From the NCBI GenBank assembly GCA_038245785.1, contig JBBRSB010000002.1, positions 192,001 through 256,000 of the forward strand: a DNA stretch of 64,000 nt, given 5' to 3'. The translations under genes and the position numbers were made by a program. The notes beneath the pieces are model-generated. The model ran no database searches. It saw only the letters and a list, made by a program, of their open reading frames with translations, and had not been told where the DNA came from. Below are positions 1 to 64,000 of this stretch, piece after piece (the first letter of the stretch is position 1; the number at the start of each line of letters is the position of its first letter). This stretch comes from Gloeobacterales cyanobacterium. GTDB lineage: Bacteria; Cyanobacteriota; Cyanobacteriia; Gloeobacterales; PMM-0068.

Positions 1-60
1 CTCACTACTCTTCTCTTCAGTTCAGTATTGCCAAACGGAGATTTCGATGGAGACTCAGCG

Positions 61-966
61 ATGGCAGAATTAATCACACAGTTATTTAATGGCCTCAGCA
101 CAGGTTCAATCCTGCTTTTAGCGGCTTTGGGTTTAGCAATCACCTTTGGTCTCATGGGCGTGATCAACATGGCTCATGGAGAGCTTTTGATGGTCGGAGC
201 CTACACCACCTTCGTTTGCCAGAATCTTTTTGCTACTTATTTACCGACCTATCAAGATTGGTCTTTTGTGATTGCGCTCCCTTTGGCTTTCCTAGTCGCA
301 GGGCTTGTCGGACTTTTTTTAGAAACTACGGTGGTCCGTTTCCTCTATGGACGTCCTCTGGAGACCTTGCTGGCTACCTGGGGCGTGAGTCTGATTCTGC
401 AGCAGGCTTTCCGCAATATCTTTGGGGCGAATAATGTCGATGTCCAAAGCCCTTCCTGGCTAGAAGGGGGACTGCGCCTTGGAGAGGATTTGCAATTTCC
501 CTACCGCCGTCTTTTCATTATTTTCTTGGCCGCTCTCTGCGTTGCTGGCACCTATTGGTTTCTGAACTACTCTTCCTGGGGCTTGAAAATTCGGGCCGTC
601 ACCCAAAATCGTGAGATGAGTGCTTGCTTAGGCATTGCCACCCGTAAGGTGGATGCCTACACCTTTGCATTAGGTTCTGGCTTAGCAGGAGTTGCTGGCT
701 ATGCGGTTAGCCTTTTAGGTTCGGTGGGACCTTCTTCTGGGTTGAACTATATCGTTGATGCCTTCATGGTCGTGATTACAGGCGGAGTAGGCAAAATCTT
801 TGGTGCTGTAGTGGGTGGGTTCGCCCTTGGGGAACTCAAGACCTATCTGGAAGTGCTAACGAGTTCCAGTTTGTCTACGGCCCTAGTATTTTCTCTGATA
901 ATTCTATTTCTACAGTTCCGGCCTTCTGGGCTCTTTCCCCAAAAGGGGAGAGGAGTGGATTCTTAA
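61..966 (+). CDS. urtB: Urea ABC transporter permease UrtB
   Basis: LGLAITFGLMGVINMAHGELLMVGAY and LQFRPSGLFPQKGR motifs; first gene of a urtBCDE run; ATG at 61 preferred over TTG at 28. Confidence 0.93.
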   Translation: MAELITQLFNGLSTGSILLLAALGLAITFGLMGVINMAHGELLMVGAYTTFVCQNLFATYLPTYQDWSFVIALPLAFLVAGLVGLFLETTVVRFLYGRPLETLLATWGVSLILQQAFRNIFGANNVDVQSPSWLEGGLRLGEDLQFPYRRLFIIFLAALCVAGTYWFLNYSSWGLKIRAVTQNREMSACLGIATRKVDAYTFALGSGLAGVAGYAVSLLGSVGPSSGLNYIVDAFMVVITGGVGKIFGAVVGGFALGELKTYLEVLTSSSLSTALVFSLIILFLQFRPSGLFPQKGRGVDS

Positions 967-2091
967 ATGACTGAAACTACCAATAAGACTGTAATTAATA
1001 CTAGTACCCCATCCAAAGAATGGATTATCTTTGGCGTTTTAGGAGTGCTCCTGGTCTTAGCAGCACCGTTCTTTCTCACAGGTTTTCAGCTCAATCTGTT
1101 GGGTAAGTTCCTGGCTTTTGCCATTCTCGCCTTAGGCATGGACCTTATCTGGGGTTATACCGGAATGTTGAGCCTGGGCCACGGGGTGTTCTTCGGCCTT
1201 GGGGCCTATGCGATGGCCATGCATCTCAAACTATCCGTCGGCGATGCAGGCAATTTTGGGACCAACTTGCCGGACTTCATGTTTTGGAACGGAATCACCG
1301 AATTGCCTTGGTTCTGGCAGCCCTTTAGTAACTTTGGCTTTACCGTACTGATGGTGCTTGTGATTCCTGGTTTGTTAGCTTTTCTCTTAGGTCTGTTGAC
1401 CTTTAGAAACCGGATTAAAGGAGTCTACTTTGCGCTGTTGACCCAGGCTTTAGCCATCGTTTTTGTGACGCTGTTTATTGGGCAACAAGGCTATACCGGA
1501 GGCACGAATGGCATCACTGATTTTCGGACCCTGCTTGGTTTTGATTTGAATGCAGAAAGCACTCAAAAAGGACTGTATGTCGTAACAACCCTTTGTCTTG
1601 GAGCCAGTTATGTACTCTGCCGTTGGATTACCAAGAGTGGTTTTGGCAAAGTACTGGCAGCGATTCGGGATGATGAAGTTCGAGTCCGCTTTGCTGGCTA
1701 TGACCCCTCGGCCTTCAAAGTGCTTGTTTTCACGCTTTCAGGTTGTTTAGCAGGCTTGGCAGGAGCTTTGTTCGTTCCCCAGGTCGGCATTGTTTCGCCC
1801 TCGATGATGGGCATTGTCCCCTCGATTGAGATTGTGATTTGGGTGGCCGTTGGTGGTCGTGGAACCTTAGCAGGGGCGGTCCTGGGTGCTGTGTTAGTCA
1901 ATGCCGCCAAGAGCTTTTTGAGTGAATCCTTCCCCGATTTTTGGCTCTATCTCCAAGGAGCTTTATTCTTAGGGGTTGTACTCTTTTTGCCCAACGGAAT
2001 AGTCGGTTTGTTTCAGCAATTTATGACCAAAAAAACAGCATTAGAACCATCGGAAGAACTGGTGGTTAGTGAAGAGGGGGTTGCCAAATGA
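967..2091 (+). CDS. urtC: Urea ABC transporter permease UrtC
   Basis: DLIWGYTGMLSLGHGVFFGLGAY and LPDFMFWNG..LPWFW motifs. Confidence 0.93.
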   Translation: MTETTNKTVINTSTPSKEWIIFGVLGVLLVLAAPFFLTGFQLNLLGKFLAFAILALGMDLIWGYTGMLSLGHGVFFGLGAYAMAMHLKLSVGDAGNFGTNLPDFMFWNGITELPWFWQPFSNFGFTVLMVLVIPGLLAFLLGLLTFRNRIKGVYFALLTQALAIVFVTLFIGQQGYTGGTNGITDFRTLLGFDLNAESTQKGLYVVTTLCLGASYVLCRWITKSGFGKVLAAIRDDEVRVRFAGYDPSAFKVLVFTLSGCLAGLAGALFVPQVGIVSPSMMGIVPSIEIVIWVAVGGRGTLAGAVLGAVLVNAAKSFLSESFPDFWLYLQGALFLGVVLFLPNGIVGLFQQFMTKKTALEPSEELVVSEEGVAK

Positions 2092-2846
2092 CAGCACTTT
2101 TAGAAATCAAAGATGTTACCGTCGATTTTGATGGCTTTAAAGCTCTTAATCAGCTCAATTTCTCCATGGCCCCCGGCGAACTGAGGGTTGTCATCGGCCC
2201 AAACGGAGCGGGAAAAACCACTTTTCTGGATGTAATAACGGGCAGAGTACAACCGACTACGGGCAAGGTTAATTTCAAGGGAAACAACCTCGCCAAGAAG
2301 TCTTCAGAACACCAGATTGTCAATTTAGGCATTGGGCGCAAGTTCCAGACACCACGGGTTTTTACGAACCTGACGGTCACAGAGAATTTAGGGCTTTCGC
2401 TCAAACGAGCAAAAGGAATTTTCAAAGTTCTCTTCAACCCCCTGTCTACGGACAACCTCACCCGTATCCAAAACATCCTGGAACGGGTGGGTTTAGCCAG
2501 CAAAGCTCAATCTCAGGCTGGTTTGCTCTCCCACGGCGAAAAGCAATCTCTGGAAATTGGCATGTTGATTGCCCAAGATCCAGACCTATTGCTTCTCGAC
2601 GAACCTGTAGCCGGGTTAACAGACCGCGAAACCGAAAAAACGGCTGAATTGCTCAAGGACTTAAATCAGGACCATTCGATTATCGTCATTGAGCACGATA
2701 TGGCCTTTGTGCGAGAAATTGCTTCTACGGTTTCGGTGCTGCATCAAGGATCTTTGCTCTGTGAGGGCTCGGTCCAAGAAGTGCAGAATGACCCCAAGGT
2801 TATCGAAGTCTATCTCGGTTATCCAGAGGGGGCCGTTCATGCTTGA
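2088..2846 (+). CDS. urtD: Urea ABC transporter ATP-binding protein UrtD
   Basis: Walker A GPNGAGKT, GIGRKFQTP, LSHGEKQ, LLLLDEP. Confidence 0.93.
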   Translation: MTALLEIKDVTVDFDGFKALNQLNFSMAPGELRVVIGPNGAGKTTFLDVITGRVQPTTGKVNFKGNNLAKKSSEHQIVNLGIGRKFQTPRVFTNLTVTENLGLSLKRAKGIFKVLFNPLSTDNLTRIQNILERVGLASKAQSQAGLLSHGEKQSLEIGMLIAQDPDLLLLDEPVAGLTDRETEKTAELLKDLNQDHSIIVIEHDMAFVREIASTVSVLHQGSLLCEGSVQEVQNDPKVIEVYLGYPEGAVHA

Positions 2847-3543
2847 AGTAGAAAACCTGGATGTCTACTACGGGCAGAGTTATATCCTCAGGAACGTGGG
2901 CCTAGAAATTGCTCAGGGCTCTATGGTCAGTTTGATTGGCCGCAATGGGGTAGGCAAAACTACCCTGCTCAAAAGCATTATTGGTCTCTTGAAGCCTAAA
3001 AAAGGCCGGATTGCCCTTACAGGCAAAGACCTGACTCAAGCGCCTCCCGACGAACGCTCTAAAAGCGGTATCGCCTATGTTCCCCAAGGGCGGGAGATCT
3101 TCTCTGGGCTTTCGGTCTATGAAAATTTGCTTCTGGGCTTAGAAGCTGCCCCGAAAAAAAAGGGGGATGGCAATGCCCGCCTGGAAACGATTTATGGACT
3201 TTTCCCCGTACTCAAGACGATGGCTAAACGCCGGGGGGGAGACCTAAGTGGTGGTCAGCAACAACAACTAGCCATCGGTCGGGCCCTGATGTCCGAACCC
3301 AAGCTTCTGCTTCTGGATGAACCGACGGAAGGGATTCAGCCTTCCATCGTTCAGGAGATTGAAGAGACCCTGGGCCGGATTAACCGTGAGCAAGGACTGA
3401 CGATTTTGTTCGTAGAGCAAAATTTGGAATTTGTTCGTCGGCTAGCTCAGCAATTTCATGTCATGGAAAAAGGTCGTTTAGTTGCCAGTGGAGCTATCCA
3501 AGAACTCCAGCAAGACCTGGTAGCTCGCTATCTGACGGTATAA
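2839..3543 (+). CDS. urtE: Urea ABC transporter ATP-binding protein UrtE
   Basis: GRNGVGKT, LSGGQQQQLAIGRAL, LDEPTEGIQPSI; ATG at 2839 overlaps the urtD end. Confidence 0.93.
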   Translation: MLEVENLDVYYGQSYILRNVGLEIAQGSMVSLIGRNGVGKTTLLKSIIGLLKPKKGRIALTGKDLTQAPPDERSKSGIAYVPQGREIFSGLSVYENLLLGLEAAPKKKGDGNARLETIYGLFPVLKTMAKRRGGDLSGGQQQQLAIGRALMSEPKLLLLDEPTEGIQPSIVQEIEETLGRINREQGLTILFVEQNLEFVRRLAQQFHVMEKGRLVASGAIQELQQDLVARYLTV

Positions 3544-3697
3544 GACGCTCAAGAACGGTCGAGAAAGGCCTAAAACTGTCCTCCATGAACTACAGCGCCA
3601 TAAATCTGCCGTTAATGTACTGATTAGGCGTATTTAACCTAACGTTAAGGTCCGGAAATTCTGTGCCTTTTCTTTCTGTGAAGGAGTGTGTGATCTC

Positions 3698-5341
3698 ATG
3701 AAACTGTCCATAGCCCAAACCCTAACGGTCGCCACAGCGCTTTTGTTAGGAACTGTTACCCAAGCTCGCGCCGTGCCTGACACCTCTGTCTCTGGCATGT
3801 TGAATAATTCCTCCACGGCTCAAGTCAGTTCTGTTGCTGAACTAAGCGACGTGGACCCCAATAACTGGGCGTTCCAAGCGCTTAAATCGCTGGTGGAACG
3901 CTATGGCTGTATCGAAGGCTATCCAAGTAAGAAGTATCTCGGTAATCGCCCCTTGAGCCGCTATGAGTTCGCCGCAGGCTTAAACGCTTGCTTAGACAAA
4001 ATCGGTGAACAAATTGCAGCTGCTACCAGTAACTCAGCGACTAAAGACGATTTGGCAGCGATTCAGCGCTTACAAGAAGAATTTAAAACTGAGTTGGCGA
4101 CTTTGAGAGGCCGTACCGATGCTTTAGAAGCGAAGGTCAAAGAACTGGAAGCCCATCAGTTCTCTACTACGACTAAGTTAGATGGTTCTGCCGTCTTTAA
4201 CATCACAGGCGGTAGTGCTGGCGGCAGTAATGTTGTATCCAATCCCTTTAGCACAGCGGCTGGAACCATCACTCCAGGCAATTCTGCAAATACGACCTTT
4301 ACGGGACGGACTACCCTCAACTTCCGAACCTCTTTTACAGGCAAAGACCAACTGCGGATTCGATTCCGGGGCTTCACGGGAGAGGACATCTCAGGAACTT
4401 TAGGAGCTGGCACAGGGGTCGGTACCCTATTCACTTCTGGGTCTGGAAACCCGACGAATGGCCTTACGATCCCGGCCTTTGACAAGGTGTACTACACAAC
4501 GCCTATCTTCGCGGACAACGTGCGCATATGGGTAGGTCCCAATCTCCAGGGAATTGACATCATCGATGGCAACCGTTTTGCGGGTGGAGATGATGAAAAT
4601 ACTTTCTCTACGGTCATGCATAGCTATAGCCCCTTGCTTTCGGGTATTGTCCACAGTGGACCAGGAGGTGCTTTTGATTGGAAAATCGGCGACCAGTTTA
4701 GTTTCCGTGGACTTTACATAGCGCGCAACGGCGGCCAATCCTTCGGCTTTGGCAGTGGTGGCCTGACAGGGGGAACCACCAAGCTATCCGGTGAATTGGA
4801 GTTTAAACCTTCTCCTGATGCTGCGATTCGCTTGGAGTATGCCTTTATCAATGTTCAAGCCACCGATAGCGGTACGATCTTTGGCGGTGGTACCAATGCG
4901 GTTCTTGTCGGTACGAACCCCACATTCGCTTCTGTAGGCGCACCGGGTGCAGTTAATGCCCAAACAAACGTCTTTGGGGTGAACGCAGACTGGGCAATTA
5001 CGCCTTCCGTCGGGATCTTTGGACGATTTGCCACGGGAGAGACGAGAATCACAGGCACGGGCAATGTGACCAGCAACAGCTATCACGTTGGTTTCTCCTT
5101 CCCGGACCTGTTTGCCAAAGGGAATCTGGCTGGAGTAGCCTATGGTCAGCCGATTCGGATTACGGGCAGTCCTGTAGGAGCTGATTCTGGAACTGAGAAT
5201 GACTTGGAGCTGTTCTATCGTATTCAGATCAATCCCCGTCTCTCAATTACTCCAGACCTCCAGTTCTACTTCACGCCTGGAAGTGTCGCAGGCAACCCAA
5301 CGATTACCGTTGGAACCCTACGTGCTTCTTATCAGTTCTAG
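3698..5341 (+). CDS. Cyanobacterial outer-membrane porin (SLH + OprB-type, iron uptake porin family)
   Basis: Signal peptide; LSDVDPNNWAFQALKSLVERYGCIEGYP SLH domain; FSTTTKL; C-terminal GTLRASYQF. Confidence 0.92.
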   Translation: MKLSIAQTLTVATALLLGTVTQARAVPDTSVSGMLNNSSTAQVSSVAELSDVDPNNWAFQALKSLVERYGCIEGYPSKKYLGNRPLSRYEFAAGLNACLDKIGEQIAAATSNSATKDDLAAIQRLQEEFKTELATLRGRTDALEAKVKELEAHQFSTTTKLDGSAVFNITGGSAGGSNVVSNPFSTAAGTITPGNSANTTFTGRTTLNFRTSFTGKDQLRIRFRGFTGEDISGTLGAGTGVGTLFTSGSGNPTNGLTIPAFDKVYYTTPIFADNVRIWVGPNLQGIDIIDGNRFAGGDDENTFSTVMHSYSPLLSGIVHSGPGGAFDWKIGDQFSFRGLYIARNGGQSFGFGSGGLTGGTTKLSGELEFKPSPDAAIRLEYAFINVQATDSGTIFGGGTNAVLVGTNPTFASVGAPGAVNAQTNVFGVNADWAITPSVGIFGRFATGETRITGTGNVTSNSYHVGFSFPDLFAKGNLAGVAYGQPIRITGSPVGADSGTENDLELFYRIQINPRLSITPDLQFYFTPGSVAGNPTITVGTLRASYQF

Positions 5342-5362
5342 GAGAGCTGAGATTCAGTCAGC

Positions 5363-5437
5363 GATCCCCCCAGGCTCACAAGAACTCTAATTCTTTAAGG
5401 GCTTTGCCCTCCTTATTAAGGGGGGTGCGGGGGGATC
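5363..5437. repeat. REP/MITE-like palindromic intergenic element
   Basis: Terminal inverted repeat GATCCCCCC...GGGGGGATC enclosing the hairpin CCCTCCTTATTAAGGGGGG, between convergent genes. Confidence 0.55.
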
Positions 5438-5443
5438 TCGCCT

Positions 5444-5884
5444 TCAATTCTGACTGAAATCCCGAAGCATTTTCTTTAGCTCCATACCATGCAGTTCTTC
5501 CTGACCAATCATCGAACGGGCAAATTCTTCCAGATAGATGCTGGCATCGGTAACCACGGCAAGCAAACTTTTATACAGTCCTAAGGCAGCCGTTTCATGA
5601 TTGAGACTCTCTAGCAAAATGTCATAAATGGAGTGCTTATGGGTCTCTTCAATTGGCGCGATGCACAAACTTGGATGTCCTTCTAATCCAGTCAGGATTT
5701 CACCCACCTGTTGGGCATGGAGCAAGGACTCGCTGGCCTGAGCTTTCAAAAACTGGACAATCGGAATTCGATTCGGCCCTGTAACCATTAGAGAGTAATG
5801 CGTGTAACGCACCACCCCGGAAAGTTCTGCTTCCATAATTGCATTGAGCAAATGGTTCGTCTTTTCAACATCGAGTTCTTTCAT
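5444..5884 (-). CDS. Ferritin-like / bacterioferritin-family protein
   Basis: Di-iron-type motifs E..(ESLLH)..E..(EELH) in a 146-aa four-helix protein. Confidence 0.85.
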   Translation of the reverse strand: MKELDVEKTNHLLNAIMEAELSGVVRYTHYSLMVTGPNRIPIVQFLKAQASESLLHAQQVGEILTGLEGHPSLCIAPIEETHKHSIYDILLESLNHETAALGLYKSLLAVVTDASIYLEEFARSMIGQEELHGMELKKMLRDFSQN

Positions 5885-6127
5885 GAATACCTAAAGCCTG
5901 AAAAGTTTGAAATAACGGAGAGAAACAGGATACCGCTGAACTTACTCAATATCTAAGCTTCGTAGGAGAGATTGCCCTAAGTATTTTCCCGTATCAATAC
6001 CCCTGATAGTGCAAAATAGTACCCGCCCCGGCAGCAAACCCAGACCCGGAAAGCTAGCTGCCTGCAGAAAACGATCATTCATGGCAACGCTGAAGGCTCT
6101 TACAAGCTTACAAGAGTATGGCAGAAT

Positions 6128-6144
6128 TTGAGAATTAGTGTCAA
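6128..6144. promoter_or_regulatory. Putative Fur box
   Basis: TTGAGAATTAGTGTCAA resembles the AT-rich TGAGAAT-N-ATTCTCA Fur consensus; lies between the ferritin-like gene and flavodoxin. Confidence 0.55.
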
Positions 6145-6185
6145 TAGTAGATTGCTCATTCTAGCTAGAACAGAGGAGAACTTGC

Positions 6186-6254
6186 TTGACAAATTTAGAA
6201 GTTGGTCTTTATACTCCCTAGTTATTGCAAGTAATTCTCATTAAGTGAGAATTA
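6186..6254 (+). promoter_or_regulatory. Sigma70 promoter with overlapping Fur-like operator
   Basis: TTGACA (6186-6191), 18-nt spacer, TATACT (6210-6215); then ATTGCAAGTAATTCTCATT and the inverted repeat TAATTCTCA-ttaag-TGAGAATTA (6232-6254). Confidence 0.7.
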
Positions 6255-6281
6255 TGCACTCCAGGATGAGGAAACCGAACC

Positions 6282-6401
6282 ATGTATTCATTTGGCAAGC
6301 TTTTGCCCCTACGCCTTAGTCTGGCCTCTGTGATTGTAGTCGGGGGCAATATGACTTGTACCGTAGTCTTCTTTCTGACGGCGTTTCGGTGGCTGCCATA
6401 G
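6282..6401 (+). CDS. Putative 39-aa hydrophobic small protein
   Basis: ATG preceded by GAGG; MYSFGKLLPLRLSLASVIVVGGNMTCTVVFFLTAFRWLP; below the ORF-track length cutoff. Confidence 0.35.
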   Translation: MYSFGKLLPLRLSLASVIVVGGNMTCTVVFFLTAFRWLP

Positions 6402-6517
6402 ACAGCCGCGACCGGATCTATCAACAAACCGCTGGTTGTTGAGTATTACGCATGCCGAATCTAAATTTTGTCACCTATCTACTCAGTCTACTTTTTCAAG
6501 TTTTACAGGAGAACATC

Positions 6518-7024
6518 ATGTCCATCGGTCTTTTCTACGGAACCACAACAGGTAAAACTTCAGATGTCGCTGAGATAATCCGCGAGGAATTCGCCCCCAA
6601 CTTGGTCAAGCTTCATGATATTTCCTCATCGCAGGCCACCGATTTGAGTGGGTATCAGCACTTAATTATCGGTTGTCCGACCTGGAATATTGGCGAGTTG
6701 CAAAGTGATTGGGATGATTTTCTTCCAAAGCTAGACAGTATCGATTTCTCTGGAAAAAAGGTCGCCTACTTCGGCACAGGTGATCAGGTTGGTTATAGTG
6801 AAAACTTTCAGGATGCCATGGGCATTTTGGAAGAGAAAATTTCAGGCCGGGGGGGTGTTACTATCGGATTTTGGCCGACCCAAGGCTATGAGCACAGTGC
6901 TTCTAAAGCGGTAAAGAATGGCAAATTCATTGGGCTCGCTATCGATGAAGATAATCAACCGGAGCTAACGCAACAGCGCATTAAAGAATGGGTTGCACAA
7001 CTAAAAAAAGATTTTAGTCTTTAA
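6518..7024 (+). CDS. isiB: Flavodoxin (long-chain)
   Basis: IGLFYGTTTGKT, GCPTWNIGELQSDW, GDQVGYSENFQDAMG, GLAIDEDNQ; RBS AGGAG before ATG 6518. Confidence 0.95.
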   Translation: MSIGLFYGTTTGKTSDVAEIIREEFAPNLVKLHDISSSQATDLSGYQHLIIGCPTWNIGELQSDWDDFLPKLDSIDFSGKKVAYFGTGDQVGYSENFQDAMGILEEKISGRGGVTIGFWPTQGYEHSASKAVKNGKFIGLAIDEDNQPELTQQRIKEWVAQLKKDFSL

Positions 7025-7044
7025 GCTCATCGGAGAATAGCACT

Positions 7045-7368
7045 TTGTTACTAGCTAAAGACTTTAAACAATTCGAGACAGCCAACACCCAGATTATCAG
7101 TGGCTATGTCTGGAGTTATCTTTCCGAATTAGATGTGATGCCCCAAGTATTACCGTTAGTGCGTTGTCATGACCACTGGCTTGTTCACTTCGCCCGCCAT
7201 CCAGGACAAATGGAATATTGGCGCGGGTTAGGTTGGGCAAAAGCTGTCAAGATCCCTTTCTCTATTCGTAATGCCTGTCTCTCCGTTAAGCACGATTTCC
7301 CTGAGGCAGGTTTTTGGAAAGCTGAGGACATAGATCGAACACATCCAATCGGAGAAATACGCTTATGA
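7045..7368 (+). CDS. Hypothetical protein
   Basis: TTG start after GGAG; stop overlaps the next ATG (ATGA), so likely in the operon. Confidence 0.6.
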   Translation: MLLAKDFKQFETANTQIISGYVWSYLSELDVMPQVLPLVRCHDHWLVHFARHPGQMEYWRGLGWAKAVKIPFSIRNACLSVKHDFPEAGFWKAEDIDRTHPIGEIRL

Positions 7369-8054
7369 ATCGCATTCCCACTAATGCTTGTACGTCTTGC
7401 GCTGGTTGTACAAATAGTAATAAATCAGCCTGTTCCCTTGCTCGCCAACCCACTCCTGGATATAGATTATTCGGACGTCGCAGCAAGATACCGATGGAAC
7501 CCGGCAGTCTATGGAAAATCGATACGGGTATTGTCCGTGCTTCGACTTGGAATGGAGATGGCACTGTGAATACGCTTGGCTTTTGGGGCCCAGGTGGACT
7601 GATCAGTTGTTCTTTGAAGGGAGGCGAGCCATTCTTTGTTGAGTGCTTGACTTCGGTTTCTGCAAAGTCGCTTCCCCCGGATTCCTGGCCCCACTGTACC
7701 AACGCACTTATGCTCCAGATGCAAGAGAATTGCGAATATGTAGAAGTTGTTGGGTGTCGTCGGGTGCCAATTTCTTTAGCAAGACTTTTTAAGTGGCTAG
7801 CTAAACGTTTTGGTTGCCTGACCGAGCAGGGATACTTGCTCGATATGCAACTAACCCATCAGGATCTAGCCGACGCGGTCGGGTCAACCCGCGTCACTGT
7901 CACACGGACGCTCAAGGATCTTGAACAACAGGGGATCTGTCGACGTATTGCCCGAGGCCGCTTTCTTGTTGCTCCTTCAACGCTCGACATCAGGCCCCAT
8001 ACTGCTCTGTCCCTGGGTACGCCGCGAACTGAATTATCTTCTCTTCTGGTTTAA
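7365..8054 (+). CDS. Crp/Fnr-family transcriptional regulator
   Basis: HTH LTHQDLADAVGSTRVTVTRTL; degenerate cNMP-like domain LGFWGPG; N-terminal Cys cluster. Confidence 0.88.
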   Translation: MNRIPTNACTSCAGCTNSNKSACSLARQPTPGYRLFGRRSKIPMEPGSLWKIDTGIVRASTWNGDGTVNTLGFWGPGGLISCSLKGGEPFFVECLTSVSAKSLPPDSWPHCTNALMLQMQENCEYVEVVGCRRVPISLARLFKWLAKRFGCLTEQGYLLDMQLTHQDLADAVGSTRVTVTRTLKDLEQQGICRRIARGRFLVAPSTLDIRPHTALSLGTPRTELSSLLV

Positions 8055-8076
8055 CGGATTTCTTCTAGTGAGCAAC

Positions 8077-8106
8077 AAAAAAGGCGACCTTAAGGCCGCC
8101 TTTTTT
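8077..8106. terminator. Bidirectional intrinsic terminator
   Basis: AAAAAAGGCGACCTTAAGGCCGCCTTTTTT between convergent genes. Confidence 0.8.
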
Positions 8107-8121
8107 AGTCAACTTAGGCTT

Positions 8122-10128
8122 TTATTCTAAAAGGGCCTTAGCCGTCGCGCAGACGTTGTCTATCGTGAAGCCGAACTCTTCCATACACTTAGGCCCAGGA
8201 GCCGAAGCACCAAAGGTTTCAATGCTGACATGAGCCTTGGCGTAGCGCTGCCAACCAAAGTTGGTCGCTGCCTCAATCGACACCCGATTCGTGACCGCAG
8301 GAGGAAGGACGGAATCTTTGTAGGCTTGAGATTGCTCTTCAAAAATCTCCCAGCAAGGCATCGATACCACACGCACTTTAGTGCCTTCAGCACTCAGTTT
8401 TTTCGCAGCATCGACGGCTAGAGAAACTTCAGAACCAGTAGCAATCAAAATCAGGTCAGGCGTTCCCTTACTGTCTAATAAAGTGTAAGCACCCTTCGCT
8501 ACTGCCTCGACAGAAGAGCCTTCCAAGTTGGGCAGATTCTGACGGGTAAGAATCAAAGAGGTGGGCATGTCACGACGTTCAATCGCAATTTTCCAGGCCC
8601 CAGAAGTCTCATTGCCATCTGCAGGACGAATGACTAGCATGCCAGGCATCACCCGCAAGGAAGCAATCGTTTCGACAGGCTGGTGGGTAGGACCATCTTC
8701 TCCCAGAGCAATTGAGTCATGGGTCAGGATGTAGGGAACACCAATACCGGCCAAGGAAGAAATGCGCATCGAGCCACGCATATAATCCGCGAAGACCAAG
8801 AAGGTTGCACCGTAGGGAATTACGCCTTTGTGGAGCACCATGCCATTGAGGATAGAACCCATACCATGCTCACGCACTCCATAGCGGAGGTTGCGTCCTT
8901 CATAGGAGCTCTTTTGATAATCAGGAAGTCCTTTGAGGTAGGTCATGTTGGAGTGAGCGAGGTCAGCCGACCCTCCCATTAGTTCTGGCATCACTTTCGA
9001 AAGAGCATTGAGCACGATCCCAGAGTGATTACGGGTGGAATTGCCTTTATCTGCTGCGGTGTAGGAAGGCAGCGCTTTCTCCCAATCCTTGGGCAGCGTA
9101 GTAGAAGTGAAACGTTCATATTCGGCGGCGAGTTCTGGATATTCAGCTTTGTAGCCTTCAAATAGCTTGTTCCAAGCCGCTTCAGCCTCTGGGCCTTTCT
9201 CAACACATTTGCGGAACTCGGCCAAAGCTTCATCGGGTACATGGAACTTTGGTTCTACAGGCCAACCCAAATTCTCTTTGGTCAAACGGACTTCATCTTC
9301 TCCCAGTGCAGCCCCGTGCACCCCTTCTGTACCTTGCTTATTGGGAGAACCAAAGCCAATTGTGGTCCGAATCTTGATCATGCTGGGTTTGTCTTTGACG
9401 GCCTTAGCAGCAGAAATCGCTTTCTCGATAGCCGCTAAATCAGTGTTGCCATCGGCGACGATCTGTACATGCCAGCCGTAGGCTTCATAGCGCTTAGCAA
9501 CATCTTCGGTGAAGGCCAAATCTGTGGAACCATCGATGGAAATGTGGTTATCGTCATAGAGCATGATTAGCTTGCCGAGGCCCAAGTGACCTGCAAGAGA
9601 CGCTGCTTCTGAAGCGACCCCTTCCATATTGCAACCATCACCCAAAATGACATAGGTGTAGTGGTCCACAATCGGGAAACCAGGCTTGTTGAAGCGAGCT
9701 GCTAAATGAGCTTCGACCATCGCCATCCCAACGGCATTACCGACCCCTTGTCCCAAAGGCCCAGTGGTGGTTTCAATCCCACTGGTCATGAAGTTTTCGG
9801 GGTGGCCTGGAGTTTTGGAACCCCATTGACGGAATTGTTGTAGCTGCTCCATGGGCAGACCATAGCCCGTCAAATGCAGCAGAGAGTACAAGAGCATCGA
9901 ACCGTGGCCGGCCGAGAGCACAAAGCGGTCCCGGTCTACCCATGTATGATTCTTGGGATTGTGCTTCAAAAGTTTGGTCCAGAGGACGTAGGCCATAGGC
10001 GCACAGCCCATAGGGAGACCAGGGTGGCCGGAGTTTGCCTTTTGAACTGCATCAACCGACAGAAAGCGGATGGAGTTGATGCATAGTTCATCTAAGCGGG
10101 TCATTTTGCGTTCGAGGGTTCCAGTCAT
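8122..10128 (-). CDS. tkt: Transketolase
   Basis: [42 protein letters not shown]. Confidence 0.97.
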
Positions 10129-10186
10129 GCGGAGTTCCTTATCCTTAAAGTGGGAGACGTTTGAGACGAGAACAAAAGTGGAAGGA

Positions 10187-11179
10187 CTACTTCTTGGCAC
10201 CGACAGGGGTTTGACTTGTCAAGACTTCGTAGATAGCCCGCAGTTTGAGCCCCATGAGGACCTGGAAGAATCCAGTACCATCATTAGACCCTGGATAGTC
10301 CGTATGCTTCAGCAACAGAGAAGACAACTCGCCGTATTCTTTTTCTGAGGTGTTGAGCAATTTTTCTTCAACGTTGGGCGCATCTGCTGGTACAAACTCT
10401 CCATCAATCGATAGATAGGAAGAAGGAGATCCGTAGTAGTCCGTGCGTCCGTAGCAAAACGTGATTTCAGGGTGAGAATTGGGGAACTTAGGCCGCCAGC
10501 AGAGGTCTGCAATCGCAGGGTCGAAGATATAGGCAGGCTCGTAGTGAGGAATGCCGTCTTTCTGGACCATACGAGCCTTGACGACTTTGTTGCCGCCTTC
10601 TTTTTCGGGCAGGTCGCTGGGCAGAATCTCAAGAACGACATCCGCAAATTTTTTCTGGGGGTCGATATAAGCTTCAAAGTCGGGTTTACGGGAATTGATC
10701 GCTTGCATTACTTCTTCCCGAGTATGTCCCCGTTCTGCCATATCGCGCTGCATCTTCCACTGGATTTTAATCGTATTGCTCAGATCAAAGTAGACCTTGA
10801 AATCGAGGAGGTTGCGGACCCGCTCATCATAGAAAGGATGAAGTCCTTCCACCACGATGATGTGGTTCGGTTCGATAACCTCGGCCGGATCCAGCATGCC
10901 GGTTTCGTGATTATAAATAGGCTTGTCGATGGCCTGACCGCTCTTGAGCGCTTTTAGTTGCTCTGCCATCAAGTCAAAGTTATTGGCTCTGGGGTCCAAA
11001 GCCGTAATTCCAGTCTCTTTGCGCTGCTTACGGTCAAGGGAGTGGTAATCATCCAGGCAGATCACCGTGATCAGGGACTTGCTAAAGAGGTCTGATAAAC
11101 GACGCAAGAAGGTGGATTTTCCACAGCCGGAATCCCCGCCTACTCCAATCATCACAACCCGTTCCGGCTTACTAGTCAT
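10187..11179 (-). CDS. prk: Phosphoribulokinase
   Basis: [42 protein letters not shown]. Confidence 0.96.
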
Positions 11180-11676
11180 AAGGCTTGGTTCTCCAAACAG
11201 TCCAAAATAGAGGATACGCAGATAGTAAAAGAGCTAGCTCCAGATAAAACTGGGCATACTTCCCTTGATGCTACCAGAAGTTAACGCCATGGCCAGAGTC
11301 CCTAAAAGGAAGCTCTGCGTTCTGTTTCACAGCGACGGCCACAGTACCCTGCAGTCTACTAGTCGCGTCCTCATCATAGGACGAATTTCGAATATTCGAA
11401 GTACTTCCTTAAAAAAAGCCGAAGCTTATATTTTCTCTTCTACTTCAGATAGGCAAAATATTCTGGAAGAAATTCTGAGGTTCACCATGTTCAGCCTCCA
11501 GAGGCAATCTTTGATAGTCTGAAGAACCTGGACAGACCACCATAGGAGTATGCTAATACGTGCGCTAACCTGGCACCTACTGAGGCTGACGGTTATATTG
11601 GTGTATCCTGTTGTCTAATTAACAAACCGTCACAACCTTCAAATATCGCCCCTAAGTGCCTAGGAGAGGAGCTATC

Positions 11677-12564
11677 ATGGCCCAGACCGCAAGCAGCGTT
11701 GAAATTCCCGTCAATACATATCGCCCAAACGAACCTTTCGTGGGTAAGGCTGTAGAAGTTGAACGGTTAACCCCAGATGACTCCCCTAATGATGTACGGC
11801 ACATTGTGCTGGATCTTTCTCAGGGAAACTTAACCTATGTAGAGGGTCAGAGTATCGGCATCATCCCAATGGGAAACCAGGCCAGCGGCAAGCCCCACAA
11901 ACTACGTCTCTATTCCATTGCTTCTACCCGCACAGGGGACGAAGGTGGCGCTAGAACGGTTAGCCTCTGTGTCAAGCGAGTGGTGTACAAGAATGAAGCT
12001 GGTGAAACCATCAAAGGGGTCGCCTCCAACTATCTCTGTGACCTCGAAGTAGACCAAGACGTGATGATTACCGGACCTGTGGGAAAAAATTTCCTGCTGC
12101 CTGAGGACCCTACGACCAATTTAGTCCTCATTGCTACGGGTACGGGAATTGCTCCTTTCAGAGCCTTCTTGATCCACATTTTTCAAGAACTAGCGCAGCC
12201 TTGGACCGGAGAGGTTCATCTATTCTTTGGAGTCCAGACTTCTACTGACGTCCTATACGAAGATCTGTACGAAGAACTCAAGGCCAAGCACCCCAATTTC
12301 CATATCCATCTGGCCAAGTCCCGCGAAGAAAAAACAGCGGACGGCCAAAAGATGTATGTCCAAGGCCGGATTGCCGAAAAGGCTGACCAGCTCTGGGACC
12401 TAATGGCGAAGGGTAATACCTACACCTTTATCTGCGGTCTGCGCGGTATGGAAGATGGGATTGATGCAGTCTATAGCCCGCTTGCTGAGAAGCATGGCAA
12501 AGAGTGGCCGACGATGCAGTCTGAGTTGAAGCGGGCTGGATTCTGGCACGTAGAGACCTACTAA
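11677..12564 (+). CDS. petH: Ferredoxin-NADP+ reductase (short form)
   Basis: HKLRLYSIASTR, ATGTGIAPFR, CGLRGME, WHVETY; divergent from prk. Confidence 0.95.
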   Translation: MAQTASSVEIPVNTYRPNEPFVGKAVEVERLTPDDSPNDVRHIVLDLSQGNLTYVEGQSIGIIPMGNQASGKPHKLRLYSIASTRTGDEGGARTVSLCVKRVVYKNEAGETIKGVASNYLCDLEVDQDVMITGPVGKNFLLPEDPTTNLVLIATGTGIAPFRAFLIHIFQELAQPWTGEVHLFFGVQTSTDVLYEDLYEELKAKHPNFHIHLAKSREEKTADGQKMYVQGRIAEKADQLWDLMAKGNTYTFICGLRGMEDGIDAVYSPLAEKHGKEWPTMQSELKRAGFWHVETY

Positions 12565-12592
12565 ACTTCAGGTCTATCTAACAGGAACATTT

Positions 12593-13402
12593 ATGTCCGT
12601 TCCTATTGTGATGACCATTGCCGGATCGGATTCGGGTGGGGGTGCTGGGATACAAGCGGATTTGAAGACCTTTAGCTTTCTTCAAGTCCACGGAACCAGT
12701 GCCCTTACCTGCGTTACGGCCCAGAACACTCAGGGAGTCACTGCTGTTGTAACCCTAGCCCCTGAAGACGTAGTCCAACAGATTCAAACAGTTCGTGATG
12801 ATATGCCCGTGGCCGCTGCTAAGACAGGGATGCTGCTCAATCAAGGCATCATTGAAGCAGTAGCCAGAGCGCTAGAAGAAGATCCAATCACGCTACTGGT
12901 GGTAGATCCGGTGATGGTCTCCCGCACAGGAGCCGTGCTGCTCGAACCCGGAGCCATCCAAGCCCTGCGAGAACAAATTATTCCCAAGGCGTTCATCCTT
13001 ACGCCCAATCGCTATGAAGCCGAGCTGCTCAGTGGTCTCACGATTCAGTCTCTAGAAGATATGAAGCAGGCTGCTCAAAAAATATTTAGTTTAGGCTCCG
13101 GTACCCATGCCGTCCTTGTGAAAGGAGGCGGTCTACCAAATCTGCGCGGCACGGATCTTTGGTTCGATGGAGCTCAACCCCCCATCGTCCTTACTAGTCC
13201 GATGATAGAAACTCCCCATACCCACGGCACAGGCTGCACGCTCTCTGCTGCCATCACAGCCTACCTCGCCAAGGGAGCCCGCCCGCTTGAAGCAACCCAA
13301 CAGGCAAAGATTTACCTGACAAAAGCCCTAGAACATAGCCTTGCTATCGGCAAAGGCCAAGGTCCCGTCGGTCATTTTTGGGCATTGACTCTCCCTTCTT
13401 AG
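12593..13402 (+). CDS. thiD: Hydroxymethylpyrimidine/phosphomethylpyrimidine kinase
   Basis: [32 protein letters not shown]. Confidence 0.95.
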
Positions 13403-13463
13403 GAATGTCTCCCGACGCCCCGAGTCGAAGGGAGCTGTCTCCTAGGAACTGAGGGTTGAGGAT

Positions 13464-14882
<1,419 letters not shown>

Positions 14883-14947
14883 TCAACGAAATTTCTAGCA
14901 GCGGGTGACCTGTAGGTCTTTGGGACCTCTAAGGTTCTTAGAGCCTC

Positions 14948-15781
14948 TTAAACCAAGGCAGGGACTTGAGGATTCAGGTAGAAGTCAGACAACAAGGAGA
15001 ACAATTCCCGGTCTGGTTTTTCCTGGGGGACGATTCCTTCAGGCATAGAGAGGAGATGGTCTGCGATGTTCAAGTAGTACTGGCAGACGGGCTCTACGCT
15101 GGGGTCTGTTTCCGCCAACTCAAAAATGGTTTTGCCTTTGACGCGGGAGATCCGGATATCTTCCACGAGCGGCAAGACTTCTAGGATGGGCATCGGCACC
15201 GCTTCTACATATTTATCAATCAAATCTCGCTTAGAGGTACGGTTGCCCACAAGACCAGCTAGACGCAGGGGATGGGTACGCGCTTTCTCCCGGCAAGAAG
15301 CGGCAATCCGATTGGCCGCAAACAGGGCATCAAAGCCGTTGTCCGTAATGATGACGCAATAGTCAGAATAGTTGAGAGGCGCGGCGAATCCACCGCAGAC
15401 CACGTCCCCAAGGACGTCAAACAAAATAATATCAAACTCTTCAAAGGCTCTCAGCTCTTTTAGTAGTTTCATCGTCTCGCCGACTACATAGCCACCACAG
15501 CCTGCACCCGCAGGAGGACCGCCTGCTTCTACACAGTGGACACCGCCGTAGCCTTTGTAGATGACATCTTCTGCCCACACGTCTTCGTAGTGGTAATCCT
15601 TCTCTTCCAGGGTGTCGATAATGGTAGGGATTAGGAAACCAGTCAGAGCAAATGTGCTGTCGTGCTTAGGGTCACATCCGATTTGTAATACGCGCTTCCC
15701 GCGCTTAGCCAAAGCTACAGAGATGTTGCAGCTCGTTGTGGATTTGCCGATACCACCCTTGCCGTAGATCGATAGTTTCAC
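14948..15781 (-). CDS. chlL: Light-independent protochlorophyllide reductase iron protein L
   Basis: [35 protein letters not shown]. Confidence 0.97.
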
Positions 15782-16172
15782 TGTTTTCTCCTGAGTGGGT
15801 ACCTTTCGACACGTAACGGAAGCAACATCTGCTCCCTTTATTCCTGCAATCGGTAGATTGAATCTCCTGGAATTATACAGTTAGTTAATTAATCCTCAAC
15901 GAAACCCAGAATATCCTTCCGAAGGGCAACCTGGATGGATGCAGACGTTATCAGAAGAGCGTTCCAAGGATGTAAAAAGAATTTTTATTCTTTGAAAGAA
16001 AGATTAAGGTTTCAGTTATTTTGTTAAGCTATATTTACAAAGATGTATATGAATGGATCCAGAGCTATTCAGGCGAATCTCATAGGGCATCCCGAAAATC
16101 ACCGATGAAGAGTTTATATTTCCACTTGCGCCAACATCAACTTGTGATGCAAACTTTTATGAAGTGCTTTAG

Positions 16173-16838
16173 ATGAACTTAGTGGACCCTTCAGAATCCT
16201 ATAGCCTCTTGGGCGTTTCGCCAGGGGCTAGTTTAGACACAATTAAGCAGGCTTACCGAAGGCTAGCAAGGCAATATCACCCGGATGTGGCGGGTGAACA
16301 GTCTAAGGAGCGCTTCCAACAGGTCAATGAGGCTTATCGAGTCCTTTGCACATGGACTCAAGAAGTGCAGCAAGCCCCTCCTACCCCGTCATCCAAGCCT
16401 CAGCCGCAAACACCAACCAAGTCGGCTCCGGCCTCTATCCGGATGGAGGTCAAAAGGGCTCCATCCTCACCATCTTCTCCCTTGACGCCCAAGCCTATGC
16501 CAGCACCGAATGCGCAAGCGAGAAAGCTCTCTGGTCCTGAACAGCAAGATTTTGAGAAAAGAGTGTTTTACCTTAAAAAAGCGCTGAAGAGCAGAGACTG
16601 GGTCTATGCTTTGTCTCAGGCCGAGAGCCTATTCGACACTTTGCCTGGTTATCCGGAAGCTATACACCTTTTGGCCATTACCTATCAGCGTCGGGGGAAT
16701 GCCCTGATTATCGAGAAAAAATACTCTCAAGCTCGTGCCTATCTGGCAAAGGCGCTACAAACCGAACCCAACAATAAAGCCTTAGCTTTTGAGATTGAGC
16801 GTGACTTACAGCGGATTAGCCAATCTTCGCAGGGTTGA
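16173..16838 (+). CDS. J-domain protein with C-terminal TPR
   Basis: IKQAYRRLARQYHPD, Pro-rich linker, TPR-like end. Confidence 0.85.
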   Translation: MNLVDPSESYSLLGVSPGASLDTIKQAYRRLARQYHPDVAGEQSKERFQQVNEAYRVLCTWTQEVQQAPPTPSSKPQPQTPTKSAPASIRMEVKRAPSSPSSPLTPKPMPAPNAQARKLSGPEQQDFEKRVFYLKKALKSRDWVYALSQAESLFDTLPGYPEAIHLLAITYQRRGNALIIEKKYSQARAYLAKALQTEPNNKALAFEIERDLQRISQSSQG

Positions 16839-16844
16839 CCCTAC

Positions 16845-16882
16845 AAAAAACTGCCTCCCACATAATCGTGAGAGGCATTTTT
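16845..16882. terminator. Bidirectional terminator
   Basis: A-run, hairpin TGCCTCCCAC...GTGAGAGGCA, T-run between convergent genes. Confidence 0.65.
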
Positions 16883-16897
16883 AAAAGACCTTGAACC

Positions 16898-17536
16898 TTA
16901 TTTATTGGGTTGAGGGGTCAGGCGCAGATAGGGCTTGACGGCCTTGTATCCTTTAGGGAACTTCGCTTTCAGTTCTTCGGGATCTGTAATCGAAGGCACA
17001 ATCACGCAATCATCTCCATCCTTCCAGTTGACTGGAGTCGCCACACTATAGTCATCCGTGAGCTGCAAGGAGTCGATAACCCGCAAAATCTCTGTAAAGT
17101 TGCGGCCCGTGCTGGCTGGATAGGTCAAGATTAGACGGAGCTTTTTCTGGGGGTCAACGATGAAGACCGAACGAACCGTTAAGGTGTTGTTGGCATTGGG
17201 ATGAATCATATCGTAGAGGTCGGAAACCTTACGGTCTGGGTCTGCCAGAATTGGATAGTTCAAAGCAGAGCCTTGAGTTTCTTGAATATCACCCACCCAG
17301 CCCTTATGAGATTCAACATCATCCACGCTGAGGGCGATGGGTTTGATATTGCGTTGGTCAAATTCTGGCTTGAGGCGAGCTACTTCTCCCAGCTCTGTGG
17401 TGCATACGGGAGTGAAGTCTTTCGGGTGAGAAAACAAAATAGCCCACTTATCGCCCATCCAATCGTAAAAATGAATAGGTCCATCTGTAGAATCTTGGGT
17501 GAAATCAGGCGCATTATCGCCTAAACGAAGAGTCAT
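16898..17536 (-). CDS. 1-Cys peroxiredoxin (Prx6 type)
   Basis: FSHPKDFTPVCTTELG, YPASTGRNF. Confidence 0.95.
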   Translation of the reverse strand: MTLRLGDNAPDFTQDSTDGPIHFYDWMGDKWAILFSHPKDFTPVCTTELGEVARLKPEFDQRNIKPIALSVDDVESHKGWVGDIQETQGSALNYPILADPDRKVSDLYDMIHPNANNTLTVRSVFIVDPQKKLRLILTYPASTGRNFTEILRVIDSLQLTDDYSVATPVNWKDGDDCVIVPSITDPEELKAKFPKGYKAVKPYLRLTPQPNK

Positions 17537-17702
17537 GTCCTAGTTCTCCTGCGGTCACAACGGCTTTTTCCGCATACTTAATATACACTGCGGGTTAACA
17601 ATACACCCTCTTTCCTATAGGGCTTTAGTGGAATAAGAAAGCTTTAATATTGGCAGCTGATTGGCAGCTCGTAGGTAGTCCTGCTATATTGTTTAAGCCT
17701 GA

Positions 17703-17779
17703 GGGCGTATAGCTCAGTTGGCTAGAGCGCATCGTTGACATCGATGAGGTCACTGGTTCGAGCCCAGTTATGCCCACCA
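17703..17779 (+). tRNA. trnV: tRNA-Val(GAC)
   Basis: Cloverleaf; anticodon stem CATCG-TTGACAT-CGATG; GGTTCGAG T-loop; encoded CCA. Confidence 0.95.
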
Positions 17780-17782
17780 TTT

Positions 17783-17808
17783 AAAAACCCGCTATCCAGG
17801 CGGGTTTT
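17783..17808. terminator. Intrinsic terminator after tRNA-Val
   Basis: AAAAACCCGC-tatccag-GCGGGTTTT. Confidence 0.8.
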
Positions 17809-17832
17809 GTTGTATCTAGAGGACTCCTGTGG

Positions 17833-18288
17833 CTACGCCAGTGTGGTGGAGCCGTTGAAATAGTCCTGAAGTTGGCGCTCATGGTCGTGGGTGAGGGTAT
17901 GTATGAGTAAGGATTCTGGAGAGAATGCTTGCACATCCAACACTTCCATGGGGTCTTTTACAGACATTACTCCTGCTACTTCCACTTCCACAACAATGCA
18001 AATAGAATGGACCCGGCCATCTCGCTCTGGTGATGAATACACCCCAACCAGACGGCGGATTTTTTCAACCTTCAAACCAGTCTCTTCTTCTATCTCCCGG
18101 TGAACGGTGGTTGGAATGTCTTCACCCCAGTCCACCATCCCTCCTGGCAATCCCCACTTGCCACTATCTCTCCGTTGAATCAGCACAATCCGACCATCAG
18201 GGAGAATTGGAATAATATTAGTACCCGTAACCGGATGACGGAAGAGGAAGCCCAACACAGATTGCCCAAAGTGCCATAAACGATGCAT
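17833..18288 (-). CDS. NUDIX hydrolase
   Basis: Nudix box GGMVDWGEDIPTTVHREIEEETGL. Confidence 0.92.
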   Translation of the reverse strand: MHRLWHFGQSVLGFLFRHPVTGTNIIPILPDGRIVLIQRRDSGKWGLPGGMVDWGEDIPTTVHREIEEETGLKVEKIRRLVGVYSSPERDGRVHSICIVVEVEVAGVMSVKDPMEVLDVQAFSPESLLIHTLTHDHERQLQDYFNGSTTLA

Positions 18289-18402
18289 AAATTCAAAGAG
18301 CCATAGAAGAACTATTAAAACGGTGTGGATAAAAGTGGTTTCATCACTTAGTCAAGTGTAGAACAATCTTTATTGCAAGGTTTGTGCTGCACGAATGGAC
18401 GT

Positions 18403-19878
18403 TTAATTTTGAACTTGTTGAGCCGATAAGTTTTTTTCTTCTGCTAAAGCTTTAAATTGCTCCTCAGTTAGCCGCCCAGCATCATGAAGTGTCTCAGCAA
18501 TTTCAGGAATGGTTAATACGGCATGCCCGCGATAGCCATTTTCTTGGAGTATATCTTTCGCTCCTTGCTGATGGTCGATGAATACTACGAGGTCATGGAC
18601 CTTTAGGCCAACTGATTTGAGCTTTTCTGCTCCTTCCATGACGCTTTTCCCCGTAATCAGAATATCGTCGATTACGACAACTGTTTCTCCCTCCCGATAA
18701 TTCCCTTCAACCAAGCGACGACCGGCATAGGATTTGACTTCCTTCCTTGGGAAAATCATTGGACAGCCAAGGCGCAGGGCTAAGCCTGTCGCTATCGGCA
18801 AAGAACCATAGGGAATGCCTGCAATTCGGTCAAACTCAAGATCTTTCAAAATATCGGCATAAGCACTAAGAATTTGGTGAAAAATCTGGGGAGTCGAGAC
18901 GATTTTGCGCAGGTCAATGTAATAGGGCAAGGTCTTTCCAGAAGCTTTTATATGGTCACCAAAGGTGATGCAACCAAGGTCATAAAGCTGGAGAATTAAA
19001 TCTCTATGAGACTGCTTATCTAGAAAACAGACATTCGACATCCATACCGAACAGGCAGGATTTCCATTAACAATCTCACGTCTTTCGTGATTAATCACTT
19101 CTCGCAAAACCTTGATCGATTCTGCTGGATCTTCACTATTTAAAAGGTTTTGCGGTACAGGAAGGATCAGTCCATCTCCACTCGCCGTCAAACCAGCAGC
19201 TAATATCTGGGCAAGATTACTGTCATCGGCCCAAATAGTAGGAGCCAAAATAATTCTTTCTGGAGCTATCTTTCGAATGCGCGCCAGAACTTCAGGTACC
19301 ACTGCCCCTACTTCAAAGGCCAACTGTTCTGGCGTTCCCCAGGTTTTAGCTTCTTTGGCTATCTGTAAATAGAGAGGAGATTCTAAAGTCGGATACTCTT
19401 GCACAACAGCAGCAGAAGGATTAGCAGTCGTGCACAAGATAAAGACAGCTTTCTCTAAATAAACCAAAAAAGGAGCTACCTGATCCTGTCCAGCATAGGG
19501 AATCAGTGTTACTGCGTCTACGCGACCATTGAGAAAAACTGTCCCAGCAAAGACTGTGGCCGTTTCAAGGTCTCCATGTTTTGCATCTAGAATAATCGGA
19601 ATATGAATAGGGATAGAGACCAAGGTCTTACGCAACAGCTCTAAGCCTGGAGGTCCTAGAGCCCTATAAAATTCTAGCGTTGGCTTGTAGGCACATACTA
19701 AATCCTTAGTCTGGGCAATCAGGTATTGCAGCCATTCATCCAAACAAGTCAGGAGACCACGGTTCGTCTTCATAGAACTATAACGAGCAGGTAGTATCTC
19801 AGGGTTAGGATCGAGTCCTACACACAGCAGACTCTGGTTGCGTTCGACAGCATTGTTGAGCTTATCAAGAAAGTTCAC
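18403..19878 (-). CDS. Bifunctional OMP decarboxylase / orotate phosphoribosyltransferase
   Basis: LCVGLDP and DAKHGD in the N-domain; SGKTLPYYIDLR and VVVIDDILITGKS PRTase motif in the C-domain. Confidence 0.9.
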   Translation of the reverse strand: MNFLDKLNNAVERNQSLLCVGLDPNPEILPARYSSMKTNRGLLTCLDEWLQYLIAQTKDLVCAYKPTLEFYRALGPPGLELLRKTLVSIPIHIPIILDAKHGDLETATVFAGTVFLNGRVDAVTLIPYAGQDQVAPFLVYLEKAVFILCTTANPSAAVVQEYPTLESPLYLQIAKEAKTWGTPEQLAFEVGAVVPEVLARIRKIAPERIILAPTIWADDSNLAQILAAGLTASGDGLILPVPQNLLNSEDPAESIKVLREVINHERREIVNGNPACSVWMSNVCFLDKQSHRDLILQLYDLGCITFGDHIKASGKTLPYYIDLRKIVSTPQIFHQILSAYADILKDLEFDRIAGIPYGSLPIATGLALRLGCPMIFPRKEVKSYAGRRLVEGNYREGETVVVIDDILITGKSVMEGAEKLKSVGLKVHDLVVFIDHQQGAKDILQENGYRGHAVLTIPEIAETLHDAGRLTEEQFKALAEEKNLSAQQVQN

Positions 19879-19892
19879 TTTTCGACCGTTGC

Positions 19893-20030
19893 TTAAGAAG
19901 CTTCTGCCTGGAATTCTTCTACCCTAGCCCACTGCACCGCACATTCTTTAGAACCAGCCCTTTGTGCTTCACAAATCGTACAGGCTTCTTCCATCGCTTT
20001 TTGACTTTCCTCTGTGTTCAATTCCAAGGG
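19893..20030 (-). pseudogene. Truncated CP12-like fragment
   Basis: AMEEACTICEAQRAGSKECAVQWARVEEFQAEAS matches the CP12 N-terminal Cys pair and AWDxVEE core; no C-terminal Cys pair. Confidence 0.6.
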
Positions 20031-20255
20031 TGTATTACAGTTAGGAAGTCCTAGAGACCTATGTGGAAATTTACCAGCAGGAAGGTCGTGCCCTGCCTCC
20101 CGCGCTTGTCCTTCAACTTGCGTAAAACTAGGCTTTATAGGCAGCAGCGCGATTAGCTCAATCATGAGGACGCGACATATAGGATAGAGCACACATCTAA
20201 AAAAGCCACTTTAGCAGGTGTCCAGTGAAAGTATCATGGGATATAGGTTTGAAAG

Positions 20256-20302
20256 ATTTAGGCGGCACCCAGATTCGAACTGGGGGTAAAGGATTTGCAG
20301 TC
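20256..20302 (-). repeat. att site: 47-bp copy of the tRNA-Cys 3' end
   Basis: ATTTAGGCGGCACCCAGATTCGAACTGGGGGTAAAGGATTTGCAGTC is identical to 37012-37058. Confidence 0.93.
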
Positions 20303-20312
20303 TTGTCTCTGC

Positions 20313-20336
20313 TCCCTTCGACTCCGCTCAGGGAGC
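20313..20336 (+). repeat. 24-nt hairpin dispersed repeat, copy 1
   Basis: TCCCTTCGACTCCGCTCAGGGAGC, 10 nt from the att repeat. Confidence 0.8.
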
Positions 20337-20378
20337 AGATTTCAGAAAGAGTCAAAGGCACCGTCTACTAATTTTCTA

Positions 20379-20792
20379 CTAATTCAGGATTTGAACATCA
20401 GGGTAGACAAGGATTTTTCGGTCAGCCGTTAACAACGGGCAACTATGAATTCTGGCTGTAGCCACAATAATTTGGTCTGCTGGGTCATTGTGAAAGCCAA
20501 CTAATTTGGTTGACTCAACCACAATGGGAAGCGTTAAATCGAGCAACTGCACCCCTGGGTAGGCCAAAGCACCTACAAGCCAATCATCAATGGAAACAGG
20601 CAAAGTGAGGCGGCCTTTTTCAACTAACTTGGCAACTTCCCAGCAGGAGAAGATGCTGACTCCCAATCCCTGTGTCCCCTGAGCAGAGTCGAAGGGAGAC
20701 TGATATTGTTGAAGCCATTGTTGATGTTGTTGGGTCAGTCTTGCATCTCCCTGTACCCACCAAACCCAGATATGCGTATCAAGGACAATCAC
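20379..20792 (-). CDS. PIN/VapC toxin with in-frame 24-nt insertion
   Basis: IVLDTHIWVWW, SCWEVAKL, HNDPADQIIVATA, LLTAD; GTG start overlaps the antitoxin stop. Confidence 0.88.
   Translation of the reverse strand: MIVLDTHIWVWWVQGDARLTQQHQQWLQQYQSPFDSAQGTQGLGVSIFSCWEVAKLVEKGRLTLPVSIDDWLVGALAYPGVQLLDLTLPIVVESTKLVGFHNDPADQIIVATARIHSCPLLTADRKILVYPDVQILN
20674..20697 (-). repeat. 24-nt hairpin dispersed repeat, copy 2 (in PIN gene)
   Basis: TCCCTTCGACTCTGCTCAGGGGAC, reading PFDSAQGT. Confidence 0.8.
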
Positions 20793-21034
20793 TGCAACAC
20801 TTCCCACTCCTCCGGAGGGACAGCTGGTTCGAAAGGGCCTTCATAGTGGTATGGCTGCTTGCCACGCAGTGGATACAAAGTGGACTCTAACTGATTCGCT
20901 AGCACTTTTTCTGGCAAGGTACTGGGACGCTCCAGAATAATTATTTCAACGGCATCCCCGGCATGAAATGGTAAATCTCGCAAAATCAAAGTACCGTCTT
21001 CCGCCAAAATTGTTTCCACCTTGTGCGCATTCAT
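20789..21034 (-). CDS. Putative antitoxin of the PIN toxin
   Basis: 81 aa, EDGTLILRDLPFHAGDAVEIIILE; translationally coupled to the PIN gene. Confidence 0.75.
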   Translation of the reverse strand: MNAHKVETILAEDGTLILRDLPFHAGDAVEIIILERPSTLPEKVLANQLESTLYPLRGKQPYHYEGPFEPAVPPEEWEVLQ

Positions 21035-21301
21035 GGCTAGATTCCCTCAATCTGCGGTGACATACTCCTACAGTGTAGGCTTCTCTCGGCTTCGTCTGCC
21101 AGACACGCCTACCGGAAACAGTGACGGTTAGCGATTTTGGGACAATAGAGTTGAACGCTTTGAGACTGATTTTCTGAGCTTACAGGCTAGGCTGGATTGT
21201 CGGGGCATCAATCTGTTGTGGCAAGTCGATGTGTCCGTTGTTTTTGACAAAAGAATTTCCGTAGCCAGAAGTGTTCGTCTCCATTGCGTGCAACAAGTAA
21301 A

Positions 21302-21320
21302 TGAGATACAACGTATCTCA
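21302..21320. promoter_or_regulatory. TA operator palindrome
   Basis: TGAGATAC-aac-GTATCTCA just upstream of the antitoxin gene. Confidence 0.7.
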
Positions 21321-21340
21321 ACCAATAAAAAGAGGTCGCT

Positions 21341-21640
21341 ATGGCTACCCGTTCGACAAGCTCAGGGACCACTACGATGGTTCACGTACGCGTGGACGAA
21401 CGATTGAAGATGCAGGCTACTGAAACGCTTGCTGCGATGGGGTTGTCTGTCTCCGATGCAGTGCGTGTGTTCCTGATGCGCGTCGTCGCCGAGAAACAGC
21501 TCCCGTTCACGCTCAAGGTGCCGAACACCGAAACGCTCGCTGCAATAGAAGAGGCCGACGAGATTATACGGACGCGCCGCACTCGCTTTGCTAATGCCGT
21601 TGAACTGTTCGATGACCTCGAAAAAAACAGCGGCAAGTAA
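21341..21640 (+). CDS. RelB/DinJ-family antitoxin
   Basis: MVHVRVDERLK..LAAMGLSVSDAVRVFL..LPF..PNTETLAAIEEA. Confidence 0.9.
   Translation: MATRSTSSGTTTMVHVRVDERLKMQATETLAAMGLSVSDAVRVFLMRVVAEKQLPFTLKVPNTETLAAIEEADEIIRTRRTRFANAVELFDDLEKNSGK
21347..21370 (+). repeat. 24-nt hairpin dispersed repeat, copy 3 (in antitoxin)
   Basis: ACCCGTTCGACAAGCTCAGGGACC, reading TRSTSSGT. Confidence 0.75.
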
Positions 21641-21845
21641 GCGCGCTACCCTTCGACAAGATTTAGGGGCCACTCTGCTGCGTGCTTCGGATTATACAAA
21701 GTCTTTCCTCAAGGACTGGTGGCCCCTGTAAGCGCAGCTCATGTGCTTGGTCGGGAGCGGTTGTCACGTGCTGGACGGTACGACATGAACCGGGCAAAGG
21801 GCTCATGCTTATCGCCAACAATGGCCCGCTTGGACCTAAGCAGCT
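21612..21845 (+). pseudogene. YafQ-family toxin pseudogene
   Basis: MTSKKTAASKRAT..RASDYTKSFLKDW, then a stop inside an insert, then ERLSRAGRYDMNR and MLIANNGPLGP in shifted frames; 3' end missing. Confidence 0.75.
21648..21671 (+). repeat. 24-nt hairpin dispersed repeat, copy 4 (in yafQ-like gene)
   Basis: ACCCTTCGACAAGATTTAGGGGCC, in frame. Confidence 0.7.
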
Positions 21846-21866
21846 AACGAACAAGCTAACTTTGTT

Positions 21867-22200
21867 TTAGATACGGAATTAGTCAGTCAAATTCTCAGGT
21901 GGAATATGGCAGTATTACGCGAATCGCCTTGGTATCAAGAAATTCGGCAGGAAGGTGAACAAGTTGGGGAAGAAAGGGGCATTCTCAGAGGCACATCTGA
22001 AGGTGCCCTCAAAGAAGCCCAATCCCTCATTCTGCGCCAGCTCACCCGTCGTACTAGTGAAGTGCTCCAGCTTTACAAGCCCAGGTTCAAGCTTTGTCTC
22101 TCTCTCAACTTGAGGCTTTGGGTGATGCGCTGTTGGATTTTTCGGAACCCGCAGACTTAGTGAAGTGGCTAGACGAATACTCTGCCAGAATGAACGACGT
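21867..22200 (+). pseudogene. Rpn/DUF4351-family C-terminal fragment, frameshifted
   Basis: MAVLRESPWYQEI..EAQSLILRQLTRR, continuing in another frame as LSLSQLEALGDALLDFSEPADLVKWL. Confidence 0.75.
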
Positions 22201-22321
22201 CTAATCTCGGCTCCACCTGCTGGACACTGGGACTACTTGCAGCTTGATACGCAATATCTAATGGACTTTCTTAACACGAACTCACGTTAATTAATCTTTT
22301 ACATGTAAATTTGCAATAGTT

Positions 22322-23689
22322 TTAATTTTTCTCAATTATCTCCTTGAACCCAGTATTGTTCCGAATATTGTCAAAATCAGGATCTTTTTTTGCTTTGTCT
22401 CGAAAAGTAGAATCAATGTCAATTGATTGTTTTAGATTTTGAATTGCAAGGCTAGTATCTCCATTTAAGCTAAAACAACAAGCTTTATTAAACCAAGCGT
22501 CAGGACCATCTGGATTCAGTTCAATAGCTTTGCCATAGGCAGCGAGTTCCTCATTATTGCGTTTTAAATTCCCTAGCGTAATGCCTTTATTGAACCAAGT
22601 TTTAGGATCATGTGGATTCAGTTCAATAGCTTTTTCATAGGCAACAAGTGCCTCCTCATAGCGCTTTAAGTTACTTAAAACAATCCCTTTATTAAACCAA
22701 GCATCAGGATCATATGGATTCAGTTCAATAGTTTTCTTGAAGGCATTAAGTGCCTCTTCATGGCGTTTTAGCTCCAATAGCATAAAGCCTTTATTGAACC
22801 AAGTTTTAGGATCATCTGATTTTGGTTCAATAGCTTTCTCATAGGCATTAAGTGCCTCTTCATAGGCAGTGATTTCCTCATTATTACGTTTTAACTTCCC
22901 TAGCGTAAAGCCCTTATTGAGCCAAGCCTCAGGATCATCTGGTTTCAGTTTAATAGCTTTCTCGAAGTCAGTAAGTGCCTCCTCATAAGAGCTTTTGTAT
23001 AATAAAGCTTTACCTTTTTTGACATAATCAGTTGCTGTCAATACAAGATTGGGATAACTATCTTGAAGCATATCAAGTCTAGCAGTAAGTTCTTGAACCT
23101 GTGCCAAGATGTCTGAGTCAACGGATTTTTGAAAATCATCTTTTTTAGATGTTTCCGGGACTAGTCTATCTATTCTTTCTATAATGTCATCTTTTTTCTT
23201 TGCAACTTCTGTAAGGAGATCTTCCACTCTCTTATTAGATACTTTCAAAAGATTATCTATCTGTAATTTCGATCTTTCGTCAATTTCTTTTAAGGCATGC
23301 TTAACTTCTTTTTCTAATTTCTCTTTTATTTCTTTTTTAAATTCTTCTACAATTTGATTTTTAATACTGCCACGCAATAAAAGCAGAAAAATACTGGCAA
23401 ATATAGGTAAAGCTGCTAAAACTGCTAATAAGATCTGAATTAAACCCATTGTCCATCCGAAAGAGCGATCTACTTCGTTCTGGACTCGTTCACGAATTTC
23501 GAGATTATTCTCTAATTTAACTTTTTCAAATTCTTCTTTCACTACAGTCAGAGCTTCTGATTTAGTAACTGGATCAGTTGGCAGAGGTGCTGATAGCTTT
23601 TCCTGTGAAGGTCTTTTCTGAGCTATGGCTGAAGTCGTTACTAACATTGATAAAATGAGGGAAATTAAAATTTTATGTTTGAATCTCAT
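22322..23689 (-). CDS. Membrane-anchored TPR protein
   Basis: Signal-like N-terminus, one TM helix, coiled coil, about 6 TPRs (AWFNKG..EEAL.AYEKAIELNP); AT-rich. Confidence 0.85.
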   Translation of the reverse strand: MRFKHKILISLILSMLVTTSAIAQKRPSQEKLSAPLPTDPVTKSEALTVVKEEFEKVKLENNLEIRERVQNEVDRSFGWTMGLIQILLAVLAALPIFASIFLLLLRGSIKNQIVEEFKKEIKEKLEKEVKHALKEIDERSKLQIDNLLKVSNKRVEDLLTEVAKKKDDIIERIDRLVPETSKKDDFQKSVDSDILAQVQELTARLDMLQDSYPNLVLTATDYVKKGKALLYKSSYEEALTDFEKAIKLKPDDPEAWLNKGFTLGKLKRNNEEITAYEEALNAYEKAIEPKSDDPKTWFNKGFMLLELKRHEEALNAFKKTIELNPYDPDAWFNKGIVLSNLKRYEEALVAYEKAIELNPHDPKTWFNKGITLGNLKRNNEELAAYGKAIELNPDGPDAWFNKACCFSLNGDTSLAIQNLKQSIDIDSTFRDKAKKDPDFDNIRNNTGFKEIIEKN

Positions 23690-23723
23690 TTGAAGAAAAA
23701 TCCCGAGGTGAACGAGGAGGGTG

Positions 23724-24656
23724 TTAGGTTGATTCTTCATCAAAGTAGTCGCTGTCAATCTTTGGAATCTTAACGGTGCGTGCAGAAACCCCGACCTCAT
23801 GATCGATCATTAGTTCGGCAAGGCGCGGACCATCAACGAGGACAACACGCTCGACTGACTTCGCGAACTCGATGGCCTGCGCAGTGTAGCCCGAAGTCGT
23901 AATGAAGACGCCTTTGTTTGCACGCTGTCCCGCGAGAGCACCGTAGAACGCTTGGACTTCTGGACGACCCACCGTACCTTGCCAACGCTTCGCCTGAACA
24001 TAGACCTTTTCAAGGCCAAGCTTGTCTAGTGAAATGACTCCATCGATTCCGCCGTCGCCAGACCCACCAACGCGCTGAAGATCAGTACGACTTGCCCCAT
24101 ATCCCATACGGTGGAGTAGATCAAGAACAATGGTTTCAAAGAACGAGGGCAGTACGGACGCGAGGGACTCAAGTAGCTCAGTAGCGACCGAGCGACGCAA
24201 CTCGGAGAGGGCTTGGCCAAGCCGATCATCGGGACTAGCTACAGCCGATTCCACCGCCTGCATCTGGATCAAAGACGACGAGGCGAGAGATTCGCCACTG
24301 AGCGGTAGTTTCAGCCGCACATCATTGAAACCCATGGCCAGTTGCTCAACGTCTTTCGGCGATAGTTGTGTAGGGTGATTAGCTACGAAGTCAAGGCCCA
24401 GTTCCGTTGGTTGCCAGAAGCCCCGGCGCGGGCTGCTCGATAGACCAGCGCGTTTCAACCTGTCATGAGCCCAGCCAGCGCGGTTCTTGTAGATTGGCTG
24501 CGCGCCACTTGGGAGAAGCTCTTGACGGTCCGAATCGGACACACCGAGTGCCTGTGCAGCAGCCTCATGAACTTCGCGGGCGGGCGCACCGCCTGGGTGA
24601 GTAGCCAGGAACCGAAGGACTGGTTCGATAAACTTATCGTAGGTGGGGACGGCCAT
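23724..24656 (-). CDS. mrr: Mrr type IV restriction endonuclease
   Basis: Mrr_N domain (NRAGWAHDRLKRAGL..PRRGFW) and catalytic GDGGIDG..YVQAKR. Confidence 0.93.
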   Translation of the reverse strand: MAVPTYDKFIEPVLRFLATHPGGAPAREVHEAAAQALGVSDSDRQELLPSGAQPIYKNRAGWAHDRLKRAGLSSSPRRGFWQPTELGLDFVANHPTQLSPKDVEQLAMGFNDVRLKLPLSGESLASSSLIQMQAVESAVASPDDRLGQALSELRRSVATELLESLASVLPSFFETIVLDLLHRMGYGASRTDLQRVGGSGDGGIDGVISLDKLGLEKVYVQAKRWQGTVGRPEVQAFYGALAGQRANKGVFITTSGYTAQAIEFAKSVERVVLVDGPRLAELMIDHEVGVSARTVKIPKIDSDYFDEEST

Positions 24657-24677
24657 GCTGTTTTGTCGATAGAAGGG

Positions 24678-24899
24678 TTAGGGTTTGGCAAGGGAGATTT
24701 CCTTGAACTGCATATCGTCGATGACCTCATCGAAGCGACGTTTTTTGCCGACACCAGCGAGTTCAGGGACGAGGGCCTTCTGGAGGGTGTGGGCATTGGC
24801 ATTAGTGCGGACGGCGGCAAGGTGGGTTTCCAACTAGTCCACTAGGACCATTAGTTGATCGACTTTGGCCACGTTCCGGCGTTGTTCAGGAGGGTTGGG
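24678..24899 (-). pseudogene. Type I RM specificity subunit (HsdS) C-terminal remnant
   Basis: Minus-strand frame PPEQRRNVAKVDQLMVLVD*LETHLAAVR..ALVPEL resembles the HsdS conserved helix; internal stop. Confidence 0.65.
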
Positions 24900-25523
24900 A
24901 TGAAAACTATGAACCATGCCAACACCTAAGAAGAAGTCAAGCTTAGTGTGCCCAGTAACTGTACCTAACTGTCACAGGCTCTGATCTACTTAGTCGTCTC
25001 TGAAAATTCAAAACCCCCAGTAAAATCAAGCATTCCAGCAGAAAGATACCGATAAAAATTGGAAGAAAATGCTCAAGCCTTTGTAAATTCTAGTGAAAAC
25101 GTTAGTTTACATGGAGCCTCTACTCTACTATTACAGCGGTCTATAGCATGGGATGATTGCTCGGCTGAACGAACTAAGCTGCAGTGCTGCTCTGCAAGCC
25201 AACCGAGCGCAGACAAACTGGGATCTTGTTATCTGGGAGAACCGCTAGAGTCAGCTTCTACCCAAACTTTTTGAGATGCGTCCCTGACTGTCATAACTAA
25301 ATTGTTAGACCCGCCTTTTAAGAGGGAAATATCTTTATGGAAGAGTCAAAGTATTCACCCAATGATGATGCCTGTTCGACTACATAAAGACACCTCTCTA
25401 CTGATTGGAGAAGTTCGACAGCGAAATCGAAATTACGACTAAATTTTGTCCTAATACAAAATAACTTTGTTCACTCTGCCTTAAATTCTCTATAGCTCTG
25501 TAAACCCAAAAAGAGTTCTTCTC

Positions 25524-28500
25524 ATGAAGCCAGTCCGTGATTTGTGTGAGTTGCAAAGCAATGCCCTCGATTTCCGGGTGAGTGATGGTATTGAGGATCT
25601 AAACAAGCTCACTGAAGATGAAGCCCAGGGGTTTTCTTTTTTCGAGGCTTCGTTCATCACAGCCGGAATGCATAAGCTTGTTTCTGATGGCTTAGCAAGG
25701 CTCTCAGGTCGTTCTGGCAGCGCAGTTTATCATCTTAAGCAGGCGATGGGTGGTGGTAAAACCCACTTGCTCTCAGGTTTTGGGCTGGTTGCACGCCATC
25801 CGAAGGTCCGTGAGCGCTACTTTGCTGATGTTGCATCCGGTCGAGAATTTGGAGCTGCCAAGCTAGCGTTCTTCAATGGCCGAAATAATCCCGCAGGATT
25901 CTTTTGGGGCGAGATCTCAGAGCAACTAGGCAAACCTAACTTTTTTGAGCCTGGTACAAAAGCTCCTGATGAAAAAAGTTGGTTAAAACTCTTCTCTGGT
26001 GATGAACCCATCCTGATCCTGCTAGATGAGATGCCGCCCTACTTTCATTACTATCTAACTCAAAGCTTAGGATCTGGGACCATTGCGGATGTGGTTACCC
26101 GTGCTTTTGCCAACATGCTCTCGGCGGCAAGGCAAAAAGCAAAGGTCTGCATCGTTATCTCTGACCTCGAAGGTCAGTATCAGAGTGCGAGTCATCTGAT
26201 CAACCGTGCCTTGGATGACGCTAGGGCTGAGGCTGGGCGTCAGGAAGTGGCAATTACGCCAGTGGATCTCTCAGGGAACGAGATCTATGAAATTCTCAAG
26301 AAACGGCTTTTCAAGAAGCTGCCCGATCAATCCACCATCGATGACATTGCCGCCAAGTACGGTGAGCTCCTCACGGATGCGGCTAAATCTAACACTGTTG
26401 CCCGTAGTGCCGAGTCGATTGCCGAAGAAATTTCTGCCACCTATCCGTTTCACCCGCGCCTTAAAAACCTTTTTGCGCTTTTCAAAGAAAACTCTAATTA
26501 CAAGCAAACTCGCGGTCTGATGGAGCTAACCTCGCGGTTACTTAAGTCAGTTTGGGAAGGACGCAGCTCAAGTGCGTTTCTGATCGGCCCGCAGCACTTT
26601 GACTTAGGTCTGGACGATGTACGGGATAAGCTGATTGAGATTTCAGCAATGCCCGATGTGATCGCTAAAGACCTTTGGGATACTAATTCTGCTGCCCATG
26701 CTCAGGTGATCGACCTTAATGCCAATGGCTCTGAAGCAAAAGATGTCGGTGCCATTCTCTTCACCTCCAGCCTCTCGACCGCCGTTAATTCAGTTAGGGG
26801 TCTAACCCGCGCAGAAGTGCTTGAGTACTTGGTTGCCCCGTTGGTGGATATCTCCCGCTGCAATAAGGCATTCAGTGACCTTTGCGAGAGCTCTTGGTAC
26901 ATCCACCGGACGCCTGACGAGAAGTACTACTTCGATAAGCAGGAAAATCTCGGCAAGATGCTCCAGGACATGGCGCGTCGTGCCCCAGAAAACAAGGTTG
27001 AAGAGCTCAAGCGCAATCGCATCAAAGAGCTCTTCAAGCCGCAGTCGAAGATTGCCTATGAAGACGTTTTGCCGCTACCGCAGCTCGACGAGGTGATCAA
27101 CGAAGTGCGGAACCGTCGAGTGCTGTTGGTTGTTGAGCCCGATGGCAAGCTTCCTCCGGAAGAAGTGAAGCGCTTTTTTGAAAGCCTCAGCCAACGCAAC
27201 AACGTCTGCATCCTGACGGGCGAACAAGCGGCTGTTGCTAAAGGCAAACTTACTGAAGCGGCAAGGAATCTTTACGCGGTAATGCAGGCTGAGGCCCAAC
27301 ACAAAGTAGATTGCAAAAGCTCCCAGTGGGCCGAGTTCGATTCCAAAAAAGCGACATATGACTCTAACCTGACCCAAGTAATCATTGGTGTCTACGACAA
27401 GTTGTTGGTGCCTGTTCTGAAGCCTGGTGACACAGAGCCAGTGCTGGAGTCTCGTTCCCTCAAGAAAGAAGGGTTTAAGCCCACTGAAGGTGCCCGTCGG
27501 GTTGAAGAAACCTTGACAGAAAACCCGAAGAAGCTTTATGTCGAAGTTTCGAGCAACATGGACACCCTCCGTGCAATGGTCGAGCAGCGGATTTGGGGCA
27601 ACTCGGACCCAGCCCGATGGACCGATGTGGTTTCGAGCGCTGCCGAAAACTGCAAGATGCCCTGGTTACCCTCCTCTGGCCTCGAAGATATCAAGAAGCA
27701 TGCCATCGCCACGGGTCTCTGGGAAGACAAAGGCGGTGGCTATATCTCCAAGTCTCCAGCCCCCAAAACAACAGGGGTGCAAGTAAGTGCCGAATCACGG
27801 CCTGACGACGATGGCCATGTAGTCCTAAAAATAAGTACTGTAAACGGTGGCCCCGCACCCAAAATTTACTATGCCGAGGATGCAAATGTTTCCGAATCAT
27901 CCTCGGTACTTGATGACGATAGGCTAAAGACTAAAGCCTTGCGGGTACGGTTTATCGTCCACGATCCGAGCAACCATTACATAACAGGTGAACCTTATAC
28001 CTGGACCAATGAACTGACGATTCGCGCAAACCAATACATCGAGAATGGTAAGCGCAAGGTGAAAATCCTTGTGGCACCAGCAGGGGCCAAAGTTAAATTC
28101 ACGCTTGATGGTTCAGAGCCCCGCAATGGCCAGACCTACAGCGAACCCATCGAGATTGGCGACAACGAGGTGCGTCTGCTGGTATTTGCCGAAGCTGATG
28201 GCCTAGAGGCACGCCAGAATTTTACCTACCCACGCATGGGCGATAACCAAATCAAAATCGATCCTCAGGCACCCGCTAAGTTCAAGGCCAGTCGGTGTGC
28301 CCGCCTGAGCTCTCGTACCGATGCTTACCAGGGATTGCAGCAGGCAGCAGAGGTAGGTGCCAGCTTCGAAGATGTGGACATCAGGCTGACGGCAAAAAAT
28401 GGAGCCACGATCAACTATCTTGCCGTCCGGCAGACCTTATCGGCACAGCGTGTGACCCAGTTGATTGAATCGCTTGGTCAGGATTTACCTATCGAACACG

Positions 28501-28613
28501 AAGTCACTCTCTCATTTCGTGCCGCCAATTTTTCGTCTGGCTATGACCTCAAGACCTTCTGCGATAAGTGGAACATCAAACTCAGCCAGGAAGAGGTTGA
28601 ACAATGCGCCTAA
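25524..28613 (+). CDS. DUF499 AAA+ ATPase (anti-phage-associated)
   Basis: LKQAMGGGKTH Walker A, LILLDE Walker B, YPFHP, QTRG; Fn3/chitobiase-like FTLDGSEP near the C-terminus. Confidence 0.88.
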   Translation: MKPVRDLCELQSNALDFRVSDGIEDLNKLTEDEAQGFSFFEASFITAGMHKLVSDGLARLSGRSGSAVYHLKQAMGGGKTHLLSGFGLVARHPKVRERYFADVASGREFGAAKLAFFNGRNNPAGFFWGEISEQLGKPNFFEPGTKAPDEKSWLKLFSGDEPILILLDEMPPYFHYYLTQSLGSGTIADVVTRAFANMLSAARQKAKVCIVISDLEGQYQSASHLINRALDDARAEAGRQEVAITPVDLSGNEIYEILKKRLFKKLPDQSTIDDIAAKYGELLTDAAKSNTVARSAESIAEEISATYPFHPRLKNLFALFKENSNYKQTRGLMELTSRLLKSVWEGRSSSAFLIGPQHFDLGLDDVRDKLIEISAMPDVIAKDLWDTNSAAHAQVIDLNANGSEAKDVGAILFTSSLSTAVNSVRGLTRAEVLEYLVAPLVDISRCNKAFSDLCESSWYIHRTPDEKYYFDKQENLGKMLQDMARRAPENKVEELKRNRIKELFKPQSKIAYEDVLPLPQLDEVINEVRNRRVLLVVEPDGKLPPEEVKRFFESLSQRNNVCILTGEQAAVAKGKLTEAARNLYAVMQAEAQHKVDCKSSQWAEFDSKKATYDSNLTQVIIGVYDKLLVPVLKPGDTEPVLESRSLKKEGFKPTEGARRVEETLTENPKKLYVEVSSNMDTLRAMVEQRIWGNSDPARWTDVVSSAAENCKMPWLPSSGLEDIKKHAIATGLWEDKGGGYISKSPAPKTTGVQVSAESRPDDDGHVVLKISTVNGGPAPKIYYAEDANVSESSSVLDDDRLKTKALRVRFIVHDPSNHYITGEPYTWTNELTIRANQYIENGKRKVKILVAPAGAKVKFTLDGSEPRNGQTYSEPIEIGDNEVRLLVFAEADGLEARQNFTYPRMGDNQIKIDPQAPAKFKASRCARLSSRTDAYQGLQQAAEVGASFEDVDIRLTAKNGATINYLAVRQTLSAQRVTQLIESLGQDLPIEHEVTLSFRAANFSSGYDLKTFCDKWNIKLSQEEVEQCA

Positions 28614-29155
28614 AGACCCCCACAGCAGGTTTTGGAGCGCCTACCGAATTTGGTGCCCATATCTTTCGGGTGGTGATTCCGGCTGCCAAGGCCGAAAGCG
28701 TGAGTGTAGTTGAAGACTATGGCTTGATAGGTGGTGAGGTGATTCGGGTAGTACTGCCACGATTTGCTTGGTCAGGTATTGCCGAAGCCGCCCGCAAAGA
28801 CTTCAACCAGCGCCTCAAAGCTCAAAAAGTGCTCACAGGAAGCTGGAAAACTGGCGATGTGGTGATTGACCGCATCTTGGGTAAAGAGCTGTGTGTACTA
28901 GCCTGGGCCGCTGAAAAAGCCGACAGCGCAGAACTGCCCGTGATTTGCAAAAAGTGGACGGCGCTACGCCCCGAAGAACGCTGGTGGTTGTATTCGATGA
29001 CCGCTTCTGAGGCTGGTTGCGCTGATGATGTTGGGCGCGGTTGGCGTAGAGCATTACATGCTGCGCTTTCAGATCCTGGCAGCATCGAAATTGAGCAGGT
29101 GAACCGCAAATTGAAGCGCCAGTCCGTCGCCTTTGAAACCCCATCACTATTCTAA
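28604..29155 (+). CDS. DUF3780 family protein
   Basis: FNQRLK..LGKELCVLAWA..LRPEERWWLYSMT..GWRRAL. Confidence 0.85.
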   Translation: MRLKTPTAGFGAPTEFGAHIFRVVIPAAKAESVSVVEDYGLIGGEVIRVVLPRFAWSGIAEAARKDFNQRLKAQKVLTGSWKTGDVVIDRILGKELCVLAWAAEKADSAELPVICKKWTALRPEERWWLYSMTASEAGCADDVGRGWRRALHAALSDPGSIEIEQVNRKLKRQSVAFETPSLF

Positions 29156-29166
29156 AAGGCTGCTCT

Positions 29167-32142
29167 ATGCCCGTTGAACCTTATTCGCTCAAAGATGCTC
29201 CAGCCTTGATCGAAAGCCTGTTTCCCGCCCAGAAAATCTCCTTGGAATCGTACAAAGAGCAGATGGCAGGGAGCGGCAAAACTCTTACAGCCCTTGGTAG
29301 CTACTGGAAAGGCCGTAAGTCCCTAGTTCTCAACAAAGCATGTATTCTAGGCTGCCTTCTGCCTGCCACTAATGATCCCGAAAAAGATCTCGAGATTTAC
29401 GAGCTATTGATGGGTATGGATAACCTATCTTTTGCCAAGCGTTTGAAGACTCGACTCAAGCCTGCAGAGATACTTTCCTTAATAAAGCTTGACAACATCT
29501 ACCAGTACTTTGATGTTAAGCCAGAGGGTAGCCTGCCGTTGCATTCTCCGGTTAACGTTAATGACTACGCAGGTACCAAAGTCACCTGGAAAGCGAGCAC
29601 TTCTGAGGAACAGAAAAGCATTTTAGAATCCAAAGTTTTGGCACAGAAGTCATTTCACCAATTGGTAGATGAAGGGCACCGTGCTGAAGAAATCGGCGAT
29701 ACCATCTATGACCATGTGTGGGACATTGTGAATGCCCATCTGGGTACCCAGGCTAATTCAATGCCCGAGTTGGTAGAACAGCTGGGCATCATGCGGTTCG
29801 GTCATCGACCAAGGGTTGCAGATACTTTTGCAGGGTCTGGGCAAATCCCGTTTGAGGCCGCGCGACTAGGTTGTGATGTGCAAGCCTCGGATCTCAATCC
29901 GATTGCCTGCATGCTGTCCTGGGGGGCTTTCAATATTGTGGGTGCCAGTCCCGAAAAACGAAAGCTTATCGAAGCTGAGCAGACAACACTTGCTAGTAAA
30001 GTTGAGTTCGCAATTGATGCCTTGGGCATTGAGCAGGATGGGAAAGGCTGGGCGGCCAAGGTTTACCTTTACTGCGTCGAGGTCAGATGCCCTGAAACAG
30101 GCTGGATGGTGCCTCTGTTGCCGACTTTTGTTGTCAGCAAGGGTTACAAAGTTATTGCACGTCTAATGCCGGATGTGGTTAACACACGTTACGACATCGA
30201 AATTATTTCAGGTGTCAGCGAAAAGGAACTAAGCGCTGCCGAAAAGGGTACAGTGCAATCGGATGGGCGTGGTTCTGATCCTTACATGACCCATTCTGTC
30301 GATGGCGTCACCTACAAAACCAAAATATCGACCTTAAGGGGCGATTATCGTAAAGATGACGGAGCTAATGGCAACCGCTTGCGCAGGTGGGAGGTGTCTG
30401 ACTTTAAGCCAAGACCTGACGACATTTTTCAGGAGCGGTTATATACAGTGCAATGGATGCGTGCTAAAGCATCAGGAAAGTTGTTTGATTATGAGTTCCG
30501 GTCAGTCACTGAAGACGATCTTAAGCGTGAAAAGATTGTCGAAGATTATGTGGATAAGCACCTTGCTGAATGGCAGGAGAAAGGCTGGGTGCCGGATATG
30601 CGAATCGAACCTGGTGATAAAACTGATGAGCCCATTCGTACACGGGGCTGGACCCATTGGCATCATTTGTTTAATCCACGGCAGTTGTTGGTAATAGGTC
30701 TTGCGAGAGCTAGTTGCACAGCAGCAACTGCATTGAAGATGGCTTATATGGCAAACTATGGATCAAGATTATGTAGATGGAATAAATCTCGAGATAACGC
30801 ACTAGATGTTTTTTACAATCAAGCGCTAAATACAACTTTAAACTATTCCTGCCGTGCATCTTGGACTCTTATAAAATTTATTAAAGACCAATTTCTTTAC
30901 AGTGAAAACCCTATCAATACATTAGTAACAGTAGAAAATATCGAAGCAAATAGTATCTCAAGCCATTCGGATATTTTTGTAACGGACCCACCTTATGGTG
31001 ATGCAGTTAAATACGAAGAGATTCTTGAGTTTTTCATTGCCTGGTTCCAAAAAAATTTACCCCCTGAATTTGCTGACTGGGTTTGGGACAGCCGCCGAGC
31101 GCTAGCGATCAAGGGCGAAGATCACAATTTTCGCTTGGCCATGGTAGCCGCCTATAAGCGTATGACCGAGTGCATGCCTGACAACGGTATCCAGGTCATC
31201 ATGTTTACTCACCAGAGTGGCACCATCTGGGCTGACATGGCTAATATTGTCTGGGCATCAGGCTTGCGTGTGACTGCGGCATGGTACGTGGTTACCGAGA
31301 CCGATAGCGCATTGAGGGAAGGCAGTCATGTCAAAGGCACCGTGCTACTAGTGCTGCGCAAACGCACCGAAAACCTGAGTACCTTTCAGGATGATCTTGC
31401 CTGGGAACTAGCCGACGAAGTGAAGCGACAAATTGGGACACTCACTGGGCTGGATCAAAAGGTCAAAGCCAAGCAGCGGGGCATGAATCTGTTTAATGAT
31501 GCCGACCTGCAAATGGCAGGGTATGCTGCAGCCCTTCGGGTGCTGACCAAATACGCGAAAATTGATGGTCGTGAGATGCCCCAGGAAGCCCTTCGTCCTA
31601 GGCAAAAAGGCGTCAAGACCATTGTGGACGAGCTGGTAGAGTTCGCTGTCAGCACTGCCAACTGTTTCTTAGTTCCAGAGGGCATCGAGGCCCAGGTATG
31701 GGATAACCTCAATGGTGCCGAGCGTTTTTATCTGAAGATGCTCGACCTTGAAGCCAAAGGCGAAAAGAAACTCGAAAACTACCAAAACTTTGCCAAGGCA
31801 TTCAAAGTTGCGAACTGGAAACCCCTGATGGGCTCTGAGAAGGCAAATACTGCCCGCTTGCGTTCAGCCGTAGAGTTTAACAGCAGCGAAATGTCACCCG
31901 GAGCTGAACTCACCAACACCGTGGTTCGTGGCTGCCTTTATGGCATCATGCAGTTGGTCAAAGACAAAGAATCCGACGTGGTGCTCGAAGGCTTACGCGG
32001 CAACCTGAGCGACTACTACCATTCGCGTGAGCGAATTATCGATATAGCCGATTACCTGAGCCGCAAGCTCGAATCCATCCGCCCCGAAGAGTCACGTAAC
32101 GCAGCCATACTGCGCGACTTGGTTCGCAACGAGCACTCTTGA
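29167..32142 (+). CDS. DUF1156 adenine DNA methyltransferase
   Basis: YWKGRK, SAM-binding DTFAGSGQIPFEA, catalytic TDPPY. Confidence 0.9.
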   Translation: MPVEPYSLKDAPALIESLFPAQKISLESYKEQMAGSGKTLTALGSYWKGRKSLVLNKACILGCLLPATNDPEKDLEIYELLMGMDNLSFAKRLKTRLKPAEILSLIKLDNIYQYFDVKPEGSLPLHSPVNVNDYAGTKVTWKASTSEEQKSILESKVLAQKSFHQLVDEGHRAEEIGDTIYDHVWDIVNAHLGTQANSMPELVEQLGIMRFGHRPRVADTFAGSGQIPFEAARLGCDVQASDLNPIACMLSWGAFNIVGASPEKRKLIEAEQTTLASKVEFAIDALGIEQDGKGWAAKVYLYCVEVRCPETGWMVPLLPTFVVSKGYKVIARLMPDVVNTRYDIEIISGVSEKELSAAEKGTVQSDGRGSDPYMTHSVDGVTYKTKISTLRGDYRKDDGANGNRLRRWEVSDFKPRPDDIFQERLYTVQWMRAKASGKLFDYEFRSVTEDDLKREKIVEDYVDKHLAEWQEKGWVPDMRIEPGDKTDEPIRTRGWTHWHHLFNPRQLLVIGLARASCTAATALKMAYMANYGSRLCRWNKSRDNALDVFYNQALNTTLNYSCRASWTLIKFIKDQFLYSENPINTLVTVENIEANSISSHSDIFVTDPPYGDAVKYEEILEFFIAWFQKNLPPEFADWVWDSRRALAIKGEDHNFRLAMVAAYKRMTECMPDNGIQVIMFTHQSGTIWADMANIVWASGLRVTAAWYVVTETDSALREGSHVKGTVLLVLRKRTENLSTFQDDLAWELADEVKRQIGTLTGLDQKVKAKQRGMNLFNDADLQMAGYAAALRVLTKYAKIDGREMPQEALRPRQKGVKTIVDELVEFAVSTANCFLVPEGIEAQVWDNLNGAERFYLKMLDLEAKGEKKLENYQNFAKAFKVANWKPLMGSEKANTARLRSAVEFNSSEMSPGAELTNTVVRGCLYGIMQLVKDKESDVVLEGLRGNLSDYYHSRERIIDIADYLSRKLESIRPEESRNAAILRDLVRNEHS

Positions 32143-34853
32143 TGGGACTACAACGGTTTTCATCACGCCGACAAAGGCTCGACACGACTTTTCTGGCACC
32201 GAAGCTGCAGGGTGCCAAATCGTACCGCCGGATTGCTGGCTATTTTCGCTCATCCATCCTTGAGCTGGTTGGCGAAGAAATCGGCGATATTCCCGTAGTC
32301 TGCATTGTCTGCAATAGCGAACTTGACCTAAGGGATATCCAGGCTGCCAAGGCTGCCCGTGAAGCCGCCCTCAAAGAAAAATGGAATGAAACGCCGATTC
32401 AGGCTGAAGCGATTTTTCATCAGGACCGATACCAACGACTCTATGAGCTACTACGGAGTGGGCGGCTCAAAATCAAGGTAGTTCCCAAAGACAAAGTTTT
32501 TCTGCACGGCAAGGCTGGTGTGATTGAGCTTGCTGACGGTACCAAAACCAGCTTTTTGGGGTCCGTCAACGAAAGCCGCTCGGCCTTTGCCACCAATTAC
32601 GAAATCCTCTGGGAGGACAACTCGGCTGAGGCGGTGGCCTGGGTAGAGGAAGAGTTTGAAGCCCTCTGGAAGGATGGCCACGACCTGCCCGACGCCATCA
32701 TTGAAGAGGTTGGGCGTATTGCCAGTCGGGTTGAGGTGCGTTTCCCTGAACTAAAAGATCGCGAAATCCCTGGAGCCGTGATGGTGGAATCACCGCTTTA
32801 TCGACAGGGTGAGCAGCTTCAGCCCTGGCAACGGGCATTCGTGAGCACGTTTCTTGACCATCGTGAGCGCTATGGCAAGGCGCGTTTGCTAATTGCTGAT
32901 GAGGTGGGTCTAGGCAAAACCCTATCAATGGCCACTAGTGCCTTGGTCTCGGCACTTTTGAACGATGGCAAGGTGCTGATTTTGTGTCCATCGACGCTGA
33001 CATTACAGTGGCAGGTAGAGCTCAAAGACCGATTGGGAATCCCCAGTGCGGTGTGGGTCTCTAACAAAAAGCACTGGCTTGACCCTGATGGGCATGTGAT
33101 TCCTACGCGTGGCCCTGAAGATGTGATTCGTTGCCCCTATCAGATCGCGATTGTTTCGACGGGTTTGATCATCCAGCCGACTAGAGAACGCGAGGTTTTA
33201 CTCACCGCCAAATATGGCACTTTGGTACTTGATGAAGCCCATAAAGCCAGACGTAAAGGTGGTTTTGGGGATGGTGCTAAATCACCTAACAATCTTTTGG
33301 AATTCATGCTCAAGGTTGCACTACGCTGCCGCCATTTGATCTTAGGGACGGCCACACCGATTCAGACAGATGTCGCAGAGCTTTGGGATTTGTTGTCTAT
33401 TTTGAATGAAGGCGCAGATTTTGTTTTGGGTGGGTATGCAAGTCCCTGGAAAAATGCCGATCAGGCGCTGCACTTAGTGACTGGCAAGCGAGGTCCGTCC
33501 GATGCGCGTGAGACATGGGAACTCCTGCGGAGTCCACTGGTTTGTTCGGATGGGTTTGATAACGGAAGGTTTGACATGCTGCGGAATGCCCTGAGCCTGG
33601 CACGCGGTGAATTTTTCAGTTCATTGCCTTATGGTGATCTGTCGCCCATCGAGCAATACCGGGTCGATGAGCTTATAGGTGACTGCGATTTCTTTCGTCG
33701 CAACAACCCGATTGCTCGTCATACCGTTCTTAGACGGCGGCGAGATCTTGAGGATAAGGGCTTGCTGGAAAGAGTAGCGGTGGACATCCATCCAAATCCT
33801 AATGGGCAGAACCATGCCTATGCGGGTATTGCCTTCATCGATGGCCTGGGCCTCCTGACCAACGCACCCTTTCAAAATGCGTACGAAGCGGCAGAGCGTT
33901 TTACCGAACTATTACAAAAACGAACTAAGGCAGCCGGGTTCATGAAAACTCTGCTTCTGCAGCGGATTTGCAGCAGTTTTGCTTCGGGTCGCTCAACGGC
34001 TCAGGCAATGCTCGACAAAAGGCTTTTGGAAGAAGAAGAGAATGCTCATCTCGTGTTAGAAGAACTTTCGAAACTTACACCAGCCGAGGCTGAGCAACTA
34101 GCGGCCATTACGTTTGAGCTCTCAAGGCCTGAGGCAACTGACCCCAAGCTGGATGCAGTGCTAACGTTTTTGTCTGAGGTCAAATCAGCGGGCAAAACGT
34201 GGCGTGAACATGGCTGTATTGTTTTTAGCCAATACTATGACACCGCTGATTGGGTGGCCTCAAAAATTGCCCAGCGTTTCCCTGAAGAGGTGGTAGCGGT
34301 ATATGCGGGAGTGGGAAAGAGTAAGCTTTATCGAGCCGAACGGGCCGTTGCCGTAGAACGCGAAGCAATTAAACAGTCTGTCAAAAAGAGAGACATTCGC
34401 CTGGTCGTTGCTACGGATGCAGCCTGCGAAGGGCTCAATCTACAGACCCTTGGCACGCTCATTAATGTAGATCTGCCCTGGAATCCATCGCGCCTTGAAC
34501 AGCGACTTGGGCGTATCAAACGCTTTGGACAGGCACGAAAGTCTGTGGACATGCTCAACCTCGTTTATCACGAGACCATGGACGAGAAAGTTTATCAAAA
34601 GCTTTCAGAGCGTATGAGAGACAAGTTCGATATTTTTGGGGGCATGCCGGATGTCATTGACGATGACTGGATTGACGACATTGAAAAATTCGAACGCCAG
34701 GCGGATAAGTACATCGAGATGCGTAAACAGCAGAAGGATGTATTCGCTGAGAGATATGGCTCTGACTTCGACGTGAATCGTGAACGGTGGGAACTCTGCA
34801 CCAAAGTTCTTTCGAGAAGCGATATTGATCATGTACTAGAACGACCTTGGTAA
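32139..34853 (+). CDS. PLD-nuclease / SNF2 helicase fusion
   Basis: LHGK..GSVNES (HxK..GSxN); DEVGLGKT, DEAH, TATP, EQRLGRIKRFGQ. Confidence 0.9.
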   Translation: MMGLQRFSSRRQRLDTTFLAPKLQGAKSYRRIAGYFRSSILELVGEEIGDIPVVCIVCNSELDLRDIQAAKAAREAALKEKWNETPIQAEAIFHQDRYQRLYELLRSGRLKIKVVPKDKVFLHGKAGVIELADGTKTSFLGSVNESRSAFATNYEILWEDNSAEAVAWVEEEFEALWKDGHDLPDAIIEEVGRIASRVEVRFPELKDREIPGAVMVESPLYRQGEQLQPWQRAFVSTFLDHRERYGKARLLIADEVGLGKTLSMATSALVSALLNDGKVLILCPSTLTLQWQVELKDRLGIPSAVWVSNKKHWLDPDGHVIPTRGPEDVIRCPYQIAIVSTGLIIQPTREREVLLTAKYGTLVLDEAHKARRKGGFGDGAKSPNNLLEFMLKVALRCRHLILGTATPIQTDVAELWDLLSILNEGADFVLGGYASPWKNADQALHLVTGKRGPSDARETWELLRSPLVCSDGFDNGRFDMLRNALSLARGEFFSSLPYGDLSPIEQYRVDELIGDCDFFRRNNPIARHTVLRRRRDLEDKGLLERVAVDIHPNPNGQNHAYAGIAFIDGLGLLTNAPFQNAYEAAERFTELLQKRTKAAGFMKTLLLQRICSSFASGRSTAQAMLDKRLLEEEENAHLVLEELSKLTPAEAEQLAAITFELSRPEATDPKLDAVLTFLSEVKSAGKTWREHGCIVFSQYYDTADWVASKIAQRFPEEVVAVYAGVGKSKLYRAERAVAVEREAIKQSVKKRDIRLVVATDAACEGLNLQTLGTLINVDLPWNPSRLEQRLGRIKRFGQARKSVDMLNLVYHETMDEKVYQKLSERMRDKFDIFGGMPDVIDDDWIDDIEKFERQADKYIEMRKQQKDVFAERYGSDFDVNRERWELCTKVLSRSDIDHVLERPW

Positions 34854-35019
34854 GCTCATCAAAGATTTCGTACAAACCAGATCTGCAGAGTGTTGACAGC
34901 GGCTTAGCACATTAGCCTCAATACTTTCTAACAATAACCACCCATACTATCCACCTCTTTTTATCTCTTATCCTCTGTCTCTTCCCTCTTCCTAGCTTGA
35001 CACTCTCACCCAACTTTTA

Positions 35020-35039
35020 TGTTATATTTTTATATAACA
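35020..35039. promoter_or_regulatory. mazEF/pemIK operator palindrome
   Basis: TGTTATAT-tttt-ATATAACA downstream of TTGACA (34997). Confidence 0.7.
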
Positions 35040-35060
35040 GAGACTTTAACGAGGTGCAAT

Positions 35061-35318
35061 ATGCATACAGCCAATCTCCGCAAGGTCGGTGGCTCGGTCA
35101 TGTTGGCTGTGCCGCCTGCGATCCTCGAACTGCTGCATCTACAGGCGGGGGCAACGGTTCGTATGGCTGTCGAAAGCGGCTGCCTGATGATTGAACCGCT
35201 ACCGCGCCCGCGCTACAGTCTAGATGAGCTTCTGGCCCAATGTGACGCATCGGCTGAACTAACTGAGGAAGATCGGGAATGGCTCGATGCTAAGCCAGTC
35301 GGCAACGAGCTTTTGTAA
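35061..35318 (+). CDS. MazE/PemI (AbrB-fold) antitoxin
   Basis: LRKVGGSVMLAVPP..YSLDELLAQCD..GNELL. Confidence 0.9.
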   Translation: MHTANLRKVGGSVMLAVPPAILELLHLQAGATVRMAVESGCLMIEPLPRPRYSLDELLAQCDASAELTEEDREWLDAKPVGNELL

Positions 35319-35674
35319 TGGATCGCGGTGATATTTACCTGGTCTCTCTTGACCCGACTTCTGTCCATGAACAGCCCTTCGATAAGACTCAGGAGCCACA
35401 AGACACGCGGCCCGTTTTAGTCGTCTCACCAGCTGCCTTTAACCGTTTAACGAAAACTCCTGTAGTGCTACCGATCACCAGCAAGGGGAACTTTGCTCGC
35501 ACGGCAGGCTTTGCTGTGTCGCTGAAAGATGCCGGGACAAAAACAACGGGTGTTGTACGGTGTGATCAACCCCGCGCCCTCAATCTTGACTCGCTCCGTG
35601 CCCGCAAGCTTGAAAGTTTACCCGCATCGATCATGGATGAAGTGCTGGCGAAGCTGGCCCCCATTTTTGATTGA
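35318..35674 (+). CDS. MazF/PemK toxin with in-frame 24-nt insertion
   Basis: RGDIYLVSLDP..HEQ..RPVLVVSP..PIT..CDQPR. Confidence 0.88.
   Translation: MDRGDIYLVSLDPTSVHEQPFDKTQEPQDTRPVLVVSPAAFNRLTKTPVVLPITSKGNFARTAGFAVSLKDAGTKTTGVVRCDQPRALNLDSLRARKLESLPASIMDEVLAKLAPIFD
35374..35397 (+). repeat. 24-nt hairpin dispersed repeat, copy 5 (in MazF gene)
   Basis: GCCCTTCGATAAGACTCAGGAGCC, reading PFDKTQEP. Confidence 0.75.
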
Positions 35675-35892
35675 ACGGTTGCTCTGTGATTGACAAAGCC
35701 ACGCTATGCGAATCAGCCTGTGGTCTGCATCTGTGGGGAATACTTGCTGATTGCATCCAACAGCTTCTGGGCCTCTCTTTGCGCTCGGCTTCAATATATA
35801 TGTGAACTATGGCTGGAAAGAATTATGGGAACGTGGTGATGAACCAAGAAGGAGAACATAGGATTAGAGCAGATGGTCAAAGGATAAATATC

Positions 35893-36120
35893 ATGAAAAT
35901 CGATACTGAAGGAAGGATTCCCCTTCCCTTCGAAATTCGAGAAAAGCTTGGTCTACAGCCCGGTACAGAGATCCAAATTGAGGTCATAGGGAATACGCTG
36001 CAAATCCGCAAACCCATAAGCCCCGGTCGAGGAGCGCAAGTAATCGCGGCAATGAAAGGTAAAGCAACAAACCGACTGACCACTGACGACATTATGCAAC
36101 TCACTCGTGCAGATCCATGA
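35893..36120 (+). CDS. AbrB/VapB-type antitoxin
   Basis: GRIPLPFEIREKLGLQPGTEI..TTDDIMQLTR. Confidence 0.85.
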   Translation: MKIDTEGRIPLPFEIREKLGLQPGTEIQIEVIGNTLQIRKPISPGRGAQVIAAMKGKATNRLTTDDIMQLTRADP

Positions 36121-36497
36121 CCCATATTCTGGTTGACAGCAACGTGGTCCTAGACATTCTGACCGAAGATCCCCAGTGGTTTACATGGTCAGCGCAAATG
36201 CTAGCCGATTACGCCGATCAGGGAGATTTGGTGATTAACCCTATCATTTATGCCGAAATTTCCATGGGATTCAATCAACCCGAAGAATTCTTTCGCCGAG
36301 ATCCTTTACCTTACGCCGCAGCTTTTCTCGCAGGACAGAGCTTTCTGCAATACCGTCGTCGCGGTGGTGAGCGGCGATCGCCTCTACCTGACTTTTACAT
36401 TGGCGCTCATGCTGCTGTTGCAGATATGCCCCTACTAACCCGCGATGTCAACCGTTACAAGACTTACTTTCCATCAGTGAAATTGATTGTGCCCTAG
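36117..36497 (+). CDS. VapC PIN toxin
   Basis: LVDSNVVLD, YAE, PLPDFYIGAHA, LLTRD. Confidence 0.88.
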   Translation: MTHILVDSNVVLDILTEDPQWFTWSAQMLADYADQGDLVINPIIYAEISMGFNQPEEFFRRDPLPYAAAFLAGQSFLQYRRRGGERRSPLPDFYIGAHAAVADMPLLTRDVNRYKTYFPSVKLIVP

Positions 36498-36606
36498 GTC
36501 TCGGGGTAGGTCACTTGAAAATTTGTGACACTAAACAAACAAAACCAGGGAGTAAAGGACTACTCAAGATGTCAGAATCGGTCAAGGTTTCAGCAAGTTG
36601 CAGGGC

Positions 36607-36630
36607 GGTCCCAGAGCCTTGACGAAGGGC
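36607..36630 (-). repeat. 24-nt hairpin dispersed repeat, copy 6
   Basis: GCCCTTCGTCAAGGCTCTGGGACC, in frame (ALRQGSGT) in the Uma2 C-terminal part. Confidence 0.75.
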
Positions 36631-36725
36631 ATTATCTTTTTGGCGATAAACCTCAATCTGTTTTTTTCTCCAATCTGCGATCCATTACTCCGTGACGTTT
36701 TGCGCCGAATATAAATCTAGCTTTA

Positions 36726-36749
36726 GCCCTTCGAGAAGCCTCAGGGACC
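36726..36749 (+). repeat. 24-nt hairpin dispersed repeat, copy 7
   Basis: GCCCTTCGAGAAGCCTCAGGGACC at the Uma2 deletion junction. Confidence 0.78.
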
Positions 36750-37015
36750 GCCAATTGGGAACTATCTGACCACAAATCTAAGAGCGTATAAAGTTTGCCG
36801 CATACCTCTTGATGCCTCCAGTGTGGTGCTCTGGTCACGAATAGGTCTCCGTCAATTATTTCGTAACGGTTCCCGTTTTCCTGTAGGTCCAGCAAATTAG
36901 CACTTGTCCACTTTAAAATGGCCTTGGTCATAGACCCTTCTAAGCAGTCCTGTCATTCTACGTTCTGCTTCTATATAAGGCTCTGAGTCTCTACTATTCA
37001 GGGTTTCAAAAATTT

Positions 37016-37086
37016 AGGCGGCACCCAGATTCGAACTGGGGGTAAAGGATTTGCAGTCCTCTGCCTTACCACTTGGCCATGCCGCC
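37016..37086 (-). tRNA. trnC: tRNA-Cys(GCA)
   Basis: GGCGGCATGGCCAAGTGGTAAGGCAGAGGACTGCAAATCCTTTACCCCCAGTTCGAATCTGGGTGCCGCCT. Confidence 0.96.
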
Positions 37087-37187
37087 TTATCGACTCAAGC
37101 TTTGAGCCAAGCAATGGTAACACAGTCTACACGCTCTCCCATACGGGAATAAAGAGCGCTGTGTTTATTCTAAGTGGACAAACTTGA

Positions 37188-37448
37188 TTAAGCGCTAACC
37201 TGGGTTCCAGCAAACAGCATGACCACAGCAGCCGATACCAGACTCACCCAAGCGAACATCCCAAGGCCCATAGCGCTGAGGGGGAAACTAGCCAAGCCCA
37301 ACACGGCTCCAATACCAAATATCCAGGCTGCAGAGCGCTTAGCGGGAAATAACTCACAGGTAGGATGAAGCAGCTCACAACTGGGAGCTTCAGGGTCCAG
37401 CGAAGGACTAAACAATTCGGTGTAGGCGCGGTCGATAGGGCTATACAT
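37188..37448 (-). CDS. Small membrane hypothetical protein
   Basis: 86 aa with two hydrophobic helices; GGAG upstream. Confidence 0.6.
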   Translation of the reverse strand: MYSPIDRAYTELFSPSLDPEAPSCELLHPTCELFPAKRSAAWIFGIGAVLGLASFPLSAMGLGMFAWVSLVSAAVVMLFAGTQVSA

Positions 37449-37577
37449 ACTTTCTAATTTCTCCGCTGGTTACGTCTACAAAGGCCATTCAACAAATGGC
37501 GCATCCTACAAAGATAATGAAAAAATCATAAACTTCAATGTTTATTCCCACAATCGTGATGTTTGTTTACACATGCA

Positions 37578-40500
37578 CTATGAAACGGCTAGAGCCTGAG
37601 CAGATTCTGCCCGTATCTTCATTCCTAGAATCTTGGAGCGTCCATCGCTGGCCAAGGTGACGCCCAGCGTACGGTCAGACCGCTCAATCATTGGGCGGCG
37701 AAGAGAAACAACTAAGAATTGAGCAGACTTTGCTTCTGATTGGAGCATATTCGCCAAGAGTTCCACGTTCGCGCCATCGAGGAACATATCGACTTCATCA
37801 AAGGCATAGAAAGGAGAAGGACGATAGCGCTGGAGGGCAAAAATGAAACTCAGCGCTGTCAGAGATTTCTCCCCTCCCGACATCGATTCTAAGCGCCGTA
37901 CTTTTTTACCCTTTGGATGGGCCACTAGAGTTAATCCACCTTCAAAAGGACGCTCAGGATTATCTAGTTGCAAATGACCATCTCCATCGGAAAGCCTTTC
38001 AAAAATCATCTGGAAGTGCCCGTTTACAGCATCAAAAGCTTCCATAAAAGAAGTGAATTTGAGCGTGTCAAAGTTTTCAATGCGCAAGAGTAGTTCTGTC
38101 CGTTCTCGCTGCAAGGTATCCATCTTCTCGGTCAAGCCATCTAGACGCTCCGTAACACGGGCATATTCATCAATTGCCAACATATTCACTGGCTCTAGAG
38201 AGACCATCTTGCGTTGCTTTTTCTGACGCTGATTTTGGAGTTCTTCTAGGGTCAAGTCTTCAGGAATTTCTTCTTGTGCCGCTACCACTTCCTCTTCTGC
38301 AGACTGGAGTTGCGCTAACTGCTGCTGCTCCTGCTGGATTTTCTCTGCAAGTTGCTGCTGGTTCCATTCCTCCTGTTGACGTTGTTTCGTTAAGATCCGC
38401 AGTTGCTTCTCCTGCTCGTCTCGATGGAGTTTAATATCGCGCAGATGTTGTTCTAAAGCATTGGCCTGTTGTTGCAGTTCCTGGATTCGTTCTTGGATTT
38501 GCAGCTTTTGGCTCTGGAAATCCTGGGACTTCTGTGCATTCTGGGTTTCATCCAAGCTGATCTGAGCAACCCGTTCTTCTAAGTTCTGAATTTTCTCTTG
38601 GCACAGTTTCTGGTCAAGCTGTAACGCCTGGAGCTGTGCTTCTATATTCCGCGCTTGCGCATTGGAGCGCTCCAGTTCTAGCTCTAGCTCTTGAGCCTGC
38701 TGTTGAATCGCTTGCCAGGACTGATGAGTTGCATCCGCTTCCAAGGCTTTCAGTGCCTCTTGCAAGCGGCCAATTTCTGCACCCAGTGGAGTGAGCGTAT
38801 TTTCCTGCTCCTCTTGCGTGGCCCGCTGGCTGGTGAAGAGCACTTCTTGCTGCTGGAGCAAGGTAGCTAAAGTTTCCTGGCGTTTAGTAGAAGACTGAAC
38901 TTCTCGCTCTAGTTGGTCTTTTCTCCCTTCTAGCTGCATTTGCTCTCGTTGGGCCGCGTAGATATCCTGCTGCAGGCTTTCCACCTTCTCGTTATGCTGA
39001 CGCAACCGATTCTGCAGCGCTTGCACCACCGTATTGATATCTTCTAAGCGTTTGCTGAGCTGTTGCACTTCATCGGATTGTTCTACTTTGGCAAATCCCC
39101 GCAGAGATTGACGTTGGATGCTGCCCCCGGTCATCGCCCCAGATTTTTCGAGCAATTCTCCTTCCAGGGTGACAATGCGATAGCGGCCCAAGTGACGACG
39201 GGCGCGGGCAAGGTCATCAAAGACAAGGGTATCGCCAAAAATAAAGGCAAAAATATCAGCGAAATGGTCATCAAATTCCAGAAGATTGATAGCGTAATCG
39301 ACGAGTCCTTCTTCCCTCAGGGCAGGCAAATAGCGTGCGGGCTGCATCCGCTTGAGGGGAAGGAAGGTCGCTCGTCCTGCCCGTTGCTGCTTCAGCAGGG
39401 CAATTGCCTGGCTGGCAGACTCTTCATCGGTCACTACGCCATAGTTCAGACGGCTACCGGCTGCAATCGATAGGGCCAATTCATAGGCTTGCTCAACCCT
39501 GCCCAATTCTCGGACCGTCCCTAAAAAGCCCGTCAAATTGGCTTGGCGGATCACCTGCATCGCCCGGTCGCCATCTTGCTCTTGGCGGAGATTGAGTTGT
39601 GCTTCTAAGCGGTCGAGCTGGCGGCGCTTTTCCTGTTGTTCTTGCTCCAGGCGGCGGAGGGTCGTAGTTTCGGTGAGAGACGATTGCTTTTGCTCCGTCA
39701 GTTCTTTCTGGAGAAGCTCCAGTCGCTCCGTGACCTTGCTATGGCTTTGGCGAAGCTGTTTAAGGGCCTCACTTTGCTCAGTTAAGACCTTGGTTAAATG
39801 CTGCTTCTCTTGGCCATATTCTCCTAACTTTGCCGCACCTTGCTCAATCTGAGAGGCTAGTTGCGTATTCTGCTGCCAAAGAGGTTGATAAAGGGCTTGC
39901 TGCTCCTCCAAGATTTGACGGAGCTGGGTTTGTTCTTGGAGCCACTGGGCCGAAGAACTAGAGACTTCCTGTAGTCGCTGACGAGTTTGGTCTAAGCGCG
40001 TCTTATCTTTTTCGACCCTTTGCTGACAGGTAACCAACAGAGCGGACTGGTTTTGCATCTGCTCTTGGTAGCTAATCTGCTGAATATCTAATTCATCTCG
40101 GTCGGCAGCGAACTTGCGCAACAGTCTCTGGCGCTCCTGTTTTTGCTGCTCCAAACTTTGGAAAGATTGCTCCAACTGTTGTAATTGAGCTTTATGCTGC
40201 GCGAGTTGGGTTTGTAGCTGGAGATGTTCCTGTTCAGAGATCTCTTTAATGTGCTGATTGGCCTTTTCTAAGGTGGTCTCTTGCTCAGCAATCTGGACCT
40301 CAAGCTGCTTGAGCTCTTTAGCTTTCTGTTTGAGCTGAGCTTCATCTTGGGCAATTTGGGTAGTCAGGCGAACAATATGCATTACTCGTTCCCGGACCAT
40401 GAGGATGCCTTCCCAGCGGTCCAGCTGTTCAATATCAGAACGCAACAGCTTGTAGGCTTGGGCTTTTTTTTGCTCTTCGGCTAATCGGGTCTGAGCATCT

Positions 40501-41087
40501 TGGAGCTCTTGTTGGATGACTTTAAGCCGGTCTTCTTGGACTTCTACTTCATCCAATTCGCGACGGGCTGCTTCAATCTTGCGGTCAAAGGCCGCCACTC
40601 CAGCCATTTCATCAATGATTTCCCGACGTTCCCGGCTGTTCATCGAGATGATGCCGGTGACATCCCCTTGGAGAACGACGTTGTAGCCTTCCGGATAGAT
40701 TCGCCGCTGGGCCAAAGCTTCATGCAGCTCCGTAAGCGTACAGGGCTGGTCATCCATGTAGTAGGTACTGGCGTAGTTCTGACCATTGACTCGAAGTTTG
40801 CGCCGTACTTGCCACTCTCGCTCTGAGCCATCTTCCTCAGGAATTCCAAAGGTGGCGGTTACAATCGCTTCCCCACGGCTTGCCCCTTGATGGAGTAAAT
40901 CCGAAAGTTTTTCAGCCCGCATCCCCCTGGTGGTGGAAAGGCCCAGACAAAAGAGCAGTGAGTCAATAACGTTCGATTTACCTGAACCATTGGGTCCCGA
41001 AACTACCGTAAAGCCGTCATGGAGCGGGATCTTTACGTAGGAACCGAAAGACTTAAAGTGGTCAACTTCCAAACACTTAAGGTACAT
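37578..41087 (-). CDS. smc: Chromosome segregation protein SMC
   Basis: FKSF, GPNGSGKSN, hinge GRATFLPL, MSGGEKSL, FDEVD. Confidence 0.96.
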   Translation of the reverse strand: MYLKCLEVDHFKSFGSYVKIPLHDGFTVVSGPNGSGKSNVIDSLLFCLGLSTTRGMRAEKLSDLLHQGASRGEAIVTATFGIPEEDGSEREWQVRRKLRVNGQNYASTYYMDDQPCTLTELHEALAQRRIYPEGYNVVLQGDVTGIISMNSRERREIIDEMAGVAAFDRKIEAARRELDEVEVQEDRLKVIQQELQDAQTRLAEEQKKAQAYKLLRSDIEQLDRWEGILMVRERVMHIVRLTTQIAQDEAQLKQKAKELKQLEVQIAEQETTLEKANQHIKEISEQEHLQLQTQLAQHKAQLQQLEQSFQSLEQQKQERQRLLRKFAADRDELDIQQISYQEQMQNQSALLVTCQQRVEKDKTRLDQTRQRLQEVSSSSAQWLQEQTQLRQILEEQQALYQPLWQQNTQLASQIEQGAAKLGEYGQEKQHLTKVLTEQSEALKQLRQSHSKVTERLELLQKELTEQKQSSLTETTTLRRLEQEQQEKRRQLDRLEAQLNLRQEQDGDRAMQVIRQANLTGFLGTVRELGRVEQAYELALSIAAGSRLNYGVVTDEESASQAIALLKQQRAGRATFLPLKRMQPARYLPALREEGLVDYAINLLEFDDHFADIFAFIFGDTLVFDDLARARRHLGRYRIVTLEGELLEKSGAMTGGSIQRQSLRGFAKVEQSDEVQQLSKRLEDINTVVQALQNRLRQHNEKVESLQQDIYAAQREQMQLEGRKDQLEREVQSSTKRQETLATLLQQQEVLFTSQRATQEEQENTLTPLGAEIGRLQEALKALEADATHQSWQAIQQQAQELELELERSNAQARNIEAQLQALQLDQKLCQEKIQNLEERVAQISLDETQNAQKSQDFQSQKLQIQERIQELQQQANALEQHLRDIKLHRDEQEKQLRILTKQRQQEEWNQQQLAEKIQQEQQQLAQLQSAEEEVVAAQEEIPEDLTLEELQNQRQKKQRKMVSLEPVNMLAIDEYARVTERLDGLTEKMDTLQRERTELLLRIENFDTLKFTSFMEAFDAVNGHFQMIFERLSDGDGHLQLDNPERPFEGGLTLVAHPKGKKVRRLESMSGGEKSLTALSFIFALQRYRPSPFYAFDEVDMFLDGANVELLANMLQSEAKSAQFLVVSLRRPMIERSDRTLGVTLASDGRSKILGMKIRAESAQALAVS

Positions 41088-41242
41088 AGACCAGCCCAGG
41101 CTATTCGCATATGGACAGATATACTCTGTCTCTTGCAGAATTCTACCTATAGCGTCTCCATAGAGCAAGACCAACTAGGGGTAGAGTTCAATTTCAGTTG
41201 TAAATTTGTATTTAGACAGTGACGGAATAATAAAATGATCCG

Positions 41243-42220
41243 CTAGACATAATCCTTGCGTTGGGATTCTAAAAATGTTGTTACCGCTTGATTAAACGCG
41301 ATCGGTTCCACCAGAAAGCACCAATGATTACCAGGAACCAGGACAATCTGCAGGTCTTTTAGATAGGTTCGATAGGGTTTGAGTTGCCATGCAGTGCGGT
41401 TCAGTCCCCGTTCTGGCTGAACAAACAATGTTGGAATCGCGATCGCGGTTGTTAACCCGGCAACCTCCATTACATCAACAAAGATCTCATCTCTGGCTTG
41501 CGCCACAAACTTACTTCCCCATGTACCATCTGGTTTCTGTTCAATACCCGCCTCAAACACTGCCTGCTGCAAGTCACTCCAGCCGTTATATTGTTTCAGT
41601 TGCTGCGCCTGATGCTCAGCCTGTTCATGGGTCTCAAAGGGCCCCAACAGTTTGAGAAACGGTAGCATGCGATACAACAAGGGAAAGGTTGGTTTCAACC
41701 AGCGGGGAATTTGGTTGATAAAAAAGGGATCGACCAACACCAGACTCCGAATAGCCTGGGGGTGCTGTTTTGCCCAAACGGCTGCTACTTTAGCCGACCA
41801 AGAATGAGCAACTACATGGGCAGAAGAGAAGCCCAGATGCGCCATCAATGCTTCCAGATCGGCAATAATATCAGCACAGCGATAGCCATTCAAAGGTTTA
41901 CTGCTGTTGCCATGTCCCCGCAAATCAGGGGCAATGATATGGTAACGGTCTTGCAGACTTTCTCCCAGCCCTACCCAGACCATACTGTGATCCGCCATAC
42001 CATGCAGTAAGAGCAATGGCTCCTGTCCCCGGTTCCACTCTAAGTAAGACAGTTGTAGGTTTGGCGACTTCAACATTTTCTGATGCGCCTTGATTCTAGT
42101 TAATAGTTCCTCTCCCTTCATACGTATAGACCGATTTGAACACGACTCTTCAATCAAATCATCAACTTCATAAAGAATGCTGCAAAACCTAACATTAGCA
42201 AGAGATGCAGCACACCTCAA
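41243..42220 (-). CDS. Alpha/beta fold hydrolase (true start probably near 42076-42118)
   Basis: LLLHGMAD, PDLRGHGNS, AHSWS nucleophile, GNHW. Confidence 0.85.
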   Translation of the reverse strand: MRCAASLANVRFCSILYEVDDLIEESCSNRSIRMKGEELLTRIKAHQKMLKSPNLQLSYLEWNRGQEPLLLLHGMADHSMVWVGLGESLQDRYHIIAPDLRGHGNSSKPLNGYRCADIIADLEALMAHLGFSSAHVVAHSWSAKVAAVWAKQHPQAIRSLVLVDPFFINQIPRWLKPTFPLLYRMLPFLKLLGPFETHEQAEHQAQQLKQYNGWSDLQQAVFEAGIEQKPDGTWGSKFVAQARDEIFVDVMEVAGLTTAIAIPTLFVQPERGLNRTAWQLKPYRTYLKDLQIVLVPGNHWCFLVEPIAFNQAVTTFLESQRKDYV

Positions 42221-42303
42221 CCACCGTTGTACCTGCGAGCGACAGCCCGTCCACTCCTGTACTTAAGGGCAAACATCCTAGGGCGTTCTACAATTAATTC
42301 TGT

Positions 42304-42981
42304 TTAGCACCAAGATTGTTCATCGGGGGGATTGTGTAGCAATTCTCGAATATTGGCTTCGATCACCCGATACCCTACGTTGCCGTTGAGCCGTTGTCGT
42401 CCCTCATTAAAAATTAGGGTAGGGCTGACAGACACCGTATGCTCTTTGACTAACTCAAAATCCTTGGAGAGCTGAACATAAGCCTCGCCACTATCGATCT
42501 GATCTTGGATGGCGGCGATCGGGAATCCTAACTTCTCCGCAATTTCAAATTGCACCTTGCGATCGGAAACGTTTGCCAGTTGGGTAAAGAATGCCTCCCG
42601 AAATGCCCAGGTTGCTTTTTCAAAAACCTTCTCTGCTGGTTGAACGATTCCCTTCATTTCCAGTAGTTGAATCGCATGCAGAAACACATGACAGGATGTG
42701 GAGGAGGGTGGCGTAACGTTAGTCCAAATATCAGGATGAACAGTGATGTGATTGAACTTTTTCGCGACCTCCTGAACATGGTCGCTATATCCTTTTAAGC
42801 CACCGCGATCGCGCCATCGATTCTCCAGCTTTTCACGGGCATTCCCAAAAACGGGGACAAAGTGTTGATCGATCGCAATCTTGTCTTGAAAGGTTGATTT
42901 CAACTTATCCAAACGGATTTGAGCAATATAAGCCCAAATGCAGAGAACATCGGAAAAGTAAAAGATACGAATGGGTTCCAT
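42304..42981 (-). CDS. DsbA/FrnE-like thioredoxin-fold protein
   Basis: YFSDVLCIWAY, VSVSPTLIFN. Confidence 0.8.
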   Translation of the reverse strand: MEPIRIFYFSDVLCIWAYIAQIRLDKLKSTFQDKIAIDQHFVPVFGNAREKLENRWRDRGGLKGYSDHVQEVAKKFNHITVHPDIWTNVTPPSSTSCHVFLHAIQLLEMKGIVQPAEKVFEKATWAFREAFFTQLANVSDRKVQFEIAEKLGFPIAAIQDQIDSGEAYVQLSKDFELVKEHTVSVSPTLIFNEGRQRLNGNVGYRVIEANIRELLHNPPDEQSWC

Positions 42982-43069
42982 GATTATTCCAGTAGCGGCA
43001 TAAGACCTACCCCAAGGATAAATAACAGTCTGGGAAAGGAAACTCATGGACTCCAAATTCAGGACTGGA

Positions 43070-43097
43070 CAATATATAACTGTATAGTTGTATATTG
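43070..43097. promoter_or_regulatory. Palindromic operator (ArsR/SqrR-like, putative)
   Basis: CAATATATAACT-gtat-AGTTGTATATTG (one mismatch) in the divergent intergenic region. Confidence 0.6.
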
Positions 43098-43214
43098 GAG
43101 AAGACCGAGAGGTCTCTCCTGAAAACAGGAGAGTTCATCCCGCTCGCACGGCCCTCACAAGTTCTTCAATATTGAGTCTTAGCGTGGAATTTAGTACACA
43201 AGGAGTTCACTCTG

Positions 43215-43409
43215 ATGAACATCAATCGTTACTTGCGGTTATTTGCTGGTCTATTCATTTTGATCAGTCTGACCTTGGGATACTTGGTCCATCCAGGATG
43301 GTACTTATTTACGGCCTTTGTCGGGCTTAATTTGCTGCAATCAGCGTTTACGAATTGGTGCCCTCTAATGGCTCTGCTCAAAGCTTTAAAAGTTCCTGAG
43401 ACTGCATAA
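43215..43409 (+). CDS. DUF2892/YgaP-like membrane protein
   Basis: FTAFVGLNLLQSAFTNWCPL. Confidence 0.88.
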   Translation: MNINRYLRLFAGLFILISLTLGYLVHPGWYLFTAFVGLNLLQSAFTNWCPLMALLKALKVPETA

Positions 43410-43460
43410 GGCCAATGAGCTCAGTTGTGTTTATGTTTTCCGTATTTAGGAATATGCAAT

Positions 43461-44750
43461 ATGGCCAATATCGTTGTCATCGGTGCTGGGTTAGGAGGGT
43501 TACCTGCCGCCTATGAATTGCACAAACTACTGGGCAAAGACCATAACATTACCGTAGTTTCTAAGGCCCCCAAATTTGTCTTTACGCCTTCGTTGCCCTG
43601 GGTTGCCTTAGGCCTTTCTCCTCTGGATAAAATCCAGTTTGACTTAGCCCCCGTGCTTCAGAAACAGGGAATTACCTTTATTTCCCAGGCAGCCTCGTAT
43701 ATTGCTTTGGTAGACCAAACAGTCGTCACTAAGGATAGTCAGGTTCTACCCTATGACCACTTAGTAATTGCCACCGGACCAGCTCTCAATTTTGCAGCAG
43801 TGCCTGGATTGGGCCCAGAAGAGGGCTTCACCCATTCTATTTGCACAGGTCCCCATGCCCTAGAGTCTGCTAAAGCCTGGGAGGCCTTTTTACAAGATCC
43901 CGGTCCTATTGTCATCGGAGCAGCACCAGGTGCCAGTTGTTTTGGTCCTGCCTATGAGTTTGCCTTCTTGGTAGACCATGAACTCAAGAAGCGGAAACTC
44001 CGTAAGAAAGTTGAGATCACGTTCGTCACCCCAGAGCCCTACATCGGTCATATGGGCATTGGTGGCATGGCCAATTCCCGCAGGCTGATGGAAGATGCCT
44101 TTAGTGAACGGGGGATTAAGTGGCTGTCCAATGTCGCGATTCAAGAAGTCACGCCCACAGAAATAAAGATGGCAGGTGGACAGGCTTTGCCCTACAAATA
44201 CGCGATGGTTATGCCTTCTTTTCTCGGTCCTGAGGTGGTTCGCCATTCTGCCGACATCGGAAATGCTAAAGGGTTTGTGCCCGTTGACAAAGTCTGGCAG
44301 CATCCCCAATATCCCAATATTCACTCCGTCGGCGTGATCACAGCCCTGGCACCTGTGGAAGAAACGCCCATCCCCGTAGGAACACCTAAAACCGGACAGA
44401 TGAATGAATCTATGGCCCTTGCCGTTGCCCACAATATTGCCGTGGATTTGGGAGTCCTTAAAGGAAAGAAAGTGACGCCGACGTTGTCTGCGATTTGCTT
44501 CGCGGATATGGGAGACCAAGGAATTGCTTTTCTGGCAGACCCGGTGATTCCCCCCAGAAATAAATCCTATGCTGCGAAAGGTCATTGGGTTCATTGGGTC
44601 AAAGTAGCTTTTGAGCACTACTTCTTGCAGAAGATGAAGGCAGGAATTGCCTTGCCGTTCTATGAAGAACTCAGCCTGAAAGTGCTGGGAATGGAAATGA
44701 CAGAAGCGTTACCAGAGGAGAAGACTGAACTTCAGGAAGTAAAGCCGTGA
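43461..44750 (+). CDS. sqr: Sulfide:quinone oxidoreductase (type I-like)
   Basis: GAGLGG FAD motif; HSICT, GASCFGPAYE, PKTG, AICFADMG, WVHWVKVAFEHYFL. Confidence 0.88.
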   Translation: MANIVVIGAGLGGLPAAYELHKLLGKDHNITVVSKAPKFVFTPSLPWVALGLSPLDKIQFDLAPVLQKQGITFISQAASYIALVDQTVVTKDSQVLPYDHLVIATGPALNFAAVPGLGPEEGFTHSICTGPHALESAKAWEAFLQDPGPIVIGAAPGASCFGPAYEFAFLVDHELKKRKLRKKVEITFVTPEPYIGHMGIGGMANSRRLMEDAFSERGIKWLSNVAIQEVTPTEIKMAGGQALPYKYAMVMPSFLGPEVVRHSADIGNAKGFVPVDKVWQHPQYPNIHSVGVITALAPVEETPIPVGTPKTGQMNESMALAVAHNIAVDLGVLKGKKVTPTLSAICFADMGDQGIAFLADPVIPPRNKSYAAKGHWVHWVKVAFEHYFLQKMKAGIALPFYEELSLKVLGMEMTEALPEEKTELQEVKP

Positions 44751-44797
44751 AGTTGAGCGTTTTCATGAGTTAGTAAGCAAACAAAGAGGGGAGCGCT

Positions 44798-46075
44798 ATG
44801 TCTGAAGTTACTTCAGAATCACCAACTAGAGAGCAATTCCGGTTACGGTTCCCACCCCATAAAGTTTGGTGGTCTGTCGCTGGAATTGCTCTGGCATTGA
44901 CAGGAGGAGTCTGGACGGCACAACATTTCAGTCAAAGCCCCACGGAGCAGAAAACGACCCTAAGAACACCGATTATTCCTTTGGCTGTAGATACTTTGAC
45001 GGTGCGACTGAAGAAAATCCCGGACAGGCAGGAATTATCAGGAACGATTCAGGCCGTTGACAGTGCTGTTCTATCCACCCGCGTCATGGGACGTATCAAA
45101 ACCCTGGCTTTACAAGAAGGCGACCGGGTCAAAAAAGGACAGGTTGTTGCCCAGATTGATGTCGCTGATATAACCGCCCAGAGTGCACAGGCGCTGGCCG
45201 GAGTTGGGCAAGCCCAGGCGGGGCTTGCCCAGACAAAAGCTACTTTGAACCAGTTGAAGTCTCAACAGGTAGAGGCAAGGGCTTCCTTAAATCTGGCCAA
45301 AATTAACCAGTCACGGACCGCCCAATTGCATAGCGAAGGAGCTATTTCTCAATCGCAACTGGATCAGGCGAACACGGCTTTGGATGTCGCCCAGGCGAAA
45401 GTAGCCCAAGTAGAATCGGCCCTCCGTCAGGGAGAGGCTGCGATTACTCAATCCCAGGCGGCCATTGCTCAGGCTAAGGCTGGATTGGGCGCCACTTCTG
45501 CAAACATTAGTTATGGTGTCATTCGAGCGCCCTTTGATGGAGTCGTGATTCAAAAACTGGCCTACACAGGAGAAATGACTACGCCTGGCGCTCCTTTACT
45601 GAAGCTAGAAAATACAGACCACTTGCGCTTAGAAATTGCTGTCCCCGAGGCGGATCTGCGCTTTCTCCGCATTGGCCAGGCAGTGGTTGTCAAAATTGAT
45701 GCTTTAGGAGAAGAAGAAACCGCAAACGTGAGGCAGATTGTTCCTACGGCTGACCCTAATTCTCGGAGTTTTATCGTCAAAGTTCCACTTAAAAATTCTG
45801 GCCATCTGATTTCTGGCATGTTCGGAAGGATAGAACTTCCCCGTGGTGTTAGAGAAGGGATCATGATTCCAGTCAATACTCTGGTAAGACGAGGGCAGCT
45901 AGAAGGAGTTTATGTTGTTGACGCCAATAATCTGGCGGAGTTGCGTTGGGTTAAAACAGGACGTGTCCAGGATGGTCAGATAGAAATTGTTTCTGGTTTG
46001 ACGAATGGTGACCGCATCATTAGCAGTCATCTTCAGCAGCTCAGTGATGGGCAATCCATAACTTCTAGAGACTAA
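44798..46075 (+). CDS. RND efflux periplasmic adaptor
   Basis: N-terminal TM, lipoyl half-motifs GDRVKKGQ and IRAPFDG, alpha-hairpin. Confidence 0.92.
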
Positions 46076-46079
46076 ATCT

Positions 46080-49000
46080 ATGCATCAGCATCCAGAAAAA
46101 AAGCTTGGTATTGCAGGCACTATTGCCAGGTATTTTATTGATTCTAAGCTAACTCCTTTACTTATTTTGGTGTCCTTACTCTTGGGGATAGGAGCGACGG
46201 TCATTTTGCCCCGAGAGGAAGAACCGCAAATCAGCGTACCAATGGCTGATGTCTCCGTTAATATGCCTGGAGCTTCGGCAAAAGAAGTAGAGCAACGGGT
46301 TACATACCCGATGGAAAAACTAATCAAAGAGTTGCCGGGGGTGGAATATGTATACTCGACCTCGCGTCCTGGTTCCGCTCTAGTCATCGTTCGGTTTTAC
46401 GTAGGACAGAAAACAGAAGATGCCATCGTCAGACTCTATAACAAGCTTTATTCGAACTTCGATAAGATTCCTGCGGGAGCTTCCCAACCCCTGATAAAAT
46501 CCAGGTCCATTGATGATGTGCCTGTGCTTGCGCTAACCCTTTGGAGCGAACGGGCCAATGGCTCTGAATTGCGCCAGATAGCTGCTCAACTAGATGAACA
46601 AATTAAACAAGTTAAGGATGTTTCTGAAACCACAATCCTCGGTGGCCAGAAACGGCAAATCCAAATTGAACTTGACCCCATTCGGCTCAATGCTTTTGGG
46701 CTTTCTCCCCTTCAGATTTCTCAGACCTTACAAGACCAAAATGTGGAATTAAAAAGTGGGTCTTTTAATCAACAGAATCAATCTTTTCTGGTAAGCACCC
46801 AAAGTTTTTTACGTTCGCCTGAAGATTTGAAGACCTTAGTAGTTGCTGTATCCCGTAATCGTCCTGTGTATCTAGGAGATGTTGCAAACATTCGAGACGG
46901 TTCTGAAGAGCCTTCTAGCTATGTATTCTATGGTCGTGGAAGTCCTGAGCATAATGCTAAAGCTGAGGCTGAAACAGATGCGGTCACCGTTGCTATCGCC
47001 AAACGCCAGGGAGCCAATGCTATTGAAGTGGCCCAAAAAGTACTGGACAAAATGGATGCAATCAAGGCTCGCTATCTGCCCAGAGATGTACATTTGACTG
47101 TCACCCGAAACTACGGAGAAACCGCTGCCGCGCGTTCTAATGAACTCCTGATACACATGCTGATTGCCGTTGCTTCGGTCACCGCCTTGATGTGGTTTGC
47201 TCTGGGTAAAAGAGAATCAGCCGTGGTGGCGGTTGCCATTCCTGTGACCTTGTCGTTAACCCTAGCCAGTTTTATATTTTATGGATTCACCTTAAATCGA
47301 GTAACCTTTTTTGCCCTGATTTTCTCGATTGGGATTTTGGTAGATGACGCGATTGTGGTGGTCGAAAATATAGTTCGTCATCTGCACATGACAGAGAACA
47401 AAAATCGGTCTATACATCAGGTAGTGCTTGAAGCGGTAGATGAAGTGGGAAACCCGACAATTCTGGCAACCCTTGCGGTGATCGCCGCTATCCTCCCCAT
47501 GGCTTTTGTGGGTGGATTGATGGGACCTTATATGCGTCCGATTCCACTGGGCGCATCGGCAGCCATGATTTTCTCGGCCTTAGTTGCTTTCATGATTGTT
47601 CCCTGGGCTGCAGTTCGTATTCTCAAGAGAGACTCTGCGGATCACAGCACTGCTCATGGCCAAGAGGATTTCCTAAGCCGCCTATACCGTCGATTCATGA
47701 CTCCGCTGATCGAACATAGCCTATGGCGCAACCTGTTCTTAGGGGGAACTTTGCTCTTACTCGTGGCAGCTGTTGGTCTCGCTGGTGTGAAACTGGTGAC
47801 CTTGAAGATGTTGCCTTTCGACAACAAGAGTGAACTACAGGTGCTGATCGACATGCCTGAGGGAACCACGCTGGAGCAAACGGCACGGGTGACAAAAGCG
47901 ATGGGTCAATATCTAACCACCGTCCCTGAAGTAACCGATTACCAGAGCTATGTCGGTACCGCCTCTCCGTATAACTTCAATGGCCTGGTCCGCCATTACT
48001 TCTTGAGGTCTGGTCCTCAGGTGGCCGATATTCAAGTCAATTTTCTTCCGAAAGATGAGCGGGACCGTCAAAGTCACACCATTGCTAAAGCGATCCGGCC
48101 CGAGATTCAGAAAATTGCCAGTCGCTATGGAGCCACGATTCAAGTGGCAGAAATCCCTCCCGGTCCCCCCGTGCTGCAAACCCTGGTGACAGAAGTCTAT
48201 GGTCCCGAGTATCAAGGACAAATTGACTTAGCCCGTCAAATCCGCCAGTTGTATCGCCAATCCCCTGGTGTTGTAGATGTGGACTGGTACATGGAGGATC
48301 CCCAAACCGAGTATCGCTTTGTAATCGACCGTCAAAAAGCAGCGCTTAACGGCATCAGTCCTGCCCAGATATCAGAAGCTTTGCAGTCTGCCCTTTCTGG
48401 TCGCAATACAGGCCTTCTCCATGATGAAAATGCCCGTGAGGACATAGCCTTGAATCTCCGTTTCACCCAGGCCAATCGGACCCGTTTAGAAGATTTGCAG
48501 GCCTTGAAACTAGCGGGAACCAACGGCAATTTAGTACCCCTCAGTGCGCTTGTGCACGTCGAAAAAACGACGGCAGACCACAGTATCTACCACAAGAATT
48601 TACAGCCTGTGGTTTATGTTATCGGCGATGTCTCGGGGAAAGTAGATAGCCCGCTGTATTCCATTCTTGACTTGGGACCGAAGATTACCGAGCTTTCTAA
48701 ACAAACGGGCTATTCGATCACTTCATACTTTACAGACCAACCCATGAATACGGAGAACTATGCTATCAAATGGGATGGAGAGTGGCAGGTAACCTATGAA
48801 GTCTTCCGAGATTTAGGCATTGCTTTTGCGGTGGTTTTGGTTCTTATCTATGCCCTTATCGTTGGCTGGTTCCAATCTTTTATCACTCCCCTCGTGATCA
48901 TGGCTGCTATTCCTTTTTCCTTGGTGGGAATTATGCCAGCCCACGCGTTGATGGGGGCCTTCTTTACAGCCACTTCCATGATTGGATTCATCGCGGGGGC

Positions 49001-49364
49001 AGGAATCGTAGTCCGCAATTCAATTATCCTGGTTGATTTTATTGAGCTGCGCCTGAAAGAAGGAATGCCCCTGAAAGAAGCAGTGATTGATGCCGGGGCT
49101 GTGCGCTTCCGTCCCATGCTTTTGACAGCAGCAGCCGTCATAGCGGGCTCCGCGATTATTCTGACCGATCCTATTTTCCAGGGTTTAGCTATTTCACTGA
49201 TGGCAGGAGAAGTGGCCTCCTTACTTCTATCTCGCTCAGCCGTCCCTATTTTGTACTACATGGCATGGCGCAAGAAATGGGAGGCTCCAAAAACGCCCGA
49301 TCTACGGATCGAAACGATGGAGATACCTGTGAGCAAGGCTGAAAGGGGCGATTGGAGTATTTGA
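46080..49364 (+). CDS. RND efflux permease (AcrB family)
   Basis: [45 protein letters not shown]. Confidence 0.93.
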
Positions 49365-49407
49365 GGACTAAAGTCCATGAAGAGCTAAGAGAACTTAAAG
49401 GCAAGAC

Positions 49408-49914
49408 CTAAGACAATTTGTTTGAGAGGCTCTTTTGGATCGTGCTTGCCAGGGTTTCGGGAGTGCTCTCTGCTTCAACACCAATAATCAGGGCTTCGTC
49501 GCTGTCAGGTTCTTCCAGGATCTCAAGCTGACTGCGCAACATAGAGGACTTCATAAAATGGTCTTTTCGCTGTTCCAGTCGTTGTTGAAGTAGTTCGGGA
49601 GACACTTTCAGGTAGACGAAGCGTACCTGTGCAGGATCTACTTGGAGCTGCCGTCGATAGGCTTTCTTCAAGGCAGAGCAAGCAAGGATGGCATTTTCAC
49701 TATGTTTAAGTCGTGCAGTTATTTCAGTACGCAAGATTTCCAGCCAGGGAGCACGGTCAGCATCCGTGAGCGGCTCCCCACGAGACATCTTTGCGACATT
49801 GGCAGGAGGGTGGTAATCGTCTGCATCAAAAAACGTCCAGCCTGTCAGAGCACTTAGAGCCTGACCGACCGTTGTCTTACCACTCCCTGAAACACCAAGC
49901 AGAATAATAATCAC
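49408..49914 (-). CDS. gntK: Gluconokinase
   Basis: GVSGSGKTT, DADDYHP, CSALKKAYR, HFMKSSMLRSQ. Confidence 0.92.
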   Translation of the reverse strand: MIIILLGVSGSGKTTVGQALSALTGWTFFDADDYHPPANVAKMSRGEPLTDADRAPWLEILRTEITARLKHSENAILACSALKKAYRRQLQVDPAQVRFVYLKVSPELLQQRLEQRKDHFMKSSMLRSQLEILEEPDSDEALIIGVEAESTPETLASTIQKSLSNKLS

Positions 49915-50106
49915 AAATGCCTATACTGACTTAAACAAAAGAATAGCCGATTGAACCGAAAGATTGTTCATTGCTAATCAATTTTCAACCGCTATATTCT
50001 AGTACGGTAGGCAAGTTAAACCTTTCCCCAGGATTTTAATATTTACCTAGAGATAGTTTCCTAAATGAGGGAACTCTAAACTACGAATCCATCTAAGCTA
50101 CCTATT

Positions 50107-51162
50107 ATGAATAAAATCAGGTTTTCCCAAATTACTGATATTTTAACGATTACCCTGGCTGTTGCTTTAGCCTATACTCAACCTGTATCTAACTGGCTAA
50201 ATAAACAAGCTAGTGCTGATAGTGCAATCCTTGCAGAAAATATTTTATTCAATCGAGCGAAGCAAGAGCACACTAACTTTTTTGATATGCTACAAGCCAC
50301 GCACAGCAAGCAAGCCATCGGTTATTTTCAGCAAGGTATCCGCAAAAAGGAGGCCGGAGACGATCAAGGAGCCGTGCAGGACCTCAACGAAGCTATCCGA
50401 CTCAATCCTCAATACGCAGAGGCCTATAGCAAGCGTTGTGGAATGTTGGCTGATATGGAGAACTATCCAAAAGCTTTAGCAGATTGCAATATGGCAATCC
50501 AACTCAATCCCCAACTCGTCACGGCATACTTCAATCGAGGCCTGACCTACAACGGTATGGGCAAGCAAACAGCAGCCTTTAGAGACTACAGCGAAGCGAT
50601 CCATCTAAATGCCAACTATGGCTATGCCTGGATTAATCGAGGAAACCTCCGTCAAGCCCTAGGAGATTTCAAAGGAGCGATTGGGGACTATAACCAGGCC
50701 ATCCACCTTTATGCGGACCAGACTTGCTTGAGATGTGGCTATACCGAACGCGGAAAGGCCTATGCTCAGCTCAAAGAATACAAAAAAGCGATTCCAGACT
50801 ACACCCAAGTGCTTAAGCTCGCTCCTAACGACGCCTTCCTCTATCTCAAACGAGGGGAAGCCCACCATACCCTAAAAGACTATTCACAGGCACTTGAAGA
50901 CTACACCCAAGTCCTCAGGCTAGAGCCTGCCTCCGGTCGAGCCTACTATGCACGAGCACAGGTATGGACTGAGCAACAAGACTATCAGAGAGCCGAAGAG
51001 GATTACAGCCACGCTCTCCAGCACAGCTACGAACCCTCTATCACCTATAGGAGCAGGGCGCGGGTTCGCGTGTATCTGGGGGATAAGCCAAGCAAGGTGC
51101 AAAGAGCAACCAGCAAAAAGCTGCTGCCCACACAACCACCCTCAGAGCAGCCTGAAAACTAA
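50107..51162 (+). CDS. TPR repeat protein
   Basis: Multiple TPRs (AIRLNPQYAEAY) after an N-terminal hydrophobic segment. Confidence 0.85.
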   Translation: MNKIRFSQITDILTITLAVALAYTQPVSNWLNKQASADSAILAENILFNRAKQEHTNFFDMLQATHSKQAIGYFQQGIRKKEAGDDQGAVQDLNEAIRLNPQYAEAYSKRCGMLADMENYPKALADCNMAIQLNPQLVTAYFNRGLTYNGMGKQTAAFRDYSEAIHLNANYGYAWINRGNLRQALGDFKGAIGDYNQAIHLYADQTCLRCGYTERGKAYAQLKEYKKAIPDYTQVLKLAPNDAFLYLKRGEAHHTLKDYSQALEDYTQVLRLEPASGRAYYARAQVWTEQQDYQRAEEDYSHALQHSYEPSITYRSRARVRVYLGDKPSKVQRATSKKLLPTQPPSEQPEN

Positions 51163-51185
51163 AAAGCCGCCCTAAGAGCGGCTTT
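51161..51185. terminator. Terminator downstream of tRNA-Gly
   Basis: AAAAAGCCGC-cctaaga-GCGGCTTT. Confidence 0.75.
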
Positions 51186-51189
51186 AAAA

Positions 51190-51264
51190 TGGAGCGGGTG
51201 ATGGGATTCGAACCCACGACATTCACCTTGGCAAGGTGACGCTCTACCACTGAGCTACACCCGC
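51190..51264 (-). tRNA. trnG: tRNA-Gly(GCC)
   Basis: GCGGGTGTAGCTCAGTGGTAGAGCGTCACCTTGCCAAGGTGAATGTCGTGGGTTCGAATCCCATCACCCGCTCCA. Confidence 0.96.
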
Positions 51265-51462
51265 GTGAATAAACATGATTCCATTATCGCGCCAGTCTGT
51301 CAACAGAAATTTGCCCTAGGCAAGCACCCTATCCTTAGCTAGGATGAACCGAGGCTCTAAACAAGTCACGATCTCGAACAATCAGGGAGCGAGGCAGAAG
51401 AGACATTATCATAGAGAATAGACGGCTTACTATTGTTTCTGTGCAGCGAGGGTACACACTTT

Positions 51463-54081
51463 ATGCAACCTACCAATCCTAACCAATTTACAGAAAAAGC
51501 CTGGGACGCAATTGTTAGCACTACCGAAGTCGCAAAAAAAGCAAAACAGCAAAACCTTGAAACAGAGCACTTATTAAAATCGCTGCTAGAGCAAGAAGGA
51601 CTTGCCACTAGTATTTTCACAAAAGCGGGAATAGATGTTAAGAAGCTCCGCGACCGCACCGAAGACTTCATCAATCGCCAACCCAAACTATCGAAGGTAG
51701 ATGGTTCTGTATATCTTGGCAAAAGCCTGGATAGCCTCCTAGACCGAGCAGATGACCTACGTAAAAAATGGGGTGATGACTATATTTCGATTGAGCATTT
51801 AGTCCTGGCCTATGTGAAAGATGACCGCATGGGGAAAGTGCTCAAGCAAGAATTAAAATTAGATGAATCCAAGCTGGAATCAGTGATTAAGCAAATTCGT
51901 GGGAATCAAAAAGTGACGGACCAGTCTCCAGAAGGAAAGTACGAATCTTTAGAGAAGTATGGGCGAGATCTGACGCAACTCGCTCGACAAGGGAAATTAG
52001 ATCCGGTCATTGGTCGAGATGATGAGATTCGTCGCACTATTCAAATCCTTTCTCGCCGTACGAAAAATAACCCTGTTTTGATTGGAGAGCCAGGGGTTGG
52101 TAAAACGGCGATAGCCGAAGGGTTAGCCCAGCGCATCATTGATGGGGATGTGCCCGAATCCCTGCGAGACCGGACTTTAATCACCTTGGATATGGGAGCG
52201 CTGATTGCCGGTGCGAAATACCGGGGTGAATTTGAAGAGCGGCTGAAAGCGGTCCTCAAAGAAGTCATAGAATCTGAAGGCCAGATTATTCTCTTTATTG
52301 ATGAAATCCATACGGTCGTCGGGGCCGGAGCTACCCAAGGAGCAATGGATGCAGGCAACTTACTGAAGCCGATGTTAGCTCGGGGTGAATTGCGCTGTAT
52401 TGGCGCAACCACGCTTGATGAGTATCGCAAGTACATCGAAAAGGATGCCGCTCTAGAGCGTAGATTCCAGCAGATTTATGTAGACCAGCCCTCGGTAGAA
52501 GACACGATTTCGATTCTACGGGGTCTCAAAGAACGCTATGCTGTTCATCATGGTGTCCGTATTGCCGATGGCGCTTTGGTGGCAGCAGCGGTACTTTCCA
52601 ATCGATACATCAGTGACCGTTTCTTGCCCGATAAAGCGATTGACTTGGTAGATGAAGCAGCTGCCAAACTGAAAATGGAGATTACCTCGAAACCCGAGGA
52701 GCTTGATGAAATAGACCGCAAAGTGCTTCAACTGGAAATGGAGCGTCTTTCTTTAGAAAAAGAGAGTGACCTTGGTTCAAAAGAGCGGCTCGGCAGATTA
52801 GAAAAAGAACTGGCAGACCTCAAAGAGGACCAATCTAGCCTTAACGCTCGTTGGCAAACGGAAAAACAGGCGATTGAGCAAATTCGCGGTATCCGTGAAG
52901 AAATCGAACAGGTAAATATCGAAATCAGCCAAGCTGAGCGGGATTATGACTTGAGTAAGGCCGCAGAGCTAAAGTATGGCAAGTACAACGAGCTTCAACG
53001 GTCTCTTAAAGAAGCAGAAAACCAGCTATCTGAAGTCCAAACTACGGGACGTTCCTTGCTACGAGAGGAAGTTAGTGAGGAGGACATTGCAGAAATCATT
53101 GGCAAATGGACTGGCATCCCCGTAAGCAAATTAGTGGAATCAGAACGGGATAAGCTCCTACACCTGGAAGATGAACTGCATAGACGAGTGGTTGGTCAAG
53201 ACGAAGCGGTTACGGCAGTAGCCGAGGCTATCCAACGCTCACGGGCAGGGCTCTCAGACCCGAATCGTCCGATTGCCAGCTTTATTTTTCTTGGCCCAAC
53301 AGGTGTAGGCAAAACAGAACTCGCCAAAGCGCTAGCTGCCTATCTTTTTGACACGGAAGAGGCTCTGGTCCGCATCGACATGTCGGAATACATGGAAAAA
53401 CATTCGGTATCTCGGCTGGTCGGTGCCCCTCCAGGCTATGTGGGCTATGAAGAAGGAGGTCAACTTTCAGAGGCTATTCGTCGTCGGCCCTATGCGGTGA
53501 TTCTCTTTGATGAGATTGAAAAAGCCCATGCTGATGTATTCAATATCCTCTTACAAGTGCTGGATGATGGTCGAATAACGGATTCTCAGGGGCGGAAGAT
53601 CGATTTCAAAAATACGGTCATCATCATGACCAGCAATATTGGCTCTCAATTTATTCTGGATGTGGCCGGAGATGATTCTCGGTACGAAGAGATGCGCCTA
53701 CGGGTGACAGAGGCCTTGCGCGGTCATTTCCGTCCTGAATTTCTCAACCGAGTTGATGAGATGATCATCTTCCATAGCCTCCTCAGAGAACAACTCCGAG
53801 ATATTGTCAAACTCCAGGCTCTTCGTTTGGAGAAGCGTTTGGAAGAGCGGAAGATGACACTCAAGCTCTCCGATGCTGCCTTGGATTTCATCGTCGAAGT
53901 GGGCTACGATCCTGTGTACGGCGCCCGTCCGCTTAAGCGTGCTATCCAAAAAGAACTGGAGACCCCTATTGCCAAACGGATTTTGCAGGGTACCTTCCAG
54001 GATGGGAATACCATATTCGTTGATATCGAAAATGAACGGCTCTCTTTTAAGCAACTACCAGCACAAGTGTTGACGGTCTAA
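51463..54081 (+). CDS. clpB: Chaperone ClpB
   Basis: [14 protein letters not shown]; two AAA modules ([16 protein letters not shown]); coiled-coil M domain. Confidence 0.97.
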
Positions 54082-54151
54082 GCTAAACGAATGCCGGATT
54101 TCCACTTGCCTATGTTAATATGCTGGCAACGAAAATTTGCCTGTGCGCCCC

Positions 54152-54649
54152 ATGGCTAAGGTCCTCGTCCTCAACGCATCATACGAACCCCTGAACATCA
54201 CGTCTTGGCGCCGCGCGACTGTTCTTGTCATCAAGGGAAAAGCAGAACAGATAGAACACAACGGGAAAATGCTTTCCCCCGGTTTCCCTCTGCCGACCGT
54301 TATTCGTCTACGGGGCTATGTCCAAGTCCCCTATAAAGAAATTCCTCTGACCCGCCGCAATGTGCTGCATCGAGATGGACATGCTTGTCAATACTGCGGT
54401 TTTAAGGATGACCTGACCATCGACCATGTAATGCCAAAGTCCCGCCGAGGCCAAGATATTTGGGAAAACGTGGTAGCCGCCTGTGTTCGTTGCAATATCC
54501 GCAAAGGGAATCGCACACCCCAGGAAGCAGCAATGACCCTCCGCCGCATTCCCAGCCGACCTCATAGTCCCCTCAACTTCGAAATTTCAAAACACCTTCG
54601 AGGGGGAATTCATGATGAGTGGCGCAAGTATGTAATTGGACTGTCGTAA
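54152..54649 (+). CDS. HNH endonuclease
   Basis: VLVLNASYEPL, RD..CQYCG..TIDHVMP..CVRCNIRKG. Confidence 0.92.
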   Translation: MAKVLVLNASYEPLNITSWRRATVLVIKGKAEQIEHNGKMLSPGFPLPTVIRLRGYVQVPYKEIPLTRRNVLHRDGHACQYCGFKDDLTIDHVMPKSRRGQDIWENVVAACVRCNIRKGNRTPQEAAMTLRRIPSRPHSPLNFEISKHLRGGIHDEWRKYVIGLS

Positions 54650-54665
54650 GGCAGTCTTATTTTTT
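54614..54665 (+). repeat. 52-bp direct repeat, copy 1 (HNH 3' end)
   Basis: 49/52 identical to 57491-57542. Confidence 0.88.
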
Positions 54666-54721
54666 AGTTTCTATATCACTCAACGGAATGAAGACTATAT
54701 TCCGAGCTAGTGGAGCATAGA

Positions 54722-55132
54722 ATGCCAAAACTCATAGTTGACATCGCTGTTTACACGTTTGATATAGACTACAACCAGCATGTAAGCAACATAGTGTTCG
54801 TGCGGTGGATGGAATTGTGCCGCAATAGGTTATTTGAGGTACTGGGATTATCCCAAGAGCTTTTAGCGGCACAGAACTGCCTCCCTGTAGTAGCCGAAAC
54901 ACAAATTGTTTATAAGCAACCTGTTTTCTTTGGTCAATCCATCAAAGTTGAAATGTGGCTCTCTGAATTAGCAAAAGCCTCTTGCTGGATGGCCTTTCAC
55001 TTTTTCAATAATGACGGAGCTCTCGTTGCCACAGGACGGCAAAGGGGTGTTTTTATCAACACAACCACAAACCGCCCTACTCGTCCCAGTCCTGAGCTTC
55101 GCCAGAAGTTTGAGGTTTACCTAGCTCCATAA
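54722..55132 (+). CDS. Acyl-CoA thioesterase (4HBT family)
   Basis: DIDYNQHVSNIVFVRWME. Confidence 0.88.
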   Translation: MPKLIVDIAVYTFDIDYNQHVSNIVFVRWMELCRNRLFEVLGLSQELLAAQNCLPVVAETQIVYKQPVFFGQSIKVEMWLSELAKASCWMAFHFFNNDGALVATGRQRGVFINTTTNRPTRPSPELRQKFEVYLAP

Positions 55133-55335
55133 TCAAGCACTATTTTTGCTGACAAAAATAGCAAAATTTGACAGTCCATTTGATCCTGGCGATTTTTTGA
55201 TGGCAAGACCTGAAGATCCAGATCTTTGGATAAGATATCATCCTATGGTAATTGGAAAAGAATCTATGTATAAGGCTTTTTTGGGGTGTTACTAATTTAA
55301 TCTGTTTCAAATTTTCTATCTTTTATTTGAGGTAT

Positions 55336-56109
55336 TCAAGTTGGACTCCCTGGAATAGCTAAAGAGCGATCACCTGGAGAGTCTACAAATTTTGCTCCTC
55401 GCTTCTTCAGATCAATTTTCATATCCTCATCAACCCCTGGATTAAATCCAAATTGAGCTTCATCCAGTTTAGTACCACTGAGAATAGCATCGCTGAAGTC
55501 GGCCTCTCTAAGGTCGGCACCGCTGAGATAGGCACCACTGAGGTCGGCACCGCTCAGGTTGGCACCGTTGAGGATGGCACCGTTGAGGTAAGCACCACTA
55601 AGGTCGGCACTGTTGAGGATGGTACCGCTCAGGTTGGCACCTCTAAGATAGGCACCTCTAAGGTTGATGCCGCTCAAGTCGGTTTCTCTAAGATCGGCAC
55701 CGTTGATGATGACCTCGCTAAGGTCGGCCTCTCTAAGGTCGACACCGCTCAGGATGGTCATTGTGAGCTTGACATCATTGAGGTCGGGACTCTTGAAAAT
55801 GACCCTAATGAGTTTGGCCCCGTTAAGGTTAACACCCCTAGAGCTGACACTGAGTAACTTGGCATCGCTTAGATCATTTAGAAGGACATTGCTAATGGAA
55901 TCTTTACTTAAATCAGCTGCAGAAAAGTCAATTTCACCAGAATCAGACCAATTTTCTAACCATGGGCCTTCAACGTCTTCAACATATAAGTTGACACGTT
56001 CTAAACCATGAGTAAGCTTATCGTTACGATATTTGCGAGCAGCACGAAGCAAATCTGTAGCACTGGCTTCTTTTTGGCTTTGATTAAGAATAGCGTCTTC
56101 AAGACTCAT
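55336..56109 (-). CDS. Pentapeptide repeat protein
   Basis: A(D/N)LxG repeats with 15-nt nucleotide periodicity at about 55490-55760. Confidence 0.88.
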   Translation of the reverse strand: MSLEDAILNQSQKEASATDLLRAARKYRNDKLTHGLERVNLYVEDVEGPWLENWSDSGEIDFSAADLSKDSISNVLLNDLSDAKLLSVSSRGVNLNGAKLIRVIFKSPDLNDVKLTMTILSGVDLREADLSEVIINGADLRETDLSGINLRGAYLRGANLSGTILNSADLSGAYLNGAILNGANLSGADLSGAYLSGADLREADFSDAILSGTKLDEAQFGFNPGVDEDMKIDLKKRGAKFVDSPGDRSLAIPGSPT

Positions 56110-56155
56110 GATTTTCTGTGAGTGAGTGGCACAAATGTCGTATGGGCTGAAATGA

Positions 56156-56851
56156 TTATCTGGTCGAGTTAACTACAATATAGCAACCTTCAGATAAAGA
56201 GTTGCTTTGCAAGAGCAAGGAGGAGACTGACTTACTCATAGGATGCCTCGGATCGTAACTCAATAACACACCCCGAACGATACCCCAAGATATAAGTGTC
56301 TTTTCCCAGTCGGTTTGTTTCCTTGCTAGCAAACTTGGAGCGTTGGTTGTTAGTTGTAGTGACAGAGCCTTGTTTTGAGATCCACTGAGGAGGAGATCGG
56401 TCGCCATTGCTAGGTCAAGAATGTAGTTGAAAAAACTTGTCCCGTCCTGACTGTGAATTTCTTCGATGGACTGGTCCACAAGGGCTTGGTCGCTTTTTGG
56501 GAACTGTTCTGACATGAGTTTCTTCGTCCAAGTAGTCATCTTGGGATCTTTTTGCCCGAACCATGCTGGGTATAGTATTTCGTACCAGTATTGTTCCGTA
56601 GGGGTAGCCTCTTGCAAAAATTCTCTTCTCTGTTTAGGGTCTTTAATCAAAAGCCATATTTTGGCGTCCAGTATGAGTTCGTTTAGAATGTCTATAACCA
56701 GAGGCTTTTTAGTGAGCAGGCCTGTCTTTTTATCATTTATCCATCGCGAAAACCATCGGAGTCTCATGGCTAGCTGTGGTTCGAGTCGAGTTGCAGTTGC
56801 TATCACGCTTTCAAGTTCAAGCTTGATTTGTCCTGCAGGTATTTTTGGCAT
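56156..56851 (-). CDS. Hypothetical protein
   Basis: 231-aa ORF co-oriented with and just upstream of the pentapeptide gene. Confidence 0.7.
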   Translation of the reverse strand: MPKIPAGQIKLELESVIATATRLEPQLAMRLRWFSRWINDKKTGLLTKKPLVIDILNELILDAKIWLLIKDPKQRREFLQEATPTEQYWYEILYPAWFGQKDPKMTTWTKKLMSEQFPKSDQALVDQSIEEIHSQDGTSFFNYILDLAMATDLLLSGSQNKALSLQLTTNAPSLLARKQTDWEKTLISWGIVRGVLLSYDPRHPMSKSVSSLLLQSNSLSEGCYIVVNSTR

Positions 56852-57125
56852 GTTTAAGAACTGGTGGCTGACGCGTCAATGCTGATTAGTCTACCCCAAA
56901 GTGATAAAGAACTGTTACTAGAGGTCAAGCCTCATACTGAAAGGCAAAGGTGACCGCTATCTAAGCGCATCATTAGAACCATTGCACACAGTTGGCTAAT
57001 GTATATCGTTACATCCTGAATTATTTTATTGCGACTTCGAGTGCATAGGCCCAAGATCTTCTGTCCATTGCGGCGCAGTGTCAGTCTGCTCTAGACCTAA
57101 GGGAATTATACAACCCATAATTCCT

Positions 57126-57356
57126 ATGAGCTATCACGATATTATTACCATTGAGCCGGACAAGCGTGGCGGTAAACCATGTATTCGACGAATGCGAATC
57201 ACTGTGTACGATGTTCTGGGCTGGCTAGCGGTTGGTATGTCCCATGCTGAAATTTTAGAAGACTTTCCTGAATTAACCGAAGAAGACATTAGGGCTTGTT
57301 TAGAATTTGCTGCTGACCGTGAACATCGTTTAGTTGCTTTCGTAGGCGCTGATTGA
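57126..57356 (+). CDS. DUF433 antitoxin
   Basis: GGKPCIRRMRITVYDVL..EILEDFPELTEEDIRACL. Confidence 0.92.
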   Translation: MSYHDIITIEPDKRGGKPCIRRMRITVYDVLGWLAVGMSHAEILEDFPELTEEDIRACLEFAADREHRLVAFVGAD

Positions 57357-57526
57357 AGCTGCTTTTCGACCAAAATTTGAGTAGCAAGCTCATAACTCGC
57401 TTAGCGGATTTTTTCCCTAATTTCAGTCTGGTTCAGTTTCATGGGCTGTCAGAGAAGACTAATACGGAGATATGGACATTTTCCAAGACGGATGAGTGGC
57501 GCAAGTATGTGATTGGACTGGCGTAA
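57353..57526 (+). pseudogene. Truncated DUF5615 PIN-like toxin fused to an HNH C-terminal copy
   Basis: TTG start LKLLFDQNLS..NTEIW, ending DEWRKYVIGLA*. Confidence 0.75.
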
Positions 57527-57542
57527 GGCGGTCTTATTTTTT
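57491..57542 (+). repeat. 52-bp direct repeat, copy 2
   Basis: 49/52 identical to 54614-54665. Confidence 0.88.
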
Positions 57543-57569
57543 TGGTAATTTACAGTTATCGAGCGCACT

Positions 57570-58409
57570 TTAAAAAAGCTGTGTATTTTTGGTTCTGATT
57601 CGTCCATAGAGTTCTTCCATCGTCTCGACAAATGAACTTTCCTTATCCCAAAAGGGCGGAAAATCGCCTTGCTTTTTCACTAGAATTGCTGGAACGCTGG
57701 CTTGTGGAGCTGCTTCAATGGTCTGAGGCAGGCGTTTTGCCCCATGCCAAAAGTCCTTCAAACTTCCAACGGCAACCGCTGTTTGTACTGTGGGTTTTGT
57801 GAAATAACTCAGGTCGGGTTCAGGTGCAGATTTTGTTAGCGTCAATTCTGCCGATAATGCCTGACCTAAGGGTGACTTAGCGAGTTCCTTTTGGAGTGCC
57901 TCTCTCGATAATCCCCTTAGCTCAAATAGCAAAAATGGATCTTGGTCTAACTGGGCGGCGAGGAGATAGTAAACCCCTGCGATGTGCTTACAGGGATTAC
58001 TCCAGTCGGGACAAGAACACTCGGTTTTGAAGTCGTCTTCGTGATGGGGGAGTAGGTGTACATCGAGCTTGGCAAAGGCATTATCGATGTTATCGGGGAT
58101 TTCATTAAGCATCAGTCGAGAAATGAGGCTGGCTTTGGAGGCAACGTAGGCAATTGCCGCTGACCAATTCGCGGCACTAATCGATTTAAATTCGATGGTG
58201 GTAGTGTAAAGCGGTTCTGTATAGACCCCAAAGTAGGGGTTCACAGATCCACGCACTTGGGCCGAAATCACTCCATCTTTAATCTCAAAGCTTTTGACTT
58301 TTCCGCCACGGGCATAGGAGCGGCCACGACTTAAACGACCTGAATCCATTATTTTTTCTAGGGCGGCAATGAAGCGCTGCCCCCACCAAGTCCGACTAAA
58401 TTGAGCCAT
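57570..58409 (-). CDS. SWIM zinc-finger protein
   Basis: GRLSRGRSYAR, CSCPD..PCKH. Confidence 0.92.
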   Translation of the reverse strand: MAQFSRTWWGQRFIAALEKIMDSGRLSRGRSYARGGKVKSFEIKDGVISAQVRGSVNPYFGVYTEPLYTTTIEFKSISAANWSAAIAYVASKASLISRLMLNEIPDNIDNAFAKLDVHLLPHHEDDFKTECSCPDWSNPCKHIAGVYYLLAAQLDQDPFLLFELRGLSREALQKELAKSPLGQALSAELTLTKSAPEPDLSYFTKPTVQTAVAVGSLKDFWHGAKRLPQTIEAAPQASVPAILVKKQGDFPPFWDKESSFVETMEELYGRIRTKNTQLF

Positions 58410-58414
58410 AATTT

Positions 58415-61400
58415 TTACTCCAAAATTGCGCTCTTATTCAAAGTAATAAGCTGCTTAAAGGAATCGTTATCCAAATTGGATAACCACGACTCATCCGAAC
58501 CCACGATCGCTCCCGCTAGTTTTTTCTTGTCTTCAATCATTTCGTCAATCCGCTCTTCGAGGGTGCCGATTGCCACAAACTTATGGACAAACACATTCTT
58601 CTTCTGACCAATGCGGAAAGCCCGGTCTGTCGCCTGATTTTCTACTGCGGGGTTCCACCAGCGGTCAAAGTGGAACACATGATTAGCTTTCGTGAGGGTA
58701 ATACCGACGCCGCCCGCCTTGAGGGACAGAATGAACACCGATGGCTCGGTCTCAGGGTCTTGAAACTCGGTAATCATCTGTTCGCGTTTATTGCGGTTGG
58801 TACCACCGTGAAGATAGTAGGTGTTGTAGTGACAAGTCTGGCGTAGGTACTTTTCAAGGGCATCCCCAAGCTCGGTGAATTGGGTGAAGATCAGCAGGCT
58901 CTCCCCTTCTGCCATCACTTCCGCCACCATTTCGCTAAGGCGACTGAGTTTGTGCGAGCGCTCTGGCGAAAAGTCACTCTCGTCCTGCAAAAACTGTCGG
59001 GGGTGGTTGCAAATTTGCTTCAGCTTCAGCAGCGTAGCCAGAATCAGACCCTTACGCTGAATGCCTTCAGCCTCATCCAGTTCACCCGTAATATCCTTGA
59101 CGACTGCCTCGTAGAGGGAGGCTTGCTCTTTGGTGAGGTTACAGTAGAGCTTTTGCTCCACTTTATCGGGCAAGTCTTTGATGATCGATTGATCGGTCTT
59201 GACCCGTCTTAGAATGAACGGCTCCACCAGCTTTTTGAGGGTCGCCGAGCGCACAGGGTCGTTGTTTTTCTGGATCGGTACTTCAAAGCTTTTGCGGAAA
59301 TGGGCTTCTTTGCCTAAATAGCCCGGATTGAGAAAGTTGAAAATGGACCACAGATCTAACAGACGGTTTTCCACAGGGGTTCCCGTTAGGGCAAGGCGAT
59401 GAGGGGCAGACAGCTTTAGGATCGCTTTTGTCTGCTCTGCCTTGGGATTTTTGATATTTTGTGCTTCGTCTAAGACCAAGCGGTGCCAATCCACGCTCTC
59501 GATAAGCTTGAGGTCCTTGCGAATCAGCGTGAAGGAGGTGATGACCACGTGGTTCTGCTGGGCCATGGCTTGAAATTCCGTGGTGTCTTTAGCGCGTTCG
59601 GTGCCGTGGTGGACGATGGAGCACAGGTGAGGCGCAAATTTTTCGATTTCCTTGCGCCAGTTCCCTACAACAGAGGTGGGCGCAATCAGTAAGGTTGGCT
59701 TCAGGGGCATGGCTGCCTGTTTGGCTTGCTCCTGTTCTTGCACGAGTCGTGCAATAACTTGGACGGTTTTGCCTAAACCCATATCATCCGCCAGACAGCC
59801 ATTGAGTCCCAGTTGCTCCAGATAGGAGAGCCAGGAAAGGCCCCGCTTTTGGTATTCCCGCAGAGTGCCTTGCAGGTGCACGGGGTCTGAGATCGCCTCC
59901 AATCGGCTCTTGTCATGCAGCTTATCCAGCATTTCTGCTAAAGTTTGACCGCGATCAAACTCCACCTCAAGATCTTCGTTGCCCTCCGCCGTCAGCCGCA
60001 TAAAATCGATCAGACTGATCTCTGGGTTTTCTTGCTGATGCTTTTTCCAGAACTCCAGCATTTGCTGCATTTTGTCTTGGTCCAGGTGCATCCACTGTCC
60101 CCGAAACTTCACCAGCGGGGATTTAGCTTTCACCAGTTCCAGCCACTCCTTTTCAGAAACCTGTTCACCCCCAATCGAGAGGTCGTACTGATACTGAACC
60201 AGGTTGTCGTAGCTAAAGTAGCTTTTGGATTTATCTTGAGCGCGGGAAAGAGATTTGCCCTTTGCCCGTAGCCGCACCTTGGCGCGTTGATGACCCTTCG
60301 GCGTCCACCAAGCCGGAATAATCACCTTATATCCAGCGCTTTCTAAGACCCAGGCGGAGTCTTGCAGAAACTCGAAGGCTTCCGCTAAGTCCATGGCAAT
60401 GCTCACGGGCTGATCGGTCTCTAAGCCCTGCCAGAGTTTGGGATAGATTCTTGCGGCGTAGCCTAGATTCAACAGCAGATTTTGTTCAAAGCGCTCACCC
60501 AGTTGCTTTTGTAGTTCTTTCTGGCGCGTAGCCTTTGATGACCAATACTCCGTTAGAGGAACACGCAGGGACGGATCTTGTTTAGGTGCAGCAAGAAACT
60601 GAAGTTCCCAAGGGGCTTCTGGTTGACCCGGCTCCTGAAGCTGAAAACACAGGTAGAACGGGATTGCGGTTTGGATATGACTAATGCGATCACGCCAAGT
60701 CCGCCACTGCTGATACAGCTCCAGTCTCGAATTTTTGCCCAAGGATGAGTCATTGGCTGATAGGCAATGATGCAAAAGAGTATCATCAATCTTTTGCTCA
60801 AACCCAGCAGTAGAGGGGGTATGCGTCGCAATTTCAGTGAGTAAGCATTCCGAAAAATGCCGCAGCAGCAGTTCGCGATCATAAAATTCTGGTGTCTCGT
60901 GGGGTTCTGCAAAGCCCGCAACACAGGCCAGGGGCATATAGTCTACATAACGTTTCAGGTCAGTTTCATATTGATCACTGGTGATTTCCCATCCAGGATA
61001 AACCTCAAAATTCGGCTCATTTTTTGGCTGAGATTTTTTACTCTTAGCCGAAACGGTTTGTTTTGGGTGAACAACTTCTCGATACTTCAGCGCCGGAATG
61101 TACTGGTCTTTCAGAATAACTTGCTTAAAGGTTTGGGTGTAGTGATACCAAAACAGGAGGTCAGCGCCAAGCTGCACCTCCGCCAAATTGTTCATGGCGA
61201 TGAAATGCAACTCATTCAGCAGCTTGATAACATTCGTTACCAGCTCATAATCGGATCCAATCATGTGGATGGGTGTTTTTGCCGCATAGCAGTCCACCTG
61301 CCAATATTTCAGTTCAAATGCTTCTGGAAGGTCCTGCTCTATATATCGCGCCAGTTCTAGGGAAGGGAGAGGACGATCGCCATGACTCGGCAGCAGAAAA

Positions 61401-61633
61401 TATTGTGGTGAAATCCGCTCAGCGATAGGATGCAATCTCAGCTCTGACTTAATCCCTAGCTCCTGCATCAAAAACGTTTCAAGGTCGTTCTTGAAGAGTT
61501 GGCACGGATGAATATGCTGGGTGGTTTTGCTTTTCTTCGTCACCTCATTCGTTTCTACCCAAAGGTAAAATGCACCCCTTTGGATAAATCCATCTTCTAC
61601 TTGGGGAATCCAGGTACCGTGAAGGATTTTCAT
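58415..61633 (-). CDS. SNF2-family helicase
   Basis: LREYQ, ADDMGLGKT, DEAQ, TGTP, QATDRAFRIGQ. Confidence 0.94.
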   Translation of the reverse strand: MKILHGTWIPQVEDGFIQRGAFYLWVETNEVTKKSKTTQHIHPCQLFKNDLETFLMQELGIKSELRLHPIAERISPQYFLLPSHGDRPLPSLELARYIEQDLPEAFELKYWQVDCYAAKTPIHMIGSDYELVTNVIKLLNELHFIAMNNLAEVQLGADLLFWYHYTQTFKQVILKDQYIPALKYREVVHPKQTVSAKSKKSQPKNEPNFEVYPGWEITSDQYETDLKRYVDYMPLACVAGFAEPHETPEFYDRELLLRHFSECLLTEIATHTPSTAGFEQKIDDTLLHHCLSANDSSLGKNSRLELYQQWRTWRDRISHIQTAIPFYLCFQLQEPGQPEAPWELQFLAAPKQDPSLRVPLTEYWSSKATRQKELQKQLGERFEQNLLLNLGYAARIYPKLWQGLETDQPVSIAMDLAEAFEFLQDSAWVLESAGYKVIIPAWWTPKGHQRAKVRLRAKGKSLSRAQDKSKSYFSYDNLVQYQYDLSIGGEQVSEKEWLELVKAKSPLVKFRGQWMHLDQDKMQQMLEFWKKHQQENPEISLIDFMRLTAEGNEDLEVEFDRGQTLAEMLDKLHDKSRLEAISDPVHLQGTLREYQKRGLSWLSYLEQLGLNGCLADDMGLGKTVQVIARLVQEQEQAKQAAMPLKPTLLIAPTSVVGNWRKEIEKFAPHLCSIVHHGTERAKDTTEFQAMAQQNHVVITSFTLIRKDLKLIESVDWHRLVLDEAQNIKNPKAEQTKAILKLSAPHRLALTGTPVENRLLDLWSIFNFLNPGYLGKEAHFRKSFEVPIQKNNDPVRSATLKKLVEPFILRRVKTDQSIIKDLPDKVEQKLYCNLTKEQASLYEAVVKDITGELDEAEGIQRKGLILATLLKLKQICNHPRQFLQDESDFSPERSHKLSRLSEMVAEVMAEGESLLIFTQFTELGDALEKYLRQTCHYNTYYLHGGTNRNKREQMITEFQDPETEPSVFILSLKAGGVGITLTKANHVFHFDRWWNPAVENQATDRAFRIGQKKNVFVHKFVAIGTLEERIDEMIEDKKKLAGAIVGSDESWLSNLDNDSFKQLITLNKSAILE

Positions 61634-61745
61634 ATGCCTAGTCTAGAAGAACGTTTTTGATTCGTCGACGACTTCTGCCAGGCATTTGAACCTTGTTAGC
61701 ACCGACAATTACTTACAGGATGGTCTGAAACAGACGCGAAGCAGC
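61634..61745 (+). pseudogene. IS982-like transposase N-terminal remnant
   Basis: MPSLEERF*FVDDFCQAFEPC*HRQLL resembles the start of cyanobacterial IS982 transposases; two stops. Confidence 0.6.
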
Positions 61746-61761
61746 TTGGGGTAGTTCATAA

Positions 61762-62304
61762 CTAAGACTTATTTCGTACAAGGCCCAAATCATAGTCTCT
61801 AAGGAGCGTCCGTACTCCAGTAGCGAAAGCGCCTGCGGAGGTATCGGTAGCAGGCAAAGCGTGGATAGAAACATCCAAGGACTCCCCATTGTAGGGCTTT
61901 TCTAGTTGACTAAAGTAGGGACCAATATCGCGTACCGTATTCGGCACTGGGCTAAAACGAGCTTTGACGGAGACTAAAACCCAGCGGTTCTGCAAACGTT
62001 CGATGCGCAGGACCCGCTCAATCAGGACTGGTTTCATCTCTTTGCGTTCCCAGAATCGCTCAAAGGTGAGTAGCCGGACATCTGATCCCTCTACTTTAGG
62101 GGTACTGGTGCGCAAAAGTCGGCTGGATGTGGGCACAGAACCATAAGCTCGATTGACATAATCAGGAAGGGCCGTTTGTAACGTATTCGCCAAGTCATCG
62201 AGTGGACTGGCTTGGACCTGCTGTGCGAAAAAGCTGAGTAATCCTACAGAAACTAGGAATTTAGGAAGGTGCATGATCCTTACCTGAAATTTCTGGGCCT
62301 GCAA
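61762..62304 (-). CDS. Hypothetical secreted protein
   Basis: Signal-like segment; LPDYVNR; overlaps the pyrF end. Confidence 0.65.
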   Translation of the reverse strand: MQAQKFQVRIMHLPKFLVSVGLLSFFAQQVQASPLDDLANTLQTALPDYVNRAYGSVPTSSRLLRTSTPKVEGSDVRLLTFERFWERKEMKPVLIERVLRIERLQNRWVLVSVKARFSPVPNTVRDIGPYFSQLEKPYNGESLDVSIHALPATDTSAGAFATGVRTLLRDYDLGLVRNKS

Positions 62305-63013
62305 TTTCTGCCAAAATTTTCAAGGCCATCTGTCGTGGCTGAGGATGTTGGGTAATCGGCCTACCTATTACCAGGTAATCAGCACCCTGCTCAATCGCTT
62401 CACCGGGCGTGAGGGTGCGCCGTTGGTCATCGGCATTGCTTCCGCTTGGACGAATTCCAGGAGTAACAATCAAAAAATCAGGTCCACAGGCCTGCCGGAC
62501 CAATTCAATTTCTTGAGGCGAACAAACAATCCCTGCTACTCCGCTCCGTCGGGCAAGTTCAGCCATTCGTACAACGTAGTCCGGTACGTCCAAATAAACA
62601 CTTAGCTCAGTGGACAAGGCCGATTGATCGATGCTTGTCAGTAGACTAACCGCCAGCAGCTTGGGACTAGGTTTGCCCGTCTTTTCCGAAAAACTTTGGA
62701 CAGCGGACACGGCAGCTTGCATCATCGCTTGTCCTCCACTGCTATGAATAGTCAAGAGGTCTACGCCCAAGTTGCAGACTTCCAGGCAAGCCTTGGCTAC
62801 AGTATTGGGAATATCGTGCAGCTTGAGGTCAAGAAAAACCCGTCCTCCTTGCTTTTTGACCTGAGCTACTCCTGCTGGACCGCTATGGATAAAAAGCTCT
62901 AAACCAATTTTCCAGAAATTGACTTCGGGGCTCAAGGACTGGATTACCGTTTCTGCAGCGGACATCTCTGAGAAATCTAAGGGAACAATGAGCTTTGTTT
63001 GTTCTGTACTCAA
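62261..63013 (-). CDS. pyrF: Orotidine-5'-phosphate decarboxylase
   Basis: FLDLKLHDIPNTV, TPGIRP, GRPI. Confidence 0.95.
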   Translation of the reverse strand: MSTEQTKLIVPLDFSEMSAAETVIQSLSPEVNFWKIGLELFIHSGPAGVAQVKKQGGRVFLDLKLHDIPNTVAKACLEVCNLGVDLLTIHSSGGQAMMQAAVSAVQSFSEKTGKPSPKLLAVSLLTSIDQSALSTELSVYLDVPDYVVRMAELARRSGVAGIVCSPQEIELVRQACGPDFLIVTPGIRPSGSNADDQRRTLTPGEAIEQGADYLVIGRPITQHPQPRQMALKILAEIAGPEISGKDHAPS

Positions 63014-63203
63014 GACTACCTACCTGCTTTTGTGGAAATGAAGCTGATTTACTCTACTTTTTACGACTAAGTTCCTGTTTCCTCCAACATTCCGCCCAAC
63101 TTCATGCACAGAATAGTTTTTTCAAATAGAATTTCACATTTTCTTTAGAATTGAGTATACTTACATTAATCAAGTTAACAAAACTGCTTCAATATAGAAG
63201 TAT

Positions 63204-63764
63204 ATGTTTACAAGGTTTCGTTTCATCTCTGCCAGAAGTTCAAACCAAATTCAGGTAAAGCCTATGGGCTTAGCACAACGTGGGCAGGAGTATGTCTTAA
63301 TTCCCCTTATTAGTACCTACGTTTCCCCGCAGGAAACTCAGCATAACGATGTGGATTGGGGCCACGTGACTTATTTATTAGATGTGTATACTCCTTCTGT
63401 CGAAAGAGAATTCACTATTGGCCTGGGGGGTCTCCAAGGACTACATGTAACGCTTCCTCAGGGAATCCCTGATGATGCTATTCGTTGGGACATGGTTCGG
63501 GCCTTTGACCAGAATGGGAAATCCATAGATATCGAGTCTGTCAGGAGCAAAGATCAGGTGTTGACCGTGGAGCTTACGGAACCTCTTGCTCCAAGCGCCT
63601 ACCTGCGCCTCGAATGTAAGTATATGCCCACACCTGAGCCTTCCCGTAGAACTAACGTAGCAACATTCCCCCTTGTGAATTGCCGCTGGGGACGTTTTGA
63701 AACTACAGCCATTCTTTTCTTTGAGTCCAAGGACCGATTGGGAAAACGTCGTCACAGCGCATAG
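63204..63764 (+). CDS. Hypothetical protein (possibly DUF2808-like)
   Basis: Beta-rich ORF; weak resemblance only; start uncertain. Confidence 0.45.
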   Translation: MFTRFRFISARSSNQIQVKPMGLAQRGQEYVLIPLISTYVSPQETQHNDVDWGHVTYLLDVYTPSVEREFTIGLGGLQGLHVTLPQGIPDDAIRWDMVRAFDQNGKSIDIESVRSKDQVLTVELTEPLAPSAYLRLECKYMPTPEPSRRTNVATFPLVNCRWGRFETTAILFFESKDRLGKRRHSA

Positions 63765-63790
63765 TTTATTAGATTCTTTCGCCCTACACC

Positions 63791-64000
63791 TCAAAACAGG
63801 CCAAAGCGCTTTGGTTGCGGGTGAAATTTTGGGTACATCATCGCTGGAACAGGTTTATTCCCTTCCAGATGTTCTTGCACGAGGACGGGCACTTCGCTGT
63901 AGTGCACGCGCGAATACCAGATTTGTTCAGGCATAACCAAAACCATAGGTCCGGAACCGCATTGGCCCAGACAGCCTGTGCCAGAAACCGTCACCTCAGA
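63791..64000 (-). CDS. Thioredoxin-like (2Fe-2S) ferredoxin domain protein, partial (5' end outside the window)
   Basis: GCLGQCGSGPMVLVMPEQIWYSRV. Confidence 0.85.
   Translation of the reverse strand, partial: SEVTVSGTGCLGQCGSGPMVLVMPEQIWYSRVHYSEVPVLVQEHLEGNKPVPAMMYPKFHPQPKRFGLF

Follow-up and report, generated by a model that had tools for sequence, protein, structure and literature searches.

A 24-nt hairpin that turns up in one toxin-antitoxin (TA) or nuclease gene after another of a single genomic island raises two questions, namely whether the element seeks out such genes and what moves it.

Copies of the unit in a tRNA-Cys island

The island lies in the window, by which we mean the whole 64,000-nt stretch of cyanobacterial DNA analyzed, between tRNA-Cys (37015-37087, minus strand), its integration site and right boundary, and an att-like duplicate of the 3′ part of that gene on the left (20247-20303, minus strand; 57 bp, 96% identical to 37002-37058). 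The original prediction listed seven 24-nt copies here. All seven are present, but in a register that was off, since empty sites place the true unit 1 nt downstream; nor is seven the full tally, a composite copy in yafQ and two 21-nt relatives having been overlooked. The outermost copy (20314-20337, plus strand), of a long-stem subtype with loop ACTCCG, does lie 10 nt inside the att repeat as described, and its loop and stem match those beside GIY-YIG genes. Equally accurate was the statement that the four-gene system (DUF499, DUF3780, DUF1156 methylase and PLD-SNF2 helicase; 25524-34853, plus strand), which is intact, is free of the unit. Of the two related 21-nt micro-elements, one is intergenic (21085-21105, plus strand; its family has 27 matches, with 0 in the null) and the other (22206-22226, plus strand) follows a DUF4351/Rpn-like fragment, a label taken from genome paralog matches and the ORF text, Pfam giving none.

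Five genes had been said to gain 8 codons each, and this is exactly true of two. The PIN/VapC toxin gene (20379-20792, minus strand; PF01850) carries a unit (20673-20696, minus strand) in frame in a variable loop of the protein, with a gain of 8 aa. Empty alleles exist: one in run X3, 98% identical, lacks the 24 nt, and the homologs P0242 and P0243 are likewise empty, while P0244 has the same insert. All 66 of 66 near-invariant PIN residues are kept, and by this measure the gene is possibly intact. The PemK/Kid-type toxin gene (35318-35674, plus strand; PF02452) also gains 8 aa, from a unit (35375-35398, plus strand) in frame in the HEQ..RP loop; the homolog alignment proposed as a check finds the insert in none of 119 PemK homologs, 117 of which are 110 aa long. 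Judged by its substitutions, pemK is decaying, with 4 of 68 near-invariant residues changed, more than in any of the 119. In the RelB/DinJ antitoxin gene (21341-21640, plus strand; PF04221) the unit (21348-21371, plus strand) occupies codons 3-10, ahead of an in-frame ATG, and the gain against two homologs is 7 codons net. The other two frames are dead. Aligned to the plasmid homologs L001 and L002, yafQ (21612-21870, plus strand) is a truncated pseudogene with an early stop; it holds a 24-nt unit (21649-21672, plus strand) and then the composite copy (21720-21755, minus strand), a unit with a nested second hairpin, which brings in the stop that follows this second insert. The uma2 pseudogene (36535-36931, minus strand) is split and frameshifted and has lost its middle (Pfam positions 53-112). 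One unit (36606-36629, minus strand; also in run X3) lies in its out-of-frame C-terminal fragment, and another (36727-36750, plus strand) marks the deletion junction, as proposed: run X3 has 178 other letters there, and the 59 missing Pfam positions amount to 177 nt. The “in-frame” inserts of yafQ and uma2 therefore sit in dead frames.

The unit inserts whole, just 5′ of a C

Scanned with a profile trained on its own copies, the 5.0-Mb genome yields 45 matches of at least 20 bits and its reversed version 0; the total includes C9:6902, a chance match at which both congeners align gap-free, and C3:17943, which has no ortholog to compare. The island enrichment for which a genome scan had been suggested is there, with 7 of the 45 matches in 16.7 kb against 0.15 expected, a post hoc comparison of copies that are not independent.

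The unit is 24 nt long, a 20-nt hairpin with a 4-nt RCCR tail. Empty sister sites show clean 24-nt insertions directly 5′ of a C with a duplication of at most 1 bp; a reading as 23 nt plus a 1-bp C duplication is equally good. Pairs of empty and filled sites with clean 23-24-nt gaps come from IS110, IS256 (three sites), an IS200 tnpA, an unnamed multicopy element, tyrS against a congener, and PIN, and gaps of that size with so short a duplication set the unit apart from MITEs and classical IS elements. The base after the unit is C at 22 of 27 distinct sites, the target consensus being otherwise weak. Moreover, at three unrelated targets without homology to the unit (tyrS, pemK and IS256), both ends of the insert and the C after it agree, which suggests an end-defining enzyme. 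The unit also inserts preferentially into other hairpins, its own loop and the IS200 end among them, and builds head-to-tail and Russian-doll arrays. At the IS200-end site, five copies are empty and four are filled by 23, 24, 45 and 96 nt, with both ends in common. Among 117 distinct sites in metagenomes, some of them chance, since two matches in ribosomal protein S17e appear to be native, 33 are inside the core of another copy and 21 have a head-to-tail neighbor.

That the unit is a hairpin, as first claimed, is supported by covariation rather than by standard folding energies. Of the four window copies folded, three do not exceed their shuffles in stability (z -0.4 to 0.9), the 20314 copy alone folding well (z about -2.3). 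The core reads TTCG-N5/6-CTCA, its inner sequence fixed and its outer stem varying, with Watson-Crick outer-stem pairing in 223, 216, 215 and 185 of 236 distinct copies and several pair types represented. These unselected counts are a fairer guide than the covariation score, reached by 0 of 500 shuffles, for which 52 of 70 loci were hand-picked along with four window copies. An Rfam search of 19900-37300 returned tRNA only. Nearby copies on one contig have common loop types, and loops are more alike within a contig even for pairs at least 20 kb apart (p 5e-5, 16 pairs), a signal carried mainly by contigs C2 and C7. This likeness across unrelated elements on the same contig disfavors the notion that varied loops are stamps of different donor hosts; copying of the loop from the target flank fits pemK and fails at the other sites read.

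Toxin-antitoxin genes as targets

The original prediction allowed that the unit prefers TA loci, that hosts keep insertions detuning their toxins, or that cassettes carry the repeat between genomes. The last is borne out, since one IS110 insertion is present in three copies and the pemK, PIN and relB inserts are all retained in run X2 contigs of about 90-92% identity, the contig with the pemK insert being 90% identical. We consider it very improbable that the unit targets TA genes or that inserts are kept for detuning working toxins. Such an account could point to the TA genes or uma2 holding five of the seven copies first listed, to the place of the PemK insert in the HEQ..RP loop, and to a PIN that keeps all its conserved residues with an insert recurring in other strains, and positive selection for the knockout of selfish genes could explain why copies are scarce in ordinary spacers. 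However, only 1 of 35 PIN, 1 of 13 PemK and 1 of about 49 Uma2 loci carry the unit, all the others being empty; IS elements hold more copies (11 of 28 tailed sites, against 6 in or beside TA genes); and none of the 64 metagenomic ORFs scanned, the longer ones among 101, is a TA gene. Detuning of working toxins fares no better, with yafQ and uma2 dead and pemK decayed independently, through its four residue changes. Thus, TA targeting is not supported, and that version of the account is largely refuted.

The further claim that housekeeping ORFs are spared is true of the window but false genome-wide, where the essential tyrS carries a copy; tyrS and a protein kinase both have in-frame inserts absent from both congeners. 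Copies are depleted in ORFs of at least 200 aa, which make up 74% of the genome but hold 11 of 45, and overrepresented in multicopy DNA, where 18 of 45 lie in 5%. What was predicted as an SDR-like mobile micro-element is supported as such, and its TA angle is ordinary: decaying island DNA gathers insertions. Tolerance alone, though, leaves the rarity of tailed copies in ordinary spacers unexplained.

A GIY-YIG nuclease beside the hairpin, and the known systems

Across many phyla, the repeat found on the flanks of one clade of small UPF0213-like GIY-YIG genes is this core. It lies within about 300 bp of the clade gene in 78 of 80 loci, and on both sides in 52, compared with 7 of 135 distal windows, 2 of 80 reversed controls and 0 of 30 ordinary UPF0213 genes. 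A tree separates the clade from ordinary UPF0213, partly by construction, the two having been gathered with separate queries and 37 of 90 hairpin-linked loci used. The positions predicted to be catalytic (Tyr, Arg, His and Glu) are conserved. Among solved structures, UPF0213 proteins are the best relatives (E 4e-20), and NCBIfam gave no family name for three members. On contig C16 the source genome carries a copy with hairpins on its flanks and a frameshift, and the family is probably idle there now because its nuclease gene is broken. The subtype in TA genes (tail RCCR, variable loop) differs from the one beside this gene; it adjoins a homolog in L055 and L087. Within the cyanobacterial phylum, the gene occurs in 4 of 7 genomes with at least 50 repeat copies versus 6 of 294 others, a threshold picked post hoc and applied to kin that are not independent.

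With moderate confidence, we regard the unit as a non-autonomous single-stranded DNA (ssDNA) micro-element, mobilized by the GIY-YIG nuclease and retained where it is harmless. By analogy with SsnA, the nuclease would bind the folded hairpin in ssDNA, candidate settings being the lagging strand, transforming DNA and IS200 intermediates, and the strand bound would probably be the one whose fold allows tandem G.A pairs together with a C-GNA-G mini-loop. By the same analogy it would cut beside the hairpin, and the released unit, or a nick-primed copy, might then enter a single-stranded site close by, with the nuclease or a host ligase making the join. Local hops and self-targeting could give rise to dense clusters such as the island ends. 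The unit is purged from most core genes and accumulates in IS remnants, TA remnants and island ends, and it is often tolerated in genes because its length is a multiple of three.

A rather unlikely alternative is that the nuclease is a partner and not the mover, an ssDNA restriction factor for transforming DNA like SsnA, and that the hairpins multiply through errors of host replication, namely template switching, slippage and short-patch conversion from one hairpin to another, and travel on IS elements and cassettes. According to Chenal et al. 2025 (PMC11893778), SsnA reduces transformation by hairpin-bearing DNA. Many genomes, moreover, have the repeat and lack the gene: among 301 genomes the repeat is in 86 and the clade gene in only 10, with no match found in three high-copy genomes (172, 121 and 54 copies), while two gene-bearing genomes have 0 copies of the repeat pattern used. 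Nesting, tandem arrays and the different loops found at one site all fit repair-type copying, and hitchhiking of the unit on cassettes and IS elements is observed. The ends and following C common to tyrS, pemK and IS256 argue against this alternative.

Still less probable, in our view, is an HUH (Y1) transposase, IS200 TnpA or RAYT, mobilizing the unit in trans by peel-and-paste. An ssDNA hairpin and insertion without target duplication are hallmarks of that chemistry according to PMC6006769 and PMC11893778, Y1_Tnp has six matches in the genome, intact ones among them, and insertions concentrate at the IS200 end. However, the unit interrupts the tnpA genes here rather than flanking them: the five of six Y1_Tnp loci read are IS200-like and unflanked, unlike a REP-RAYT arrangement, and in a crude scan for HUH motifs, 0 of 80 GIY-YIG loci had an ORF of this kind within 1.5 kb. 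The tight linkage is with the GIY-YIG clade. The unit resembles REP/REPIN-RAYT and IS200/IS605 systems in ssDNA hairpins, absence of target duplication and a repeat-flanked partner gene, and differs in that the flanked gene encodes a GIY-YIG hydrolase rather than an HUH transposase and the moving unit is a single 24-mer.

The mobilized-unit reading can be set beside other small repeats. Nostoc SDR1-8, which Elhai et al. are said to have described in 2008, are reportedly structured units of 21-27 nt that nest within one another and within mini-transposons and insert precisely, in frame within genes; they are not known to have a mobilizer. By this definition the unit is alike, a dispersed, structured, nested and precisely inserted element in the 21-27-nt range, and Nostoc-type genomes are rich in its core pattern, two from Nostoc having 126 and 69 copies. 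It may be one of SDR4-6 or a relative. Its core, unlike SDRs, is found in many phyla and is linked to a nuclease gene, and its target sites do not tie it to HIP1, into which SDR5 inserts precisely (PMC4390886). CGTC-tagged REPs and Rickettsia RPEs are also short hairpins with an unpaired tail, dimers and in-frame intragenic copies, and no dedicated transposase is identified for them in the portions seen of Di Nocera et al. 2013 (PMC3733652). The unit differs in having neither CGTC nor GTAG tag and an interrupted stem; its consensus columns show neither such a tag at the terminus nor a 6-9-bp perfect stem, and none of six peptide signatures occurs in that paper’s four supplement files. It is tentatively possible that the UPF0213-like clade is the missing mobilizer of SDR-type 21-24-nt elements, single hairpins excised and re-inserted in ssDNA without transposase or target duplication. 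If so, few known mobile DNA units driven by an enzyme would be smaller than these elements, which could lengthen proteins such as tyrosyl-tRNA synthetase by 7-8 residues and might also tag resident IS and TA genes and inactivate them on the host’s behalf. The means by which very small repeats (SDRs, untagged REPs, RPEs) travel has been a question since 2008; a candidate enzyme is now named.

The closest system is that of the Ssn nucleases (cd10448) and their NTS/SRM repeats (Chenal et al. 2025, PMC11893778), in which a small single-domain GIY-YIG gene is flanked by an oriented, also genome-dispersed 20-30-nt hairpin with a short non-palindromic tail. Our 78 of 80 flanked loci, 52 of them on both sides, against 0 of 30 controls, reproduce this repeat-gene-repeat layout. 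A literature search that covered few subscription papers turned up that paper alone as relevant to a GIY-YIG link with REP- or SDR-type repeats, and six 15-16-nt strings of the repeat were in no paper of the text searched. There are also differences. Of the 80 loci (about 3.3 kb each), 2 hold a match to the published SRM pattern, and none of its 18 genome matches is a copy; the clade protein is nearest UPF0213 structures; and the unit studied here keeps a fixed inner sequence within a variable outer stem. In the sections seen, cutting by SsnA and its effect on transformation are reported, not precise solo insertion, and NTS repeats are seldom in genes. Pseudanabaena yagii, which carries clade member P0127, is scored in Supplementary Data 4 of that paper as NO for an SsnA homolog, NO for strict cd10448 and YES for the loose criterion. 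Our finding names the candidate enzyme’s cognate substrate, the exact ends of the element, a rule for its targets and a hot spot, which brings the question within reach of oligonucleotides and one 100-residue protein, and it points to a source of 7-8-residue protein insertions and to a predicted second clade of site-specific ssDNA nucleases beside Ssn.

Unit anatomy and sites of insertion

The 24-nt unit, a mobile hairpin micro-element, consists of CCCTTCG, a 5- to 6-nt loop, CTCAGGR and a 4-nt tail, mostly RCCA or RCCG. All seven copies listed by the original prediction were found in the window and are genuine, but the register was off, the true unit lying 1 nt further downstream. Across 236 distinct copies, the four positions of the outer stem pair in 223, 216, 215 and 185 cases, with several pair types, and the stem thus covaries. 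Read on the minus strand, the fixed interior would give two G.A pairs and, in many cases, a C-GNA-G mini-loop, features to which standard folding gives no score. Tandem G.A and C-GNA-G mini-loop motifs are stable.

Among sister sequences of the source genome, unoccupied counterparts exist for insertions in IS110, in IS200 tnpA, at three sites in IS256 and in an unnamed multicopy element, and each empty/filled pair differs by a single gap of 23 to 24 nt. Since the unit begins with C, the insertion can equally be read as 23 nt plus a 1-bp duplication; no target duplication longer than 1 bp was seen at insertion sites. In 22 of 27 distinct sites the base directly 3′ of the unit is C, which is seldom found directly 5′. 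At the tip of the IS200 end hairpin, 5 copies have no insert, and another 4 have fills of 23, 24, 45 and 96 nt with both ends in common. Nested relatives sit inside the longer fills, including a 21-nt family (27 matches, null 0) that enters mostly before C. Three further related inserts in the island, the segment between an att-like duplicate (20247-20303) and tRNA-Cys (37015-37087), had been overlooked, and the yafQ stop comes with one of them. Of 117 distinct metagenomic sites, 33 fall inside the core of another copy and 21 have a head-to-tail neighbor. Loops are more similar between copies on the same contig, even more than 20 kb apart, which suggests local hops in this genome's lineage.

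Russian-doll composites of up to 96 nt occur in IS remnants on contigs C43, C47, C49, C64 and C72, mixing at least 4 families: the 24-nt unit, the 21-nt GCCGGACA family, a GTGAG/CTTAC hairpin and the GTGAGCTCAG family. At C1:243396, C15:39660 and C34:52417, copies of the long-stem subtype (single or inverted dimers) substitute for the loop in a distinct, multicopy palindromic repeat, whose other copies bear different loop modules. Tandem tailed units (with an RCCR tail), several per contig, were found on contigs L151, L153, L161, L225 and L260, one of them viral and the others related contigs from metagenomes, so the unit rides on phage-like DNA too.

Genomic distribution and carrier genes

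With a profile built from the genome's own copies and a cut-off of 20 bits, the 5.0-Mb genome gave 45 matches and its reversed sequence, the null, gave 0; one of the 45 is a chance match, and one has no ortholog for comparison. The genome, whose contig C2 contains the window at 192001-256000, shares its class with Phormidium. Long ORFs hold only 11 of the 45, though they make up 74% of the genome, and multicopy DNA, 5% of the genome, holds 18. The island holds 7 against 0.15 expected, a post hoc comparison of copies that are not independent. All 7 are confined to its two end segments, and nowhere in the genome are motifs of this kind clustered more densely than at the left end. As predicted, the four-gene system is free of units, and so are the Mrr and TPR genes. 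The intact operon (25524-34853; DUF499 ATPase, DUF3780, DUF1156 methylase, PLD-SNF2 helicase) with its accompanying Mrr gene (23724-24656) is likely a defense system. No integrase was seen within the island. In other strains the island is rearranged, with relB joined to the Mrr gene (20555-24550, run X2 record 9) or the left end fused to the uma2/tRNA end and the central system missing (21094-35740, run X3 record 16). A PyrF-PyrE fusion gene lies at 18403-19878, with a paralog on contig C24.

The predicted 8-aa gain is clear in PemK, where the window protein has 118 aa versus 110 in 117 of 119 homologs, the insert being present in 0 of the 119. Because 4 of 68 near-invariant residues are altered, more than in any homolog, pemK is decaying regardless of the insert. 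The PIN toxin is longer by 8 aa, added in a variable loop, retains 66 of 66 conserved positions and has an empty, 98%-identical allele in run X3, with sequences of other strains; one metagenomic protein shares the insert. Codons were likewise added to relB, but the net gain is 7, not 8, and falls at the very start of the gene. Units are present in yafQ and uma2 as claimed, but the former is a truncated pseudogene and the latter has a frameshift and has lost Pfam positions 53-112. Where the unit at 36727 sits, run X3 carries a different stretch of 178 letters, and the window uma2 is short by 177 nt; from this match in length, the unit most likely replaced the missing segment. In run X2, whose contigs are 90-92% identical, gap counts are too low for the pemK, PIN and relB inserts to be absent, so these inserts are old and move with the cassette, in keeping with the proposal that cassettes carry the repeat between genomes. 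Outside these genes, the essential tyrS (C29:23887-23910) carries a clean in-frame 24-nt unit and a Ser/Thr kinase gene (C40:21594-21725) an in-frame inverted pair plus spacer (about 114 nt net), and neither of the two congeners has these inserts.

The proposed preference for toxin-antitoxin (TA) genes is not supported. Units occupy 1 of 35 loci for PIN and 1 of 13 for PemK; the 50 Uma2 matches, which make up about 49 loci, include a single unit-bearing locus, and that one is broken. A PIN remnant on contig C14 also bears one. With three IS110 copies merged and one doubtful match left out, the 28 tailed sites comprise IS elements (11), sites in or beside TA genes (6), uma2 or Rpn-like remnants (4), the unnamed multicopy element (1), tyrS (1) and 5 elsewhere. 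Among 64 unit-bearing metagenomic ORFs scanned with Pfam, 25 matched, 3 of them transposases and the rest mostly housekeeping (e.g., PriA, GMP synthase, MurB, Dus), with 0 TA genes. Targeting of TA genes, or detuning of toxins, is very unlikely. We attribute the island-end clusters to tolerance combined with self-targeting and local hops. Ordinary spacers hold few tailed copies, for which selection for disabling selfish genes is a possible reason.

A GIY-YIG partner gene

The source genome has a small GIY-YIG gene (C16:63344-63880), frameshifted near codon 23, with a long-stem copy just upstream and an inverted copy with several nested inserts downstream; this nested block recurs at C8:119860. 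A survey of 301 genomes in the phylum gave 11 homologous loci, each of which, read by eye, has the core on one or both sides. Among the 80 top-ranking GTDB loci, which come from Cyanobacteriota, Bacteroidota, Pseudomonadota, Chloroflexota and others, the core pattern TTCG-N5/6-CTCA lies within about 300 bp in 78 and on both sides in 52, versus 7 of 135 distal windows, 2 of 80 reversed flanks and 0 of 30 ordinary UPF0213 genes. The pattern is held by 29 of 30 gene-bearing genomes, in up to 126 copies. The clade's protein has a confident predicted fold, nearest to UPF0213 structures.

Precise ends, a target rule, nesting and GIY-YIG linkage characterize this element. By analogy with SsnA, which is reported to cut beside NTS in ssDNA (PMC11893778), the nuclease would recognize the folded unit in ssDNA and cut beside it, and the released unit or a nick-primed copy would then be joined into single-stranded DNA nearby. 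The likeness of the tail plus next C to the target would account for tandem and nested growth. We lean toward such a nuclease-mobilized ssDNA micro-element. Less probable is that copying by the host spreads the hairpins and the nuclease serves as a restriction factor, an alternative that draws on the repeat being present in 86 of the 301 genomes and the gene in only 10, with no gene match in three high-copy genomes; on the other side, the gene occurs in 4 of 7 genomes with at least 50 copies versus 6 of 294 others. Movement in trans by a Y1 transposase appears unlikely.

Relation to known repeats

A literature search covering mainly open-access papers found no description of the repeat or its link to the GIY-YIG clade. 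The unit behaves like the Nostoc small dispersed repeats and may be one of them; the finding gives a testable route into an old question. In layout of gene and hairpin, the element works like the Ssn/SRM system, yet its repeat (the SRM pattern is in only 2 of the 80 GIY-YIG loci) and its UPF0213-like protein would set it apart. CGTC REPs, reported to have no transposase (PMC3733652), share with the unit a tail and in-frame copies.
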